NCBI RefSeq assembly: GCF_000143415.4
Contig: NW_003314287.1
Coordinates: forward strand, 1,750,951-1,814,950
Direction: 5' to 3'
DNA from: Selaginella moellendorffii
Taxonomy: Eukaryota; Plantae; Lycopodiophyta
DNA: 64,000 bases
The position numbers and the translations under genes were made by a program. The notes under the pieces are model-generated. The model saw only the letters and a program-made list of their open reading frames with translations. It made no database searches and was not told the origin of the DNA. Each line of letters opens with the position of its first letter. The first letter of the stretch is position 1. This document shows positions 1 to 64,000 of this stretch, piece by piece.

Positions 1-1360
1 GTCTCTGACACCTTTCGTTGCACATATAGTGCAACTTCACTTCCCCATCTTAGGAAGTCTCCACTTGAGGGCACTATCATCCTCTTTTCTATTTTGTGCC
101 ACCTTTGGCACTAAGTTCCAGCTATCGTAAGTTGTGCTAGAGTTGTCCACGGCCCTATCATTTGGCTACTTTGCCGTTCTCTCCCTTGGAGCTTTCACCT
201 TTGCCAACTTGGAGCATTTGGGAATCCATCTTTGGAAGCACCCTTCCTTTCTCACAATTTGTTAGCATCTAACACCTTAATTTTCCATGCCTAACTTTGT
301 CATTTGGATTCCTTCCAATGAAATCCATAGCCCACACTTGGCCACTAGTTTTTTGCTTTTATCCGCTGAGTGTTGCACTAAGCAATATAGGATCACTACC
401 TCCATTCTTGAGGTATCCTTTTGGTTCCATGGCAAAGGCTTTACTTTGCTAAGTCTAGAGGGTGCTCATCCCTAGTAGGTCTTTTTAGCATTTTCTACTA
501 CAGGCTTTGTCCACGGCCCAACTTTGCAACGCTCCCATGGGTCTCTCCTAGAGACTACTTTTTTGGACTTACTATACTATCGTATTGGCATGACTGATTT
601 CCCTTTAGGTGTCTTCCCCACTTAGTCACCTTGACCAAGCCACACCATTCTCAATAGTTCAACTCAACACTTTGAACTAAAAATCATATTCCTTAACCCA
701 AACAAAGACTTTGTCCTTGTTTAGCCATAAGATCACCTAGTGACCTCATCTTAACCCCTTAACAAGTCTACCAATAGGGTCTTCCAGACCTTGTTAAATT
801 GTTGACTATGACCTTGAGGGCATCCCCCACACTTGGCGGTGCGCCCAAGTTAGCCCTTTCGGCCAAGGATCCATAGCAACTGAGACTGGGTGTCCTTATT
901 TCATTCACCACGTCCTTGGTGCCCTTTGCACCAAAGTGTTCAAGTTAGATATGCCGAACTTTCACTCTAAACAATCTAACCGTGCATCACGACTCCAGAG
1001 CATCCCTCATTTAGCGGTGTGCCCAAGCCAGTCTCCCCACTGAGAGTCCATGACCACTGAAATATGAGTGTCCTCGTATTCCAAACCATCACCACGCCCT
1101 AGTGATTTGGGACTCGAACCCAAGCATTAGATCGGGACTCAAACCCAACCTTCGTATGTGCATCTACGGACGGCATCACCCTAGATGCCCAGCGTGACTC
1201 CCCACACCGGTGCACCAATTTATATCCAAAGCGCGCTATGGATCATACCTTAGGAACCTAGTCCCTCCAAATTGCCAAGTCCTTTCATTTGACAAGTCTA
1301 TGATCATGCATGGATTCTTCCATGTTTGGCCCTATGGGCCACCCCTTTTGAAGTTAGCAC

Positions 1361-1933
1361 TGTAGCGCACCTTATTTCTCTCCCCTTAAGCCAATTGGAA
1401 AAGGGGCAATTTCTTGATGAGAGAGCCCTTAGTGGCTATTTTATCCCCATTTATCCCCCAAGGTTCCAAAGATCCATGGTGACAGTATATCCAAATTTCA
1501 TCCCATGATCACATACGCTACACTCACCCCCCCTTCAGAGATGTCAATGTCCTCATTGACTATTGAGCCAAGGGGAACCAGCACCTCCATTTCCGCACTG
1601 AATCTACCAATCCTTCCATTGTGTAGACTAGCTATTCCATGTGAGGCAACTAGTCATCCACCCGTACCGCAGTTGGGATGCACCACAAGAGGAAGGACGT
1701 ATGCATGGATGTCTAATACGTACAATTTTTCAAATTTAGGGGTAGGAATATACCTTGCTCAAGGGTATATTATATTTTAGATAGCCATTAATCAATGGGA
1801 ATCGAACCCGTGCCATTTGCTCTGATATCAACTGTAGCGCACTTTATCTCTCTCCCCTTAAGCCAACTGGAAAAGGGGCAATTGCTTGATAAGAGAGCCC
1901 TTAGTGGCTATTTTATCCCCATTTATCCCCCAA
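1361..1933 (-). mobile_element. TRIM-type non-autonomous LTR element (family B) nested in the family A internal region; 5' LTR truncated
   Basis: LTR 1361-1522 reads TGTAGCG...CGCTACA and is followed by a reverse-complement polypurine tract (CTCACCCCCCCTTC). The reverse-complement PBS GCTCTGATATCA is at 1819-1830. A second, partial LTR lies at 1833-1933. The paralogous host at ~15268 lacks the insert. Confidence 0.8.
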
Positions 1934-4068
1934 CCCTTAGCTTGCTAAGGCCTCTCCTTTTGCAAGCTTTTTAATTGCCATATGGTTTAGCATGGACAAT
2001 TCCATACTTTAGACTCTTCATAGCACCACAATTGCTAGTAACAACATGCTCGAGCGCCTATTAGATTCTCCACTCCTAATTGACATAACCACCCTTGGTT
2101 ATGCTCTTCGATTTCTATGGTTTGGTTCTATCCCTTTACTACTTGTTTTTGGCCTCACATATTTTCTTCGGTTATTCGCCTCCAAACTAAGAAAATAGCT
2201 TTGCACTTTCTACCATGCCTTGCGAGCGTCCAAGGAGCTTCTACAGAGCGAACTCCAGAGCTCTGTCCTGAGCTACAGCCACTAGGCTGTTTTCCAACCT
2301 CTTCCTACGAGTAACCTTGAATGGTATAGCCCTGTGGCTAAGTTGAAGCCTATGAGTTTGAATTCTTGGGGATGAACCTACCCAATAGCCTAGGGAGTGG
2401 TTTCTCAATTCGGGTATATTCACTTTATAATTCCACACACCAGAATTAATGTTGCTACATATGGGCCTTTATATGCCCATCACTAGCCTTGCCAAAATTT
2501 CATTTTTGGCTTTGTCTAATTTGGGTAGACAGACTTCTCCCGTCTTTGCAACTTTGGACATTTGGATAGTACTTTTTATCCATCATTCGTTAAGGATTTA
2601 GTCCATTGGGCCTTATCTATTGCCCTTGCAATATCAAACAACACCTCTTGGTGTTCTAGAGTGTTTGGGTGTCCCAATGATGGCATCTTTGCCAATGAGC
2701 ATTCCCTTTTATGACATTGACTTACTATATCGGCACATAAGCAATTTATCCCCCCATCAGGGTATATCTAACTTTCTTATGCCATTAAGAAGTCTTGGGT
2801 AGTTACCTACTACCAGTTTAATCGATTATTTTGCACCTTTTGCTTAGTTGCCTCATAGTTATCAAGTTTTACAACTCATTGCTAGTGCTTCCACACCTCC
2901 ATCATTATCTGGGTCACCACACTCCAACTACATGCCTTCCAATTTAAGCTATGCCATTCCCATTTCCATTAGGATTCCTTTGGGAAGGGGTTCTTGTGAA
3001 CCCGCCAACTCATCTTAAGGCATCACGCTTTAGCACATTTAGTGTCTTCATACTATCGGCTCCACGAGCCTACCTTTATGACACTTCTTACTTGTGTCTA
3101 GGTCCTTGCCAAGACCAATATAGTTCTTTCTCATGCCAACTATCCGTGAGCACTGCACCATAGAGTTTACTCACAACTTTGTGTCATAGTTGTTTTCTTC
3201 TGGGAACACCTTCCCCACAACTTTAATATGGCCCATTCCGCCCTCAATGAGATATTCACTATTCTCATACTTGGATCCTATGATCCTCCCCAACCTTTGT
3301 GGGGCACAATACACCTCAGTCCAAATGCTTTTAGCAATCCCTTACGACCCTACTTGAGTCATTTAGCATTTTTGGACTTTAAAATTCAATGACCCATAAA
3401 GTTCTATTTGAAGTGCCTGCTCGCTGGAATACAACTTCTTGTATTCATTTCCTACTCACAAGGACCATCTTTGCAAGTGTCACTCCAACACTTGATGTTG
3501 TTTCATGGGGCAACCTTTGCCCCTTTGGACTACTTATCCATGTGATGAGAATACCAACTCATCCTCTAAATACACCCCCCAACTCTTTGGGTTGTTTCAG
3601 CATTTATCAAGGGTAGCCTTGGCTACCATTTCAAGGACTTGTGTCCTCTTCCATATTTGACCTTCCACAGTCATTAATTCTGGTCTCAAATTCATGAGCA
3701 CCAACCTTAACTATATGAGGATAATCTTGTGATTTCTTTATGGTTTTGGAGTCTTTATTTTTCCCGTGATCCCAACTATAGTTGTTTACCACAACTACAT
3801 TAGCCACTTTGCTGAGTCAAACGTTCATCTAAATCACATCCTCAACTCTTTGAGGAAAACCTTATACTATTCCCAAGATCCCGAAGTCATTCCATTATTG
3901 GCCCTTTTTTATCCACCACCTCACCTACCAGTTCACACATAAACTTTATTGGAGAGCCATGTCTTCCCGACTTGCTACTCCTCATAGATAGGCCCACCTC
4001 TAGGACCTTCCGATGCTAACACTAGTGGTGATATACTTGAGCACCAATAAAAGTCGGACTAAGGAAAA

Positions 4069-4080
4069 GCTTTGATACCA
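4069..4080 (-). promoter_or_regulatory. Primer-binding site (tRNA-iMet) of family A element
   Basis: Minus strand reads TGGTATCAAAGC, 3 nt after the LTR-terminal CA. The same arrangement is present at ~19796-19810. Confidence 0.85.
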
Positions 4081-5081
4081 AGTTGTAAGCAACTAATTTT
4101 TCCATCCTACTTTAGTCACTTAACCACACCTCCGACTACTTGGAGGAGTCTTATTCACAACCTCCTTAAGTCCAATTCAGGACTTAAGACTTGCTAGCCC
4201 CAAGAATGGCATCCATACCACTCATCCTTTGTAGTTGATCCAAGTGCTCCACGTGTCCGGTCCCAAGACTGACACCCTAAGGTACCACCGACATACCAGC
4301 CCGTTATGCTAAGGCCATGCCCATTCATCTTGGTACCACCAATGGTCCAACACCACCAGCATCGCAATCCCCTCTCTCAACGACTGGGCCATCCGTCCAA
4401 GAGTGACCATCCAAGATCCACTCCTTAGCATCCTTAAGATGCTCGCAGACAAGGGGAACCACCTTCCCCAATATCCCTTTTACAGTCCTCACCAAGTCCC
4501 TTTTCTGTCCATGGCCGAGTTTGCCTACTCTGCCACTGGGACAAGGCCCACAAGCCCAACCACTAAGTCCCACTGTCCTCTGGGACTTTCTCACCACATA
4601 ACCGTATCCCTGGTCACCACACTAGAGGACTACTCCTCTTCCATTTTACAGTCTGGGACTTTGGGACAACATTTCGGAACACCGTCACCTTATGCGAGCC
4701 TCGTGGGTACTCTCCCTACTTTTCGCCTTTGGGTGCTCTAGCCATAGGCTTAGAGCGAGGTTTTATTGAGCCACACCAGGTATCCAAGTAAGTAGTGCCA
4801 CCCACACTTGGACTGGAAGCATCGACCATTCAATCTCCCGGGGGAACTAGAGCCGGCTCTTGAACACTTCACCAAGCTACCCCGCTTGACAGTCTATATT
4901 CACTCTAGCCTTGGACCTCCTAGTGGTTATCCCGTCACCCAACACCTTGGTACAGCCTTCCTGGGCCAAACTGGCCTTTCCTGGCCAAACTGGCTCCACT
5001 GGAGTCCTCCCCTTACTATACTTTTGGAGCTCACCAAACCCCCTAGGGTCTGGGAGACGAACGCTTTGGGCTTTCACCCTC

Positions 5082-5432
5082 TCAGACTCGAACTCGGACT
5101 TGGACTTGGGCTTTGGCTCGGTCTTGATCTCGGTCTCGGTCCCGGTCTCGGTCCCGGTCCCGGTCCCGCTCTCGGTCCCGCTCTCAGTCTCAACTTCGGA
5201 CTCCGTCTCAGGTCCTTCTCGGACTCCATCTCGGATTCCATCTCGAGTCCATCTCGGGTCCATCTTGGACTCCATCTCGAACTCCATCTCAGGTCCATCT
5301 CGGACTCCATCTCGGGTCCATCTTGGGTCCATCTCAGACTCCATCTCTGGTCCATCTCGGACTCCATCTCGGGTCCATCTCGGGTCCATATTGGACTCCA
5401 TTTCAGACTTCATCTCGGGTCCATCTTGGACT
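5082..5432. repeat. Minisatellite inside family A LTR (units such as GGACTCCATCTC, GGTCTC, GGACTC)
   Basis: Directly visible tandem 6-, 11- and 12-mer units. It is the source of the low-complexity ORFs in the ORF track. Confidence 0.9.
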
Positions 5433-5989
5433 CTTCCACGTGTCATGTGTTGGTCCTCTTGTGTCTTTTTTCTAGAGACTCACTTATTGCTCACTTTGTG
5501 CTTGTTCCTTGAGCATTTCATTGGGAGTTCCACTCCCGCTCTCAACCTTTTAAGTCGGAGCTTTTAGTCCAAACGTGTTACGCTTGTTTGGCATTCACTT
5601 CAGCCACTACCACGTGGCACCTTTTCGGCTCCACTTTGGGGCTTAGGGATTTGTGTCTCACATCATGATGTATAATTAGAATGCTTAGTATAAAAGCTTA
5701 ACATATCTAACTTGAACAGTTTATGCAAGTGGCACTAAAGATGTGATGAGATGGGGACACCCAATCTCAATTGTTACAGACCGTTAGCTAGAAGGGCTAG
5801 CTTGGGCACATTGCCAAGTGTGGGGGATGCCATTGGGGTCGTGGTTAACAATTTAAAGGTTGGATAAATTAAATACTTATTAGCAAACCCGTTATCTAAG
5901 ATCATTAGGTGATTTTATAGCTAGATAAGGATAAACTCTTTATTGGGATAAAGAATGAGGTCCTTAGTTCATAGAAAAAATGGTATACT

Positions 5990-8200
5990 TGTAAGCTCTT
6001 GAATTTGAACTTCTTAGTACTATTCAAACCCAAAGACACTTAACTTGAAGTATCCCAAGACCCTTAACCGATTGGAAAAGAGGGTGCACTCTTGTTTATG
6101 GACTCTTTCCCTTTATATTTAAACCTTCTCTAAATAAATCTTCTCTCAAGTCATTCTCTTTGGTTGTTTATAATCTATCACACTTCCTTGCAAGTTCATG
6201 CCTTCGTGAACAGAAGTTAAAAGCTATAGCTCTTCCGAAAGACTTACTCTTTTAACACCCTACCCCTTGAGTTGAGCTCAACCAAAGCAAACTAAAACCT
6301 GTCAAATGTCAATCAACATGTGGTGTAATTTCAGGAGGTCACCCAACTCAATACTATTCAAACCCAAAAACACTTAACCCTAAGTATCCCAATTGAAAAA
6401 AGGAGTGCACTATTCATAAGCACTTTCCCTCTATAAACCTTTATGTAAGCGACTAATTTTTCCATTCTACTTTAGTCACTTAACCACACCTCCGACCACT
6501 TGGAGGAGTCTCATTCACAACCTCCATAAGTCCAATCCAGGACTTGGGACTTGCTAGCCTCGAGAATGGCATCCATGCCACTCGACATTTGCACTTGGTC
6601 CAAGTGCTTCACGTGTCAGATCCCATGACCGACACTCAAAGGTACCACCGACATAGCAGCCTGTTATGCTAAGGCCATGCCCAATCACCTTTGCCATACT
6701 GGTAGTCCAATACCACTTGCTTCACAGTCTTGGCTCTCCAAGACTAGGCAAACCATCCGTGAGTGGTCATCTCAGATCCACTCCTTAGCATCCTTAGGAT
6801 GCCCACTGACAAGGGGAATAGCCTTCCCCAATATCCCTTTGTCAGTCCCCATTAAGTCCCTTTCTGCCCCTGGCCGTGTTTGCCAACACTGCCACTGGAT
6901 CAAGACCCACAGGCCCGACCACTAAGTCCCACGGTCCTCTGGGACTTCCTCACCACACGACTGTGTCCTTGGTCACTACCCCAGAGGACTGCTCCTCTTC
7001 CTTTCCACAGTCTGGGCCTTTGGGACAACCTTTCGGAACACCGTGGCCTTACGCGAGCCACCTGGGTACTCTCCTCGCCTTCTGCCCTTGGGTGCTCTAG
7101 CCATGGGCTTAGAGCGGGGTTCCGTTGAGCCACACCAGGTATCCAAGTAGGTAGTGCCACCCACACTTGGACTGGGAGCATCGGCCAGTCGATCTCCCGG
7201 GGGAACTAGAGCCGGCTCTTGAACACTTCACCAAGCTACCCCGCTTGTCGGTCCGTGTTCACTCCAGTCTTGGACTTCACAGTGGGCATCTCATCACCCA
7301 ATACTGGGTCCGGCCTTCCTGGGCCAAACTGGCCTTTCCTGGCCAAACTGGCTCCACTGCAGTCCTCCCCCTACTATACTTTTGGAGCTCACCAAACCCC
7401 CCAGGGTCTAGGAGACGAACACTTTGGGCTTTCACCCTCTCAGACTCGGAGTCGGAGTCGGAGTCGGAGTCGGAGTCAGAGTCGGAGTCGGAGTCGGAGT
7501 CGGACTCGGACTCGGACTCGGGCTCGGGCTCGGTCTCGGGCTCGGCCTCGGTCTTGGTCTCGGTCCCGGTCTCGGTCTCGGTCTCGGTCCCGGTCTTGGT
7601 CCCGGTCTCGGTCTCGACTTCGGACTCCATCTCGGGTCCATCTCGGACTCCATCTCGGACTCCATCTCGGGTCCATCTCGGACTCCATCTCGGGTCCATC
7701 TTGGACTCCATCTCGGGTCCATCTTGACTCCATCTCGGTCCATCTCGACTCCATCTCGGACTCATCTCGGACTCCATCTCGGACTCCATCTCGGGTCCAT
7801 CTCGGACTCCATCTCGGACTCCATCTCGGACTCCACCTCGGGTCCATCTCGGGTCCACCTCGGACTTCGTCTTGGACTCCACTTCGGACTCCACTTCGGA
7901 CTCCATCTCGGGTCCATCCCGGACACTTCCACGTGTCATGTGTTGGTCCTTTTGGGTCCCTTTTTGGAGCCTCACTTATTGCTCTCTTCGTGCTTGTTCC
8001 TCGAGCCCTTCGTTAGGAGTTCCACTCCCACTCTTGACCTTTTCAAGTCGAAGCTTTTAGTCCAAACGTGTTACACTCGTTTGGCTTTCGCTTTGGCCAC
8101 TACCATGTGGCACCCTTTCGGCTCTACTTTTGGGCCTAGGGATTTTGTGTCTCACACCTTTATAGATTATTTCTCCAATTGTTCTCTTTGGTTGCTTACA
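5990..8200 (-). mobile_element. Old, degenerate Cassandra-type TRIM, interrupted by a solo LTR at 6444-8156
   Basis: 5990-6172 and 6330-6443 + 8157-8200 are diverged reverse complements of the LTR at 15740-15933. 6173-6325 matches that element's internal region. The 5S-like motif GGAGGTCACCCAACTCAATACTATTC is at ~6334-6359. Confidence 0.8.
6444..8156 (-). mobile_element. Solo LTR, family A (young, GC-rich)
   Basis: TGTAAGC...CTCACA flanked by the direct repeat CCTTTA (6438-6443 and 8157-8162). Minisatellite at ~7441-7922. Confidence 0.9.
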
Positions 8201-8272
8201 ATGGTGTGCCTTGGTTAAAGTAATCAAATGGGAACTTATGAGAGGGTTGCTAGATTAAGCCGTGGATCAAGC

Positions 8273-9903
8273 TGTGAGACACAAATCCCTAAGCCTCAAA
8301 GTGGATCTGAAAGGGTGCCATATAATAGTAGTCGAAGTGAAAGTTTAACAAGCATAACATGTTTGGACCAAAGGCTTCAATATGGAGTGAGAGTGGAACT
8401 CTAAACAAAGTGCTCGAGGAATGAGCACGAAGCAATTTGTGAATGAGTCTCTAAAAAAGGACACAAGAAAGATTGACATATAGAAGTGTTAGAAATGATT
8501 CTGAGAAGGAGTCTGAGATAGAGTTTAAAAAGGAGTATGAGATAGAGTGTGAGAAGGTGTTCGAGATGGAGCCCAACATAGGATCCGAGAAGGAGTTCAA
8601 GAAGGAGTCTAAGATGGAGTTCGAGACGGACCCAAGATGGAGTCTAAGAAGGACTTAAGATGGAGTCTAAGATAGACTTGAGATGGAGTCCGAGATGGAT
8701 CTGAGATGGAGTCTGAGATGGACTCGAGATGGAGTTCGAGGTTGAGTCGGAGATGGACCTAAGATGGAGTTCAAGGTCAACGCTGAGACTGAGACCAAGA
8801 ACGAGACCGAGGCCGAGACCGAGACCGAGACCGAGATCGAAACTGAGATTGAGACCGAGACCAAGATCGAGTTTGAGACTGAGTCTGAGTCCAAGTCAAA
8901 GTTGGAGTCCAAGTCCAAATCCAAGTCTGAGGGTGAAAGCCCAAAGCATTCATCTTCTAGACCCTAAGGGGTTTGGTGAGCTCTAAAAGTATAGTAGGGG
9001 GCAGACTCTAGTGGAGCCAATTTAGCCAAGAAAAAGCTAGTGTGACCAAGGAAGGTTATACTTATGTGTTGGGTAATGATATAACCATTAAAGAGTCCAA
9101 GGCCAAAGTGAACACGGACAAATAAGCAGGGTAGCTTAGTAAAGTGTTCAAGAGCCAACTCTAGCTCCCCTGGGAGATGGAATGGTTGATACTTCCAATC
9201 CAAGTGTGCATGGCACTACCTATTTGGATATTTAGTATGGCTCATTGAAACCTCACTTTAGCCATATAGCTGAGGCACAAAAAGGTGGAAGGTGGGGAGA
9301 ATACTCATAAGGTTCGTGTAGGGCCACGGTGTTTCAAAACATCATCCTAAAGTCCTAGATTATGGAAAGGAAAAAGAGTAATCCTTTGGTGTAGTGACCA
9401 AGGATATGAGGAAGTCCCAGAGGACAGTGGGATTTAATGGTTAGGCCTTTGGGCCTTGACCTAGTGGCAGTTTTGGCCAGCACGGCTGTGGATGAAAAGG
9501 GACTTGGTAGAAACTGAAGAAGGGATATTGGGAAAGGGTGTTTTTTATGTCTCTGGGCATCCTAAAGATGCTAAGATGTGGTCAAGGGATGACCACTCAT
9601 AAATGGATGGTCCAGTTTTGAAAGACGGGATTGTGATGTAGGTTTTTTTGGATTACTAATATGACAAGGGTAAATAAGTATAGCCTTAGCGTAACGGGCT
9701 GATATATCAGTGGTACCTTTAGGTGTCAGTCATGGGATTAGACATATGGAGCACTTGAACATCTAAGTGGCATAGATGTCATGCACGGGGCTAACATGTC
9801 CCCAAGTCCTAAATAAAACTTATAAAGGTTGGGAGTAAATTCTTCCAAATGGTCAAAGGTGTAGTTAAGTGACTGAAGTAAAATTGAAATTTAATGGCTT
9901 ATA
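8273..9903 (+). mobile_element. Solo LTR, family A (older)
   Basis: TGTGAGACAC...GCTTATA with imperfect TSD CAAGC/AAAGC. Degenerate minisatellite at ~8490-8930. Confidence 0.8.
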
Positions 9904-12900
9904 AAAGCCCATAGCAAAAAATGTAAAAGAAACATATTAGGGGGTGAACACTCCCTAGACTTTGCAAATAGAGCCTTTCCTCATAAACCAGAAGGATACC
10001 CCCAAGGATAGAGGTAGTAATCCTATATTATTTGGTGCAATAATCAAAGGATAAAAGAAAAGGACTAATAGCCAAAAATGGGCTTTGGAAATTGTTAAAA
10101 GGAATTCAAATGATAAATTAGGCAAGAAACCACAATGTGATGGATTCTAACGGATTGTAAAAAAGAAAATATATTTTCAATGATGAGATTTCTTAAATGC
10201 TCTAATTTGGTAGAAGGTGAAAACTCCAAAAGATGGAGTGGCAAAGTAGCCAAATGATGGGACCATGGATAGCTCTAACACAAATTATGAATAAGTAAAA
10301 CATAATGCCTAAAATGCCACAAAGTAAAAGAGGGGATAATGGTGCCTTCAAATATAGAACTTTTTAAGATGGGGAAATGGAGTTTGCATAACATGTGCAA
10401 TACAATGTGTCAGAAATACCTAAGAAATTAACTTGATAAGTCTATATTAAAGTTTTAAAGCGTGATGGTTATATTGATAGAGGCTAAGACTATGCTAGAA
10501 TAAGTCCACCAGTGGTCTAATGGGTCTCTAAGCTAAAGAAACTATACTCCTTAGAGGGTGGGTAAGGCATGGTGAACCTTCGGTGTTAAACTATTGATAA
10601 ATAGTGGTTTGGTGCAAAAGATGAAAATGGTAATCCATGATGGGGTTACTTTATAAAATGGTTTATTGTTCGATGGGGATATTAAACTTCATCTATAAGT
10701 GATGGAGTTGTAAGATAAAAATCCCTAAGCCCCAAAGTGGAACCAAAAGTAGGCTATGTGGCAATAGCTGAAGCAAAAGTCCAATAAACATAACACATTT
10801 AGACCAAAAGCTCTAAATCATAAAATCGAGAATAAGAGTGGAACTCCTAAAGAAGGGTTCGAGGAACGATTATGAAATGATTGGTGAGCGAGTCTCTAGA
10901 AAGAGACACAAAAGAGACCAACACGTGTATGTGACACATGGAAATGCCGGAACTGAGCCCGAGATGGAGTCTGAGATGGAGTTTGAGGTCAAGTCTGATA
11001 TAGAAGTCGAGATTGGGTCCAAGATGGAGACAGAAACCAAAACCAAATTCAAGTCCAAGTTCATATCTAAGTTCAAAACCAAGACTAAATACTAATGCAA
11101 GTTGTGGGGTAAAAGCGCAAAGTGATTGTCCCCCAAGGTGGTGGGGTTGTAAAGATTCCAAAAATATAATAGAGAGAGTGTGGGGGTTGGACTCTAGTGA
11201 AACCAGGAAAGGCCAATGTAACCCAAGAAGGTTATACCCACATGATGGGGTGATGATATAACTATTGAGGAGTTTAAGGCTAAAATGAACATGGATGGAC
11301 AAATGGGACTCTTTTTTCCTCTCTTTTTCCACAGAATTGGGAAGACGACAGGGTAAATTGGTAAAGTGTTCAAGAGTTAACTCTAGCTCCCTTGGGAGTT
11401 CAAATGGTTAGTGCTTCTAATCCAAGTGTGGGTGGCACTACCTACTTGGATACCTAGCATGGCTGATCAGAACCTCACTCTAGCCACATAGCTATAACAC
11501 CCAAGTAAGGAGAATACCCAAAAGGCTTATATAAAGCTATAGTGTTTTGAAATGTCATCCCAAAGTCCTGGAGTATGGAAAAGAAGAGGAATAATCCTCT
11601 TGCGTGATGACCAAAGACATAGTCACATGGTGAGGAAGTTCCAAACGTTAATAGGATTTAATGGTTAGGCTTTTGGGCCCTAACTCAATAGCAGTGTTGG
11701 TGAGCACTGCCGTGGACGGAGTGGGATTTAGTAGAGACTGAAGACGGATATTGGGGAAAGGTGTTCTCTATATCTTTGGGCATTTTAAGGATGCTAAAAT
11801 GTGGTTATGAGATAACCATTCATGGATGAATGGCTTAGTCTTTAGTTGACAGATTTGTGGCACATGTGGTTTTGGACTACTAATGAACAAAGGCAAATAG
11901 ACATAACCTTAGGGTAATAAGCTAACATGTCAATAGTACTTTGGATGTCTATAATGAAATTAGACACATGAAACATTTGGACCAAGTGTAAAAAATAGAG
12001 TGGTGTTGAGGCAACCCATGGAAATAGTAAATCCCTAAGTTGAGAATAGAACTTATAAAGGTTGTGAGTGAAACTCTTTCAAATGGCTAAAGGTGTGGTT
12101 AAATGATTAAAGTAGAATAGAAAAATTAATCACTTACACCAAAGGCCCAACCACTAAGTTTCACTAACCTTTGGGACTGTCGACTATATTGCCAAGCAAA
12201 ATGGCCTCTAGATTAGTAAGGAGAGGCATCTATCAAGGCATTGAGATGGCATCATAGAGAGCATCAAGGTATGGATTGCAAATATGGAGTTGAATTTCCC
12301 CAACACCATGTCAACTCTAGGATGAACAATCTAACACTTAGTTCTTTATGAGTAAGATTTTTAGGATAAAATTACATAAAATTTATTAATATCATTATTT
12401 TCCATTATTTCTAACTTAAGAATTATTTTATAGAAATTAAAAGAAGATAAGGAGTTTAAAAAAACTAAATTGGCATTTTATTATATTTCATAGTATAAAT
12501 TTTTCACATCTTGTAAAATATACTTGTTAAATAAAAACAAATAGTACATATTCAGTATGTTTTTAACTATTTTAATATTTATCAATAAATATTGAAGATG
12601 ATTTATCAGGATAAATAATATTCAATATAACATTATCTATTTATTTTTATGTATTATTACTTGTCAAAATTTATTTTCCCACTTTAGCTTTTCCCACATT
12701 TTATTTATACATTTCTGTAGAGTTTTTAATTTTATCATTTTTGCACATAATTATTTTTATGCTGTTTTGATTTTAATTTTATATTATTTTTTGAATAGAA
12801 AATTAGATTACTTAATTTTTAAAATAAGAAAAAAAATTAATTTTTTAAATGATTTTATAGTTGATAATGAGACTTCTTTTAAATCTCATTCCATGAATTT

Positions 12901-13148
12901 GAAGAAAGCATAATAAATTATTATTGAAGATATTAATAACACTCTTCAAAATATATCAATTATATATTGTAATATATAGTACAAGATTTGTAAACAGTTT
13001 TTAAGTTAAAATAATGAAATTATAAAAAACTAATATAATAATAATAAGTAAATAAAAGTGAATTATTTTTTATCAATACTTCTAGTTCTTACTTTTTCAT
13101 ATATATATATATATATAATTTGAGAAATATAAATTTGATAAATATATT

Positions 13149-13595
13149 TTATAAATTACAAGTTGAAAATAATGATTTGGATGAGTTTATATTTGATTTT
13201 GTATCTAGAAGTTCATCCCTTGCATGCTCCACTCGTAAAGACATAGACCCATCAAGTAAAGTGAGTATGCTTCCTGGGTCATAATAACTAAGACATGTAT
13301 TCCATATATCTGTAACAGCTTCTGTAAAGTCATTAAATGTTGATTGGTGGTTCCATCCAATTTGAAGGAAGCAACCCAAAGTTCCAACTCTTGCAGTATA
13401 AAATCCAGATGCATATGAACTCTGTACAAAATTATTCCATACCATAGTTACGCATCTACAATATTCCTCAGGATTTGTTGCTCTTCTAAAAGTTCTAATG
13501 CATGTTTGAAAGGATTCATTGCAGGAGTAAGAGTGGGCTACTCTACAACAAATAAATAAAAGATATATAAATACAAGAGATTTCCAGAATTTCAT
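13149..13595 (-). CDS. Small secreted cysteine-rich protein of unknown family (148 aa), copy 1
   Basis: Intronless ORF from ATG 13595 (MKFWKSLVFIYLLFICCRVAHS-YS) with a hydrophobic signal peptide. Clear paralogs at 25794, 33193 and 53291. TATAAA ~35 nt upstream. Confidence 0.85.
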   Translation of the reverse strand: MKFWKSLVFIYLLFICCRVAHSYSCNESFQTCIRTFRRATNPEEYCRCVTMVWNNFVQSSYASGFYTARVGTLGCFLQIGWNHQSTFNDFTEAVTDIWNTCLSYYDPGSILTLLDGSMSLRVEHARDELLDTKSNINSSKSLFSTCNL

Positions 13596-14070
13596 ATTCT
13601 CACTAATAATTTTTATGGAATGCTTTGGGTTTATAAGATCCAAACAGAATAAAACAAAAACACATTAATAATTTCTAATGATAGACAATAATAAGCGTAT
13701 ATTCTTGTTTGTAGTTTTTGGAAAAATTATACTAGCTAAAATTTATAAACCAGATGAACTTCCTCAACACAAACAACCTCACAAGAGATATTAAAAGGTA
13801 GATGCAAACTTTGTCTCTCCTACTGACTCAACAAAAACACGACCGTCGATCACAATCCACACCAACCGAGCCCTCGAGAATCCTGGCGATGAGCACGGCG
13901 TCGATGTTCTGGTGGTCCAATCTAGCTTGGGTAATGTACAATTGTATTTCAATACAACAAAATTTCCTCTCTAAGTTTGCAGCAGCCCCCCTCCATCTTA
14001 TTACACTTCCTCGTGGAAATGGCAAAGAATCGCTCTCCTCCTTTTTGCTAACTTTTACCTCCCAAAGCGT

Positions 14071-15158
14071 TCAAGCTTGGGCCGAACGAGTCAAAAAGTC
14101 GTTGACGGCGAGGTTAGCATCGCCATGAGCAACCGCGTCTTCTGGTTCCGGCATGAATAAGGTGGCAGCGCTTGCCTGTGAAATAGAGGGAAAAACAAAC
14201 ATTGCAATAAATCAGAAAGTGAATCTCTACAAAATCTCTCATCGACAGTACCTTTGCATCGAATTGCCGCTCAGAACTAGCGCTGTCCACGACAACTTGC
14301 CCGCCATGAGCTTTCACCCATTCTTCGCACTCGTCGAGCACATCCTTGTCAGCCTGTGCTCCATTTGTGAATCCCAGCATCCGAGCTATCACTTCCAGAG
14401 GTAACGTCGGCCTGTACGACCGAGACATACACCTCAGGGCTTCAAAACGCATCCTCTCCACGTAAAGATCTGCCATATTACTTTCGCGTGAGCACCGCTT
14501 TTCTAAACTTCGAAGAGAAGAGGTCTTTACCCATCAAATAGAAGTTGAGATTTGGAGCCGTTTTGTATAGCCGGAAGAACATGATGTAGTTTCCCAGGGC
14601 CACGGCACCACGCACGGCTAAAGAGTGCTTAACTGCCTCGTCTTCTCGGGCCTCTGGTGTCAGCCTGTTACGTGGGAAAAAGGTCACTGGAGTTTCTAAA
14701 CTACTTATAGGACATACCTTGCTATTGATGACAAAAGATCTCGGTTACTTCCATTCTGGAAAATAATATACAACAAGCTGTACGCGGTGAATTCGTTACA
14801 GCAACCGGAAATCCCCTCGGAGTAAAGAGTCTTTAGCTGTGTTTGGCACTGAAACCAGCAAGAAAGGATCAATGGCCAGACAAACTACAAAGCAGAATGT
14901 ATACCTGATTGTATTCTGCCAGGTCACCTGCTTCTAATGCTGCTCGAGCATGAACTTCGTACACCTGTATTATATATTAGCAGTTGCAAAAAGAAAGAAA
15001 TAAAAAATTAAATCAACCTGGACAGTGAGTTCATTCCGTATTCTCTATACCGTAAGATCTTGTCTAATTGACTTTAGCTGCTCGCACTTGTAGAAATAGT
15101 TTTTGGATGTCGACTCCACCATTTTCAAAGCCTTCGTAAGTACCTCTTCCGGTCTCAC
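14071..15158 (-). pseudogene. 5'-truncated SAC3A (SAC3/GANP) duplicate with a nonsense mutation
   Basis: Only the 3' exons are present; homology ends at ~15194, inside an intron. Codon CAG in TVQRIR is TAG here (A at 15047 versus G in the intact copy). Confidence 0.85.
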
Positions 15159-15739
15159 CTAAACAAACAAGCTCATCAGCACGAGAACTTACAATATAAC
15201 TTACACTACGATCATGGATGGACTCCTCCATGCTTGGCTCCATGGGCCACCCCTTTTGAAGTTAGCACCTTCAACTAGGGAATTTGTTCCCCTGACTTGC
15301 CACTCTCGCTTAGCAAGTCATCCAACCAATGTAACATGGTTTCATGCATAAGCGTGAAAGTCCTTTACCATCGACTTTCGTTCAAAGTCATCCCTTTGAA
15401 AACTCGGGAACTACTTCCCCAACCTTGATAGCACTGCCTTATGGCAAACTTCAAGACCACGCTTTTGCTACACCACTCTGATTTCACGCGTTCTATGAAC
15501 CATTTACACTTAGCTTTCTAGTTACTATGCTACCTAGAATTGTCTTTGGAAACCTTGAAGGAACTTTGTCCTTTAGCTTGCTAAGGCCTCTCCTTTTGCA
15601 AGCTTTTTAATTGCTATATGATTTAGCATGGATAATTTCATACTTTAGACTTTCTACCATGCTTTAACAAGTATTCTTAAGGATGAACCTACCCGATAGC
15701 CTAGGGAGTGGTTTCTCAATTCGGGTATACTCACCTTAT

Positions 15740-16333
15740 TGTAAGCAACCAAAGGGAACGACTCGAGAGACGATCCATGGGGTTCAAATATAGAGGGAAA
15801 GGGCCCATGAACAAGAGTGTACCCCCTTTTCCAATCGGTTAAGGGTCTTGGGATACTTGGGGTTAAGCGTCCTTGGGTTTGAATAGTACTGGGCTGGGTG
15901 ACCTCCCGGGAAGTCCAAACTCAAGAGCTTACATTTGGTATCAGAGGGGTCTCGGGTCCGACTCTGTTGGTTGGCTTAGGGGAATCGCACCACATGTTGA
16001 TTGACATCTGGCTGGTCCAGTTTGCTCCCACTGGGCTCGACCCGAGGGGTAGGGTGTCAAGAGAGCGAGGCTCTCGGGAGAGCTGCGGCTCTCAGCTTCC
16101 GTTCACGAGGGCGTGAACTTGCAGGGAAGCGTGGTGGATTGTAAGCAACCAAAGGGAACGACTCGAGAGACGATCCATGGGGTTCAAATATAGAGGGAAA
16201 GGGCCCATGAACAAGAGTGCACCCGCTTTTCCAATCGGTTAAGGGTCTTGGGATACTTGGGGTTAAGCGTCCTTGGGTTTGAATAGTACTGGGCTGGGTG
16301 ACCTCCCGGGAAGTCCAAACTCAAGAGCTTACA
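15740..16333 (+). mobile_element. Intact Cassandra-type TRIM (594 bp) with 5S rRNA-derived LTRs
   Basis: 194-bp LTRs at 15740-15933 and 16140-16333 with two mismatches and TG...CA ends. PBS TGGTATCAGAG at 15936, purine-rich tract before the 3' LTR, perfect TSD CTTAT. An empty site is present in the paralog at ~2420-2430. Confidence 0.93.
15862..15916 (+). promoter_or_regulatory. 5S rRNA-derived segment (Pol III A-box / IE / C-box region) in Cassandra 5' LTR; repeated at 16262-16316
   Basis: GTTAAGCGTCCTTGGGTTTGAATAGTACTGGGCTGGGTGACCTCCCGGGAAGTCC closely matches the plant 5S rRNA internal control region (GTTAAGCG..CTTGGG....A.TAGTACT.GGATGGGTGACCTCC.GGGAAGTCC). Confidence 0.88.
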
Positions 16334-16761
16334 CTTATAATTCCACACACCAGAATTAATGTTGCTATATATGAGCCTTTATATGCCTATCACTAGTCTT
16401 GCCAAAATTTCATTTTTGGCTTTGTCTAATTTAGGTAAACGGACTTTTCCCGTCTTTGCAACCTTGAACATTTGGATAGTACTTTTTATCCATCATTCGT
16501 TAAGGACTTAGTCCCTTAGGCCTTATTTATTGCCCTTGCGACATTAAACAACACCTCCTAGTGTTCTAGAGTGTTTAGGTGTCCCAATGATGGCATCTTT
16601 GCCAATAAGCATTCCCTTTAACGACATTGACTTACTATATCGGCACATAAGCAATTTATCCCCCCATCAGGGTATATCTAACTTCCTTATGCTATTAAGA
16701 AGTTTTGGGTAGCTGCCTACTACCAGTTTAACTGATTATTTTGCACCTTTTGCTTAGTTGC

Positions 16762-18564
16762 TGTGAAACACAAAATCCCTAGGCCCCAAAGTGGAGCCAG
16801 AAGGGCGCCACGTGGTAGTGGCCGAAGCGAAAGCCAAACAAGCATAACACGTTTGGACTAAAAGCTCCAACTTGATAGGTCGAGAGCGGGAGTGGAACTC
16901 CCAACAAAGTGCTCGAGGAATGAGCACGAAGCGAGCAATAAGCAAGGCTCTAAAAAGGGACCCGAGATGGAGTCTGAGATGGAGTCCGAGATGGAGTCCG
17001 AGACGGAGTCCGAGATGGACCCGAGACGGAGTCCGAGATGGACCGAGACGGAGTCCGAGACGGAGTCCGAGATGGAGTCCTAGACGGAGTCCAAGATGGA
17101 GTCCAAGACGGAGTCCGAGATGGACCTGAGACGGAGTCCGAGATGGACCTGAGACGGAGTCCGAGATGGACCTGAGATGGAGTCCGAGATGGAGTCCGAG
17201 ACGGAGTCCGAGATGGACCCGAGACGGAGTCTGAGATGGACCGAAACGGAGTCCGAGATGGAGTCCAAGATGGACCCGAGATGGAGTCCGAGATGGACCG
17301 AGATGGAGTCCGAGATGGAGTCCGAGATGAAGTCCGAGAAGGACCCGAGATGGAGTCCGAGGTCGAGACCGGGACCGAGATCGAGATTGGGACCGAGACC
17401 AAGGCCGAGACCGAGACCGGGACCGAGGCCGAGACCGAGGCCAAGGCCAAGGCCGAGACCGAGCCCGAGCTCGAGTCCGAGTCTGAGTCCGAGTCCGAGT
17501 CCGAGTCCGAGTCCGAGTTTGAGTCTGAGAGGGTGAAAGCCCTAAGCGTTCGTCTCCCAGACCCTGGGGGGTTTGGTGAGCTCCAAAAGTATAGTAAGGG
17601 GAGGACTGCAGTGGAGCCAGTTTGGCTAGGAAAGGCTAGTTTGGCTAGGAAAGGCCAGTTTGGCCAGGAAAGGCCAGTTTGGCCTAGGAAAGCCAGACCC
17701 AGTGTTGGGTGATGAACTGACCACTGGGAAGTCCAAGACTAGAGTGAATACAGACCAACAAGCGGGGTAGCTTGGTGAAGTGTTCAAGAGCTAGCTCTAG
17801 TTCCCCCGGGAGATCGACTGGTCGATGCTCCCAGTCCAAGTGTGGGTGGCACTACCTACTTGGATACCTGGCGTGGCTCAACAGAACCTCGCTCTAAGCC
17901 CATGGCTAGAGCACCCAAAGGCGGAAAGCGGGGAGAGTACCCACGAGGCTCGCATAAGGCGACAGTGTTCCGAAATGTTGTCCCAAAGTCCCAAACTATA
18001 GAATGGAAGAGGAGTAATCCTCTAGTGTGGTGACCAAGGATACAATCATGTGGTGAGAAAGTCCCAGAGGACCATGGGACTTAGTGGTCGGGCTTGTGGG
18101 CCTTGATCTAGTGGCATTGTTGGCGAATATGGCCATGGACTGAAAAGGGACTTGGTAGGAACTGATAAAGGGATATTGGGGAAGGCTATTCCCCATGTCT
18201 GTGGGCATCCTAAGGATGTTAAGGAGTGGATCTAGGATTATCACTCGTGGATGGATGTCCCAATCCTTGAGAGACGGGACTGCGATGCAGGTGGTGTTAA
18301 ACCATCGGTGTGACCAAGGTGAATGGGCATGGCTTTAGCGTAACGGGCTGATATGTCGGTGGTACCTTGGGGTGTCGGTCATGGGATTAGACACGTGGAG
18401 CACTAGGACCAAGTGCAATGGTGGAGTGGCATGGTTGCCATTCTTGGGGCTAATAAGTCCCTAAGTCCAGAATAGGACTTATGGAGGTTGTGAGTGAGAC
18501 TCCTCCAAGTGGTTGAAGGTGTGGTTAAGTGACTAAAGTAGAATGGAAAATTTAGTTGTTTACA
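16762..18564 (+). mobile_element. Solo LTR, family A, inserted into its own family's internal region
   Basis: TGTGAAACAC...TTTACA with perfect TSD GTTGC. The empty site TTAGTTGCCTCATAG is at ~2844-2858. Minisatellite at ~16958-17530. Confidence 0.92.
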
Positions 18565-19844
18565 GTTGCCTCATAGTTATTAAGGTCTACAACTCATTGC
18601 TGGTGCTTCCACACCTCCATTATTATCTAGGTCACCACACTCCAACTACATGCCTTCCAGTTTAGGCTATACCATTCCCATTTCCATTAGGATTCCTTTG
18701 GGAAGGGGTTCTTGTGAATCCGTCAACTCACCTTAAGGCATCACGCTTTGGCACATTTAATGTCTTTACACTATTGGCTCCACGAGCCTACCTTTATGAC
18801 ACTTCCTACTTGTGTCTAGGTCCTTGCCAAGACCAATATAGTTCTTTCTCATGCCAACTATCCGTTAGCACTGCACTATAGAGTTTACTCACAACTTTGT
18901 GTCATAGTTATTTTCTTCTGGGAACACCTTCCCCACAACTTTAATATAGCCCATTCCGCCCTCAATGAGATACTCACTATTCTCATACTTGGATTTTATG
19001 ATCCTCCCCAACCTTTGTGGGGCACAATACACTTCAGTCCAAATGTTTTTAGCAACCCTTAAGACCATTCCTTGACTCTACTTGAGTCATCTAGCATTTT
19101 TGAACTTTAAAATCTAATGACCTATAAAGTCTTATTTGAAGTGCCAACTCGCTGGAATACAACTTCTTGTATTCATTTCCTACTCACAAGGACCATCTTT
19201 GCAAGTGTCACTCCAACACTTGATGTTATTCCATGGGGCAACCTTTGCCCCTTTGGACTATTTATCCATGTGATGAAAATACCAACTCATCCTCTAAGTA
19301 CACCCCTAACTCCTTGGGCTGTTTCAGCATTTATAATGGGTAGCCTTGGCTACCATTTCAAGGACTTGTGTCCTCTTCCATATTTGACTTTCCATGGTCA
19401 TTAATTTTGGTCTCAAATTCATAAGCACTAACCTCAACTATATGAGGATAATCTTGTGCCTCCTTTATGGTTTTGGAGTCTTTATTTTTCCCGTGATCCC
19501 AACTATAGTTGTTTACCACAACTACATTAGCCACTTTGCTAAGCCAAACGGTCATCTAAATCACATCCTCAACTCTTTGAGGAAAACCTTATACTGTTCC
19601 CAAGATCCCGAAGTCGTTCCATTATTAGCCCTTTTTTATCCACCACCTCACCTACCAGTTCACACATAAACTTTATTGGAGAGCCATGTTTTCTCGACTT
19701 GCTACTCCTCATAGATAGGCCCACCTCTAGGACCTTCCAATGCTAACACCAGTGGTGATATACTTGAGCACCAATAAAAGTCGGACTAAGGAAAAGCTTT
19801 GATACCAAGTTGTAAGCAACTAATTTTTCCATCCTACTTTAGTC

Positions 19845-22800
19845 GATCCTCCATAAATCCATCTATAGTAAGATGTAACTCACTTCATAACAAACACAAG
19901 AAAAATCATCAATGATCAATATATTCCAACTCAAATCCAATAAGGACTCAACATTGTCAATATCGATCACTAACTCTTGTTTTTGTAGAGTTAGCATAGT
20001 CAACAACTAAATCTCTTTTCAAGGAAAAGCTCAAAGCTCAACCTCGACCAAGCAATCTTGTCTAGAACACAATTAACTCAAATTTGCCACTCAGATCATT
20101 TGAACATCAATATAATTGCTAACTAGCAAATGCACCAAATGCCAATAACACAAAGCTATAGCCCAAACATCAACACTTTGCATCGAGACTAATGAAACTC
20201 AATATCAATCTTACGGAAAGACATCTCCTTTCACTTACATCTCAACATCAATAATATTAACGATAAGGCATCACTTGAATGTTATCAACACCAGAACAAA
20301 GCTAAAAGAAAGCAAGAGTGAATCACCACCCAAAGCTCTCTAGCAACCAAGCTAACCAAAGTCGAAGATACTTAGTTAGTATCCGAGACCAATTCTTCAG
20401 CAATACTTAATTTCAGATAACACATTATCAAGGAGTGATTCACCACAACCACGACTCAAATGAAATCCAACACTACGGACCAAATGTAACCAAATGATAT
20501 CGAGAGAGGTAGAGTCGACATGCCAACATGAAAAACTCATGTAAGTCTAATGACACGATCCTCCGCAACACCATCTGGTAAAGCAAACCCATCACTACTA
20601 AATCATCATCGAGCAAAGCAAATGTCAACAGTCCTTGACGAAGTCTATAAGTAATCACTAGTCGCAAAGCAACTAACAATCACTCCTCAACTTGCCTTCA
20701 CAAGACCCAAACACTAATTTATGTTATCAAGTTATATACTTGTCCAATATGAACATAACACCTCAGGTACGAGATAAAGGTTCATGGACAAGCACAAACT
20801 AAATAACCACTCGAATCCAACTCAACCGCAATAATCTCACCAACTTGTTTAGCCAATAGCTCTGAGCATGCCTTGAAGAGGCTAGCTATGCATGATCAAC
20901 ACTCAGTCGAAACTAAAGTGAAGACCATAAGATGAATTCATATCGGTACACAACCTCCTCATAGACAAAGCTATAGTACGGGTACCCACATTTCAACTAC
21001 AAATAACTAAGTTGAACATTTCCATCCTCAGCCAAGGCGCAAGGCCACCAAGACCAAGTTAGGATCAGTGAGAGCTCACTACTCTCATAGAGTCTAAATG
21101 AAATGCAAGGTGCAACCTGCCACCAAGCATAACGCTATAAAAGAAAGGCACAAGGATTACCCTTCTTAGAAAAGTGTATTGGCCACTTTTCTACACCAAC
21201 TCCAGACTTTATCCAACTCAATTGCCTTAGTCCCAAAAGTCAGCATCCTTTTTGGGCTGCATCATACAAACTACTTACTAAGGTTTAAACCAACTAAAGT
21301 CAACTTCAACTCTTTCACTAGTTTGTATTGGCTTACGACAACGGAATGGTTTTCGAGCAAAGTGACCAACAGATTAGCCATTGGAAAAGCCTAAGTAAAT
21401 TATGGAAAATTTTCCATCCCAAAGAAAGAATGACTCTTAGTCTAGGAATGCAAACTTTCAAGACTCAACCAACTTCCTCCTACTAACAACTTCACATAGG
21501 TTCACCTCAACACCAATTCTCATGACCCATAGTATGCTAAAGCATCAAACATCTTTGCCCATACTTCCGACATCCAACATTGACATCCGCAAAGTGCAAA
21601 GTGAACATCTAAGGCTTGATCACGAAGACCATATCTTCGGATATTCACGTTGCACTAACACTCTTCTTCAACCACTTTCAAGATTTAATGTGAAGCCAAA
21701 ACACTAACAAAAAAAATGACATGGAAAATCAAACTCTAAGGAAAATCCTTATCACTTGAAATAACAATGCCACTTCCACTAACACAAGTGCTAGCAATGT
21801 TAATGCCTCAACTACACACCTTCTCCATCCAACAATTTACTCCAAGTGCTAACAGATCAGCCGATGAACTATAGCAAATGAATGCTACAACTCTTTTCCA
21901 ACACCTTATGGGCAAACCCAAGGAACAAAATACCAACTTAAGCTTAGTATAATGGACCACCATTGAGAATCCAGTCAAAGCTACTACAATGTTACTTCGT
22001 GCAAGTAGACTAGCTTCACTATCAACCACTTTGGGGTTGATCATCATTTACCCAAACAACTTCGTAAACACATTGCTTATTATCACATGGATATGATATA
22101 AGTATCACAATGAATTGATCATCAATTGAGCAACAGCACAAGCAACACCCATGTCATTACTTCAAAGGTTTATATGAATATCAAGTGCTAACTCAATTCG
22201 ACAAAATGCAACATAAATGCCACACTCCACCAATATTACAACACCTAACATCACTAACTTTTGTTCACAACACGGACAAACTCATGCCACTCTTTTTCCG
22301 ACCAAACTCAACACTAATCCAACACCAAGCTACTCAAGGAACAATAGCAAGGTTCCCCAGAAAAGAATTGAGCATTGAAACCTAAGTCTTCCAATAGTGA
22401 GCCTAGACAAAATGGTTTAGCGTTTCACCACTATCTATCCCATAACTCATGGCTTGATTAGAAAGATTTGTATCTTTGGATATCCACATTGCATTAACAC
22501 TCTTTTTCAACCACCTTCAAGATCTAATGTGAAGCTAAAATACTAACAAGAAAAATAACATGGAAAATCAAGTTCTAAAGAAAATTTCTTATCACTCAAA
22601 ATAACAATACCACTTTGAGGTGTGACACATTGCTCGTGTTCACATCATGCAATCAAGAGTCCCTATCCCGATGCATGTTGGAAATGATGGTCTTACAAGT
22701 ACAAATCATCTCTCAAAGAAGAGAAAATGATTTACGTGTTTGATCCTTCGTCCTTAACGACTCTCTTTTCGGGCTCATCTTTGACTAAACCTCAAGCTTG

Positions 22801-24350
22801 CTTTCGCACTTCCTTTAGTCTAATTCAAGAAAAGTTTATGAGAGAGCACGGCAATGACTACTTGAACCAATAGACTAATCCCTATAGTCTTGATTGATCC
22901 ACTTATAATCATGCCTAGGAAGAATCCACTAGTGTCGTGCTAAACATCTACGGACCAGCCTATTTGCCACTTATAGCAAACCCAGGGAAGGTTTACTTTC
23001 ACCCACGGTACATGGAACAACTCATGGAACTACCAATAGGCTAACATTAATCCTGCCAACTCAAAGTGTAACCTCGAGTTTCTAGTGTGCCTCACTCACG
23101 AGCCCAAGCGCAAACTCGTATAAAACGGTACACCTCAAACCCATCATATGAGCACAAGAGCAAGCTCACATCATAAGGTACAGCAAGGTAACCAAATCCA
23201 TACCCAAGGGACAATTGCAAAGCCTTTGCACCCAAACGTGTACCCACTCGGATCATCATTTTCATCTCTGCATATGCAACGAAACTGTCGCGAATGTGAC
23301 TTTGGGTATCGAAAGTTACCTGTCGGCTAGTCCTTACGGACACTCTTACCTTACTGCCANNNNNNNNNNNNNNNNNNNNNNNNNNNNNNNNNNNNNNNNN
23401 NNNNNNNNNNNNNNNNNNNNNNNNNNNNNNNNNNNNNNNNNNNNNNNNNNNNNNNNNNNCCCAAGCATACAGCCCAAGGAGCGAAGGGACAGGAGCCCGG
23501 AGCGACTTGGAACAGTCCTGGAGCAACTAGCATCCCAATGCCAGGACCAGCACGCAAAACGGAGCCAAATGGAGTTTGGCACTATTTCGGCATACCGGTG
23601 GCCTAACACAAGGATATGGGTACTCCACCAGCTAGCATGGAATAGAACTTGGGCTTAGACCCAAGCCGGACGTAGAACAAGGACAAGCACGCAAGCGGGA
23701 GCTAGACTATGCCTCAAGTTGGTCGGCCATGCCCAACCTGCCCACTATCCCTACTATACATTTGGAACCCCCCACATCCCCCCCCCCCCGAGGGACACAC
23801 GCTTTGGGCTTTCACCCCAAGCCTCCCTTAGTATCAAGAGTTAGTCTCTGGAACAAGCTCAAAACTTACTAAATATGGAATGGCGCTAGATTGCGAATTT
23901 GGACACAGGAGAAACACTATTGTGTTCAAGCCAATCTCTACATTCCGTAGATATGCCAAATGAGCAAATCTGGACACTTTCCATAAATAGCATTTGGGAC
24001 TGAAATGAGACTAACACAAAGGGCATGATAGCAAGGGTGTTTGGCAAACACGGTAAGTTATCATTTAGCGAATATTAAGGGACCAAGCTCAATATCGCAG
24101 GGGTTCCCAACACTAGCAAGTGCAAGTCAACGAATGAGTTTCTCTAACCAGGTCAAGTATGTTTAGGAATTCCTTCCTTATGCTTATCTAGTCAAGTGCA
24201 CACGCGAGGACTAGTTTCTCAACTAGCTTAGGCGGAGACTGATAACAGGTCTAACAATACTGACCTCCTACCGTCGTGGCAGTAAGGAAAGAATATCCAA
24301 AAGGACTGGCCGATAGGTAACTTTAGATACCCAAAGTCACATTCACGACA
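19845..24350. mobile_element. Patchwork of degenerate, probably retroelement-derived fragments containing an assembly gap
   Basis: No intact ORF and strong strand skew. Internal ~150-bp direct repeat (21630-21780 vs 22467-22615). Shares the GCTTTGGGCTTTCACCC motif (~23801) with family A LTRs and ends in ...ACA at 24350. Confidence 0.45.
23360..23459. other. Assembly gap (100 N)
   Basis: Run of N. Confidence 0.99.
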
Positions 24351-25088
24351 GCACTGCCGTGGACGGAGTGGGATTTAGTAAAGACCGAAGAGGGATATTG
24401 GGGAAAGGTGTTCTCCATATCTTTGGGCATCCTAAGGATGCTAAAATGTGGTTATGAGATAACCATTCATGGATGAATGGCCTAGTCTTTAGTTGACAGA
24501 TTTGTGGTACATGTGGTTTTGGACTATTAATGAACAAAGGCAAATAGACATAACCTTAGAGTAATAAGCTAACATGTCAATAGTACTTTGGATGTCTATG
24601 AAATTAGACACATGAAACATTTGGACCAAGTGTAAAAAATAGAGTGGTGTTGAGGCAACCCATGGAGATAGTAAATCCTTAAGTTGAGAATAGAATTTAT
24701 AAAGGTTGTGAATGAAACTCTTCCAAATGGCTAAAGGTGTGGTTAAATGATTAAAGTAGAATAGAAAAATTAATCGCTTACACTAAAGGCCCAACTACTA
24801 AGTCTCACTAATCTTTGGGACTGTTGACTATATTACCAAGCAAAATGGCCTCTAGATTAGTAAGGAGAGGCATCTATCAAGGCATTGAGATGGCATCATA
24901 GAGAGCATCAAGGTATGGATTGCAAATATGGAGTTGAATTTCCCTAACACCATGTCAACTCTAGGATGAACAATCTAACACTTAGTTCTTTATGAGTAAG
25001 CTTTTTAGGATAAAATTACATAAAATTTATTAATATCATTATTTTCCATTATTTCTAACTTAAGAATTATTTATAGAAATTAAAAGAA

Positions 25089-25449
25089 NNNNNNNNNNNN
25101 NNNNNNNNNNNNNNNNNNNNNNNNNNNNNNNNNNNNNNNNNNNNNNNNNNNNNNNNNNNNNNNNNNNNNNNNNNNNNNNNNNNNNNNNNNNNNNNNNNNN
25201 NNNNNNNNNNNNNNNNNNNNNNNNNNNNNNNNNNNNNNNNNNNNNNNNNNNNNNNNNNNNNNNNNNNNNNNNNNNNNNNNNNNNNNNNNNNNNNNNNNNN
25301 NNNNNNNNNNNNNNNNNNNNNNNNNNNNNNNNNNNNNNNNNNNNNNNNNNNNNNNNNNNNNNNNNNNNNNNNNNNNNNNNNNNNNNNNNNNNNNNNNNNN
25401 NNNNNNNNNNNNNNNNNNNNNNNNNNNNNNNNNNNNNNNNNNNNNNNNN
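25089..25449. other. Assembly gap (361 N)
   Basis: Run of N; corresponds to 12446-12806 of duplicate copy A. Confidence 0.99.
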
Positions 25450-25793
25450 ATTACTTAATTTTTAAAATAAGAAAAAAAATTAATTTTTTTAATGATTTTA
25501 TAGTTGATAATGAGACTTCTTTTAAATCTCATTCCATGAATTTGAAGAAAGCATAATAAATTATTATTGAAGATATTAATAACACTCTTCAAAATATATC
25601 AATTATATATTGTAATATATAGTACAAGATTTGTAAACAGTTTTTAAGTTAAAATAATGAAATTATAAAAAACTAATATAATAATAATAAGTAAATAAAA
25701 GTGAATTATTTTTTATCAATATTTCTAGTTCTTACTTTTTCATATATATATATATATATATAATTTGAGAAATATAAATTTGATAAATATATT

Positions 25794-26240
25794 TTATAAA
25801 TTACAAGTTGAAAATAATGATTTGGATGAGTTTATATTTGATTTTGTATCTAGAAGTTCATCCCTTGCATGCTCCACTCGTAAAGACATGGACCCATCAA
25901 GTAAAGTGAGTATGCTTCCTGGGTCATAATAACTAAGACATGTATTCCATATATCTGTAACAGCTTCTGTAAAGTCATTAAATGTTGATTGGTGGTTCCA
26001 TCCAATTTGAAGGAAGCAACCCAAAGTTCCAACTCTTGCAGTATAAAATCCAGATGCATATGAACTCTGTACAAAATTATTCCATACCATAGTTACGCAT
26101 CTACAATATTCCTCAGGATTTGTTGCTCTTCTAAAAGTTCTAATGCATGTTTGAAAGGATTCATTGCAGGAGTAAGAGTGGGCTACTCTACAACAAATAA
26201 ATAAAAGATATATAAATACAAGAGATTTCCAGAATTTCAT
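25794..26240 (-). CDS. Small secreted cysteine-rich protein of unknown family (148 aa), copy 2
   Basis: Protein identical to copy 1; one synonymous substitution seen (TCT/TCC). Confidence 0.85.
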   Translation of the reverse strand: MKFWKSLVFIYLLFICCRVAHSYSCNESFQTCIRTFRRATNPEEYCRCVTMVWNNFVQSSYASGFYTARVGTLGCFLQIGWNHQSTFNDFTEAVTDIWNTCLSYYDPGSILTLLDGSMSLRVEHARDELLDTKSNINSSKSLFSTCNL

Positions 26241-26715
26241 ATTCTCACTAATAATTTTTATGGAATGCTTTGGGTTTATAAGATCCAAACAGAATAAAAC
26301 AAAAACACATTAATAATTTCTAATGATAGACAATAATAAGCGTATATTCTTGTTTGTAGTTTTTGGAAAAATTATACTAGCTAAAATTTATAAACCAGAT
26401 GAACTTCCTCAACACAAACAACCTCACAAGAGATATTAAAAGGTAGATGCAAACTTTGTCTCTCCTACTGACTCAACAAAAACACGACCGTCGATCACAA
26501 TCCACACCAACCGAGCCCTCGAGAATCCTGGCGATGAGCACGGCGTCGATGTTCTGGTGGTCCAATCTAGCTTGGGTAATGTACAATTGTATTTCAATAC
26601 AACAAAATTTCCTCTCTAAGTTTGCAGCAGCCCCCCTCCATCTTATTACACTTCCTCGTGGAAATGGCAAAGAATCGCTCTCCTCCTTTTTGCTAACTTT
26701 TACCTCCCAAAGCGT

Positions 26716-29700
26716 TCAAGCTTGGGCCGAACGAGTCAAAAAGTCGTTGACGGCGAGGTTAGCATCGCCATGAGCAACCGCGTCTTCTGGTTCCGGCATG
26801 AATAAGGTGGCAGCGCTTGCCTGTGAAATAGAGGGAAAAACAAACATTGCAATAAATCAGAAAGTGAATCTCTACAAAATCTCTCATCGACAGTACCTTT
26901 GCATCGAATTGCCGCTCAGAACTAGCGCTGTCCACGACAACTTGCCCGCCATGAGCTTTCACCCATTCTTCGCACTCGTCGAGCACATCCTTGTCAGCCT
27001 GTGCTCCATTTGTGAATCCCAGCGTCCGAGCTATCACTTCCAGAGGTAACGTCGGCCTGTACGACCGAGACATACACCTCAGGGCTTCAAAACGCATCCT
27101 CTCCACGTAAAGATCTGCCATATTACTTTCGCGTGAGCACCGCTTTTCTAAACTTCGAAGAGAAGAGGTCTTTACCCATCAAATAGAAGTTGAGATTTGG
27201 AGCCGTTTTGTATAGCCGGAAGAACATGATGTAGTTTCCCAGGGCCACGGCACCACGCACGGCTAAAGAGTGCTTAACTGCCTCGTCTTCTCGGGCCTCT
27301 GGTGTCAGCCTGTTACGTGGGAAAAAGGTCACTGGAGTTTCTAAACTACTTATAGGACATACCTTGCTATTGATGACAAAAGATCTCGGTTACTTCCATT
27401 CTGGAAAATAATATACAACAAGCTGTACGCGGTGAATTCGTTACAGCAACCGGAAATCCCCTCGGAGTAAAGAGTCTTTAGCTGTGTTTGGCACTGAAAC
27501 CAGCAAGAAAGGATCAATGGCCAGACAAACTACAAAGCAGAATGTATACCTGATTGTATTCTGCCAGGTCACCTGCTTCTAATGCTGCTCGAGCATGAAC
27601 TTCGTACACCTGTATTATATATTAGCAGTTGCAAAAAGAAAGAAATAAAAAATTAAATCAACCTGGACAGTGAGTTCATTCCGTATTCTCTGTACCGTAA
27701 GATCTTGTCTAATTGACTTTAGCTGCTCGCACTTGTAGAAATAGTTTTTGGATGTCGACTCCACCATTTTCAAAGCCTTCGTAAGTACCTCTTCCGGTCT
27801 CACCTAAACAAACAAGCTCGTCAGCACGAGAACTTACAAAAGACCTGAGCTTACAGTTGCTGGGTCAGGAGCAGAGGTCAATCGTAAGTAGCGTTTCTCA
27901 ATTTCCTGACACGTCCCTTTAATCGTCAATGAGTCCCAGTCGATGTCCTCCACAGCCTGTCCATTCCCATCTCCACAGCTTAGAGCAATCTTCAATGCAG
28001 AGGCTCTTCTGTTACTCGCACTGCCACCCCGACCTTTCACAAAACTTTTCACAACCGTGGCGCCACCCTTGCAGTTTTCAAACCGTTTAGACCTTGTCTG
28101 ACGCCTCTTATTCTCCTCAGGATTTTGAGTTGGTATGGTTCCTAAAGTAACTCCGACCAGCTCAGGGACCTCTTTGTCCTCGCCTGACGCATCTGAATCT
28201 TCGTTCAATATCGACTTCCGCGGCCTCTTTCCATTAGGCTTCGTTTTATCCAGCAAGTTTTTCTGCTCCACCTGTTGGCCTTGCACCTGGACTTGCGGTA
28301 TCTGTCCCTGTATTTGCTGTGGCTGTGGCTGTGGCTGTTGCGGAATTTGAGGATGTTGCAGTGGCTGGAAACCCTTTGGCTTGTTGGCCCACGGACTATC
28401 CCGTTTTACCCAGCTCATGGATCCAACCTGTAAGACTCCGTAAGAAACTTCGAGTAGCTGCTTTTAACACTTACGGAACTAGTTTGTTGGTTTAGAAGAA
28501 GGGCCTTTCCCATATCCTTCTGAATATTGCTGAGGTTGGCATCATTATTCGGCGTCGCGGGTTCCCATCTGCTCCTGGTCTTTTTGACCGTGAAGGGTTG
28601 GTCCCTGTACCCAGATAAGTTAGAAAAGAAAAACAACGTACTTCAATCAATATACCCCTTTCCGTCCCCTGTTACACCCGGTAGAGGAAACAGTGGTTCC
28701 GTGTCCCAGTTCTTTGTAAATAGCGTACCATCAGATGATGCTTTCGTAATTATCTGCAAGTAACAGAGATTTCATATCATGCATGCAGAAAGACTTAAAA
28801 GTGATACACTTACCTCCTTCATCATCTGCTGGCATACCCCTTTCTGAGCCTCGTTCTTGCATCGCGCCAAAGCTCTTTCAACGTATGCACGCAAGGAAGG
28901 AGGAAACATCCCAGGCTAGAGCAAGAACAAAGGAAGCGGCTCAGAGCAAAATAAAAAGCCATAAATAACCACCTTAAGTGCCGCATTCGACACATCAGCT
29001 GTGAAGGATTTTCCAGAAGAGACTTTACCGGCAACACTGACATATGCTGGTGTTTGCGGTAGTGTTTGCGGCATTCTTGGATTCATTTGTATCTGAGGCA
29101 GCCAGCCAATGGTAAATAACCATCATCAACCCGTGACCAAATCAGTATACAGACCTTCACCGGGGACTTGAACAGATTTGTTTGCTGAGAGTATGGCTGC
29201 TGCAACGGCCGCACTGACTGTTGGTATGTGTTGGGCTGGCTAGCAGTCGGAGGAACATACTGAGGATGTCCGTTTGTCGCCGAGTTTCCCTGCAGCAAAA
29301 CAAAGAAACACAATTACAAAACTGCGAACAAAAACTATACACGCACCTGAGATGGCCATGCCGGTGGAGGCTGAGTACCAGGAGGCGGCGGCTGCGTCGT
29401 TTGAGAGTATCCCTGGGCAACCACACTGGCGTACGACGAAGGAGGAGGGGCTTGATGAGTCGCGCTAGCTGGAGCAGCTGCCTCAGTCCCTGGAGGGCCA
29501 CTAGTCTCAGTAGCCTGTTGCATGCTCGCATAGTAGTCCCCTGGCTTTTGATACTGTGTCTGGTATGTCCCAGCTGCGCTTGGAGCCGAGTATCCTGGAT
29601 AGCTTGGATAGTAGCTGCTGCCGGCACTGGTGGCGGCCACGTTGTTGCTGGCGTCGCTCCAGCCATTGTAAGCAGCAGCCTGATAGCTTCCCGTTTGCTG

Positions 29701-30413
29701 ATACACACCATTACCATAATAAGTGCTTGTGCTCGGGTAGGACGTGGGCTGATATGTAGCACCTGAGCTTGCGTAAGGTCCCACGTTTTGAGAGTAAGAT
29801 TCGTTACCTTGCTGCGCGTAGCCATAGCCATAACTCTGATAATTGGAGCTCGCATAGCCATACTGCTCACTACTTGGATACGTGTAAGTGCTTGGAGCTG
29901 TGGCTGCTGCTGGAGTCTTGGCGTCTTGGATGTAGGATGATCCAGGCTCTTGAGTCTCTGCTGGTTGAGCTTGTGTTTGTTGATAAGTTCCATAAGTTGT
30001 CGGAGGTGGCGGCGGCGGAGGAGGCACAGCATTCCATGCTGCGGAGCTCGGGAGCGGCGGAGGCGGGGCTGGAGGCGGCGGAGCGGATGGAGGAGGTGGC
30101 GGATTTGGAGAAGTGATCACTGTGGTCGTCGCAGTGGTAGCGGAGTTATCAGCCACGCTAGCCTGAGACACAATGGAAAACTACTTTCACTGCCGAAGTC
30201 CCACAACGACAAAAGAAAAAGATGGCTTACCTGTTGGGCCGCTTGAGCTGCGTAGTAGGCGTACCACTGCTGCTGATAGTTTGCATCCGTCGATGGCGTG
30301 GAGGAGGAGACTCTCGACGCATCCTGGTGATTCCAGCCCCAAGACGCTGCCCCTGCCGCTACCGCAGCGCCATCGCTCACTACGCTTTGCTGAGGATCCC
30401 ACTCATTGCCCAT
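26716..30413 (-). CDS. SAC3A: SAC3/GANP/THP3 family protein A (LENG8-like), multi-exon
   Basis: Exon translations include [66 protein letters not shown] and [15 protein letters not shown]. Pro/Tyr/Gln-rich N-terminus; short GT-AG introns. Confidence 0.92.
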
Positions 30414-30649
30414 CGAAGTTCTTCCTTCTCACATTCTCGGAGAGAGGAGAGCAATCCAGAAGTCCTAAACCCTAATTCCGCGAAACCCCTGCGCACTAGG
30501 ATAGAGATTCCTGAAAGAGCGATTGATTGCTCGAGCCAGTCGCCGATGAATCGCCGTGGCCGCGGTGGTAGCGCCTCTCTCGCGTTGTGCTCGCAGCCCG
30601 CTCTAACCCTAATCCTCTATTCCCCGCATTTTAAAATAAGAAAGACTCT
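30414..30649. promoter_or_regulatory. Compact bidirectional promoter between SAC3A and the PPR gene, with telo-box-like motifs
   Basis: 236 bp between the divergent ATGs. AAACCCTAA at ~30467 and TAACCCTAA at ~30604. Confidence 0.55.
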
Positions 30650-32851
30650 ATGGCGATTCCCCTTGGACAATCGCCTCCCAGCGCCGCCGATTTGGCGGCG
30701 CGCCTCAAGGCGTGCGCCAAGAACAGGGATCTCGCCCAGGGCAAGCTTCTCCACAACGTCATTCTCTCCAGCGATTCCCACCGCCGCGACAATTACCTCG
30801 CCAATCTCCTCATCGCAATGTACGCCAGATGCGGCAGCATCGATCTCGCGCGCCAGATCTTCGACGCGATGGAAGCGCCCAATTCCCACTCGTGGAACGC
30901 GATGCTCGTCGCGTATGCCCGGACGGGGTATGTGTCCCAGGCCAGGAAGATCTTCGATGAGATGCCAGCGCCACACAAGGGGCTTTTGACGTGGAACGCG
31001 ATGATTGGTTCGTACGCCCGTGCCGCGGATCCACGTCACGCCAGGGAGATCTTTGACCAGATGACGTGTCGGGACGTGGTGACGTGGAATTCCTTGCTGG
31101 CAGCGTATGCTCACGCGGGGCAGTTGTCTCTAGCTAGAAGAGTTTTCGAGAGTATTCCCCAACCGGACAAAATCTCTTGGAATAGCATAGTAACCGCATA
31201 TGCCCAGAACAGAGATATTGTACAAGCAAGAAGTTTCTATGATCGAGTGCCACATCCAACAGCCATTGCAAGCGCTGTTCTTATCAAAGCATATGGTCAT
31301 GAAGGAAACATAGTTGAAGCGGAAAATATTTATAAAAATCATCTCAAACAAGATTTAGTATGTTCAAACGCAATGCTCTTAGCATATGCCAATAACGGGC
31401 ATTTGTACATGGCCATTAATCTCTTTAAAGAGATGGCTGAAAAGGACGAGATCACATGGAATACAATGCTAAATGCTTATATTTGCAGCAAAAATCTTTA
31501 CGAAGCTAGAATATGTTTTGACGAGATGCCACAACGAGATATCGTGGCATGGACTTCCATGGTCACTGCGTGTGTCAACCTTGGCAATCTCGACGAGGCC
31601 AAGGCACTGTTTGATTCCATGCCAAACAAAGATGCCACCTCTTGGACGGTGATTCTTACGGCATATGCTCGCTCTGGGGATATTCTTAAAGCTCACTCTT
31701 TGTTTCTGAGCATGCCTGTCAAGGACACCGTTGCATGGAATGCGATGCTATCGGCATTTGTGAATGCGGGAGAGATGGACGACGCTAAAAAACTTTTTGA
31801 CAAAATGCCCATTCCAACCATTGTATCTTGGAATGCTATGGTGTTTGGTTATGGTCGGCTGAGACAGGTCTCTAAAGCAAAGCAAATGTTCGATGTTATA
31901 CCAAGAAAGACTCTCGAGTCGTGGAACACAATGCTTGGAGTGTACGCTCAAAACCAAGGGTTGCATCAAGCAAGAGATCTTTTTGCAGGTTTTACTTACA
32001 AACCAGACGTAATATCGTGGACGACAATGATTACGGCAAATGCCAATGTTGGGGATTTGGATGGAGCAAAGTCGTGCTTCCATCAAACGCCTTGCAGGAA
32101 CTCAGTTTCCTGGAATGCCATGATCTCGGCTTATACTCACAACCGTTTAGGAAAAGAGGCACTGGATTTCTACAAAGAAATGGACATCGAAGGAATTGAG
32201 GTGGACGAGTCTACACTGGTAGTCGTCTTTGATGCATGTTCCCAAATTGGCGTTTTAAAGCAAAGTCAAATTGCCCATTCTCACTTTTCAAACCACAAAT
32301 GCATGGGTTGCAATACAAAAGTGGCAAATTCGCTAATCAACATGTATATAAACTGCGGTAGCCTCAAAGAAGCTAAAATAATCTTTGATAAACTAGAGAT
32401 CAGAGATTGCTCTTCTTGGAACACAATGATCACAGCATATGCCAACTCTGTTGGATATAGTATTAGCGCCATGGAACTGTTTTGGCAAATGCAACTGGAT
32501 GGTATTAAGCCTGACAATATAACCTTGCTAGCCATTCTCTCAGCATGCAACCACTCAGGAAATCCTGACGCGGGCCTACTCTACTTCTATTCCGTCACAG
32601 ATTTCGGGTTGGATCCTACAATTGACCACTACAGCTCTATCATTGATCTGCTGGGGCGATCTGGTAGATTGCAAGAGGCCGGGGAGCTGCTAGAGAGCAT
32701 GCCATTTGAAGCAGATATTGTGGCATGGGTGACATTGTTGGGTGCTTGCAAGATCCAGAGAGATCATGGGCGAGCAATGCAAGTAAAGGATCAGGTTATG
32801 GAGCTGGGACCTCAAGGCGCAGCGCCATATGTTTTGCTTTCACTGCAATGA
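30650..32851 (+). CDS. PLS-class pentatricopeptide repeat protein with C-terminal E domain (733 aa, intronless)
   Basis: Many ~31-aa S-type repeats (D.VSWN.ML.AYA), then L2/S2/E motifs (HYSSIIDLLGRSG, W.TLLGAC, PYVLLS); no DYW domain. Confidence 0.95.
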   Translation: MAIPLGQSPPSAADLAARLKACAKNRDLAQGKLLHNVILSSDSHRRDNYLANLLIAMYARCGSIDLARQIFDAMEAPNSHSWNAMLVAYARTGYVSQARKIFDEMPAPHKGLLTWNAMIGSYARAADPRHAREIFDQMTCRDVVTWNSLLAAYAHAGQLSLARRVFESIPQPDKISWNSIVTAYAQNRDIVQARSFYDRVPHPTAIASAVLIKAYGHEGNIVEAENIYKNHLKQDLVCSNAMLLAYANNGHLYMAINLFKEMAEKDEITWNTMLNAYICSKNLYEARICFDEMPQRDIVAWTSMVTACVNLGNLDEAKALFDSMPNKDATSWTVILTAYARSGDILKAHSLFLSMPVKDTVAWNAMLSAFVNAGEMDDAKKLFDKMPIPTIVSWNAMVFGYGRLRQVSKAKQMFDVIPRKTLESWNTMLGVYAQNQGLHQARDLFAGFTYKPDVISWTTMITANANVGDLDGAKSCFHQTPCRNSVSWNAMISAYTHNRLGKEALDFYKEMDIEGIEVDESTLVVVFDACSQIGVLKQSQIAHSHFSNHKCMGCNTKVANSLINMYINCGSLKEAKIIFDKLEIRDCSSWNTMITAYANSVGYSISAMELFWQMQLDGIKPDNITLLAILSACNHSGNPDAGLLYFYSVTDFGLDPTIDHYSSIIDLLGRSGRLQEAGELLESMPFEADIVAWVTLLGACKIQRDHGRAMQVKDQVMELGPQGAAPYVLLSLQ

Positions 32852-33192
32852 TCGATGAGTCGATGAAGCTTGTCGCAGCTGGTTTGCTCATCCTAATCAT
32901 GGACAACGAACAAAAAGCTGGTAGAAGTCGGAAGTTAAGAGTAAATTGGAGCTAGAGTAAACTAAGAATCTTATAGAGCACCATGAGCAAGCGATGTAGG
33001 GGTCCTTACCTTTCTTATTTAATAGAACAAAACAAGTATAATCAACTTATTTTGTCTGATACTGCCGACTAGTATTCCCTCATCGCGACAATAGTTATTT
33101 AAATTTATGTTTCACGAGTCAACATTACCTTGTCCCATTCAAATTGTTATAATCCCTTAAAAAAAACATTCTGATTACTAATTTGTATAGCT

Positions 33193-33636
33193 ATGGAAAG
33201 GAAATCCCTTGTTTCTATTATAGTAATATTTCTTGCTTGTTATAGAAAAACTCATTCTTATTCTGTTGGAACTTATCAGACTTGCATTAGAACGTTTCAT
33301 ATACGAACAGATCCCAATGATTACTGTATATGTACAGCCATAGTCTGGAACAATTTTGTTTCCAATTTATTTCTACCAGGATTATATACTACACGAGTTG
33401 GAACATTAGGTTGTTTTTTCAGGGTTGGGCACTACCACCCATTAACATCCAGTGACTTTGTAGAGGCTGTAGATGACACATGGAATATATGTCTTGCATA
33501 TTCAGAAGCAGGAAGTATAATCAGATTTGATGATGATTCAATGAGTTTAAGAGTGGAACACCATAACGATGAGTTACTAGAGGAAAAACCACACACAAAC
33601 TCTTCAATTGTTTTGTTTAGAGTATGTAATTTCTAA
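33193..33636 (+). CDS. Small secreted cysteine-rich protein of unknown family (147 aa), copy 3
   Basis: Signal peptide, HSYS, QTCIR, CxC, VWNNF, VGTLGCF, SLRVEH and terminal Cys, all shared with the other copies. Confidence 0.85.
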   Translation: MERKSLVSIIVIFLACYRKTHSYSVGTYQTCIRTFHIRTDPNDYCICTAIVWNNFVSNLFLPGLYTTRVGTLGCFFRVGHYHPLTSSDFVEAVDDTWNICLAYSEAGSIIRFDDDSMSLRVEHHNDELLEEKPHTNSSIVLFRVCNF

Positions 33637-34337
33637 ATCCTTCTATTTCTAAATTATCTTTAGAAGGAGGCAAGACATAACAACTGAATGGTTAGAAGTC
33701 TAAATTATAATGTCTAAGTGGACATGAGGTGTATAAAACTATAGAGAAGTAGTAATGTACAAAATAAAATTAATGAGTTTGTGAGGTTATAATGCTTATA
33801 GAGATATTTAAAAATAATTAATGATTTAAAAAAATATTAGTTCTCATAAGAACTAGAAAAATATATGCATATAATTTGTTGATGTTGTGTAAAAATACCA
33901 GTCTTCATTTCTTCGTCAAGAAGTGTAAGTGCTATGAGTGATTCTCTTGAAGTGTATATAAGAACGTTCATGTATTGTAAATATGGCATCTTCTTCTACT
34001 TTATGCTGAAACTTCATAGTTCTTGTTGTGGAAGTTTACCGTTGGCAAATAAAGTTAGTGCTCATACCAAGTTGACATAACTAGTTAGTAGAATGGATAT
34101 ATTATGTAAACACCCTTTATACAGGAGCAAACATTAGTGATGTCTTGTCTTGAGGTGGAGATTGAGCACTTCTATCCACAATTCTATAAGTGCCAAAATT
34201 CATAGAATTATACAGATATATACTTGCTTGTATTAACCTATAAGGTTCATGGATGAGGCAAATTCATTTCAAGAACTTAACTATAATAATATATTATCAA
34301 TAAGTGAATCATCACATCTAAGATCACTATAAGACAA

Positions 34338-37300
34338 CTAGCAATTGCCCAGCAAATGCTGGGTGGTTGGCAAATTTGATGCCATTTGAAAAGGTTTTCT
34401 GAGCTTAGCTATGTTTGCTGTTTGATCGACTTCACAATTGAAAGACATTCTCATAACCAAATGTGTTATGAGCATTATATAAGCTAGATTAGATAACTGT
34501 TGACTTGCATTCCTCCATTTTGAACACAAAAAGCCCAAAGAATACTTCCAAGTCCATCTTTGGTGCAAGTGTTGGTACTTGCTCCTCAGCCTGCTAGAGA
34601 GGTTCCTGGGATGAGCCAGAAACTATTATATTGCAATGAGAGCTACACTCAAAAAGCAATAGGATGAAAATTGTACCTCTGCCATTAGCAACTAAATAGT
34701 ACATGCCATAACCAAAATGGGACAGCACCCAAGGCACACCAGTCAATGCCAGCTTTATTGTGGTGTGCACTTGAAACTCACAACCGCAAGTCAAGGGTGG
34801 CTGAGTAGATAGCTTTCTGGAATCATGGTTAGATTTAGAATTGTGCCATGTTTTTGTCAGTCTACTTAAGAATTTCAGCATAAACTGTATTCACAGTGTA
34901 AAAGTGTTGATCATGTGGTATAAGATTGCCTTGAAAGGGGGTTGCAAGCACTTGAACATGAAGTTGTTCAGGTGATCTACACCTTGACAGAGCAACATAA
35001 AGTTGACCATGTGTGAAAACAGGTTGGGGGAGGTAAATGCCAACACGGTCGAAAATTTGGTCTTGGGCTTTAGAAATAGTTAAGCAATAACCCAGACAAA
35101 CTGGGAATTGTCTTCGAGACATCTTGAAAAGGATTTCAACATCAGAAGGTGTAAGGGTAATACGTGGAATAAAAACTCGCGATCCCTTGAATTGTCCTGT
35201 GATAATTTCACAATCTAAAACGTTTTGAGATGCTTGCTTGAGAATGAGGTGAGTGCCATTGCATAAACCAATTTGCGGAGATATGTTCCTAAGAAGAATC
35301 AAAATCACATTTTGTTTTAGAATTAATTTGTGTGGTAGTAGTCCCGATGGGGTGATTGAATTTAAGAATTCAATTGGGAACTCTTCAAGGTGATCTGAGT
35401 CAACCGTGTCAATGCTCAAATAAACATATGGATCACCTAGTAGTCTTTCAACAATGTCATTATTTATTCTGAATGTGTCATCATTGAGTGGGGTGAGAAT
35501 AACCTTTGATGCAGCTGTATAAGTATTTATAATATCATTGGTATTTGGAAAAACAAAGTTTACAATAGGTGTAGTGATAGATAATGCATGTGGTATTTTG
35601 ATAATATCTGGTGGGAGACATGGCAACTGCAAACTACTATCACCATTGCCAAGTTTGAGAAGCCATTCAGAAAAACAAAGATTGCTTGAACGCATGTTCT
35701 TTGTTAGTGTTAGTGTTGTAAAGAGTGACCATAGTCTATTCATTTTAACTGAGCTTGAAATAATAGGGGTTTTATGGCCATGGGGAACAACAAGAAGGGT
35801 TTGACGAAAGTCACCACTTGTAATCACTATAACGCCTCCAAATGGTTTAGAATTACATTTGAGATGTTTTAAACATGTATCAACCACAGAGAAAGCATGT
35901 GTATGAACCATACTAATTTCATCCCATATGAGAACATTTGCTTGTTTGATGGTTTTTCCAGCATCACTATTAATTGTTAAAGCAGAGACAGAAGTTTCAT
36001 TTAAAGGAACAGGAAGTTTAAAAGTCATATGTGCCGTTTGACCATATTTTAGCAAAATGCTTGCAATCCCAGTCCATGCCATATTGATTACTTTTTTTTT
36101 AATAATTGTAATGCTATAATGATGGTATTAAGTAGAAAAGTTTTTCCAGTACCACCAGGTCCATCAATAAAGAAACATTGATGCTGGTTAGTATCAATAG
36201 CATTTATAATGAGTTCAAAAATATAACGTTGTTCATAACTGAATTGATTTATGTTTGCATTTATTTGGTCTTGTGATGGGTCAGGGATCTCTATATTAAG
36301 CATGTGTTTGATAATGGGAGTAAGAGTTGGGAGTGGTAAACCAAAATCACAATTAGATTTATTGTGTAGTTGGAATTTTGAATTAATATCGACTAAAGCA
36401 ATGTCAAAATAGTTTATATCATTTCTAGCATAATCCTCAGACATATCAATTTTGAATTGATCCCATAATAGATTTGGATCTTTTGGTGAACAATACAAAC
36501 AAATAAAAATAAATAACTGTCTTAATTGGGATGGCATTTTAAAAGTAGAAGCTTCTTGCATGCAGTGTTGCTATTCTGAATCATCTGCTAAAAGTCCCAT
36601 TGCCATAGCTGCTTGTTTAAAAGATGAGAAAGTAACACCTTCGACAGTACGTATATCCTCAAATGATATAGCACCTTTTTTATAGAGTAATATAAGCCGT
36701 AAGTGGTACAACTCATTATTAGAAGGAGATATGAAATACATTCTTGGTATGAGTTTAGCTTTTCATTGGCATAATTGCCATTTATGAGAGGATTTGTTAT
36801 ATGTGTAATGTAATGGAATTTGAGCATATGTATATTGCCTTGCATTAGTATCTTGCATGTTTAAATTGAACCATTGTGTAAGCATTGTTCCATTTTGAAT
36901 GGCTCTTTCTAGTGCTTCTTGTTCATGACCTGGTCTGAAATAAACGTTTTGAAAATTGGGTAAATGAACTAGAAGGTGTATAATAGTTAGTGATTTATCA
37001 TGCATGTGAAACTTAAATATATGCCACATGGCTTTAGGAGCAAAAATATATCGAGCATTGACAAAACTTGAGATTTTGTCCCAATTTAAAGTCCTTCGTT
37101 CTTCAGATGCAGTTAGGAATTCTAATGTTGCACAGTCATAACCTTTGTATATATATTGAAATAAATATTTAATACTTTTAATAGAAGCGCAGATCTCTAC
37201 ATTGATGTGTGCTTGATATTTTTTATAAAGGTATTTATTATAAGGAACAACCCATCTGTTGTCAATACTACAACCATTTTTTATGAAAGTGCGTCTGTTA

Positions 37301-40010
37301 TTGGGCCGGTAGTAATCAGGATAACCATCAATACAATAAATGGTTTCAACATTAAATTCTTTTGGATAATTCTTAGAGCATTTGTTAATTTCCATGCAAA
37401 GGCTTCTAGGATTTAAATTACCACATGGACCATGTATCATATGATTTATAATTATGTTATGCAATTCTGGTTCTAACAGTGGGTGTGGCAACTGTGCAGT
37501 GACAAATTCATCAACTGAGTCTCGATTTCTTATCTTATCTTCGCTTGATAACATTGCTAAGAAATGACAATGAGGCAAATCTCTTTTCTGGAATTCAATA
37601 ACATAAACATATGCGATGCACTTCCCAAAAATTCCTTTGATACTTATGTCATGTAGGAATTCTTTAAGCTTTAAGTTGAAAACTCTTGAAATAAGATTAG
37701 GTCGATCCTCAAGTGATTCATTCAGCTGTAAGTTTTGCACAATTTCAGGCCACTTTGGGTTGTATGTAAATGTAATAAATAAGTCAGGTTTTCCAAAATG
37801 TGTGACAATAGCAATAGCATCTTGATAATGTTGTTGCATTGCTCGTGGGCTACCAGGAAATGTAGAAGGAAAAATTACAAATTTTCCAGGTTCAGCATTA
37901 TTAGTAGCAGCTCTGTTGCTAACATAGTCCATAAGACCTGTGTAGTAATCCACTTTTAAGTGTTTTTGATAAATGCGAAAGAAATTAAGGTTGTTAGATT
38001 CAACCTTTACATAAACATCAACTATAAATTGTTGAGTGAGTTTCCCAGCATGTAGCAATTGATCATAAAGGAAAGAGTTGCCAATGCTATTTCGTTGAGA
38101 CAATCGATATGCATAGTACTGAAGTAGCGTTACATGCGACTCATTGTTATAGATTTTTTCATGCCAACCTTTATCACCAAATGGTAAAAGTAAAGGATAA
38201 ACCATAGGATCACAATTTTCATTAAGAATAGAGATTTTTATTGGCTGTGAGTTATATGGATGTATGCATATTTCTCTGTCAAGAGATGGCTCACCCTCAT
38301 CAATAGCGAAAACAATAGCAACATCATTAGTTTGTGGCAAATTATAACGATGTAGATTAGTACTTTCACTTCTAACAATCATGTAAACACCACGTTTTGG
38401 GGTTCCATTGCAAATTGAGCGATGTTGTTCTTGTGATTCAAGATTATACATCATTTGAAAAGCTTGTGCATACGGGTTTATTATTCTTAGCAAGTTATCT
38501 AATTGTAATAATAAATTAGAATCACAATTTGTGTTGAATGGGTTTTGCTTTCTAATATTTGTAGCCTCAAAAACATCAAGTATGTAAAGTTGTCCATATG
38601 ATGGTGGCACGTTAGCAGCAGGATATGCTAAAGCAATTTTGTGATAAATTTGACCATGTATTCTAAAGCAATATAGGCCTTTACCACTTAAATTATTAAT
38701 ATTAGCACCCATTGATGCAAAAGCCAAAGCACTGTTGAAATTTCTTATGTTAATTTTAAAATTGGAGTTTCTATTTTCATTAAAAAGCATACGCAATATA
38801 GTAGGTAAAGATGAAAGCTGGGGAAGGGAAACCTTTCCATTCTGGCAGCACATTGATTTTGGCTCATTTTCAAAATGTAATGCACCACAAAAGACACATA
38901 CGAATGACATATTTCCAATATTAAACAGTTGTATTGTATGGTCATTATAATTCTTTTGATGTGCTAATTTATAGATAGTATAACTGTGATGATTACATGT
39001 ATTTGTATTAGTTTCATTAGCATTTTCAAGGTTTATATTTGTATGACCTTCATCAGCATATGCTATGTTTGTATTAGCATTGTCAAGATTTGAAGTAATT
39101 TTTGCATTAGCATGTTCAAGGTCTAGATTAGTTTCTTCATTACCATTTGCAAGGTTGTTGTGAATATGATTATATGTGCTAGTGTCAATAGTTGGAGGCA
39201 AATGGTGACGTATGCCTCTTAATACTTCGTGAAGCTGAGGCATATTTGCTAGGGATGATAAATGAGATGAAATAACCTATCTAGTGTCAAAGCACTTATC
39301 TTAAAATTTTCAAAGATTCTAAGTAAAAGCCAGAACTCGCCTTCTTCTTACACTGGAAAAAAAATTTTAAAAAAATAAAAAACGAAGACTATACAATGAG
39401 AGCACAATCTGTACACACCTTAATCTGTAAACAAAAGAAACTAATCTAGCAACCAATAAAACCTAGACACAGGACTGGCACACCTTTTCCAGGGCGTGGT
39501 GAGCAACTGTGAGAGGTGGGGTTTGCAAGTTAGAGAACTCACCTTGGGCTTGTTCTCTCTTGCAAAAGGACAGCGACTACAAACTCTTTGATAGTTCTGG
39601 CTGTGAAGGCTGGCTCTGGCTTCAGCTCTGCCACTGGATAGCATCCACAAACCCAAATGAAGACGTTTCAAATTTTCACAGCACACAAAAATCCAAATTG
39701 TTGGGGTTGGGGGCCAAATTAGCGGCTGCCGGGCTGATGGTGAACACAGACCTTTGCAGGTGCCACTGATCGGGCAAGCAAGCGTTAGCTCAATTGTGGC
39801 AGGGCATCCAGGGCGAGCTAAGAAGAACGGGCACGGGGGCAGGACACCACTGGCACACGTGTCGGTGTGCCTTCTTCTCCCGCCCCACGCGGCTTGGCCG
39901 CCTCCCATTGGCCGGGAGCAAACATCAGAAAAATTTCTCGCGCAACCAAAAGCCCGGGCCTGGGATCCAACGGCCAGTGAGCCTCCCCACTATCGCTTTA
40001 TATGTATAGA
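34338..40010 (-). mobile_element. Full-length Helitron (~5.67 kb)
   Basis: The minus-strand 5' end TCTATACATATAAA is at 40010. The 3' end CTAG is at 34338-34341, with the hairpin CCCAGCA-AA-TGCTGGG at 34348-34363. Inserted between A and T with no TSD; encloses RepHel. Confidence 0.92.
34862..39243 (-). pseudogene. Helitron RepHel (HUH Rep + PIF1 helicase) broken into several ORFs
   Basis: Rep motifs GKPDLFITFT, VIEFQKRDLPHCH and KYLFQYIYKG. Helicase motifs GPGGTGKT, DEISM, GDFRQ and HGQLYVALSR. Breaks at ~36763, ~36565 and ~36088 (T run). Confidence 0.9.
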
Positions 40011-42709
40011 TATTATTATGTCAAGTTAAAAAATTTATCATTACTAAATCATTATCAAGTTAAGCAGAGTATCAAAATTTTTTGACAAATTTTATAAGGA
40101 ATCATTAATCATAGCAACTAATAATCACTTTTTCAACTTGCCATCATAACACTCAAACACTACATACCCTTTAGCTATATACTTGTCCTAGATAACAATA
40201 TATAGGAATATGGACAAAATAATGACTCAAATCTAGTTGTACAAAAACCAACTAACTATTTTAGATTAGTTATAATGAATATACTGATTAGGATTTCATT
40301 CTATGAAATATATATTATATAATTTATTCTTATTCTGATGTTATCACTAAATGGGAATATTACTATTTAAATTTTCATTGTATTATAAATATCAATATAA
40401 CTTATGGAAATGAAGAATTAAGCCGTATGGACAAGACATATAATGTAGTAAATTATAATTTGAATATTACAAAATATTATATTTTAATATATATACCTTG
40501 TTATTTGGTGGGAATTAAACTTGAGGGTGAGTGTGAGATATGCCTTTTAAAGAGTTATCAAACAATAACAATAATAGGCATAATTGGACTACCATAAAGT
40601 TAAAATAGAAAAGAAATAGTTTTCAAATTTTCCATTATACCATCTTTATTTAAATATATATATATATATATTCTATTTAGAGGATTATATAGAGAGAATA
40701 TGTTTTATTTACAATGAAACTATTGAATAATATAGTGTGTGACAAAGCTTGTACTAAATAGAATTTGTTGTTATAAAATCACATGTAGCACCAACATCAT
40801 ATTTATATAACTACAGAAAAAAAATTTATTGAAGAAACAAAGTGATAATAAATTTTATCATTTCTGCCTCTTCAAAAACTTAGGTAATGAGGTAATGCTA
40901 GATGGGTGTTAGGCTGTTAGGTGGGTAGTGTGCTAGGTGGGCAAGTGCATTGTTCGGTGGGCAATGAAAGCATTGAAACAAAAATGAAGAGACTGAAAGT
41001 GGAACTTGGATTAGAATCCCTGTAGATGAAAACTATGAGAAACACAGAAACACAAATGCTATAATTAAAAAGGAAAAGAAATGCATACCAAGTTCAAATC
41101 CAAGATTGATGCTTGAGAAGTGTTGGAAGATTTCCAACCTCAACACTCGGATGATAGGGTTTATCATGATAAGGCTAGTAATACAAATCACGAAAAACAA
41201 AGCTAAGTTGGTTGTTGTAAGAACTTCAGGTGGCATTTAAGCCATCTATTAATTAAATTATTATGTGAACTCTATGTCTTTATTATGGACTTTTACATGA
41301 AGTATGGTGGCTGAGGCTCAAGTGGTATTTAATAAAGCTGAAAAAGAAATTCCTTGCTAGTTTTATTGGACTCCATGATCCTTTATAGATCAACAAATAA
41401 ATGAGGCTTAGAATTTTTTAAATAAAATGAAGACTGTTTTTAAATCATTGAGAAAGAGGTAATTGTAATGATCATGGAGTTGAAATAAGAAATACGTTGA
41501 TTTTAACATGTTAAAATTCAAACAAGTTCATACAAAGTTAAAATATATTAATTTCTCATATGATACAGGTAATTACACATAATTTTGTGGCAAACTATCA
41601 GAAACCTAGCTTAGGATGTCATCACATGGGCCTTTTTCCCCCAAAAATGTGACTTCTGCCAAGTCAAAATGTTTAGATGTTACTGTTAACAAAAGTAGTA
41701 TTTAAGCACAATTGTAACCCTTATTTTATCATTTCTAGTTGGTAAATCGCACTCGTCTTCTTCACAGCCTGTTTTGGGAGCGTTGAAGGACTACTTGCAC
41801 CACACTGCTGCAACCCTGCAAAATTCGACTACTTCGACAATCACCAAACGCAGGTGGGTACCACGAAGGCTAAGAAAGATGTCGACATGGAACGGCCGAG
41901 AAAGAGAGCCAAGAAGCAGCAGCAGCCGGATGGAAGCAAGCCGGGTGGCGAGAATGCAAAGCTTCCTGTGGTGAGTCAAAACCCTATCTTGGTCAACGAC
42001 GACAAAACGTTGAGTCTCGAGAGTATGGAATTGCTCATGGAGACACAGCTCCAGCAGGTGTCGCACCGATGAGGGTCTCAAGGATTTCAACGTGGATGAT
42101 GGTGATGACAGCGATCTTTTGTTGGGTCTTAAGAAGAGGTTTTGCCAAGCAGCCAATCGATCAAGAATCTGCTCCTGTTGCGGTTGTGGAGGAAGAAAAT
42201 GAGTTTGCTTTGAAGGAATTGAACAAGAAATTGCAGCAGCAAAGGAGCAAAGGATGCTTCTTTGAAGGGAAGAGGTGAGGAAGATCAAGTTTAGAGATGA
42301 CCTGGTTCTCACCACAAAACACGGCAGAGCACAAAATCTTGTGTGCTGATCAGATGAAGAACTTCTATCAAAATCAATAGACAACTCAATTTGTTTCGAG
42401 TTTTAAGCAGAAGCAACTATTCTACTATAAAAATCAACAAATCAATAGAACAAAGGATTGTTCTTTAGAGTTTTAAAGAATTTCCTTCCAAACATGAGCA
42501 TCACCATTGTTGTCAATCAGAGAAAACAATGAAAACACAAGTTAGATTTCTCCAGTTAGAATCACGGGAGGAGCAAAACAATCCACCATTTTCACTGATT
42601 CATCACCACACCAGGAGCGGCGCCGCCTTAGCTAAACATACCTCCATTATTCCCAAAACGTAGCTCGATCAAATCCGATCTCTCCCTATTTCTTTCCTTC
42701 TACCAGCTG

Positions 42710-44866
42710 CTACAGCTTGAGAAACACCAGCTCCTCCACCGCTGAAATGCTTCCAATCTTCTGCAGCACCTCCTTGCTCGGCTCGTCGTCCACGCCGATC
42801 GCCATCACCGCCTTCTGGCGGGGCGAAGTTCTCCCCACGCTCATGAAGCTGATGTTCACGTTCTCGTCGCCCAGAAGCCCGCCAACCTTCCCGATCATCC
42901 CCGGCTGATCCACTTGCCGGCAGAGAATGACCGATCCCTCCAAGCTCACGTCGATGGAGAAGCTCCCAACCTGCGAGAGGTGCGGCACCCCGTCCTTGAT
43001 CCTCCCGGCCAGGCTCACGTCCCCGGAGTCGGACATGGCGCTGGAGAACCTCGACTCCACGTTTGCGATCCTCACCTCGATGCTCTCCAGCGGCGCCGCC
43101 TCGGTGCCTTCGGCCGGGTGCCTCTCCTCACTGATCCGGAGGCCGCGCTGCTTGGCGATGTAGTCGGCATTGACGAGGTTGATGTGAGTGTCGGACACGG
43201 GCTCCACGAGGCCCTTGACGATCATGGCGCGGAGCAAGCGAGTGTCCAAGTCGTCGGGAGCACGAGCGGAGTTGTAGCTGATTGTGATGTCCTTCACGCC
43301 ACCACCACCGGCGACGAGCTGGACGGCGAGCTTGCCAAGCCTCTCGGCAAGGGTGATGTATGGCGCGAGCTCGGTTAGCACCTGTTAGCACGATTGTAAG
43401 TGGGGATTCTGGAAAGATAAAAGTGTTCACCTCTGATGGAACCATTGGAGCATTCACAGCAGTGGCAGCTAGCTCTCCCTGTAGAGCTCCCACAACAGCC
43501 TCGGCAATCTCTAGAGCCACCCCTTCCTGGTAATCAAGGACAGATAATTTTGCTGAAAGAGGAAAAGTGAAGTGCTTACTTGTGCTTCGGCAGTGCTTGC
43601 ACCTAGATGCGGCGTAACAATCACATTCTCGTGCTGGACTAGCTTGTCATCTTTCTCAGGAGGCTCTTTAGTGAACACGTCCAGAGCAGCCTGAAAAGTA
43701 AATAGCAGCGCATAAGGAAAGACTGATGGACAAGCAATCAAACTCCAAATACCTGAGCTACAATGCCGCTGTTGAGCGCTCGAACCAGAGAATTCTCGTC
43801 AATGACGCCACCTCTAGCGACGTTGACGATGCGAACACCCTTCTTCACTTTCGCGAATGTCTCATCGTTGAAGATCTTGTTGGTGGCAGGGGTAAGCGGC
43901 ATATGGAGCGAGATAAAGTCGGCGCGCGCCAGAGCCTCGTCAAAGCTAACAAGCTCCACTCCGATGGCCCGAGCTCTGTCCGCCGGAGCATACGGATCGT
44001 GAGCAATGACGTGCATTCCCAGACCTTTAGCTCGTCGCGCGACTTCCGATCCAACTTTCCCAAAGCCCAGCACCGCGATGGTCTTGTCGACGAGCGAAAC
44101 ACCAGTGAACTTATTTCTCTGCCATTTCCCTGGCAGCACAGGACGAAAGATGTAAGAACAAAAAAATGGTGGAAAATCTTACTTAGCTAAGAAAGAGGGA
44201 AAGCGAGATCGAGGAAGATCTCTCTCACGTACCTGATTTCACTGACGCGTTGGCTTGGGCGACGTTCCTAGCGAGCGCAGCGAGGAGAGCGATCCCATGC
44301 TCGGCAGCGGCGACGGTGTTGGCAGTGGGAGCGTTGACGACCAAACAGCCCATCTCGGTGGCGGCTTGCAAGTCCACATTGTCGATGCCCACCCCAGCTC
44401 GCCCCACGACCTTGAGCCGCCCATTGGAAGCCTCGAACACCTCCCGCGTGATCTTGGTGCCGCTCCTCACAATCACGGCGTCGCACAGCGAGATCTTGGC
44501 GCACAGATCCTCGGGCGAGAGATTATAGGAGCAATCCACATTGGCGACCTTGCGGAGGAGCTCCAGGCCCGCCTCGCCGAGCTTCTCGGCCACGAGCACC
44601 GTCGGCTTGGAGATCACCTCGATCGCCTGGGAGCGAACCGAAATATCCGAACCTTCCACCGCGATGGCGCATGGCGGCTTGGCGGCGAGGCCGCGATGGA
44701 GAGATCCGCCAAGAATGTGGCGAGTCGCGACCAATCCCAGCTTCCTCGCGACGGCCCCGCTGCTGATCCTCGCCGCCCTGGCGCCGGCGAGCAGAGACCT
44801 CGGCAATTCCAGGATTGCAATGCCGCGGGCAGCGCGCGCGCTGGAGATCTGTGCTGGGGCTCCCAT
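42710..44866 (-). CDS. PGDH: D-3-phosphoglycerate dehydrogenase, plastidial (5 exons, C-terminal ACT domain)
   Basis: Transit-peptide-like N-terminus, [49 protein letters not shown]. Confidence 0.96.
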
Positions 44867-45069
44867 CGCCGCTAGCGCCCTTGCCCGCCCACGCACTGGG
44901 ATTTAGGGCTCGCGAGAAGTTCTCTCGACTGTTTCAAAGTTATAAAGCCGTAAACACTGTACGATAACATATATAGAAAAACTTTCGCGGTTTAGTGGAG
45001 GACTAGTAGTTGCATTGCAGCTGCCTCGAATCAAGTCAAATAAAAGCTCCCTGGAAGAACCACACAAGG

Positions 45070-45370
45070 GGCCACAGAGAAAACCTTTAGCGCAGAAACT
45101 AAGAGATCTAGTCGAGCAAGGAAAGCCAAGAACAAACCAAGAGAAAAGAGACGATCTTACGAAAGAATACCTTTAGCGGAGATGAAAAGACAAGAACGAA
45201 CTAAGAGAAGAGAGATAGAGTCGAGTGAATCTTACGAAGGAAAAACTTTAGCGAAGAAACCACGAGATCTAGTTGCACAAGAAAAGGCAAGAACAAACCC
45301 CCCGAGAGAGAGAGAGATATAGTTGCACAAGAAAACAAACCAAGAGAAAAGAGATAGTGATCTTACGCAT
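45070..45370. repeat. Degenerate purine-rich tandem repeat, 3-4 units of ~75-90 bp
   Basis: Recurring CTTTAGCG, GAGATCTAGT, AAGAACAAACCAAGAGAAAAGAGA and ATCTTACG. Confidence 0.65.
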
Positions 45371-45577
45371 TTCTTGTTGTTGGATCGCTCGGAATAAAAA
45401 TGTTGAAAAGATCCGTCCACAGCTTCGTCGCAAGCACCGCACTCACGTCTCTCCTCCGAGCGCTAGTCGCACGCAAAAGAGTTTTAAACGGGTCCCAGCC
45501 CTTGCAAAATATCTCTCTCCCAGTCTGGAACGCGACAGAGGTTAGTTTATGATGAAAGTTTCAGCGCCCACCTTTTG

Positions 45578-46722
45578 TCAGCACAGTTTCTCTGCGAGCC
45601 TCTGCACGGCGAGCGCGAGCTGATTGATCGCCGCCAGGAACGCAGCGTCGGCTTTCATCAGGAGCTCCAGCCTCTGCTTGTCCAGATGGATCCTCTGGTT
45701 CCTCCAGCGCTCCGAGTGCCACTGGTACGATCGAGAAGCCTCGAGTGTTTCCTTGGTTCTCTCCTCCACGAGCTCAAGTTCGTCTTCGTGCTTTGGCTGC
45801 TTTAGTGACTCTCGGCGCGATCGGCAAGCCTGGAGTGTCGGCCTGGGTCTCTCTCCTTTCTTCGCAAACTCTCCACTTTGGGCCTGCTCGATCGCTTGCT
45901 CGACCTGCGCCTTTAGAAACCCGTCGGCAACGTTGTCGTCCTCGAACCGGAGGCAGCCATCCGCGAATGCCACAACATTCTCGTCCATGGCCTCCTCGCT
46001 TCCAGCGTAGACAAGCTGCGGAAGACTGCAGTCCTCGACTTGTTCTGCTTCCTTTTCCTTTTCTTTGACAGCGTCTTCTTTCTCCAGCCTTGGTAGCAGC
46101 AGCAGCGGCTTCTCGTGGTAGAACTCATACGGCTCGATCACAGCTAGTGGCACTGGCTGACCACCCATGTCTTCTTCTCTCCACCTGGAACACCCTTCTT
46201 CGTTCCGAGGAAGCCGAACGATCTTGTTCGCAAATTGGTCGTAGAATCGTCGGTTGAAGGTCAGTGGGAGTGAATTCTCCTTCCGCTGGCACAGGCTCGT
46301 GTCGAAGTAGGAGACCCCGCTCGCGATTTCCCAGTCTCGGATGCTCCTGTATTTCTTCGAGATGTTCCTCCACTGGCGCAAAATCCCCTCCAAGCTGCGT
46401 TGCAGGCCATTCTCCCGGCACATCGCCAGAGCCCTGGCGCTGGAGGTTTTCTTCTTCATGACCGTGATGAGGATGAGAATTTCACGCGCCGTCCAGCGCG
46501 AGCTTCTCCTCCAAGGCGTTTGCCTCGCGCCTGCCACAAGAATCGATCGATCAGGAAGAACCCCAGCTTCAAGAATTTTCTGCCAAGGTGAGGATTTCTT
46601 GGCGATTATGAGCAATGCAGGGCAGGACCGAGCATGGCGTGGAGAAATCCGTGGCCTTTGAGCAGCAAGAACTCACCAGGGATGCGCCGCTCGCCTTCTT
46701 GTTCCTCGGCCTCCATCGCCAT
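45578..46722 (-). CDS. Trihelix (Myb/SANT-like, ASR3/SH4-like) transcription factor; 5' exon structure uncertain
   Basis: RWTAREILILI...CRENGLQRS....RQWRNISKKYRSIRDWE...SYF......RKENSLPLTF, then a C-terminal coiled coil. Candidate ATG at 46722 is followed by a GTGAG donor, but the acceptor phase is unresolved. Confidence 0.75.
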
Positions 46723-46879
46723 AAACCCTAAACCTCAGAGCCTTTTCCCCTTTCTTTTAAACTGGACGTTAGGGCTTGGTTTCCCTCCCAAACAACGGTT
46801 TCGTTTAGGGCATCCGGGCGCCAAGGGCTCGGATGATCCTCGGGACAGGTGATTTGGAGCTCGATCGGTAGCAGTAGCG

Positions 46880-49800
46880 ATGGATCCTGCTGGATCTCCC
46901 GATATTTCGGCTTCTCCCAGCAATGCCGCCGCTGCCGTGCCGCCAGAGAGCAATGCCGCGAGTTCTTCCTCTCCCGCCGCTGCTCTAGTCGCGGCCGAGG
47001 CCGAGCAAGCTCCTCCTCCTCCAAATCCAGCTCCAGGTATTGTCATCCAGGAGCCAGTACTGGCAGGGACTCACGATCACGAGGCTAGCACCTCTGGCGG
47101 GGGTGGAGATGATCAATGCGCTAGTCCATGGCTAGCGTCTCCAGCGTCCACCAGTGCTCTTCAGTCGCCTCCTCACTCTCCCGTGGAGAGAGCTTTGAAC
47201 GAGCTGGCTTTCAGTAGATTCCGGAACAATATGCGTGTTGAGGCCAGGCGATCGTCCGCTCGCCGGTCGCTGCTCGGTAGATTGGGAGCTCTCCCAGGCG
47301 ACGAGACGACGTTTTCTCAGCCAAAAGACCAACATCCTTGGCAGCTGCAAAATCCCATTCCACCGTTCCCGGGTCAGGTTTGCTTTTCTTTCTCCTTACT
47401 CGATGATAAGTTCTCCGTTTTTTTTACCTGCTGATGATACCTTGTTATTTAGTGACAACTTTCTGATAGACTCCTTTGATTTGCAGGATGGGATGGCTTA
47501 TCCACCGTCATCTGCGGTTTCCTCCGAGTAAGAACAGTAGAAAAATATAAAGAAGTTTGTCACGGCTTGCTGATCACTATTGAGTTTTTCATTGTAGAGG
47601 GTCAGTTGGCGAGAGGCCGTCTGTCATCGCACCACCTGGAGGGCAACCGATTTCTGCCTACCAACGTTTCGCTCGGGCTGAGTTTGCTGAGCACATCTAT
47701 GGAGTTGGACGTCTGGTTTGGAAAAGAATTTCCGTTGACGAGCTTATTCGGCACTCAAGGGTAACTCTTCTTCTTCTTCTCCTCTATTTCTGTTTCATTA
47801 TAGTGAGAGCGTTGTTTTGTTTTCTATCCAGGTTACCCTGCGTGCTCCATTATTAAGTAGCTTGGCTGCAAGTCCTGAGAGCATTAAAGCTGCGACTGTG
47901 TTTGCACGTAATTTCAACCTGGTGCTTGTAATCTTTCATTCCCGTTTCTTTGATTTTCTGATCAATCTGTCTGCAGTGCATGGCATTCTACAACCAGACT
48001 TTGGTTCTAATTTGTGTGCTTGGTTTCCTACAGATCTTCGGAACTATATGGAGGATCCTGCTGTTCCTGAGAACGTGCAGCCGAGTGAGATAAAATTTCT
48101 GGATACTCTTCGCTTGATGAAGGCATCGATCGCACAAAAGCTAGAGCCAGTTCGGCAAAAGCTGGAACCGGCCAAAGCTAAAGTGTCTGAACTTCTCAAT
48201 AAGATTGACAAGGTGCTCCGGACAAAGTTCTTTATCCAGCGAACGAGGCTTTATCATCTTCAGCAAATTTTGCTTATAGGCATCAAGTACAAGGCTGTAC
48301 GCGATGAGATTTATTGCCAGATTTGCAAACAGACTACTCTCAACCCAGCCAGGTAATGTGCTCCGTCGTTGTCTTTCGTTAAACTGCATCCGTGTGATCG
48401 CTTTCAGAGTAAGTGATGCAAGGGGCTGGCAAGCAATGGCAGTTTGTGCTGGCACGTTTCCACCCTCTGAGAAGTTCAGACCTGTACTGGAGGAGCATCT
48501 TAAACAAGTACGTGTTGTATTATGAAAACTCTTGTTGAAACTGTACAAGCCTTAATGGAACAGATTGTGGATGGAATTGTGGGAGGGATGCCCGATCAAG
48601 AGAAGGCTAGATCGATGGCACTATACTGCTTAAATCGGCTTCGAAAAATTTGCCGGGTTGGAGCACGGCAAGTAGCTCCGTCTTCAGAAGAGATTCTAGC
48701 TTCTGAGGTGACAAAGGTTCCTTTCACGTTTCCTTGTTGACAAACGTTCCCATTTCTACAGCACATGCATGTAACTTCTATTAACGTTGCCATTCCGGGG
48801 GGACTTGCTCAGGTAATATTCGGTGAACTAATAAGTAGAGCTGGTTCATTTGGTTACTTAAAGTGCTGTAGGTTGTGTCCATGGATTCAATGACCACTGG
48901 AGGAGAAGTCACTGCCGAAATTGCAGCAAGACTTGGTTTGCCAGATGTTGGCTTTTATGGTATCTTCATAGTAACAAATGGAGGTAGAGGCTTTTAAAGT
49001 TGTTACTTCGACAAATCGGTGATGGAAAGCTTTGCAGTTGAACGATTTGCTGGAACACATGGACTTCTGTCCGAGTCGTATACGGAATGGAACGTAGGCC
49101 CCTCCCCAGAACTGGAAGAAGAAGTGCAAGCATTCAGACGGACACGGCACTTCCTCGTGGACCACTGTGCTCAGTGCCTATACAACATGGACCCGGACTC
49201 GGTGCTGGGCAAAGACTTGAAACATGGCATCTCAGCTATGGAACATTTGAAGGAGAAGGAAATGCAGGAGAAAGCAGGCAGAGAAGCGAAAGAAACGGAT
49301 CCTGAGGAGGAGGAAATCAGGGATGCTGAGCTCAGGAGATTGTTTGCTGACGTGCATCTCCTATTCAAGAGGAACCGGTTTCCTGTTGAAGGCACTGCTT
49401 CATCAGATTCAGTCCGGGCATTCGAGTACGCTCAAGTACGATGATGGTCAATAAACCTTCCAGTAAACAAACTCAAAGTTCTTTCCTGTGCTGTTGTTTT
49501 CGCCTGACTTTCTCCTTACAGGCAACGTACGATGTGGTACACGGCCTATATGTCATCGAAGAAGCTGATGCGGTGATGCTAGCAGCACTACAACTGCGCG
49601 CTGAGCATGGCTCTTCTACTGATCTCGACAAGTATCTCACGTAAGATCCAAAGAAACATGTCTTTCTCTTTGAGTGTTTAAAATTTTTGTAACGCGCAGT
49701 GTACAGACTGTGGAGAACTATGGTCCCAAGGAGTACGTTACAGGCTATGAAAAGGCATGGCGGAGTGCCATTCTAAAGAAGGTCGCGACCTTGCCATGGG

Positions 49801-50354
49801 AAGTGGATGTCAACGTTTGCCGGAATGACTATTTGGCTTTTTTGCGCAGTCGATGTCCTCTCTATGGATCTTCCTGGTTCTACGTAGTGGTAACCACAAA
49901 CGTCTTGTGGAATGTTAACGTTTTGCTTTCTTCCTTCGTTTTGCAGCCTAAAGCTTGTCCACAGTTCCCTAGGGAACTGTACTTTGTGTTGAATCTTTCT
50001 GGTGTTCACTTCGTGGATATCCCACTCAAGGTATGCTTACGCTTCTGTTTTTAGTTTTAAAGGCTTTTGTCTTGGTTTCAGGAAAAATTATTGCATTTGA
50101 GATACATTGAGCTCTGCAGCTGGGGTTACTCGGACTCTTCCTTTTCTTTAGTTACCGGAAACATGTAAGAGAAATCTGGGATATCTAAATATCTTTTTTT
50201 TCCTTTTTATTTTGCAGGAGCTACAACATGGAGTTTCGTCTTGGAACCAGAAATGTAAGTCCCTCAAATCAACTGCTGATGACTTACACGCCCTTTGCAG
50301 GGAAAAGAAATCGCAAAAATCTTGCAGTACTTTGTGCAACACACAGAACTTTGA
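46880..50354 (+). CDS. Stand-alone MyTH4-FERM domain protein without a motor domain, multi-exon
   Basis: MyTH4: RDEIYCQICKQTTLNP, RGWQAMAVCAGTFPPS. FERM: LLFKRNRF, VVHGLYVIEEADAVMLAALQLRAEHG, PLYGSSWFYV, LSGVHFVD, YIELCSWG, TRNGKEIAKILQYFV. TGA follows at 50352-50354. Confidence 0.85.
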
Positions 50355-51254
50355 TCTCTGATTTTATTTTTGTTTTATATGTGTGAGTGCATAGAATACT
50401 GAAATGTATATATTTGATTATCCTAAATTTATATATAGGAGCTAGTGATTTGATTAAAACCAATCTAACAGTTATTAAAATTCTATTATATTAATAATAG
50501 TATAATAATTCCACATTTCGACCTCATATCATTCTTTCTTTTTAGAAGAATCGAAAGTAAAGTTTTTTTGTTAATGGGTGGAACATAAGATCAGTGGATC
50601 TAGTGCAACTTGTTTCTGATCATTTTGTATAAAGTAATTTCTAAAGGATCATTATTGTGAATCATAATTTCTAAAAACTCATTGTTATGAATGTGATTTT
50701 GAGTATTGAAAGATATTTATCAACAAATCCTTTTGAACACTCTCTCTTTACTATCATGATAGTAAAAAATTGGCTCAATTTAATTCCTTTATTAACCTTT
50801 TTTATGCTAGTAGAGTTAATTGGACATCTCAAATTTAGTTAGACTAGATGAGCATAAGGATGGAATTCTTAAATATTATTAGTTAAGCATATTTAACCTA
50901 ATAAAGAATTTTCATCTCATTATATCTTACACTAACTAATGACAAAACCTTCACAATATTAAATCTAGTCCCTCAATATTGCTATGTGATAATTTAATAT
51001 GTCCACTAAACACTTTACTATCATGCCTTATATATTAATCCTATTTTAGTTTATGTGGTATTTATAGTAAGTGTTTAGATATGCTAATGATGCATATCTA
51101 TAAAATATAAAGAGTGTAATGAACACTGTAGTGTTGTTCTTATGTCCCAATTCAACAGCAACATGTATATCTACAAACACATTGATTATAAAGTATAAAT
51201 AGATTCATAAGCTTAACAATTTAGTGTTATTCCATATTTAATAAATTTTTAAGC

Positions 51255-52450
51255 ATGTCCCAAAGATTAACTCTTGGGACTAGAGTGAAAGCCCAAAGCA
51301 TGCCCAAAGGGTTAAAATATTGGTCCATTAAAATTATGTTAGACATCATCTGATATTGTTTTATATATAGATGTTGGGTATAAAGAGCTGGTAATTATAA
51401 GGCATTTAAGTGCATATCATTTCATAGTGGAGTTTACTTCCAAATTCAAGTGCACTATATTTAGGATCAAATGAATTGTCTTAGTAATTCATATTTAACT
51501 TTTGTCAGAGTTTTTGACTTTAGTTGTATATGTAGAAACTTTTCTAGTAAATTTGAAATGATATATGTAAGATTAGTTGGATTGCACCATTCAGTAAAAA
51601 TGTTATATGTATATTTGGTTATTGATAGAAGCATGTATGCAGTTGATGAGATGGCAAAATGAAACTATGCTAATGATGTTCAGAATTTTTAAACGAGTGA
51701 ATCAAGAGGAAGAAACTTCTATTGGAGATATTACAAAAAAAACTAAGATTGAGTCAAAAGAGGAAGAGTTTGGGCACGATGCTATACTGTAGTATACAAT
51801 TCAAAATATTGAGTTTGATAATTTGCAAAAGAAAATTCACAAATTAAAGAAGAAGAACAAAAAGAGGAAGAGAGAAGCAAAAACAACTAAAGTAGTTACA
51901 TGCAAAAAACCAAATTCCTTTTCAAATTTTGAAAATGAGTTTTAAAGTTTAAGCCCTCAAAACCACTCAATTTTATAAGCATATCTGACAATCAAGTTTT
52001 AGAAGACTTGGTCTACAATATGGAAAACCATTTTATAATAGCAAACATAAATAATTGTAAGAGATTACTTACATGCAATCCTTTTTTATCGATCATACCA
52101 AAACTTAGTGGTGTGCACTATAAAAGGGTAGGCTTTTTATGTCGATCATCATTTAGATTCAATATATGCAAATAAAGCTTATGAGATTCATTAAGGAATT
52201 AGTGCTTGCATTAATTATGAGAAAAGTTTGAAGATAATAACTCATCTCCTCTTCTTCCTCATATTCTAAATTAACTAATTCATCAACCCCTTCAGTTTCA
52301 CCACCACTGTCTTCCCTCATGACATTAATACAATATCTCATCTTATGCTTGTTAGGATATTTTAAATACCTATATCCTACCTCTTTATAATGGAAGCAAT
52401 AATGCATATTACCTATTTTGCTAAGAGCAAGTTTTGCAGGTTATTGCTAC
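51255..52450. mobile_element. Highly degenerate retroelement remnant in an AT-rich tract
   Basis: GTGAAAGCCCAAAGC motif shared with family A LTRs (~51285). A decayed zinc-knuckle-like stretch (YCFHYKEVGY..LKYP) followed by an acidic spacer lies on the minus strand at 52159-52407. Confidence 0.4.
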
Positions 52451-53290
52451 TTGTACCCATTAGAAGGAATAGACGGCCTAAAATAGTGGCAATCACCGTG
52501 AAATGATAAAACTAATAGTATATATAATCCTTAAGCTTCTCATGGAAGAAATTTAGTTGGATGCAAAGATTGGTAACAAGAGTAAGAAGAGTTACACTAT
52601 GTGTTGTGAATATCACAATTAACTATATTTAATTGTTTAGTTGTAACCACATAGCATTGAGTAAATTCACTAATTGTTACTCAAAAGTCAAACAAAAAAA
52701 GAGTATATTACTTTGCCATGAAGATGAAAAAAAGAAGAAAAAAAACATAAGAGCATACATAGAAAAAGTACAAAAATAAAAGAGATAATGCAAAAGCTAA
52801 ATCTAAACCAAAAGCATAAATCCAAATGCTCCTTATAGACAATCAAAGTTACCTTTCAATTTCATATATAAAAATATGTATAGTCGATTAACTTAAAAAC
52901 CCTTGTTTATATACAAAAATAAATTTAAACCACTTTGATGGCTATCAAAATCCCACTATGTTAATTATAGCATTGTATTAATACACTTGGACCTCATAAA
53001 CAAGAATTTTAATATGCATAGTAAAATCTACATGAAGTCATAAATATACAACACAAAATCATAAGTGATGACCAATTGAACACTAACCATGCACTACCCT
53101 TCTTGCCTTAGGTAATATGAATATTTTACATCATACATAAATTTGGAATGTTTTTTTTTATGAAATCACTATCTTAAGTTTCATAATTGAAAATATTATT
53201 GTATGCAAGAGATATGTGAGCCCTAATTCAAATGCTTTTATTTCAATTATTTTAAATTTTATTTTATCTTGTTTGTCATTTCCTGTAAAT

Positions 53291-53737
53291 TTAACAAACA
53301 GTAAATAATATTAATGAAATATTTGTATATGAAATTGTCTCTAGAAGACCTTCCCTTTCATGCTCCACTCTTAATTCCATGGAGGCATCATCTAGTGAAA
53401 TTACACCTCCCTGGTCATAATATGCAAGACATGTATCCCATATATCAGTAGCAGCTTCTAAAAAGTCAGAATATGATAGTTCGTGATAATGTCTAATTCG
53501 AAAGAAGCAACCTAAAGTTCCAACTTGAGCAGTATATATCCCTGGTGTAAATGGATTAGATTCAAAATTATTCCATACAGATGATAAACACCTGCAAAAA
53601 TCATTAGGATTGGTTCCTATTTGAAATGATCGAATGCAACTTTGTACAGAACCAGCTGAGTAGGAGTGGGTTTGTTTACAATAACTAAAAATGAGCATAC
53701 CAATAAATAAAAAACTAAAAGATTGCAGAAAATCCAT
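53291..53737 (-). CDS. Small secreted cysteine-rich protein of unknown family (148 aa), copy 4
   Basis: ATG 53737 (MDFLQSFSFLFIGMLIFSYCKQTHS-YS). Same conserved motifs and six mature Cys; TATAAA at 53774-53779 (minus). Confidence 0.85.
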   Translation of the reverse strand: MDFLQSFSFLFIGMLIFSYCKQTHSYSAGSVQSCIRSFQIGTNPNDFCRCLSSVWNNFESNPFTPGIYTAQVGTLGCFFRIRHYHELSYSDFLEAATDIWDTCLAYYDQGGVISLDDASMELRVEHEREGLLETISYTNISLILFTVC

Positions 53738-54890
53738 TTTACTAATTGATAATTTTAAGCGAATGATTATAGGTTTATAAAATCCACCAATCAAACAAAG
53801 TTGTTGATAAAATTTTGTTTTTAACATAATAATAATTGCTATGGAGTTCAAAGAAATTAGTGTTTTTTATTTAGTGCTAGTATATCCTAGGATATTCTTC
53901 AAACTAATGGCTTTATACTGAACTTTTATAATTTTCTTTAGTAAATTTTTACCGTATGTTATGATTGTAGGCAGAAATCATTATGTGAGTTAATGAAAAA
54001 CTTAAGAAACTAAAAATTTGATTCAGACATTAACTTTTTCCTATACTTCCACACCATCACTTTCCATAGGCAAGGTGAGCTTAAGAGACTCTTATCTTTT
54101 CTTCTTGGTTTTCCTATGCTACTAGAATACTCAAAAAAGCTTCAAGAGTAGCATGTGAAATTTCTCATTTGCATCTTGTTAAATAGCTTTAGAACAAGTT
54201 CTTAGGTTAACAGTGGGCTATACAGAGTTATATGGAGAATTTCTTGAACCATCCTTAATCTCTTGCATTTTACATTGACCATAAAAATATAACTCTTATT
54301 AGCTGCTGCAATAAGAAGCAATATTGATCACTAAAATTTTGTTTTTTTTCTCTCATTTGCTTTGCCATTTTGATTTTTGATGTAACCTTTGATTAGAAAA
54401 TTCAAAGGGAAATTGATTTATGTTATCCTATGAATTCTTTTGTCACAAGCTATATATTGTGTCTTAACCAAATGCTTTTCTAAAGGTTTATGAAAGTATG
54501 ATAGTTTACTTGTATATTTAATCATAAAGTGAAATTTGAATATGAGCCAATCTACTAACGCCATGTACCTCACCACTTAAGAGGCTCTTACCCTGGGCAG
54601 TGCAATAGTTCATGGGTCTTTAACACTCTATGGTGGATGTCTTTGATGATCACCTTGTGTTTCATGGCTAATGCTTATGGCCTTTAATGTTTATGTATCA
54701 TGAAACAAACATAATTATGTTCATGTTGAAATGATAATGGAAAATATGGATCTTGTACAGGTAACTTGGTAAGCAAAGTGTGGGATTTAGTTGAATCGGC
54801 CAGCTAAGGTAAGCTTCACGTTTGTATGTTCATATTAAAATGTGAAGACGTGCCATTATTTCAGCACGCAAGATAAAAAAGGTGCGGACA

Positions 54891-56315
54891 ATGCCAGTCA
54901 TGGATTGTTGTTTGGGTCGGAAGAAAGACGGTATGGAGCTGCGCGTACTTCTTCTTGTCCTGGTAAGCTATGGCATCCACGCTCTCTCGGAACACCACCC
55001 AGGATATAGATTAGAGCTCAAGCAAGTAGACTCCTACGCTTCCGGCACGCTGACCAGAGCAAAGAGGCTCGAGAAGGCGCTCAAGACGAGTAAATCCCGA
55101 GCAAACTTCTTCTCGGATCGAAGGAAAACATCGAATAGTCCTACCAAATCAAACAACACTCGCGACCGCCACTCGCCGGAGCTGTCGAGCTCCATCTATC
55201 AGGCTGGCGGGGGAGAAGGCGAGTATATGATGGAGCTGAGCATTGGAACTCCTCCACAGCTGATCCCGGCCATGATCGACACAGGGAGTGATCTCGTTTG
55301 GCTCAAGTGTGATAATTGCGATCACTGCGACTTGGATCATCACGGCGAGACCATTTTTTTCTCCGATGCTTCCAGTTCATACAAGAAGCTCCCGTGCAAT
55401 AGCACGCACTGCAGTGGCATGTCCTCGGCTGGGATTGGTCCTCGCTGCGAGGAAACTTGCAAATACAAGTATGAGTACGGTGACGGTTCCAGGACTTCCG
55501 GAGATGTTGGCTCCGACAGGATCAGCTTCCGAAGCCATGGAGCCGGAGAGGATCACAGGAGTTTCTTTGATGGTTTCTTGTTTGGCTGTGGACGGAAGCT
55601 AAAAGGTGACTGGAACTTCACCCAGGGATTGATTGGTTTGGGACAAAAATCGCACTCGTTGATCCAGCAGCTCGGGGATAAACTTGGCTACAAATTCTCG
55701 TATTGTCTCGTGAGCTATGACAGCCCTCCAAGTGCAAAGAGCTTTCTCTTTCTGGGATCTTCCGCGGCTTTGAGAGGCCATGATGTTGTTTCCACCCCGA
55801 TTCTTCACGGTGATCACCTGGATCAAACCCTCTACTACGTAGATCTCCAAAGTATCACGGTCGGTGGCGTTCCAGTGGTGGTCTATGATAAAGAATCAGG
55901 TCACAACACTAGCGTTGGACCTTTTCTAGCGAACAAGACTGTTATTGACTCCGGAACCACGTACACCTTGCTAACTCCCCCGGTTTACGAAGCCATGAGG
56001 AAATCAATCGAGGAACAAGTGATACTTCCCACACTCGGCAATTCGGCGGGCCTTGATCTTTGCTTCAACAGTTCTGGGGACACGAGCTATGGCTTCCCAA
56101 GCGTCACCTTTTACTTCGCAAACCAGGTCCAGCTCGTTCTTCCATTCGAGAACATCTTCCAGGTGACGAGCAGAGATGTAGTGTGCTTGAGCATGGATTC
56201 TTCCGGTGGTGATCTTTCCATCATTGGAAACATGCAACAGCAAAACTTCCACATTCTCTATGATCTCGTTGCCTCTCAGATCTCCTTCCAGAGAGTTGAG
56301 TGTGAAAACCTCTAA
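54891..56315 (+). CDS. Secreted A1 aspartic protease, nepenthesin/CDR1-like (intronless; start could be 54933)
   Basis: Signal peptide, GEY.MELSIGTP, catalytic DTGS and DSGT, Cys-rich nepenthesin insert, IIGNMQQQNFHILYD. Confidence 0.95.
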   Translation: MPVMDCCLGRKKDGMELRVLLLVLVSYGIHALSEHHPGYRLELKQVDSYASGTLTRAKRLEKALKTSKSRANFFSDRRKTSNSPTKSNNTRDRHSPELSSSIYQAGGGEGEYMMELSIGTPPQLIPAMIDTGSDLVWLKCDNCDHCDLDHHGETIFFSDASSSYKKLPCNSTHCSGMSSAGIGPRCEETCKYKYEYGDGSRTSGDVGSDRISFRSHGAGEDHRSFFDGFLFGCGRKLKGDWNFTQGLIGLGQKSHSLIQQLGDKLGYKFSYCLVSYDSPPSAKSFLFLGSSAALRGHDVVSTPILHGDHLDQTLYYVDLQSITVGGVPVVVYDKESGHNTSVGPFLANKTVIDSGTTYTLLTPPVYEAMRKSIEEQVILPTLGNSAGLDLCFNSSGDTSYGFPSVTFYFANQVQLVLPFENIFQVTSRDVVCLSMDSSGGDLSIIGNMQQQNFHILYDLVASQISFQRVECENL

Positions 56316-56360
56316 CAAGTATGATCAACTAAAGATATTTTTGATTCAAAAGTGTAGGCA

Positions 56361-58232
56361 ATGCATCTTCAATTTGGGAGAGACCTTGTTTCTTGGAATA
56401 TGCTGCTCTCTACTCAGGCAAAGGCTGGAAATATAAAACAATGTAGGATTATATTTGATAAGATGCCACTGCACGATATCGTGTCGTGGACTACGATGCT
56501 CAGCGCATTTGCCAAGAGTGGGCATTTTGTAGAATCAAAGGACTTTTTTGAGATGATGCCTTGTTGGAGCCTGGCATCCTACAATTCCATGCTTGCTCTT
56601 GGAGACTTGCATGAAGTTAAAGATTTTTTAAAATCAATGCCACAAAGGAATCTCATCTCTTATAACGCATTACTTCACAAATGCTCCCAGTGTGGTAACG
56701 CAAACCAAGCAAAATCTCTTCTAGATGCCATGCCCGAAAGAGATTCCGTGTCATGGACATCCATGATGACAGCATATGCTCGTACAGGGCAAATGTCCAG
56801 GGCTGAAGAAACGTTCGCTGCAATGCCGGAGAAGAATCTTGTGTCATGGAATGCTATACTATCTCAATATGCCCAAGGTGGGCATATTCGGGATATGGAG
56901 CGCATTTTCGAGGAGATGCCGGCTAGGAATATCATTTCCTGGAACACAGTTGTGGGTGCGTATTCTCAACACGATATAGAGAAAGGCGCAATGTTTTTTC
57001 AGCATATGCCTTATAGAAATGTGGTATCTTGGAACTCAATGCTTTCGGGATATGCCCACAATGGGCATATCCACCAAGCCGTTCGCTTCTTTGAGTGTAT
57101 ACCCGAACTAGACATTGTGTCGGTGACAATATTCCTTCCCGTGTGTGGGAATATTCCGCAGGCTCACTCCTTGTTTGAAAAGATCCCCGAGCACAACCTT
57201 CCATTGTGCTGCGCGATGCTCTCGGCATATTCCCATTTTGGGCGATTGGACGGAGTGTGGTCATTTTTTTCATCGTTGCCATGGCGAAACCTGGCCTGCT
57301 GGAATGCCGTACTGTCTAGCCACATAAGAAATGGATGCCCGTACGAAACTATGGAGATTTTTACCACCCAAATGCCAGAACATGATAGTTCATCATCAAC
57401 TTCAGTGATGTTAGCACATATCCAAACTGGAAACATCGAAAACGCAAAGTTTGTATTTGACACAATGCCTGAGAGAACACCAGCTGCTTGGAATGCTATG
57501 ATAGAAGCATTCTTTTCAATTGGGGATATTTCCTCCGCTACAAAGATGTTTTCCTCAATGCCGCACAGGAGCCCAAGCAGCTGGAACACAATGCTATCTG
57601 CTTATGCCCAAGCCGGGCATATTGATATTGCTAAAGGGATTTTTGCGTCAACTCCACAACGCAATGTTGTTTCATGGACTTCAATGATAGCTGCAAATGC
57701 CCAAGTCGGGGATCTTGTCGAAGTGAGAAAACTGTTCGAGTCAATGCCAGAAGGGGATCCAGTAGCATGGAGCTCTATTCTTTCGGCATATGCCCAGAGA
57801 GGGGAATCTTTAGCAACCATTGCCACCTTCACAGATATGAAACTTTTCTACATGCCAGATAAAAATTGTTTCTTGGCAGCTTTGCTCGCTTGCACCCACG
57901 AAGGTAGAGTCGAGTCCGCGAAAGAATACGTTGTTGGCATGGCTGTGGACTTTGGCGTGGATCCAGCGATGGAGCACTACTGCTGCCTTGTTGATGTCTT
58001 GGCTAGAGCTGGACAGCTTGGGAGCGCGCTGGAGCTTGCCGCGAGCATGCCTTTCGAGGCTGGAGCTTGGCAGTGGAGAAAGCTACTGGCAGCTTGTAGA
58101 AGCTTTGGCGATGTCGGCTATGGCATTCAAGCAGCCAAGTACTTTCTTTCGTCTAGGCCGCGAGACTCAACAGCTTATGTGTTTCTTTCGAGCCTTGTGA
58201 ACGATCCAATTCAGTCCAAGGTTTCGATCTGA
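56361..58232 (+). CDS. PLS-class PPR protein with E domain (623 aa), possibly 5'-truncated
   Basis: S-type repeats (RN.VSWN.ML), HYCCLVDVLARAG, WRKLLAAC, AYVFLS. Confidence 0.9.
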   Translation: MHLQFGRDLVSWNMLLSTQAKAGNIKQCRIIFDKMPLHDIVSWTTMLSAFAKSGHFVESKDFFEMMPCWSLASYNSMLALGDLHEVKDFLKSMPQRNLISYNALLHKCSQCGNANQAKSLLDAMPERDSVSWTSMMTAYARTGQMSRAEETFAAMPEKNLVSWNAILSQYAQGGHIRDMERIFEEMPARNIISWNTVVGAYSQHDIEKGAMFFQHMPYRNVVSWNSMLSGYAHNGHIHQAVRFFECIPELDIVSVTIFLPVCGNIPQAHSLFEKIPEHNLPLCCAMLSAYSHFGRLDGVWSFFSSLPWRNLACWNAVLSSHIRNGCPYETMEIFTTQMPEHDSSSSTSVMLAHIQTGNIENAKFVFDTMPERTPAAWNAMIEAFFSIGDISSATKMFSSMPHRSPSSWNTMLSAYAQAGHIDIAKGIFASTPQRNVVSWTSMIAANAQVGDLVEVRKLFESMPEGDPVAWSSILSAYAQRGESLATIATFTDMKLFYMPDKNCFLAALLACTHEGRVESAKEYVVGMAVDFGVDPAMEHYCCLVDVLARAGQLGSALELAASMPFEAGAWQWRKLLAACRSFGDVGYGIQAAKYFLSSRPRDSTAYVFLSSLVNDPIQSKVSI

Positions 58233-58357
58233 TGCAACAATCTTCTCAGCTGGAAACACTCCTCAATTCTTTCAGTTTGTTAAGACAAAAGGAAATAAGA
58301 AACACTGGATAGCTTGGACCTTACTGATCTCCGAGAACGAGATCTTCCACCTCTCTC

Positions 58358-59830
58358 TTACGAAGGAAGGTGGCGGCTGAGCAATCCCTCAAATGACATG
58401 TACAGGTCTTTATTTCCCGGTCCAAATATGTTATCTGCCTTTCGCAATGTTTCCTGCGAAGCACTAGCGCGTTAAGAAACGCAGAAGCGTGATTTTGGAG
58501 AAGTTTTACCTCTCGTGTCTGCCTGTGAGCATTTAGCTCTTTAATGTTAGCAAGGAAAGCGCTGAACTGTTCATATGACAGTCGGTTCCTGGGGAGCACG
58601 CGTTTGAGACTCTGAACATCGGATTAACAACAATAAACACAAACCTGGCCTGGCGGAAAAACTCTTTCCCATCAACCTTCGGAGTGCGAACTACAAAAGC
58701 ATTTGAATGTTAGTAACAGCCAGCGAGAATCGTGTGAGCATAATACCTGGTAGAGCACCAACATGTGGAGGAGAACTCGGAGCTGTCGTGGCTTGACTAG
58801 CAGGAAGAGAGAGTGAAAATGAGCTCCGAATCCCATTCGAAGGATGATGCCTTCTGGGAGAAGTAGCCGTCGACTGTCTTCTGGGAGAGCCAGTGGGAGT
58901 AAGTTTTGGAGTAAGACTTGGTGTCATCGAAAGCAACTTCTGCTTGGAACCTGCTGTTACCAAAAAAGCAACTTAGTAAAAAACAAGCTGTAAAGAATGA
59001 AAATCTTTGCTACCATCTTCGGGATCCTCTACAATAGCGTTTGAGGCTTCTACTAGTTGCGCCCTTGTAAATGGTCGACCATCTGGAAGAAAGAAAAGTT
59101 GCACTATCATCCCGTACGAATGGTAGCGTAAAAAAGTAACAATTCACAATCGGTTTACCATGGGACGGAAGTGCATGAGAACTCATGTTAGATCGGAGGA
59201 GATGCTTGTCTCCATTCTCTAACTGCACCACACAATTTAAGTAGCTCGATCGGTCAAGCATAACGAGGAACATTTGAAAAACTTACAGTGGAAGAATTTT
59301 CATCCTCTTCTTGGAGAGATTGCATCAGTGTGCGTTTGAAAGTCTCCAGCTACGTAAGAAAAGCAAGAAATCAAGGCTATAAAGAGGGAAAAAGAAAGAG
59401 TTAAGTACCTTAGCAACGTCACGATTCAGCTTCTTAACAGTCGCCATAAGTGCGTTCTTCTCGTTTGCCATTTTGGCCTGGAAAAAGTAATATTTTTTTG
59501 AGAGGTCGCAATTGCCAATGCACTGTGAAAAAGAAATTCCCAAACCTGTTCTTCCAACGCATGGCCGAGGCGAGCGTTTGCCTCTTGCAAGGATCGCTCG
59601 GCTTCCACAAGCCGCTCCTGGAGCTCATAGATCGTTCTTTCCCTCTCCAAAATCTTCTGAGAAGCCTTCTTCTCCTCTGCCTCTAGCTTCCCTACTCTAG
59701 CTACAATTGCCATGGCAGTGATCCGCCTCGCCACATCCAGCTGCTCGTACGGATCGTCCGGGAGCACCGAGCATATCGATTCCGGGAGATCAAAATCCGC
59801 ATTCCCCATTTTTGACTGGCCAACGATCAT
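58358..59830 (-). CDS. At4g15545/NAIP-like coiled-coil protein, multi-exon
   Basis: LPDDPYEQLDVARRITAMA, ALMATVKKLNRDVAKLE.FKRTL, VDGKEFFRQARNRLSYEQFSAFLANIKELNAH. Confidence 0.9.
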
Positions 59831-60371
59831 CCTCCAGCTAAAAAACCCTCACACCGAGAACTCGCGAGACGCACCTGATATCATCCTCCAAGATTTGCGC
59901 GCTGCTGCTGGGGCGATCGGGGGCACAGCGAGGAGCGAAAGAATCGAAAGCGCGAAAAGGAGCGCCTAGATCAAACCCGAGCTCAAGAGCCCTAGCAATG
60001 CAGGGAGGACGATGGCCAGCCGTCCGATAGGCATATCGGACGGCACTATAAAGGCGGGGATTACGCTCAAAAGCGCATGAGCCGTCCGATAGGAAATGGA
60101 TGGTTCGAGATGGCCGCATTAAATTCTAGTGGTGGAGCGGTGTCGTAATGTGGACCGTTGGATGGAATCCAGAATTTCCCGCCTTGCCTGCCCTTTCAAT
60201 CTCCAGAGATTAGGGTTTTTGGTATTGTGCGCTCTCTCCCTCTCTCGCGGCCGCGGCGCGGCGGTGGACTGATGGTGCGGCGTGGGGCTTCGCGAATCTT
60301 GATCCAAGCTGCTACGTTTGATGCTGTATGGGAGGCAAAATTTGAGTGTAGTTCTCTTTGCGGCGGAAATC

Positions 60372-61313
60372 ATGCCAGAGCTTATCACAATCCAACCCAG
60401 TGAATTGGTTTTTCGATGTAAGTGGCTCCAATCTCACTTGCAGCTTCGAATTGACTAGTTTTTCTATTTTTTTCTTTTGTCTCCTCCTTTCAGTTGAGTT
60501 GAAAAAGCAGCTTTCATGCTCAATTCGGCTCAACAATGTGAGCGACGAATTTGTGGCGTTTAAGGTCTTTCTATCTTTTTATTCTTGAGTTTAAAACCAC
60601 CGCATCGAACTTGGATAGAATTTGTGACAGGTAAAAACCACTGCTCCAAAAAGGTATTGCGTGCGTCCGAATGCTGGAGTCATACAGCCTCGGGGTACCT
60701 GCGATGTTGCCTGTAAGAAGCTAAGCTATGGTTTTTTTTTTTTCTATAGGTTGGTAAAAGTTTTGGTCTCTTGGTTTTGATACTCCAGTCACTATGCAAG
60801 CTCAACGAGAAGCTCCGGCGGATTTTCAATGCAAGGACAAGTTTATGATACTAAGTGTTGTCGCAACAGAGCAAACAACAGTAGACGACATCCAGTCGAA
60901 AATGGTATTGGCATTCAATTTCTCATTCGTGCTAAAAGGTTCTCTACAGTTTACCAAAGAAGATAGCCAAGGCATCTGCGATATCAAGTTAAAGGTGGTG
61001 TATCTTCCTGGTGATTCTGCTCCATCTCCCGCGGCTTCGAAAGAGCCATTAGCAGGGAAACAAGCGCAACAGGATCAGGTATTTCTTTTCCAAGTTTCTC
61101 GGATTGTAAAGTTTGTTATATGTTTATTCTTTCTAGAGAAAATTGGATCCAAGAAGCCCTGCAAGCAAAGGATCAACAAGTGGTCGCACTTCGAGTGCAC
61201 TGAGCTCGTCCAGAGTGCGCTTGTCGATCGTTTTGTTGATTACCGTGGCTTTAATAGGTGTTTTGGTCGCGTACGCTATGAACAACAACAACAACAACTA
61301 TTACAACTTTTAG
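60372..61313 (+). CDS. VAP27: VAP27 / vesicle-associated protein (MSP domain + C-terminal TM helix), multi-exon
   Basis: VAFKVKTTAPKRYCVRPN, MQAQREAPADFQCKDKF. The last exon encodes TM helix LSIVLLITVALIGVLVAYAM, then TAG at 61311-61313. Confidence 0.9.
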
Positions 61314-63256
61314 AAAAACTGCTGTTTCCTGGAGGCAAGTAAAACTGTGGTGTTCATTTTATGATTTGCCTCAGACAAAACGATAAACCATTTGATTGCA
61401 GGGCGGCAAGTTCGTACGCACTCTTTTTCCTCCCCCGGTTCGTAGAATTTAGGAGCTTTAGCTCAGATAGGTACGTACGCTTTGTAGATGTCGTGAATTA
61501 TCAAGAGAGATTATTTTTTTATTTCGATCCCATTTACCGTTCACTTTTCTTTTTATCTTGGGAGCTGTGCAGGCAGATCGTGTCCAACAAGCTGAAACGC
61601 TGGGTAATTGTGGTTTTACAAGAAAAAAGAATTTTGACAAGGGGTTTTTTCCAGGTCCCAGATTGCCTAGTGGATCCGCTTAGCCGTACTCGACAGGCAT
61701 ATGCATGGACAGAGGTTTGGACGCATTGGCACTTGAAGAATGATTACGCTGATGATCCGACTTCTTAGGAGTGAGTATGTTTCTGGTCAGATGTGATTTG
61801 CGGTACTTATAAAGCATTGTAGAGCTGCAATTCACCGGTTGGAGCTTGCCAACGAGGTACCCGCATTCCTTTTCATTTTATCTATGCAAGTTTAAATGCC
61901 ATTCTTCAAGAATTATTCAAGCTTTTCAAAGGTTATGTTCGCTCTTGACCCTCGTGTATTTTATTATTCATTTTTACTGGAATTTTGTCGACCGACGAAG
62001 CTTTCACTCTCAGGTAACATCTGGCATTTTCGTGCAGACTGAAGGTGAATTCCGTTTTAGGTGGCCATCTTGCGGATTGATGGAGCAAGCAATGCAGCAG
62101 CCGTCTCCTTCCATCTGTCTATCAAAGCGATCGAAAGACTTTCGCTACGTGTAAAACGACGGCACAGGAAGAGTAAGCTTAAGTTCTTAGTGGTGAAGCT
62201 TCTCTTTTTTCACGGTCGGTGACCACTATTGCAAAGGAAATCCTGGTACACAATTTTAATTCTCTCTTGCTTTGTCGGCACCTAAAGCTTTCAACTCTTT
62301 TTCCTTCCTCTAGAGAGCAAAGGAGAAGGGCAATGCAATGCAAGAGAAAAGCCGAAAAGCTCTTCAAGCAAAGGATCCACGACTTCTCTTCAAGCGTCTC
62401 TCTCTCTCTCTTTTCGGTGAGTGTTCCTTTTGGTGGGTATCACTGTCGTCGCTCATGATAAACAAACGCAGGAAGGAACTTTAGCTACTCAAAACAATGA
62501 GAACATAGCGAAGGTTAATGGAATGGAAAGAGTTGTAGACCTTGTCAATTGGTGGGTGATTGCGACTAGCTACCACTTTGCGGATGGAGCCAGGCTATTG
62601 AATTGATCCTTCATTCGTGGGTGAAGAGAAGAAACTTCAATAGTTTAGAACTGATGGTTTGATTATATGGTTTTAACATGTCATGACGGAGTGGCAGCGC
62701 CCGCCGTCGATCCTCGCCAAACCAACGAGCGAGAGCTCGCCACGTAAGCTCTCGTTTTATTTCAACGGGTGCGCCGAACGTGTGAGGCTCTATCCAACGA
62801 TCTAGCGCTTGCCACGTCGGACTCTTTCGGCCTGACCGTGGAAGACGAGCACTGTTTGCCCGGGGAGTGGTGTTTGGCCTCTTGTTCCAGTAGGGCGCAG
62901 GGCGCGCAGCGTCTGGAGGAAGACAGGGCGTGGAGGAGCTGCGGCTATGGCGATCTAGTCCTGTTGCGGCGAGATTCTTGTTGCTAGGCCCTCGGATCCT
63001 CGGATTCCCGCGGCTGGAGCTGGAATCCTTGGAATTCTGGCTTGGATTTCGTAGGATTGGGCCGGGGCGGCGCGGGCGAGATAAGATGTTGTCCAGCAGG
63101 GATTCCAGGATTTCTCGCGGCGTGGTAGGGTTTGGAATCGAGCAATGCAGGTGAAATATCGTCACGGGAAGTATGTAGGGTAGAATTCGCGAGCAAGACT
63201 CTTCGATTCGTCCGGTCATGAGACGCGGTTTTGGAGTAGCAGCATTCTAGCAAGCA

Positions 63257-64000
63257 ATGGTGACGCCATTCGAGCGGCCACGAACTCGGTCAAACGCTGT
63301 AAGTTTCTTGATGGATTGCTACTTTGTGGATCCATTTTATGTTTGGTGTGCTTTGCCAGGTCTTCAAGAGTGGCCCGCTGTTGATTTCTTCCAAAGGTAG
63401 TCGAAGCGATGATTTCCTTCTCTATCTTAGCTCGTTTCCTCCGTTTCTTTTCACAGGTTTGGGATGGAAGTCATGGAAACGACGGTGGTTCATACTTACG
63501 AGGACGTCACTAGTCTTTTTCAAGGACGATCCGGTAATGCTACTGGTCCACTGATGCGCAGACTCACTCAGTCTTGCATACTTTTCTTCCCGAGCAGAAC
63601 GTTCTTCCGCTACGAGGAAGCGAAGCAAGCATGACGTTGGGTGGAATCGATCTCAATAATTCCGGGAGGTACGTATCTTCAGATTAAAGAAAGTTTGTCC
63701 TTGCTAAATGCGATTCGTTCTCTTTTCTGTTAGTGTTCTTGTTCGTGCCGATAAAAAGTTGCTCACTGTAATGTTCCCTGATGGCCGAACTGTTACCCTC
63801 AAGGTGCGTCATTTACGTTCGTAGAGGAATCTTGATGTATAGTGTATCTGTTTCTTAACTTCCGTAACCAACAGGCCGAGACATCGGAGGATGTGGAAGA
63901 ATGGAAGGTAGCCCTCGAGCGAGCGCTTGCTGCAGCCCCTAATGCCGCATTGGTAGTGGGGCACGATGGGATTTTTCGCAACGACTCTATTGATGTGATT
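63257..64000 (+). CDS. PH-domain RhoGAP (REN1/PHGAP family), 5' exons; continues past the window end
   Basis: FERPR...VFKSGPLLISSKG-LGWKSWKRRWFILTRTSLVFFKDDP, TLGGIDLNNSG, DKKLLTVMFPDGR, EEWKVALERALAAAPNAALVVGHDGIFRND. Confidence 0.93.

Follow-up and report, generated by a model that had tools for sequence, protein, structure and literature searches.

A Selaginella-restricted family of secreted six-cysteine proteins with a predicted Gnk2/DUF26-like fold

A 64-kb stretch of the genome of the spikemoss Selaginella moellendorffii (scaffold GL377591.1; hereafter the window, to which coordinates refer unless another scaffold is named) holds four intact reading frames, all without annotation in the source assembly, which are best explained as members of a real, lineage-specific family of secreted proteins, restricted to Selaginella and orphan in sequence. 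On balance, and with only a slight lean, we read them as real genes whose products share a Gnk2/DUF26-like fold and have a binding role in the apoplast. The protein would be secreted to the apoplast and there, by analogy with Gnk2 and with the fungal lectins of the same fold, might bind a carbohydrate or another surface molecule of a second cell; the same analogy suggests that this cell could be either a microbe, in a defence role, or a partner cell, in signalling or reproduction.

Reading frames and family members

Copy 3 is read from the plus strand and the other three copies from the minus strand, and translation gives complete products of 148, 148, 147 and 148 aa with continuous frames. 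Copy 1 (13149-13595, minus) consists of 148 codons and a stop; its predicted signal peptide covers residues 1-22 (13530-13595) and the mature protein has 126 residues and seven Cys, one beyond the six that are invariant in the family. Copy 2 (25794-26240, minus) differs from it by a single synonymous change (G at 25890, A at 13245). Copy 3 (33193-33636, plus), with 147 codons and a stop, has a predicted signal peptide at 33193-33258 and a mature part of 125 residues with six Cys; copy 4 (53291-53737, minus), with 148 codons and a stop, has a predicted signal peptide of residues 1-25 (53663-53737) and 123 mature residues, again with six Cys. A preliminary description of the window had reported, with no indication of strand, four copies encoding 147-148 aa proteins; all four ORFs are indeed intact, but copies 1 and 2 are one and the same protein, and this protein carries the extra Cys.

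The three distinct paralogs are 52-57% identical in pairs, with gaps of only 1-3 residues, in agreement with the earlier impression of roughly half-identical, almost gapless sequences, and all indels among them are in-frame. The alignment also bears out the other features described at that stage: signal peptides ending at an HS/YS junction, six invariant Cys, the VWNNF, VGTLGCF and LRVEH motifs common to the family, and a C-terminal N-x-S sequon, found in 4/4 copies. The mature Cys spacing is 13, 1, 26, 25, 44. The predicted signal peptides have an h-region hydropathy of 2.6-3.3 and small residues at -3/-1, consistent with the secreted appearance claimed for them; the stop codon stands directly 3' of the domain, and there is no other domain or membrane anchor. 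Judged from sequence, the signal-peptide features and the even, conserved Cys set are those of generic secreted cysteine-rich plant proteins, and the mature products are best explained as small (about 14 kDa), acidic and disulfide-stabilised.

Copies 1 and 2 are carried by two duplicated segments of about 3.5 kb (11703-15194 and 24350-27839), which are 96-99.7% identical (96.2% and 99.67%; 8 differences in 2.39 kb). The first contains copy 1 together with a truncated 3' part of a SAC3/GANP gene; the second contains copy 2, is broken by an assembly gap of 361 N (25089-25449) and runs into the full, expressed SAC3/GANP gene. This gap ends 345 nt 3' of the copy 2 stop codon, and its counterpart beside copy 1 (12446-12806) is continuous, very AT-rich sequence; the other gap, of 100 N (23360-23459), is 2.3 kb away from the nearest family ORF. 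Both N runs are outside the family genes, and no family ORF crosses or abuts either of them. A comparison with RNA reads, made to see whether the duplication reflects mis-assembled haplotypes, found neither of the copy 1-specific variants (27024, 27692) among the heterozygous sites of the reads and none of the RNA variants in copy 1; for the neighbouring PPR protein, a homologue search found no allelic protein of a second haplotype on record.

An exhaustive HMM search of 1.84 billion protein representatives gave one true match, a S. moellendorffii paralog; three other matches were rejected, since these proteins were repetitive or of low complexity and the matches to them were broken into many short stretches. 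An intact distant paralog on another scaffold of the same species (L001:12155-12586) is 35% identical, has its own signal peptide and the shared motifs, and has lost one of the six Cys; its GC3 is 0.51 and it is set among ordinary genes in GC-normal DNA. A frameshifted relic on that same scaffold (L001:6928-7195) is a broken member of the family, and tblastn found no further copies within the 64-kb window. The near-identical duplicate, the three old paralogs, the distant intact paralog and the broken copy show a history of birth and death. Pfam gave no match to the full-length or mature proteins of any paralog, nor did a profile search of PDB sequences; neither copy 1 nor the 4-sequence alignment retrieved a relative in word-based searches, and literature searches found no description of this six-cysteine family. 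The lack of Pfam and PDB sequence matches, together with its absence from a searched collection of 15 billion proteins and the lack of annotation, upholds the claim of an unrecognised family. The reference annotation of this model lycophyte gains four missing genes, and one that had been mis-merged into EFJ30363.1.

Selection, expression and genomic setting

Selection has kept the reading frames open. When neutral evolution by substitution only was simulated up to the 32-35% divergence seen between the nucleotide sequences, the ORF stayed open in 0.04% of cases. NG86 dN/dS is 0.35 between copies 1 and 3 and 0.30 between copies 3 and 4, in both cases lower than in any of the 300 replicates of a neutral simulation that was AT-biased and stop-free (median 0.83); between copies 1 and 4 it is 0.58-0.60, not significantly below this null (p about 0.06-0.08). 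Similarity between paralogs reaches no further than about 60 nt beyond the ORF, thus the coding unit itself is the conserved part. The purifying selection initially proposed finds support in ORF retention beyond chance and in two of the pairs, but not in the third, whose ratio of about 0.6 is indistinguishable from neutral.

The genes appear to be silent in the sampled sporophyte RNA. Over 25450-26449, copy 1/2 has 0 RNA-seq reads in three runs, of which 1.38 Gb each was sampled, and a gene only 200 nt away reaches a depth of 10-75; none of the 31-mers of copy 4 occurs in contigs assembled from 19 putative RNA runs (10 studies). A run designated X1, in which copy 4 is present, was rejected as RNA evidence for copy 4 and taken for DNA, because it has 22 kb contigs and the expressed neighbouring gene is missing from it. 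If the genes are used, their expression would be restricted by stage, tissue or stress; RNA data of this kind often show no expression of cysteine-rich peptide genes that are active at particular stages. Missing transcripts combined with a dN/dS near 1 had been named beforehand as an argument against function, and this argument applies in part: no transcripts were found, and one pairwise dN/dS cannot be distinguished from neutral.

The AT-richness noticed earlier is confirmed by a GC3 of 0.19-0.24 in the four ORFs, where the PPR and TAXi-like genes nearby have 0.46-0.58; the nearby Helitron ORFs, at 0.24-0.26, resemble the family. The four copies are scattered among unrelated genes, in either orientation, and the AT-rich islands around them are crowded with remnants of transposons; one such remnant in the same island is a zinc-knuckle relic, gag-like and decayed.

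An unlikely alternative is that the ORFs are decaying: the family once worked, and the window copies are now silenced, untranscribed relics in methylated, AT-rich, transposon-laden DNA, drifting to AT and still intact through recent loss. Zero RNA reads on copy 1/2 beside a well-expressed gene, the lack of copy 4 in RNA assemblies and a GC3 equal to that of the Helitron ORFs, as opposed to 0.51 in the paralog elsewhere, would all be expected from such decay, as would the neutral-like ratio between copies 1 and 4, the clearly dead copy on the other scaffold and the gag-like relic in the same island. However, three lineages that differ at 32-35% of nucleotides have all kept frame, signal peptide, six Cys and motifs, which would happen in about 4/10,000 per pair if they were neutral; moreover, 2/3 pairs have a dN/dS under every neutral replicate, all indels are in-frame, and the RNA sampled consists of three runs of one study plus assemblies.

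A further explanation, which we consider highly improbable, is that a mobile element or an integrated virus carries these genes as cargo and has moved them around the locus. The Helitron Rep/helicase gene 1.2 kb from copy 3, the Helitron-like codon composition and the scatter of copies in both orientations would agree with it, but a canonical Helitron 3' end (hairpin then CTAG, read by eye) at 34338-34372 places copy 3 beyond the element, at a distance of about 700 nt, and the flanks of copies 1, 2 and 4 are free of other Helitron fragments. Furthermore, homology between copies ends about 60 nt from the ORF, the paralog on the other scaffold lies among ordinary genes in GC-normal DNA, and no structural match was found among viral proteins.

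Predicted fold and the fungal connection

One confident model and the sequence periodicity suggest that the mature domain is a sandwich with the order beta1-alpha1-beta2/beta3 hairpin-alpha2-beta4/beta5 hairpin. The AlphaFold model of copy 3 (mc3369a0864da; pLDDT 79, pTM 0.76, order b-a-b-b-a-b-b) was built from a 4-sequence alignment and is the confident one among five, the other four having a pLDDT of 34-46. The six invariant Cys are placed by this model in beta1, at the start of alpha1 (two), in beta3, at the end of alpha2 and in the C-terminal tail. A full-length copy 1 model, of low confidence (pLDDT 53), has the same order of secondary-structure elements; it gave no DUF26 match (best Z 3.6), and atlas and PDB searches with it produced no usable result.

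Searched against the PDB with Foldseek, the copy 3 model matched DUF26 of PDLP5/PDLP8 (E 6.6e-4 to 3e-3), Gnk2 (7.6e-3) and Zt-KP4 (2e-2). VIA-align gave Z 9.5 with 6grf (rmsd 2.5, 94 aa) and 8.9 with both 6gre and Gnk2 (4xre, 96/108 aa), followed by LDL (7.8), Y3 (7.5), Zt-KP4 (8acx, 6.4, rmsd 3.8, 91 aa) and then unrelated rows at Z <=5.2; KP4 itself (1kpt) scored 4.2. With this tool, models that lack clear relatives commonly reach a top Z of 7-8. In the ESM Atlas a PF01657 cluster was matched with TM 0.64 and rmsd 2.5 over 100 aa. The family fold is thus probably a divergent DUF26/KP4-type, and the sandwich would fall within the type that comprises Gnk2/DUF26, the fungal LDL/Y3 lectins and KP4. 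The preliminary description had set DUF26 aside and proposed a KP4/Ecp2-like fold. Its sequence-based judgement was correct, as the proteins lack the DUF26 motif, but the best structural match is DUF26/Gnk2 (Foldseek E 7e-4); likewise, the confident model does belong to the alpha/beta-sandwich group that contains KP4, but the DUF26/Gnk2 matches are stronger (Z 8.9-9.5 versus 6.4 and 4.2). As for Ecp2/Hce2, that part of the proposal depends on a sub-threshold language-model lead, which was not reproduced with a second paralog.

KP4 proteins (PF09044; KP4 of the Ustilago maydis virus, 1kpt, and Zt-KP4 of Zymoseptoria tritici, 8acx) are also small, secreted and Cys-rich, and their alpha/beta sandwich of five strands and two helices has the same general architecture as the spikemoss model; KP4 genes are reported in mosses. 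Acquisition of a fungal gene of the KP4 or Ecp2/Hce2 killer-toxin/effector type by horizontal transfer, followed by expansion in the lycophyte, seems to us very unlikely all the same. In the language-model search, the closest neighbours of copy 1 were indeed small secreted proteins of fungi: a cluster labelled Hce2 scored 0.85, with 173 features in common, and KP4 clusters scored 0.75; yet these scores are below the 0.9 threshold, only 12% of the 0.85 cluster carries Hce2, and mature copy 3 gave no usable match. Zt-KP4 and KP4 are among the structural matches (Z 6.4 and 4.2), but plant DUF26/Gnk2 matches exceed every fungal one; the family has six invariant Cys, in contrast to ten in KP4, where they form five disulfides, and neither PF09044 nor PF14856 (Hce2/Ecp2) matches its proteins. 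The genes are intronless and of unusual composition, which had been taken to hint at a foreign source; however, the paralog on the other scaffold has a host-like GC3 of 0.51, so that the AT bias is local. No fungal relative was found among the 1.84 billion representatives or in word-based searches, and horizontal acquisition in general is unsupported, as the searches turned up no relative by sequence in fungi, bacteria or viruses. A search of the viral structure library (BFVD) ended without a structural match, a result that speaks against descent from a giant virus or mycovirus.

Comparison with known secreted families

DUF26 is among the largest ectodomain families of plant receptor kinases and underlies the CRK, PDLP and CRRSP families; its fold has two helices packed on a five-stranded antiparallel sheet, and it evolves by tandem, lineage-specific duplication. 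To our knowledge, it is specific to land plants and of unexplained origin, its only outside relatives being fungal lectins recognisable by structure alone. Like the spikemoss family, DUF26/Gnk2 (PF01657; ginkbilobin-2, CRRSPs, PDLP, CRK) is a domain of land plants that is secreted, has about 100 residues and six Cys, and undergoes lineage-specific tandem duplication; the predicted strand and helix order is the same, and it provides the best structural matches to the model (Z 8.9-9.5). Conversely, the PF01657 HMM has no match up to E 10 to full-length or mature proteins of any paralog, and no DUF26 chain appears in the profile search of PDB sequences. The core motif of DUF26 is a conserved C-X8-C-X2-C, and S. 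moellendorffii has known single-domain secreted DUF26 members (PMC6368629). This motif is absent from the spikemoss proteins, as their Cys spacing indicates. Judged from secondary-structure positions, at most one of the three disulfides would be equivalent: the first and fifth DUF26 Cys correspond in the model to the beta1 and alpha2-end Cys, and the other four would tie alpha1, beta3 and the C-terminal tail together, a layout different from that of DUF26. The family further differs by an extra 20-residue C-terminal tail with a Cys at its end, and by the lack of transcripts for its copies in the sampled RNA.

The Gnk2/DUF26 fold includes lectins among its functions; DUF26 is structurally akin to the fungal lectins LDL and Y3, which have its fold and only part of its disulfide pattern (PMC6368629). 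LDL (Lyophyllum decastes, alpha-galactosyl-binding, 4nds) and Y3 (Coprinus comatus, 5v6i) are small, secreted, disulfide-bonded alpha/beta sandwiches, which match the spikemoss model at Z 7.8 and 7.5 over 87-95 residues, and the partial disulfide pattern would be a trait that they share with the spikemoss family. They differ in being fungal and without sequence similarity to it; the comparison covered the overall fold. Unlikely, but worth stating, is the possibility that an ancient split made the family a sister branch of DUF26, or else that it descends independently, in lycophytes, from a lectin-like ancestor shared with fungi, with the fold kept, alternative disulfides and expression only at unsampled stages such as gametophyte or infection. 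If this is true, the family would be a missing comparison point for the origin of DUF26 in land plants. A family from a lycophyte that combines this predicted fold with another disulfide plan and lacks the sequence signature could show how far the scaffold can diverge, and could help to root DUF26. The value of the comparison is limited by the lack of transcripts in the sampled RNA and by a fold derived from one model.

In their genomic behaviour the spikemoss genes resemble the under-predicted plant genes of defensin-like, LURE and EC1 peptides, which are likewise small genes in clusters that annotation has overlooked, evolve fast at an intermediate dN/dS, and are often silent outside reproductive or infected tissue; the spikemoss proteins, however, are larger (about 125 aa when mature) and have a different predicted fold and Cys pattern.

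Family members in the window and on another scaffold

The window holds four ORFs of the family, three on the minus strand (copy 1, 13149-13595; copy 2, 25794-26240; copy 4, 53291-53737) and one on the plus strand (copy 3, 33193-33636); each yields a complete protein on translation, and tblastn found no further copies within the window. Copies 1 and 2 encode an identical protein (copy 1/2). In the alignment, identity among the three distinct paralogs is 52-57%, and the gaps are all short and in-frame. All begin with a hydrophobic stretch that ends HS|YS, and all carry six invariant cysteines as well as the motifs VWNNF, VGTLGCF and LRVEH and a C-terminal N-x-S sequon. Mature lengths are 123-126 aa and pI values 4.5-5.2; the mature part of copy 1/2 contains an additional, seventh Cys. 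Translation and alignment thus bear out the preliminary description of four ORFs with signal peptide, six cysteines and shared motifs, coding for roughly half-identical paralogs.

Copies 1 and 2 share a duplicated segment (11703-15194 and 24350-27839, identity 96-99.7%). Over 2.39 kb its two versions show just eight differences, one of which falls in the ORF and is synonymous; therefore, three independent old family members are present in the window. The segment may be a very recent real duplication or else an assembly artefact. Two runs of N (23360-23459 and 25089-25449) lie outside every ORF, the second ending 345 nt 3' of the copy 2 stop codon. The neighbouring SAC3/GANP gene is also partly included in the duplicate, as a truncated 3' section: the full gene is found at 26450-30650 on the minus strand, and the truncated copy of its 3' exons at 13805-15194, beside copy 1. 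A neighbouring intronless PPR protein occurs exactly once, on scaffold GL377591.1 of S. moellendorffii GCA_000143415.2, and the locus fetched from it is identical to window 20650-42851; the source annotation calls no gene at the copy 3 position, and family proteins are absent from a collection of 15 billion proteins.

Word-based homologue searches returned no relatives. When 1.84 billion representatives were searched exhaustively by profile, a single true relative emerged: the C-terminal part of S. moellendorffii EFJ30363.1. At the DNA level this is a stand-alone intronless ORF at 12155-12586 of L001, a locus on another scaffold (L001 10001-12944 corresponds to GL377575.1:617220-620163). This paralog is 35% identical, keeps five of the six cysteines and starts with a signal peptide of its own that ends LA|YS; the gene model wrongly joins it to kinase-like exons. 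EFJ30363.1, a GenBank model of 554 aa with a protein kinase domain in its name, seems chimeric: its last part is the paralog ORF, which the model leaves by splicing before the end of that ORF. At L001:6928-7195, 5 kb from the paralog ORF, is a relic with a frameshift and an internal deletion. Thus, the family is known only from S. moellendorffii, where it occupies at least two loci and has a birth-and-death history.

Composition and genomic neighbourhood

The family ORFs are more AT-rich than their neighbours, as previously noticed: GC3 is 0.19-0.24 in the four copies, 0.24-0.26 in adjacent Helitron ORFs and 0.46-0.58 in host genes. The genes lie within AT-rich islands (GC 0.11-0.35) that also contain decayed transposon remains. 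GC3 is 0.51 in the other-scaffold paralog; therefore, the AT bias is a property of the location and not of the family, and is no evidence of foreign origin. Transfer from fungi, a form of the horizontal acquisition considered at first, has little support and is very improbable: the sole true relative from the profile search is an S. moellendorffii paralog.

Carriage of the genes as cargo by a transposon or a virus likewise has little support and is very improbable. An autonomous-looking Helitron occupies 34338-41000 on the minus strand and is absent from the source assembly annotation; it has a Rep/Helitron_like_N ORF (36763-39243, minus), a PIF1 helicase split in two (36088-36561 and 34862-36082, minus) and a canonical 3' hairpin followed by CTAG (34338-34372). 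However, copy 3 lies ~700 nt outside this 3' end, and the paralogs lose their resemblance within about 60 nt of the ORFs, both of which argue against transposon cargo.

The AT-rich island of copy 4 also contains an ORF of 82 aa (52159-52407, minus strand) with a degenerate zinc-knuckle-like pattern of the retrotransposon gag type; it looks like what is left of a decayed transposon. Elsewhere, a repeat family has several copies, some direct and some inverted, that are 74-94% identical (4084-8200, 8500-9900 and 16950-18560), with internal tandem low-complexity units that are Ser/Arg/Thr/Pro-rich in translation.

Coding constraint and expression

When AT-rich sequence was substituted neutrally to the observed 32-35% divergence, the frame stayed open in 0.04% of simulations, and the similarity among paralogs is confined almost to the ORFs. 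NG86 dN/dS is 0.35 for copies 1 and 3, 0.30 for copies 3 and 4, and 0.58-0.60 for copies 1/2 and 4, against an AT-biased, stop-free neutral null of 300 replicates with a median of 0.83 and a 5th percentile of 0.56. The first two pairs fall below all replicates, while the third is borderline (p about 0.06-0.08); therefore, constraint on the family ORFs is real but moderate, and the purifying selection initially proposed holds for frame retention and two of the pairs. Moderate constraint is usual for secreted cysteine-rich proteins.

Transcript support was found neither for copies 1/2 in raw reads nor for copy 4 in RNA-run contigs. Sampling of 1.38 Gb of raw reads from each of three RNA-seq runs gave zero reads on 25450-26449, which spans copy 2 and extends to copy 1 by identity; in the same data SAC3/GANP, beginning 200 nt away, is covered to a depth of 10-75, and its 15 introns (45-76 nt) are confirmed. 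No contig of 19 putative RNA runs (10 studies) contains copy 4 words, and the single run in which they occur, X1, was taken for DNA because it has 22 kb contigs and lacks the expressed neighbour. The main alternative, relic status of the window copies after recent silencing, is consistent with this silence and is set against the constraint on the reading frame; it seems unlikely to us. For functional genes, expression may be confined to a stage or stress outside the sampled RNA.

The same reads offer some observations on the neighbouring gene. About 25 sites at 26770-30621 carry a second allele in roughly 50% of RNA reads; along all of SAC3/GANP, the sequenced plants are heterozygous or differ from the reference. 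Variants specific to its truncated copy are absent from the reads. At 26517-26558, about 40-100 reads per run are stacked on 42 nt, with unrelated sequence on both sides and mismatches to the window at positions 26550 and 26552; their probable source is a strongly expressed transcript from another locus that has a short segment in common.

Predicted fold and relation to known families

No sequence match was found in Pfam or PDB, even by profile or with the mature parts alone. AlphaFold modelled full-length copy 1 poorly (pLDDT 53), with no DUF26-type structural match; of five models of the mature copy 3 protein, one reached confident values (pLDDT 79, pTM 0.76) and four had pLDDT 34-46, so that the copy 3 fold derives from a shallow alignment and a single model. 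Both runs gave the order beta-alpha-beta-beta-alpha-beta-beta, with which the sequence is consistent: two amphipathic helices, two hairpins, and turns at G-T-L-G and D-D-x-S.

The best matches of the confident model form a single coherent group. Foldseek ranked the DUF26 domains of PDLP5/PDLP8 first (E 6.6e-4 to 3e-3) and Gnk2 next (7.6e-3), followed by Zt-KP4 (2e-2) and the lectins LDL and Y3. VIA-align, which is independent of Foldseek, gave Z values of 9.5 for 6grf and 8.9 for 6gre and Gnk2, slightly above its stated background of 7-8, then 7.8 for LDL, 7.5 for Y3 and 6.4 for Zt-KP4, with unrelated rows at 5.2 or lower. The KP4-like fold suggested earlier therefore survives in part: Zt-KP4 is among the matches, but DUF26 and Gnk2 rank higher and KP4 itself reaches only 4.2. 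In the ESM Atlas, the match is a PF01657 (DUF26) cluster (TM 0.64, rmsd 2.5 over 100 residues).

The family has been shown to have secretion signals and conserved cysteines, and its frame to be under selection. By analogy with proteins of the fold modelled, the secreted protein might bind a carbohydrate outside the cell or a ligand on a cell surface, in defence or in cell-cell signalling.

Vaattovaara et al. tied the same set of structures to DUF26 (PMC6368629), and a 2025 preprint puts them together as related alpha/beta sandwiches (PMC12637454). The family has neither an HMM match to DUF26 nor its C-X8-C-X2-C motif and, by cysteine position, could have no more than one of its three disulfides; therefore, it is not filed as DUF26, KP4 or Hce2, in agreement with its first description as unplaced, and is described as a new sequence family, probably with a fold of the DUF26/LDL/KP4 type.

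What the first reader, a model, noticed from the sequence alone, without database searches (positions are those of the whole stretch)
46880..50354. Motorless MyTH4-FERM protein in a land plant
Seen in the sequence: spliced exons give a disordered N-terminus, a MyTH4 domain and all three FERM lobes. A stop follows immediately (…TRNGKEIAKILQYFVQHTEL*), and only AT-rich non-coding DNA lies downstream. Established knowledge: in angiosperms the MyTH4-FERM tandem is known essentially only from the kinesin KCBP/ZWICHEL, where a coiled coil and motor follow it. This protein is highly diverged from KCBP and has an acidic insertion in the FERM N-lobe. Inference: it may be an undescribed microtubule/actin/membrane adaptor, analogous to animal PLEKHH/MAX-1 or a detached myosin tail. 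It might be retained in seed-free plants, possibly for flagellated sperm.
Basis: partly seen in the sequence, partly recalled or inferred. Interest (0 to 1): 0.75.

Follow-up and report, generated by a model that had tools for sequence, protein, structure and literature searches.

The report
Motorless MyTH4-FERM gene in spikemoss
This spikemoss gene encodes a cytoskeleton-linker module (MyTH4-FERM) with no motor attached; in plants that module is described only on the kinesin KCBP. A liverwort has the same gene, so the family is old and unstudied, but the RNA sampled so far is mostly spliced in ways that cannot make the full protein.

Summary
A 16-exon, all GT-AG model (46880-50354, +) gives an 822-aa protein with a disordered N-terminus, one MyTH4 domain, three FERM lobes and a stop. 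The window is Selaginella moellendorffii. The gene is already deposited as hypothetical proteins SELMODRAFT_415350 and 414494, one per haplotype. I found no paper on it.

- **No motor:** none lies in the window. The next + strand genes are an aspartic protease and a PPR gene.
- **Not decaying:** both haplotypes keep the frame, and folded parts show synonymous changes almost only.
- **Not a recent KCBP piece:** Riccia fluitans has a motorless orthologue (30% identity overall, 34% over MyTH4) with at least eight shared intron positions. Three sets of unlabelled contigs carry relatives. No search returned KCBP. I could not align against KCBP directly.
- **RNA:** 11 of 15 introns are confirmed exactly. 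The other four sites show stop-introducing forms: an alternative donor, skipping of conserved exon 4, an alternative acceptor and a downstream intron-10 donor. No read covers exon 4.

Most likely it is a passive microtubule-to-partner adaptor made only in some cells. The sperm idea is untested. New member of a known kind; moderate interest.

The parts
46880..50354 (+). Coding span of the motorless MyTH4-FERM gene (16 exons, 822 aa; SELMODRAFT_415350 haplotype)
   Evidence: Model built. Matches P0018. Stranded RNA reads indicate + strand RNA.
46880..47377 (+). Exon 1: start codon and S/P/A-rich disordered N-terminus
   Evidence: An X1 contig starts at 46869. The X5 loose end supports the donor after 47377. 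No Pfam family.
47373..47374 (+). Alternative exon-1 donor, 5 nt upstream; shifts the frame and gives a stop in exon 3
   Evidence: Joint 47371>47486 (cut +1) in the X1 contig; translation.
47487..47527 (+). Exon 2
   Evidence: The downstream intron 47528-47597 is confirmed (X1 and one X11 read).
47598..47760 (+). Exon 3: start of the MyTH4 N-terminal extension
   Evidence: Aligns with Riccia P0012 residues 148-159.
47832..47907 (+). Exon 4 (76 nt): encodes ...APLL... to ...VFA, including the first core MyTH4 helix. Needed to keep the frame but skipped in the RNA seen.
   Evidence: Joint 47759>48033 in the X1 contig and one X11 read; zero depth over 47836-48002 in all 4 runs. Its homologue is a separate exon ending ...VFA in liverwort contig L006:128-193. 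Modelled helix pLDDT is 84-90.
48034..48352 (+). Exon 5: MyTH4, with a Selaginella-specific insertion of about 59 aa (48066-48242), then the conserved ...RDEIYCQICKQTT... helix
   Evidence: Pfam MyTH4 34.8 bits on this exon alone. The insertion is absent from Riccia and has low pLDDT.
48408..48507 (+). Exon 6: MyTH4 core with the family signature ...RGWQAMA...
   Evidence: Pfam 34.8 bits. Introns on both sides confirmed. The signature is shared with L002-L007.
48564..48707 (+). Exon 7: end of MyTH4, including a basic helix (48615-48671, ...NRLRKICRVGAR...)
   Evidence: Pfam 26.3 bits. Donor after 48707 seen in X1, X5, X11 and X12. Basic residues are kept in the orthologues.
48762..48812 (+). 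Exon 8: start of FERM lobe F1
48864..48871 (+). Eight extra bases when the alternative acceptor at 48864 is used; frameshift and a stop within about 10 codons
   Evidence: Joint 48810>48862 (cut +2) in X1 and one X11 read. The X5 loose end supports the productive acceptor at 48872.
48872..48983 (+). Exon 9: FERM F1 (ubiquitin-like lobe)
   Evidence: RA_2 19 bits on the exon and 25.5 bits on the whole protein. Strands in the model.
49038..49435 (+). Exon 10: end of F1, charged insertion (49091-49345, net acidic), start of F2
   Evidence: The upstream intron is confirmed in X1, X5 and X12.
49436..49462 (+). Stretch retained when the downstream donor (GT at 49463) is used; carries an in-frame TGA after two codons (...YAQVR*)
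   Evidence: X5 contig 49405-49462 joined to 49522. The X1 contig uses the same donor on the other haplotype, which has an 11-nt deletion. RefSeq model P0016 ends there. No run showed the productive donor after 49435.
49522..49640 (+). Exon 11: FERM F2
   Evidence: FERM_M 22 bits on the exon. Intron 49641-49699 confirmed in X1, X5 and X11.
49700..49889 (+). Exon 12: end of F2 and start of F3
49947..50030 (+). Exon 13: F3 (PTB/PH-like lobe)
   Evidence: Homologous exons in L002 and L007.
50082..50164 (+). Exon 14: F3; 59% identical to the Riccia exon
   Evidence: L002:14959-15045. Introns on both sides confirmed in X1 and X12.
50218..50254 (+). Exon 15: F3
50301..50354 (+). Exon 16: C-terminal F3 helix and the stop codon (50352-50354)
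   Evidence: No joint or loose end leads further downstream.
46723..46731 (+). Telo-box AAACCCTAA in the short spacer shared with the divergent minus-strand gene
   Evidence: Its function was not tested.
50355..54881 (.). AT-rich spacer (29% G+C) with no motor exons, up to the next gene
   Evidence: The other haplotype has the same layout.

Best explanation
This is a genuine single-copy nuclear gene of Selaginella moellendorffii, present on both haplotypes. Its conserved reading frame encodes a protein of about 822 aa. The protein has a fast-evolving disordered N-terminus of about 190 residues and one complete MyTH4-FERM cassette, with no motor, coiled coil or other domain.

It belongs to a small, old land-plant family that also occurs in the liverwort Riccia fluitans. 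It is neither the KCBP gene nor a recent piece of it.

Inferred mechanism: a passive linker or adaptor.
- The MyTH4 helical bundle keeps a conserved basic helix. By analogy it would bind the acidic tails of tubulin, as in myosin X and KCBP.
- The FERM lobes would hold a peptide from a membrane or scaffold partner, or possibly actin.
- The disordered N-terminus and the two lineage-specific insertions would be regulatory.

In the RNA sampled, most transcripts carry splice choices that introduce premature stops. Full-length protein is therefore probably made only in particular cells or conditions. Which cells is unknown.

Shown: the gene, its architecture, absence of a motor, the orthologue, sequence constraint and the splice forms. 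Inferred: the binding partners, the adaptor role and regulation through splicing.
For: Architecture:
- Pfam MyTH4 110 bits, FERM_M 38 bits, F3/PTB 31 bits, and no motor.
- PDB sequence hits to myosin VIIa, VIIb, X and DdMyo7 cassettes, E down to 9e-25.
- AlphaFold2 pTM 0.68, with lobes F2 and F3 at about pLDDT 90. Foldseek top 15 matches are all MyTH4-FERM cassettes. Atlas fold matches TM 0.52-0.60.

No motor:
- The neighbours are an aspartic protease and a PPR gene on both haplotypes.
- No motor motifs in the window, L001, L002 or L007, apart from one isolated kinesin-type match in L001 about 5 kb upstream of the gene, which I take as chance.
- No splice joint beyond the stop.

Real gene under constraint:
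- The haplotypes are 97.5% identical. All CDS indels are multiples of 3.
- Outside the N-terminus there are 5 nonsynonymous and 7 synonymous differences, against a 3.2:1 neutral expectation (binomial p = 0.011). Four of the 5 lie in the low-confidence insertion.

Old family:
- Riccia P0012 is 34% identical over MyTH4 and 30% over 527 aligned residues (BLASTP E 2e-57).
- F3 exons lie beyond its truncated model.
- At least 8 intron positions are shared.
- Contigs L003-L007 carry the same GWQAMA signature and no motor.
- A quick tree groups these sequences together, support 0.88.

Expression: + strand RNA, with 11 of 15 introns confirmed.

Analogy for function: the MyTH4 basic patch of myosin X binds tubulin tails (PMC3155308). 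In KCBP, MyTH4 binds microtubules and FERM binds F-actin (PMC4574192).
Against: - No transcript carrying the whole frame was seen.
- Exon 4 had zero depth in four runs.
- The productive intron-10 donor was not seen in any run.
- The dominant assembled contig carries four stop-introducing events.
- The RefSeq models are truncated to 372 and 558 aa and start at Met265.
- Read depth was very low (25 and 10 raw reads laid), and the tissues are unknown.
- The constraint test rests on only 12 differences.
- Only one annotated orthologue was found. Annotated proteomes of other bryophytes and ferns gave nothing in searches limited by shared words and by length.
- The one exhaustive search used a poorly conserved exon.
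- No KCBP sequence could be compared.
- No binding or localisation data exist.
Confidence: 0.6

Rival explanations
1. A transcribed relic. The frame is still open, but in S. moellendorffii the gene no longer makes full-length protein. Splicing has drifted to non-productive sites and the locus is at an early stage of pseudogenisation.
For: There are four stop-introducing splice events. Exon 4 is never covered. The productive intron-10 donor is unseen in X1 and X5, that is, for both alleles. The RefSeq models are truncated. The N-terminal exon evolves about neutrally, with 8 nonsynonymous and 3 synonymous differences.
Against: Sixteen exons stay open on both haplotypes with only in-frame indels. 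Folded parts show synonymous differences almost only. The X5 contigs use the productive junctions at introns 1 and 8. F3 remains 45-59% identical to distant orthologues. Sampling was tiny and tissues are unknown.
Confidence: 0.17
2. The real product is the shorter protein of the RefSeq models. It starts at Met265 (MEDP...), so it lacks the N-terminus and the first MyTH4 helices. It has either a full FERM domain (558 aa) or ends after F1 (372 aa).
For: P0016 and P0017 are RNA-guided NCBI models with exactly these limits. Skipping of exon 4 is seen in two independent studies.
Against: The exon-4-skipped mRNA still contains exon 1 (the X1 contig starts at 46869). The AUG at 46880 would then open a reading frame of about 210-260 codons ahead of Met265. 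That makes downstream initiation unlikely. Exon 4 encodes the first core helix of the bundle at pLDDT 84-90 (helix naming from PMC3155308). Exon 4 is conserved as an exon in liverworts.
Confidence: 0.1
3. A recent duplicate fragment of the KCBP kinesin tail that has lost its motor and is decaying.
For: KCBP is the only MyTH4-FERM protein described in plants (PMC4574192). I could not align against KCBP directly.
Against: An orthologous motorless gene with shared introns exists in a liverwort. In the uncapped word search, all 2970 word-sharing candidates of 453-1442 aa were scored and no KCBP reached E 1e-3. The exhaustive HMMER scan with exon 5 gave MyTH4-RhoGAP proteins and other MyTH4-FERM proteins, one with an IQ motif, not KCBP. 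Both haplotypes are intact and constrained.
Confidence: 0.03
4. Contamination or a recent horizontal transfer from a protist carrying a MyTH4-FERM myosin.
For: The best non-plant matches are MyTH4-FERM proteins outside plants: bird myosin VIIA fragments, and P0013, a myosin with a MyTH4-FERM tail from an intron-poor contig of unknown organism.
Against: The gene lies between typical plant genes on both haplotypes of a 2-Mb scaffold. It has 15 short plant-type introns. Riccia carries it on a 57-Mb chromosome record. Intron positions are shared between the two plants.
Confidence: 0.02

Closest known systems
KCBP / ZWICHEL (plant kinesin-14 with an N-terminal MyTH4-FERM tandem)
   Same: It is the only other MyTH4-FERM carrier described in plants. 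The domain order, MyTH4 then FERM, is the same. In KCBP, MyTH4 binds microtubules and FERM binds F-actin (PMC4574192). That is the working model borrowed here.
   Different: This protein has no coiled coil, kinesin motor or calmodulin-binding end. The cassette sits at the C-terminus behind a disordered region. No search returned KCBP as a relative. Direct identity to KCBP was not measured.
MyTH4-FERM tails of myosin VII, X, XV and Dictyostelium Myo7
   Same: These are the best sequence and fold matches: 3pvl E 9e-25 and Foldseek E down to 5e-25. They share the MyTH4 bundle with an N-terminal extension and a three-lobed FERM. Insertion hot spots fall at the same sites.
   Different: There is no myosin head, IQ motif or SH3 domain. 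Identity is only about 15-26%. The insertions here are lineage-specific (residues 271-329 and 520-604).
Animal PLEKHH1-3 / MAX-1 (motorless PH-MyTH4-FERM proteins)
   Same: They are motorless proteins whose main module is a C-terminal MyTH4-FERM cassette. PLEKHH1 and PLEKHH3 clusters appear among the Atlas fold neighbours, TM 0.52-0.53.
   Different: No PH domains or coiled coil were found here. There is no sign of common descent beyond the cassette.
MyTH4-FERM-only protein clusters in the ESM Atlas (about 600-720 aa; the commonest labelled phylum of the top cluster is Oomycota)
   Same: They have the same bare architecture and similar length. They were the top feature hits, at 0.96.
   Different: Those clusters are unstudied and may include fragments of longer proteins. 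The relationship was not tested by alignment.

Membership tests
MyTH4-FERM (MF) cassette proteins | MyTH4 domain (helical, VHS-like bundle) | tested here: met
   PF00784 at 110.2 bits against a cut-off of 27. Three exon pieces hit profile positions 1-30, 34-64 and 71-105. Helices modelled at pLDDT 85-96.
MyTH4-FERM (MF) cassette proteins | Complete FERM domain (F1 ubiquitin-like, F2 helical, F3 PTB/PH-like) directly after MyTH4 | tested here: met
   FERM_M 38.4 bits (cut-off 23.8); IRS/PTB 31.3 bits (cut-off 22); RA_2 25.5 bits (cut-off 27, just under). The model shows beta-alpha F1, helical F2 and a seven-strand plus helix F3.
MyTH4-FERM (MF) cassette proteins | Overall fold like solved MyTH4-FERM supramodules | tested here: met
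   The Foldseek top 15 are all MyTH4-FERM cassettes, E 1e-19 to 5e-25. TM is only 0.35-0.53 and rmsd is high, because of the insertions or the lobe arrangement.
MyTH4-FERM (MF) cassette proteins | Basic MyTH4 surface that binds tubulin tails (myosin X R1643, K1647, K1650) | tested here: inconclusive
   A conserved basic helix is present (residues 417-435, five R/K) and its basic residues are kept in the orthologues. I could not map it residue by residue onto the myosin X patch (PMC3155308). No binding test was possible.
KCBP (kinesin-14 with MF tail) | C-terminal kinesin motor domain | tested here: not met
   No PF00225 hit. No P-loop, SSRSH or DLAGSE motif in any frame of the window. The stop codon is in the last exon, with no further joints.
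KCBP (kinesin-14 with MF tail) | Coiled-coil stalk and calmodulin-binding helix | tested here: not met
   The protein ends 87 residues into F3 with the F3 helix. Nothing follows that could hold these elements.
KCBP (kinesin-14 with MF tail) | MF sequence clusters with KCBP MF in a phylogeny | not testable with these tools
   No KCBP sequence could be fetched by reference. The only evidence is indirect: KCBP was absent.
Class VII/X/XV myosins | Myosin head and IQ motifs upstream of the MF | tested here: not met
   No PF00063 or IQ hit. No GESGAGKT or switch-2 motif in the window. A minus-strand gene lies directly upstream. The RefSeq names 'unconventional myosin-VIIa' and 'myosin-I heavy chain' are similarity labels only.
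PLEKHH / MAX-1 | PH domains before the MF | tested here: not met
   No Pfam family in residues 1-200.

The most novel reading that the evidence does not exclude
The family is the surviving free-standing descendant, or sister, of the MyTH4-FERM gene whose fusion to a kinesin-14 created KCBP. It was kept only in plants with swimming sperm. Productive splicing (exon 4 included, upstream intron-10 donor used) would be switched on in spermatogenesis. There the protein would tie a microtubule array, such as the spline, to a membrane or organelle partner. Elsewhere the mRNA would be made deliberately unproductive.
Probability: 0.1. Interest if true: 0.8.

Novelty: new member of a known kind. Interest (0 to 1): 0.45.

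Why it matters
Plant cell biology treats the MyTH4-FERM tandem as a peculiarity of one kinesin, KCBP, and as otherwise a myosin feature outside plants (PMC4574192). A second, motorless MyTH4-FERM lineage shared by a lycophyte and a liverwort shows that early land plants had a free-standing version of this linker.

This gives a concrete outgroup or candidate donor for asking how KCBP acquired its tail. It also offers a new candidate microtubule-to-partner adaptor to test in Riccia fluitans, the one species with an annotated orthologue.

The mostly unproductive splicing is a caution for annotation, since the RefSeq models are truncated and misnamed. It may also be an example of expression gated by splicing.

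The matter is modest in scope. The architecture is known elsewhere, the gene is already deposited, and no function is shown.

Tried and rejected
1. The exhaustive representative search used exon 5 alone, because a spliced protein could not be passed by reference before P0001 was known. That exon carries a Selaginella-specific insertion. The search found only the protein itself plus weak MyTH4 hits, so it says little about orthologues.

My guess is that low-complexity words caused this. Only the MyTH4-restricted search was uncapped and informative.

3. The metagenome scan returned mostly protist myosins with MF tails. It gave no KCBP-like locus and no further family member among the 80 loci kept.

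4. Direct comparison with KCBP was not possible. No tool returned a KCBP sequence, and typing one from memory would be unreliable.

5. Literature: no paper holds SELMODRAFT_414494, the SRA run ids, or MyTH4 together with Selaginella in a relevant sense. The supplements of the sperm-gene profiling preprint do not mention MyTH4 or FERM. PMC1176440 is not held.

6. The organisms behind L003-L008 and P0013 could not be identified.

7. Residue-level mapping of the myosin X tubulin-binding lysines was not achieved.

8. The query-anchored FastTree trees are rough. Rows were partial, branches long, KCBP absent and rows with low coverage dropped. I use them only to say that the plant sequences group together.

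9. Rejected readings: motor exons downstream, an upstream myosin head, and contamination.
Full report
**Organism and locus.** The window is 97.5% identical over about 18 kb to Selaginella moellendorffii scaffold GL377589.1 (L001). It has the same gene order: the MF gene, a TAXi-type aspartic protease, then a PPR gene. It is the allelic haplotype. Its own public protein is P0018 (EFJ23835.1, SELMODRAFT_415350, 825 aa). The allele is P0001 (EFJ24419.1, SELMODRAFT_414494, 824 aa).

**Checking the observation.** From the raw sequence I built a 16-exon model, 46880-50354 on the + strand. Every intron is GT-AG and 46-126 nt long. It gives 822 aa ending ...YFVQHTEL and a TGA. It differs from P0018 only by three residues, because the deposited model uses a donor 9 nt further on at exon 7. 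RNA in all four runs supports my junction.
- Single exons already hit Pfam MyTH4 three times in register, and FERM_M once.
- On the full-length allele, Pfam gives MyTH4 110 bits, FERM_M 38 bits, the PTB-like F3 lobe 31 bits and the F1 lobe (RA_2) 25.5 bits. It gives no motor.
- Solved-structure sequence hits are the MyTH4-FERM cassettes of myosin VIIa, VIIb, X and Dictyostelium Myo7.
- An AlphaFold2 model of residues 195-825 (27-row alignment; pLDDT 75.5, pTM 0.68) shows a helical MyTH4, a beta-alpha F1, a helical F2 and a beta-sandwich-plus-helix F3. F2 and F3 are at about pLDDT 90.
- Its 15 best Foldseek matches in the PDB are all MyTH4-FERM cassettes.
- Two stretches are of low confidence and lineage-specific. 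One is an insertion of about 59 residues in MyTH4 (residues 271-329), absent from the liverwort orthologue. The other is a charged, net-acidic stretch of about 85 residues at the F1/F2 junction (residues 520-604).

The one correction is that the acidic insertion lies between lobes F1 and F2 rather than inside the N-lobe.

**No motor.** After the stop come 4.5 kb of 29% G+C DNA, then the aspartic protease gene (54882-56315) and the PPR gene (56361-58232). Directly upstream is a divergently transcribed minus-strand gene whose intron is seen in RNA. No kinesin or myosin signature motif occurs in any frame of the window. RNA shows no joint or loose end beyond the last exon. The orthologous loci in Riccia (24.6 kb) and the 15-kb contig L007 are also free of motor motifs.

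**Relatives.**
- An uncapped word search with the MyTH4 part found one annotated orthologue, Riccia fluitans R1flu_015344 (P0012, 590 aa; 34% identity over 89% of the region). BLASTP gives 30% identity over 527 residues, E 2e-57.
- The two share long exact motifs, including ...VFAHL..YM.D, ...RDEIYCQICKQTT.NP and ...ARGWQAMA.
- The Riccia model is cut short. Exons for lobe F3 lie just downstream, one of them 59% identical to Selaginella exon 14.
- Exon boundaries coincide at eight or more places: after ...HSR/...SKK...VFA...NP.R...HL.Q...A.E, the small F1 exon...Y.Q and ...SWF.V..
- Short exon-sized proteins from the representative search led to three further sets of unlabelled genomic contigs with the same signature. 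L005/L006 are 55-74% identical to Riccia. L003/L004 and the 15-kb L007 are about 45% identical to both, have a complete F3 and sit beside a plant-type LpxB exon. L008 is a more distant AT-rich contig without the signature.
- In a rough query-anchored tree these sequences group together, support 0.88. They fall apart from myosin VII-type cassettes, near the tail of P0013, a myosin from a contig of unknown organism.
- KCBP never appeared. It was absent from the exhaustive HMMER scan with exon 5, from the word searches and from the Atlas neighbours.
- I could not fetch a KCBP sequence, so "highly diverged from KCBP" remains indirect.

**Is the gene alive?** Between the two haplotypes the coding sequence has 23 substitutions and three indels, all multiples of three.
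- Overall pN/pS is 0.40.
- Exon 1 (the disordered N-terminus) looks neutral, with 8 nonsynonymous and 3 synonymous differences.
- The rest has 5 nonsynonymous and 7 synonymous differences, against a neutral 3.2:1 expectation (binomial p = 0.011). Four of the five replacements fall in the low-confidence insertion.
- Together with conservation against a liverwort, this argues for a constrained gene, not a decaying fragment.

**RNA.** Two contig sets (X1 and X5, from different studies) and two raw stranded RNA runs were laid on 46500-51500.
- The gene is transcribed from the + strand at low level. Eleven of the 15 model introns are confirmed to the base.
- At four places other forms appear, and each one introduces a premature stop:
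  - a donor 5 nt upstream in exon 1 (X1), whereas X5 supports the productive donor;
  - skipping of exon 4 (X1 and one X11 read), with zero depth on exon 4 in all four runs;
  - an acceptor 8 nt upstream of exon 9 (X1 and one X11 read), whereas X5 supports the productive acceptor;
  - a donor 27 nt downstream in intron 10, which brings in TGA after two codons. It is seen for both alleles, and the productive donor was not seen at all.
- NCBI's RNA-guided RefSeq models mirror this. Both start at Met265, downstream of the skipped exon. One ends at that TGA. They are named "unconventional myosin-VIIa" (372 aa) and "myosin-I heavy chain" (558 aa) although they have no motor.
- Exon 4 encodes the first core helix of the MyTH4 bundle (pLDDT 84-90; helix naming after PMC3155308). 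It is a separate conserved exon in liverworts. Its loss cannot give a folded MyTH4.
- Depth was very low (25 and 10 raw reads) and the tissues are unknown. I read this as mostly unproductive splicing in the samples available, not as proof that no full-length mRNA exists.

**How it most likely works.** Steps shown here are the gene, the bare MF architecture, the constraint and the old family. Steps inferred by analogy are the following.
- MyTH4 would contact microtubules through a basic surface. In myosin X, R1643, K1647 and K1650 bind tubulin tails (PMC3155308). In KCBP, MyTH4 binds microtubules (PMC4574192). Here a helix with five R/K (residues 417-435) keeps its basic residues across the family.
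- The FERM lobes would bind a partner peptide, or actin as reported for KCBP.
- Without a motor or a dimerising coiled coil, the protein would act as a passive tether or adaptor.
- The disordered N-terminus, the insertions and perhaps the splice choices would regulate it.
- The sperm hypothesis is compatible with the taxa found but has no direct support. Annotated proteomes of other sperm-bearing plants yielded no orthologue within the limits of the searches.

**Novelty and verdict.** The architecture is known elsewhere: PLEKHH/MAX-1, and MF-only clusters in oomycetes and animals. The gene has been in GenBank since the genome release. I found no paper that mentions it, and the field describes the tandem in plants as a KCBP peculiarity (PMC4574192). 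It is a new member of a known kind and of moderate interest. Its main value is as an outgroup or candidate donor for the KCBP tail and as a testable new cytoskeletal adaptor in Riccia. The productive transcript still has to be demonstrated.

Noticed in passing
window 45578-46833 (- strand): A divergently transcribed neighbour with a weak Myb/SANT-like (trihelix-type) match (PF13837, 14.8 bits). A minus-strand intron at 46530-46675 is seen in RNA at higher depth than the MF gene. The two genes share a spacer of under 300 bp that contains a telo-box, AAACCCTAA, at 46723-46731.
   Followed up: partly
RefSeq proteins P0016 (XP_024535724.1) and P0017 (XP_024534856.1): NCBI names these motorless, N-terminally truncated models 'unconventional myosin-VIIa' and 'myosin-I heavy chain'. 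The names come from tail similarity and are misleading.
   Followed up: yes
L002:14236-15045 (Riccia fluitans CM092409.1): The deposited Riccia model R1flu_015344 stops after ...SWFSVK plus a short wrong tail, but F3 exons follow. A second ...RLPQEF... stretch next to the real ...RLPDEFF... exon looks like a remnant of an exon duplication.
   Followed up: partly
L007:9323-10818 (JGI metagenome contig Ga0590115_0012676): Between the F1 and F2 exons of this family member lie two long open frames (240 and 237 aa) without any Pfam family. They may be a much larger insertion at the same F1/F2 site. An LpxB exon (46.6 bits) at 641-829 suggests a green-lineage host.
   Followed up: partly
window 12000-14000, 24000-26000, 36000-42000, 50355-54881: Blocks of 26-32% G+C alternate with genic DNA of 45-55% G+C. 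Their nature (old transposons or plain spacers) was not examined. The block at 33-42 kb is only 88-92% identical between the haplotypes, against 97.5% elsewhere.
   Followed up: no
window 47641-47643 and 49450-49460: Haplotype indels are seen directly in RNA contigs. One is a 3-nt deletion that removes one Gln. The other is an 11-nt deletion inside the retained part of intron 10. The X1 contig mixes features of both haplotypes, so it is probably an assembly across alleles.
   Followed up: yes
L089 (Logan SRR22388065 contig, 12.5 kb): An intron-poor eukaryote of unknown identity carries a myosin with a long helical stalk and a single MF tail (P0013). That tail was the closest non-plant MyTH4 match (43% identity over the core).
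   Followed up: partly
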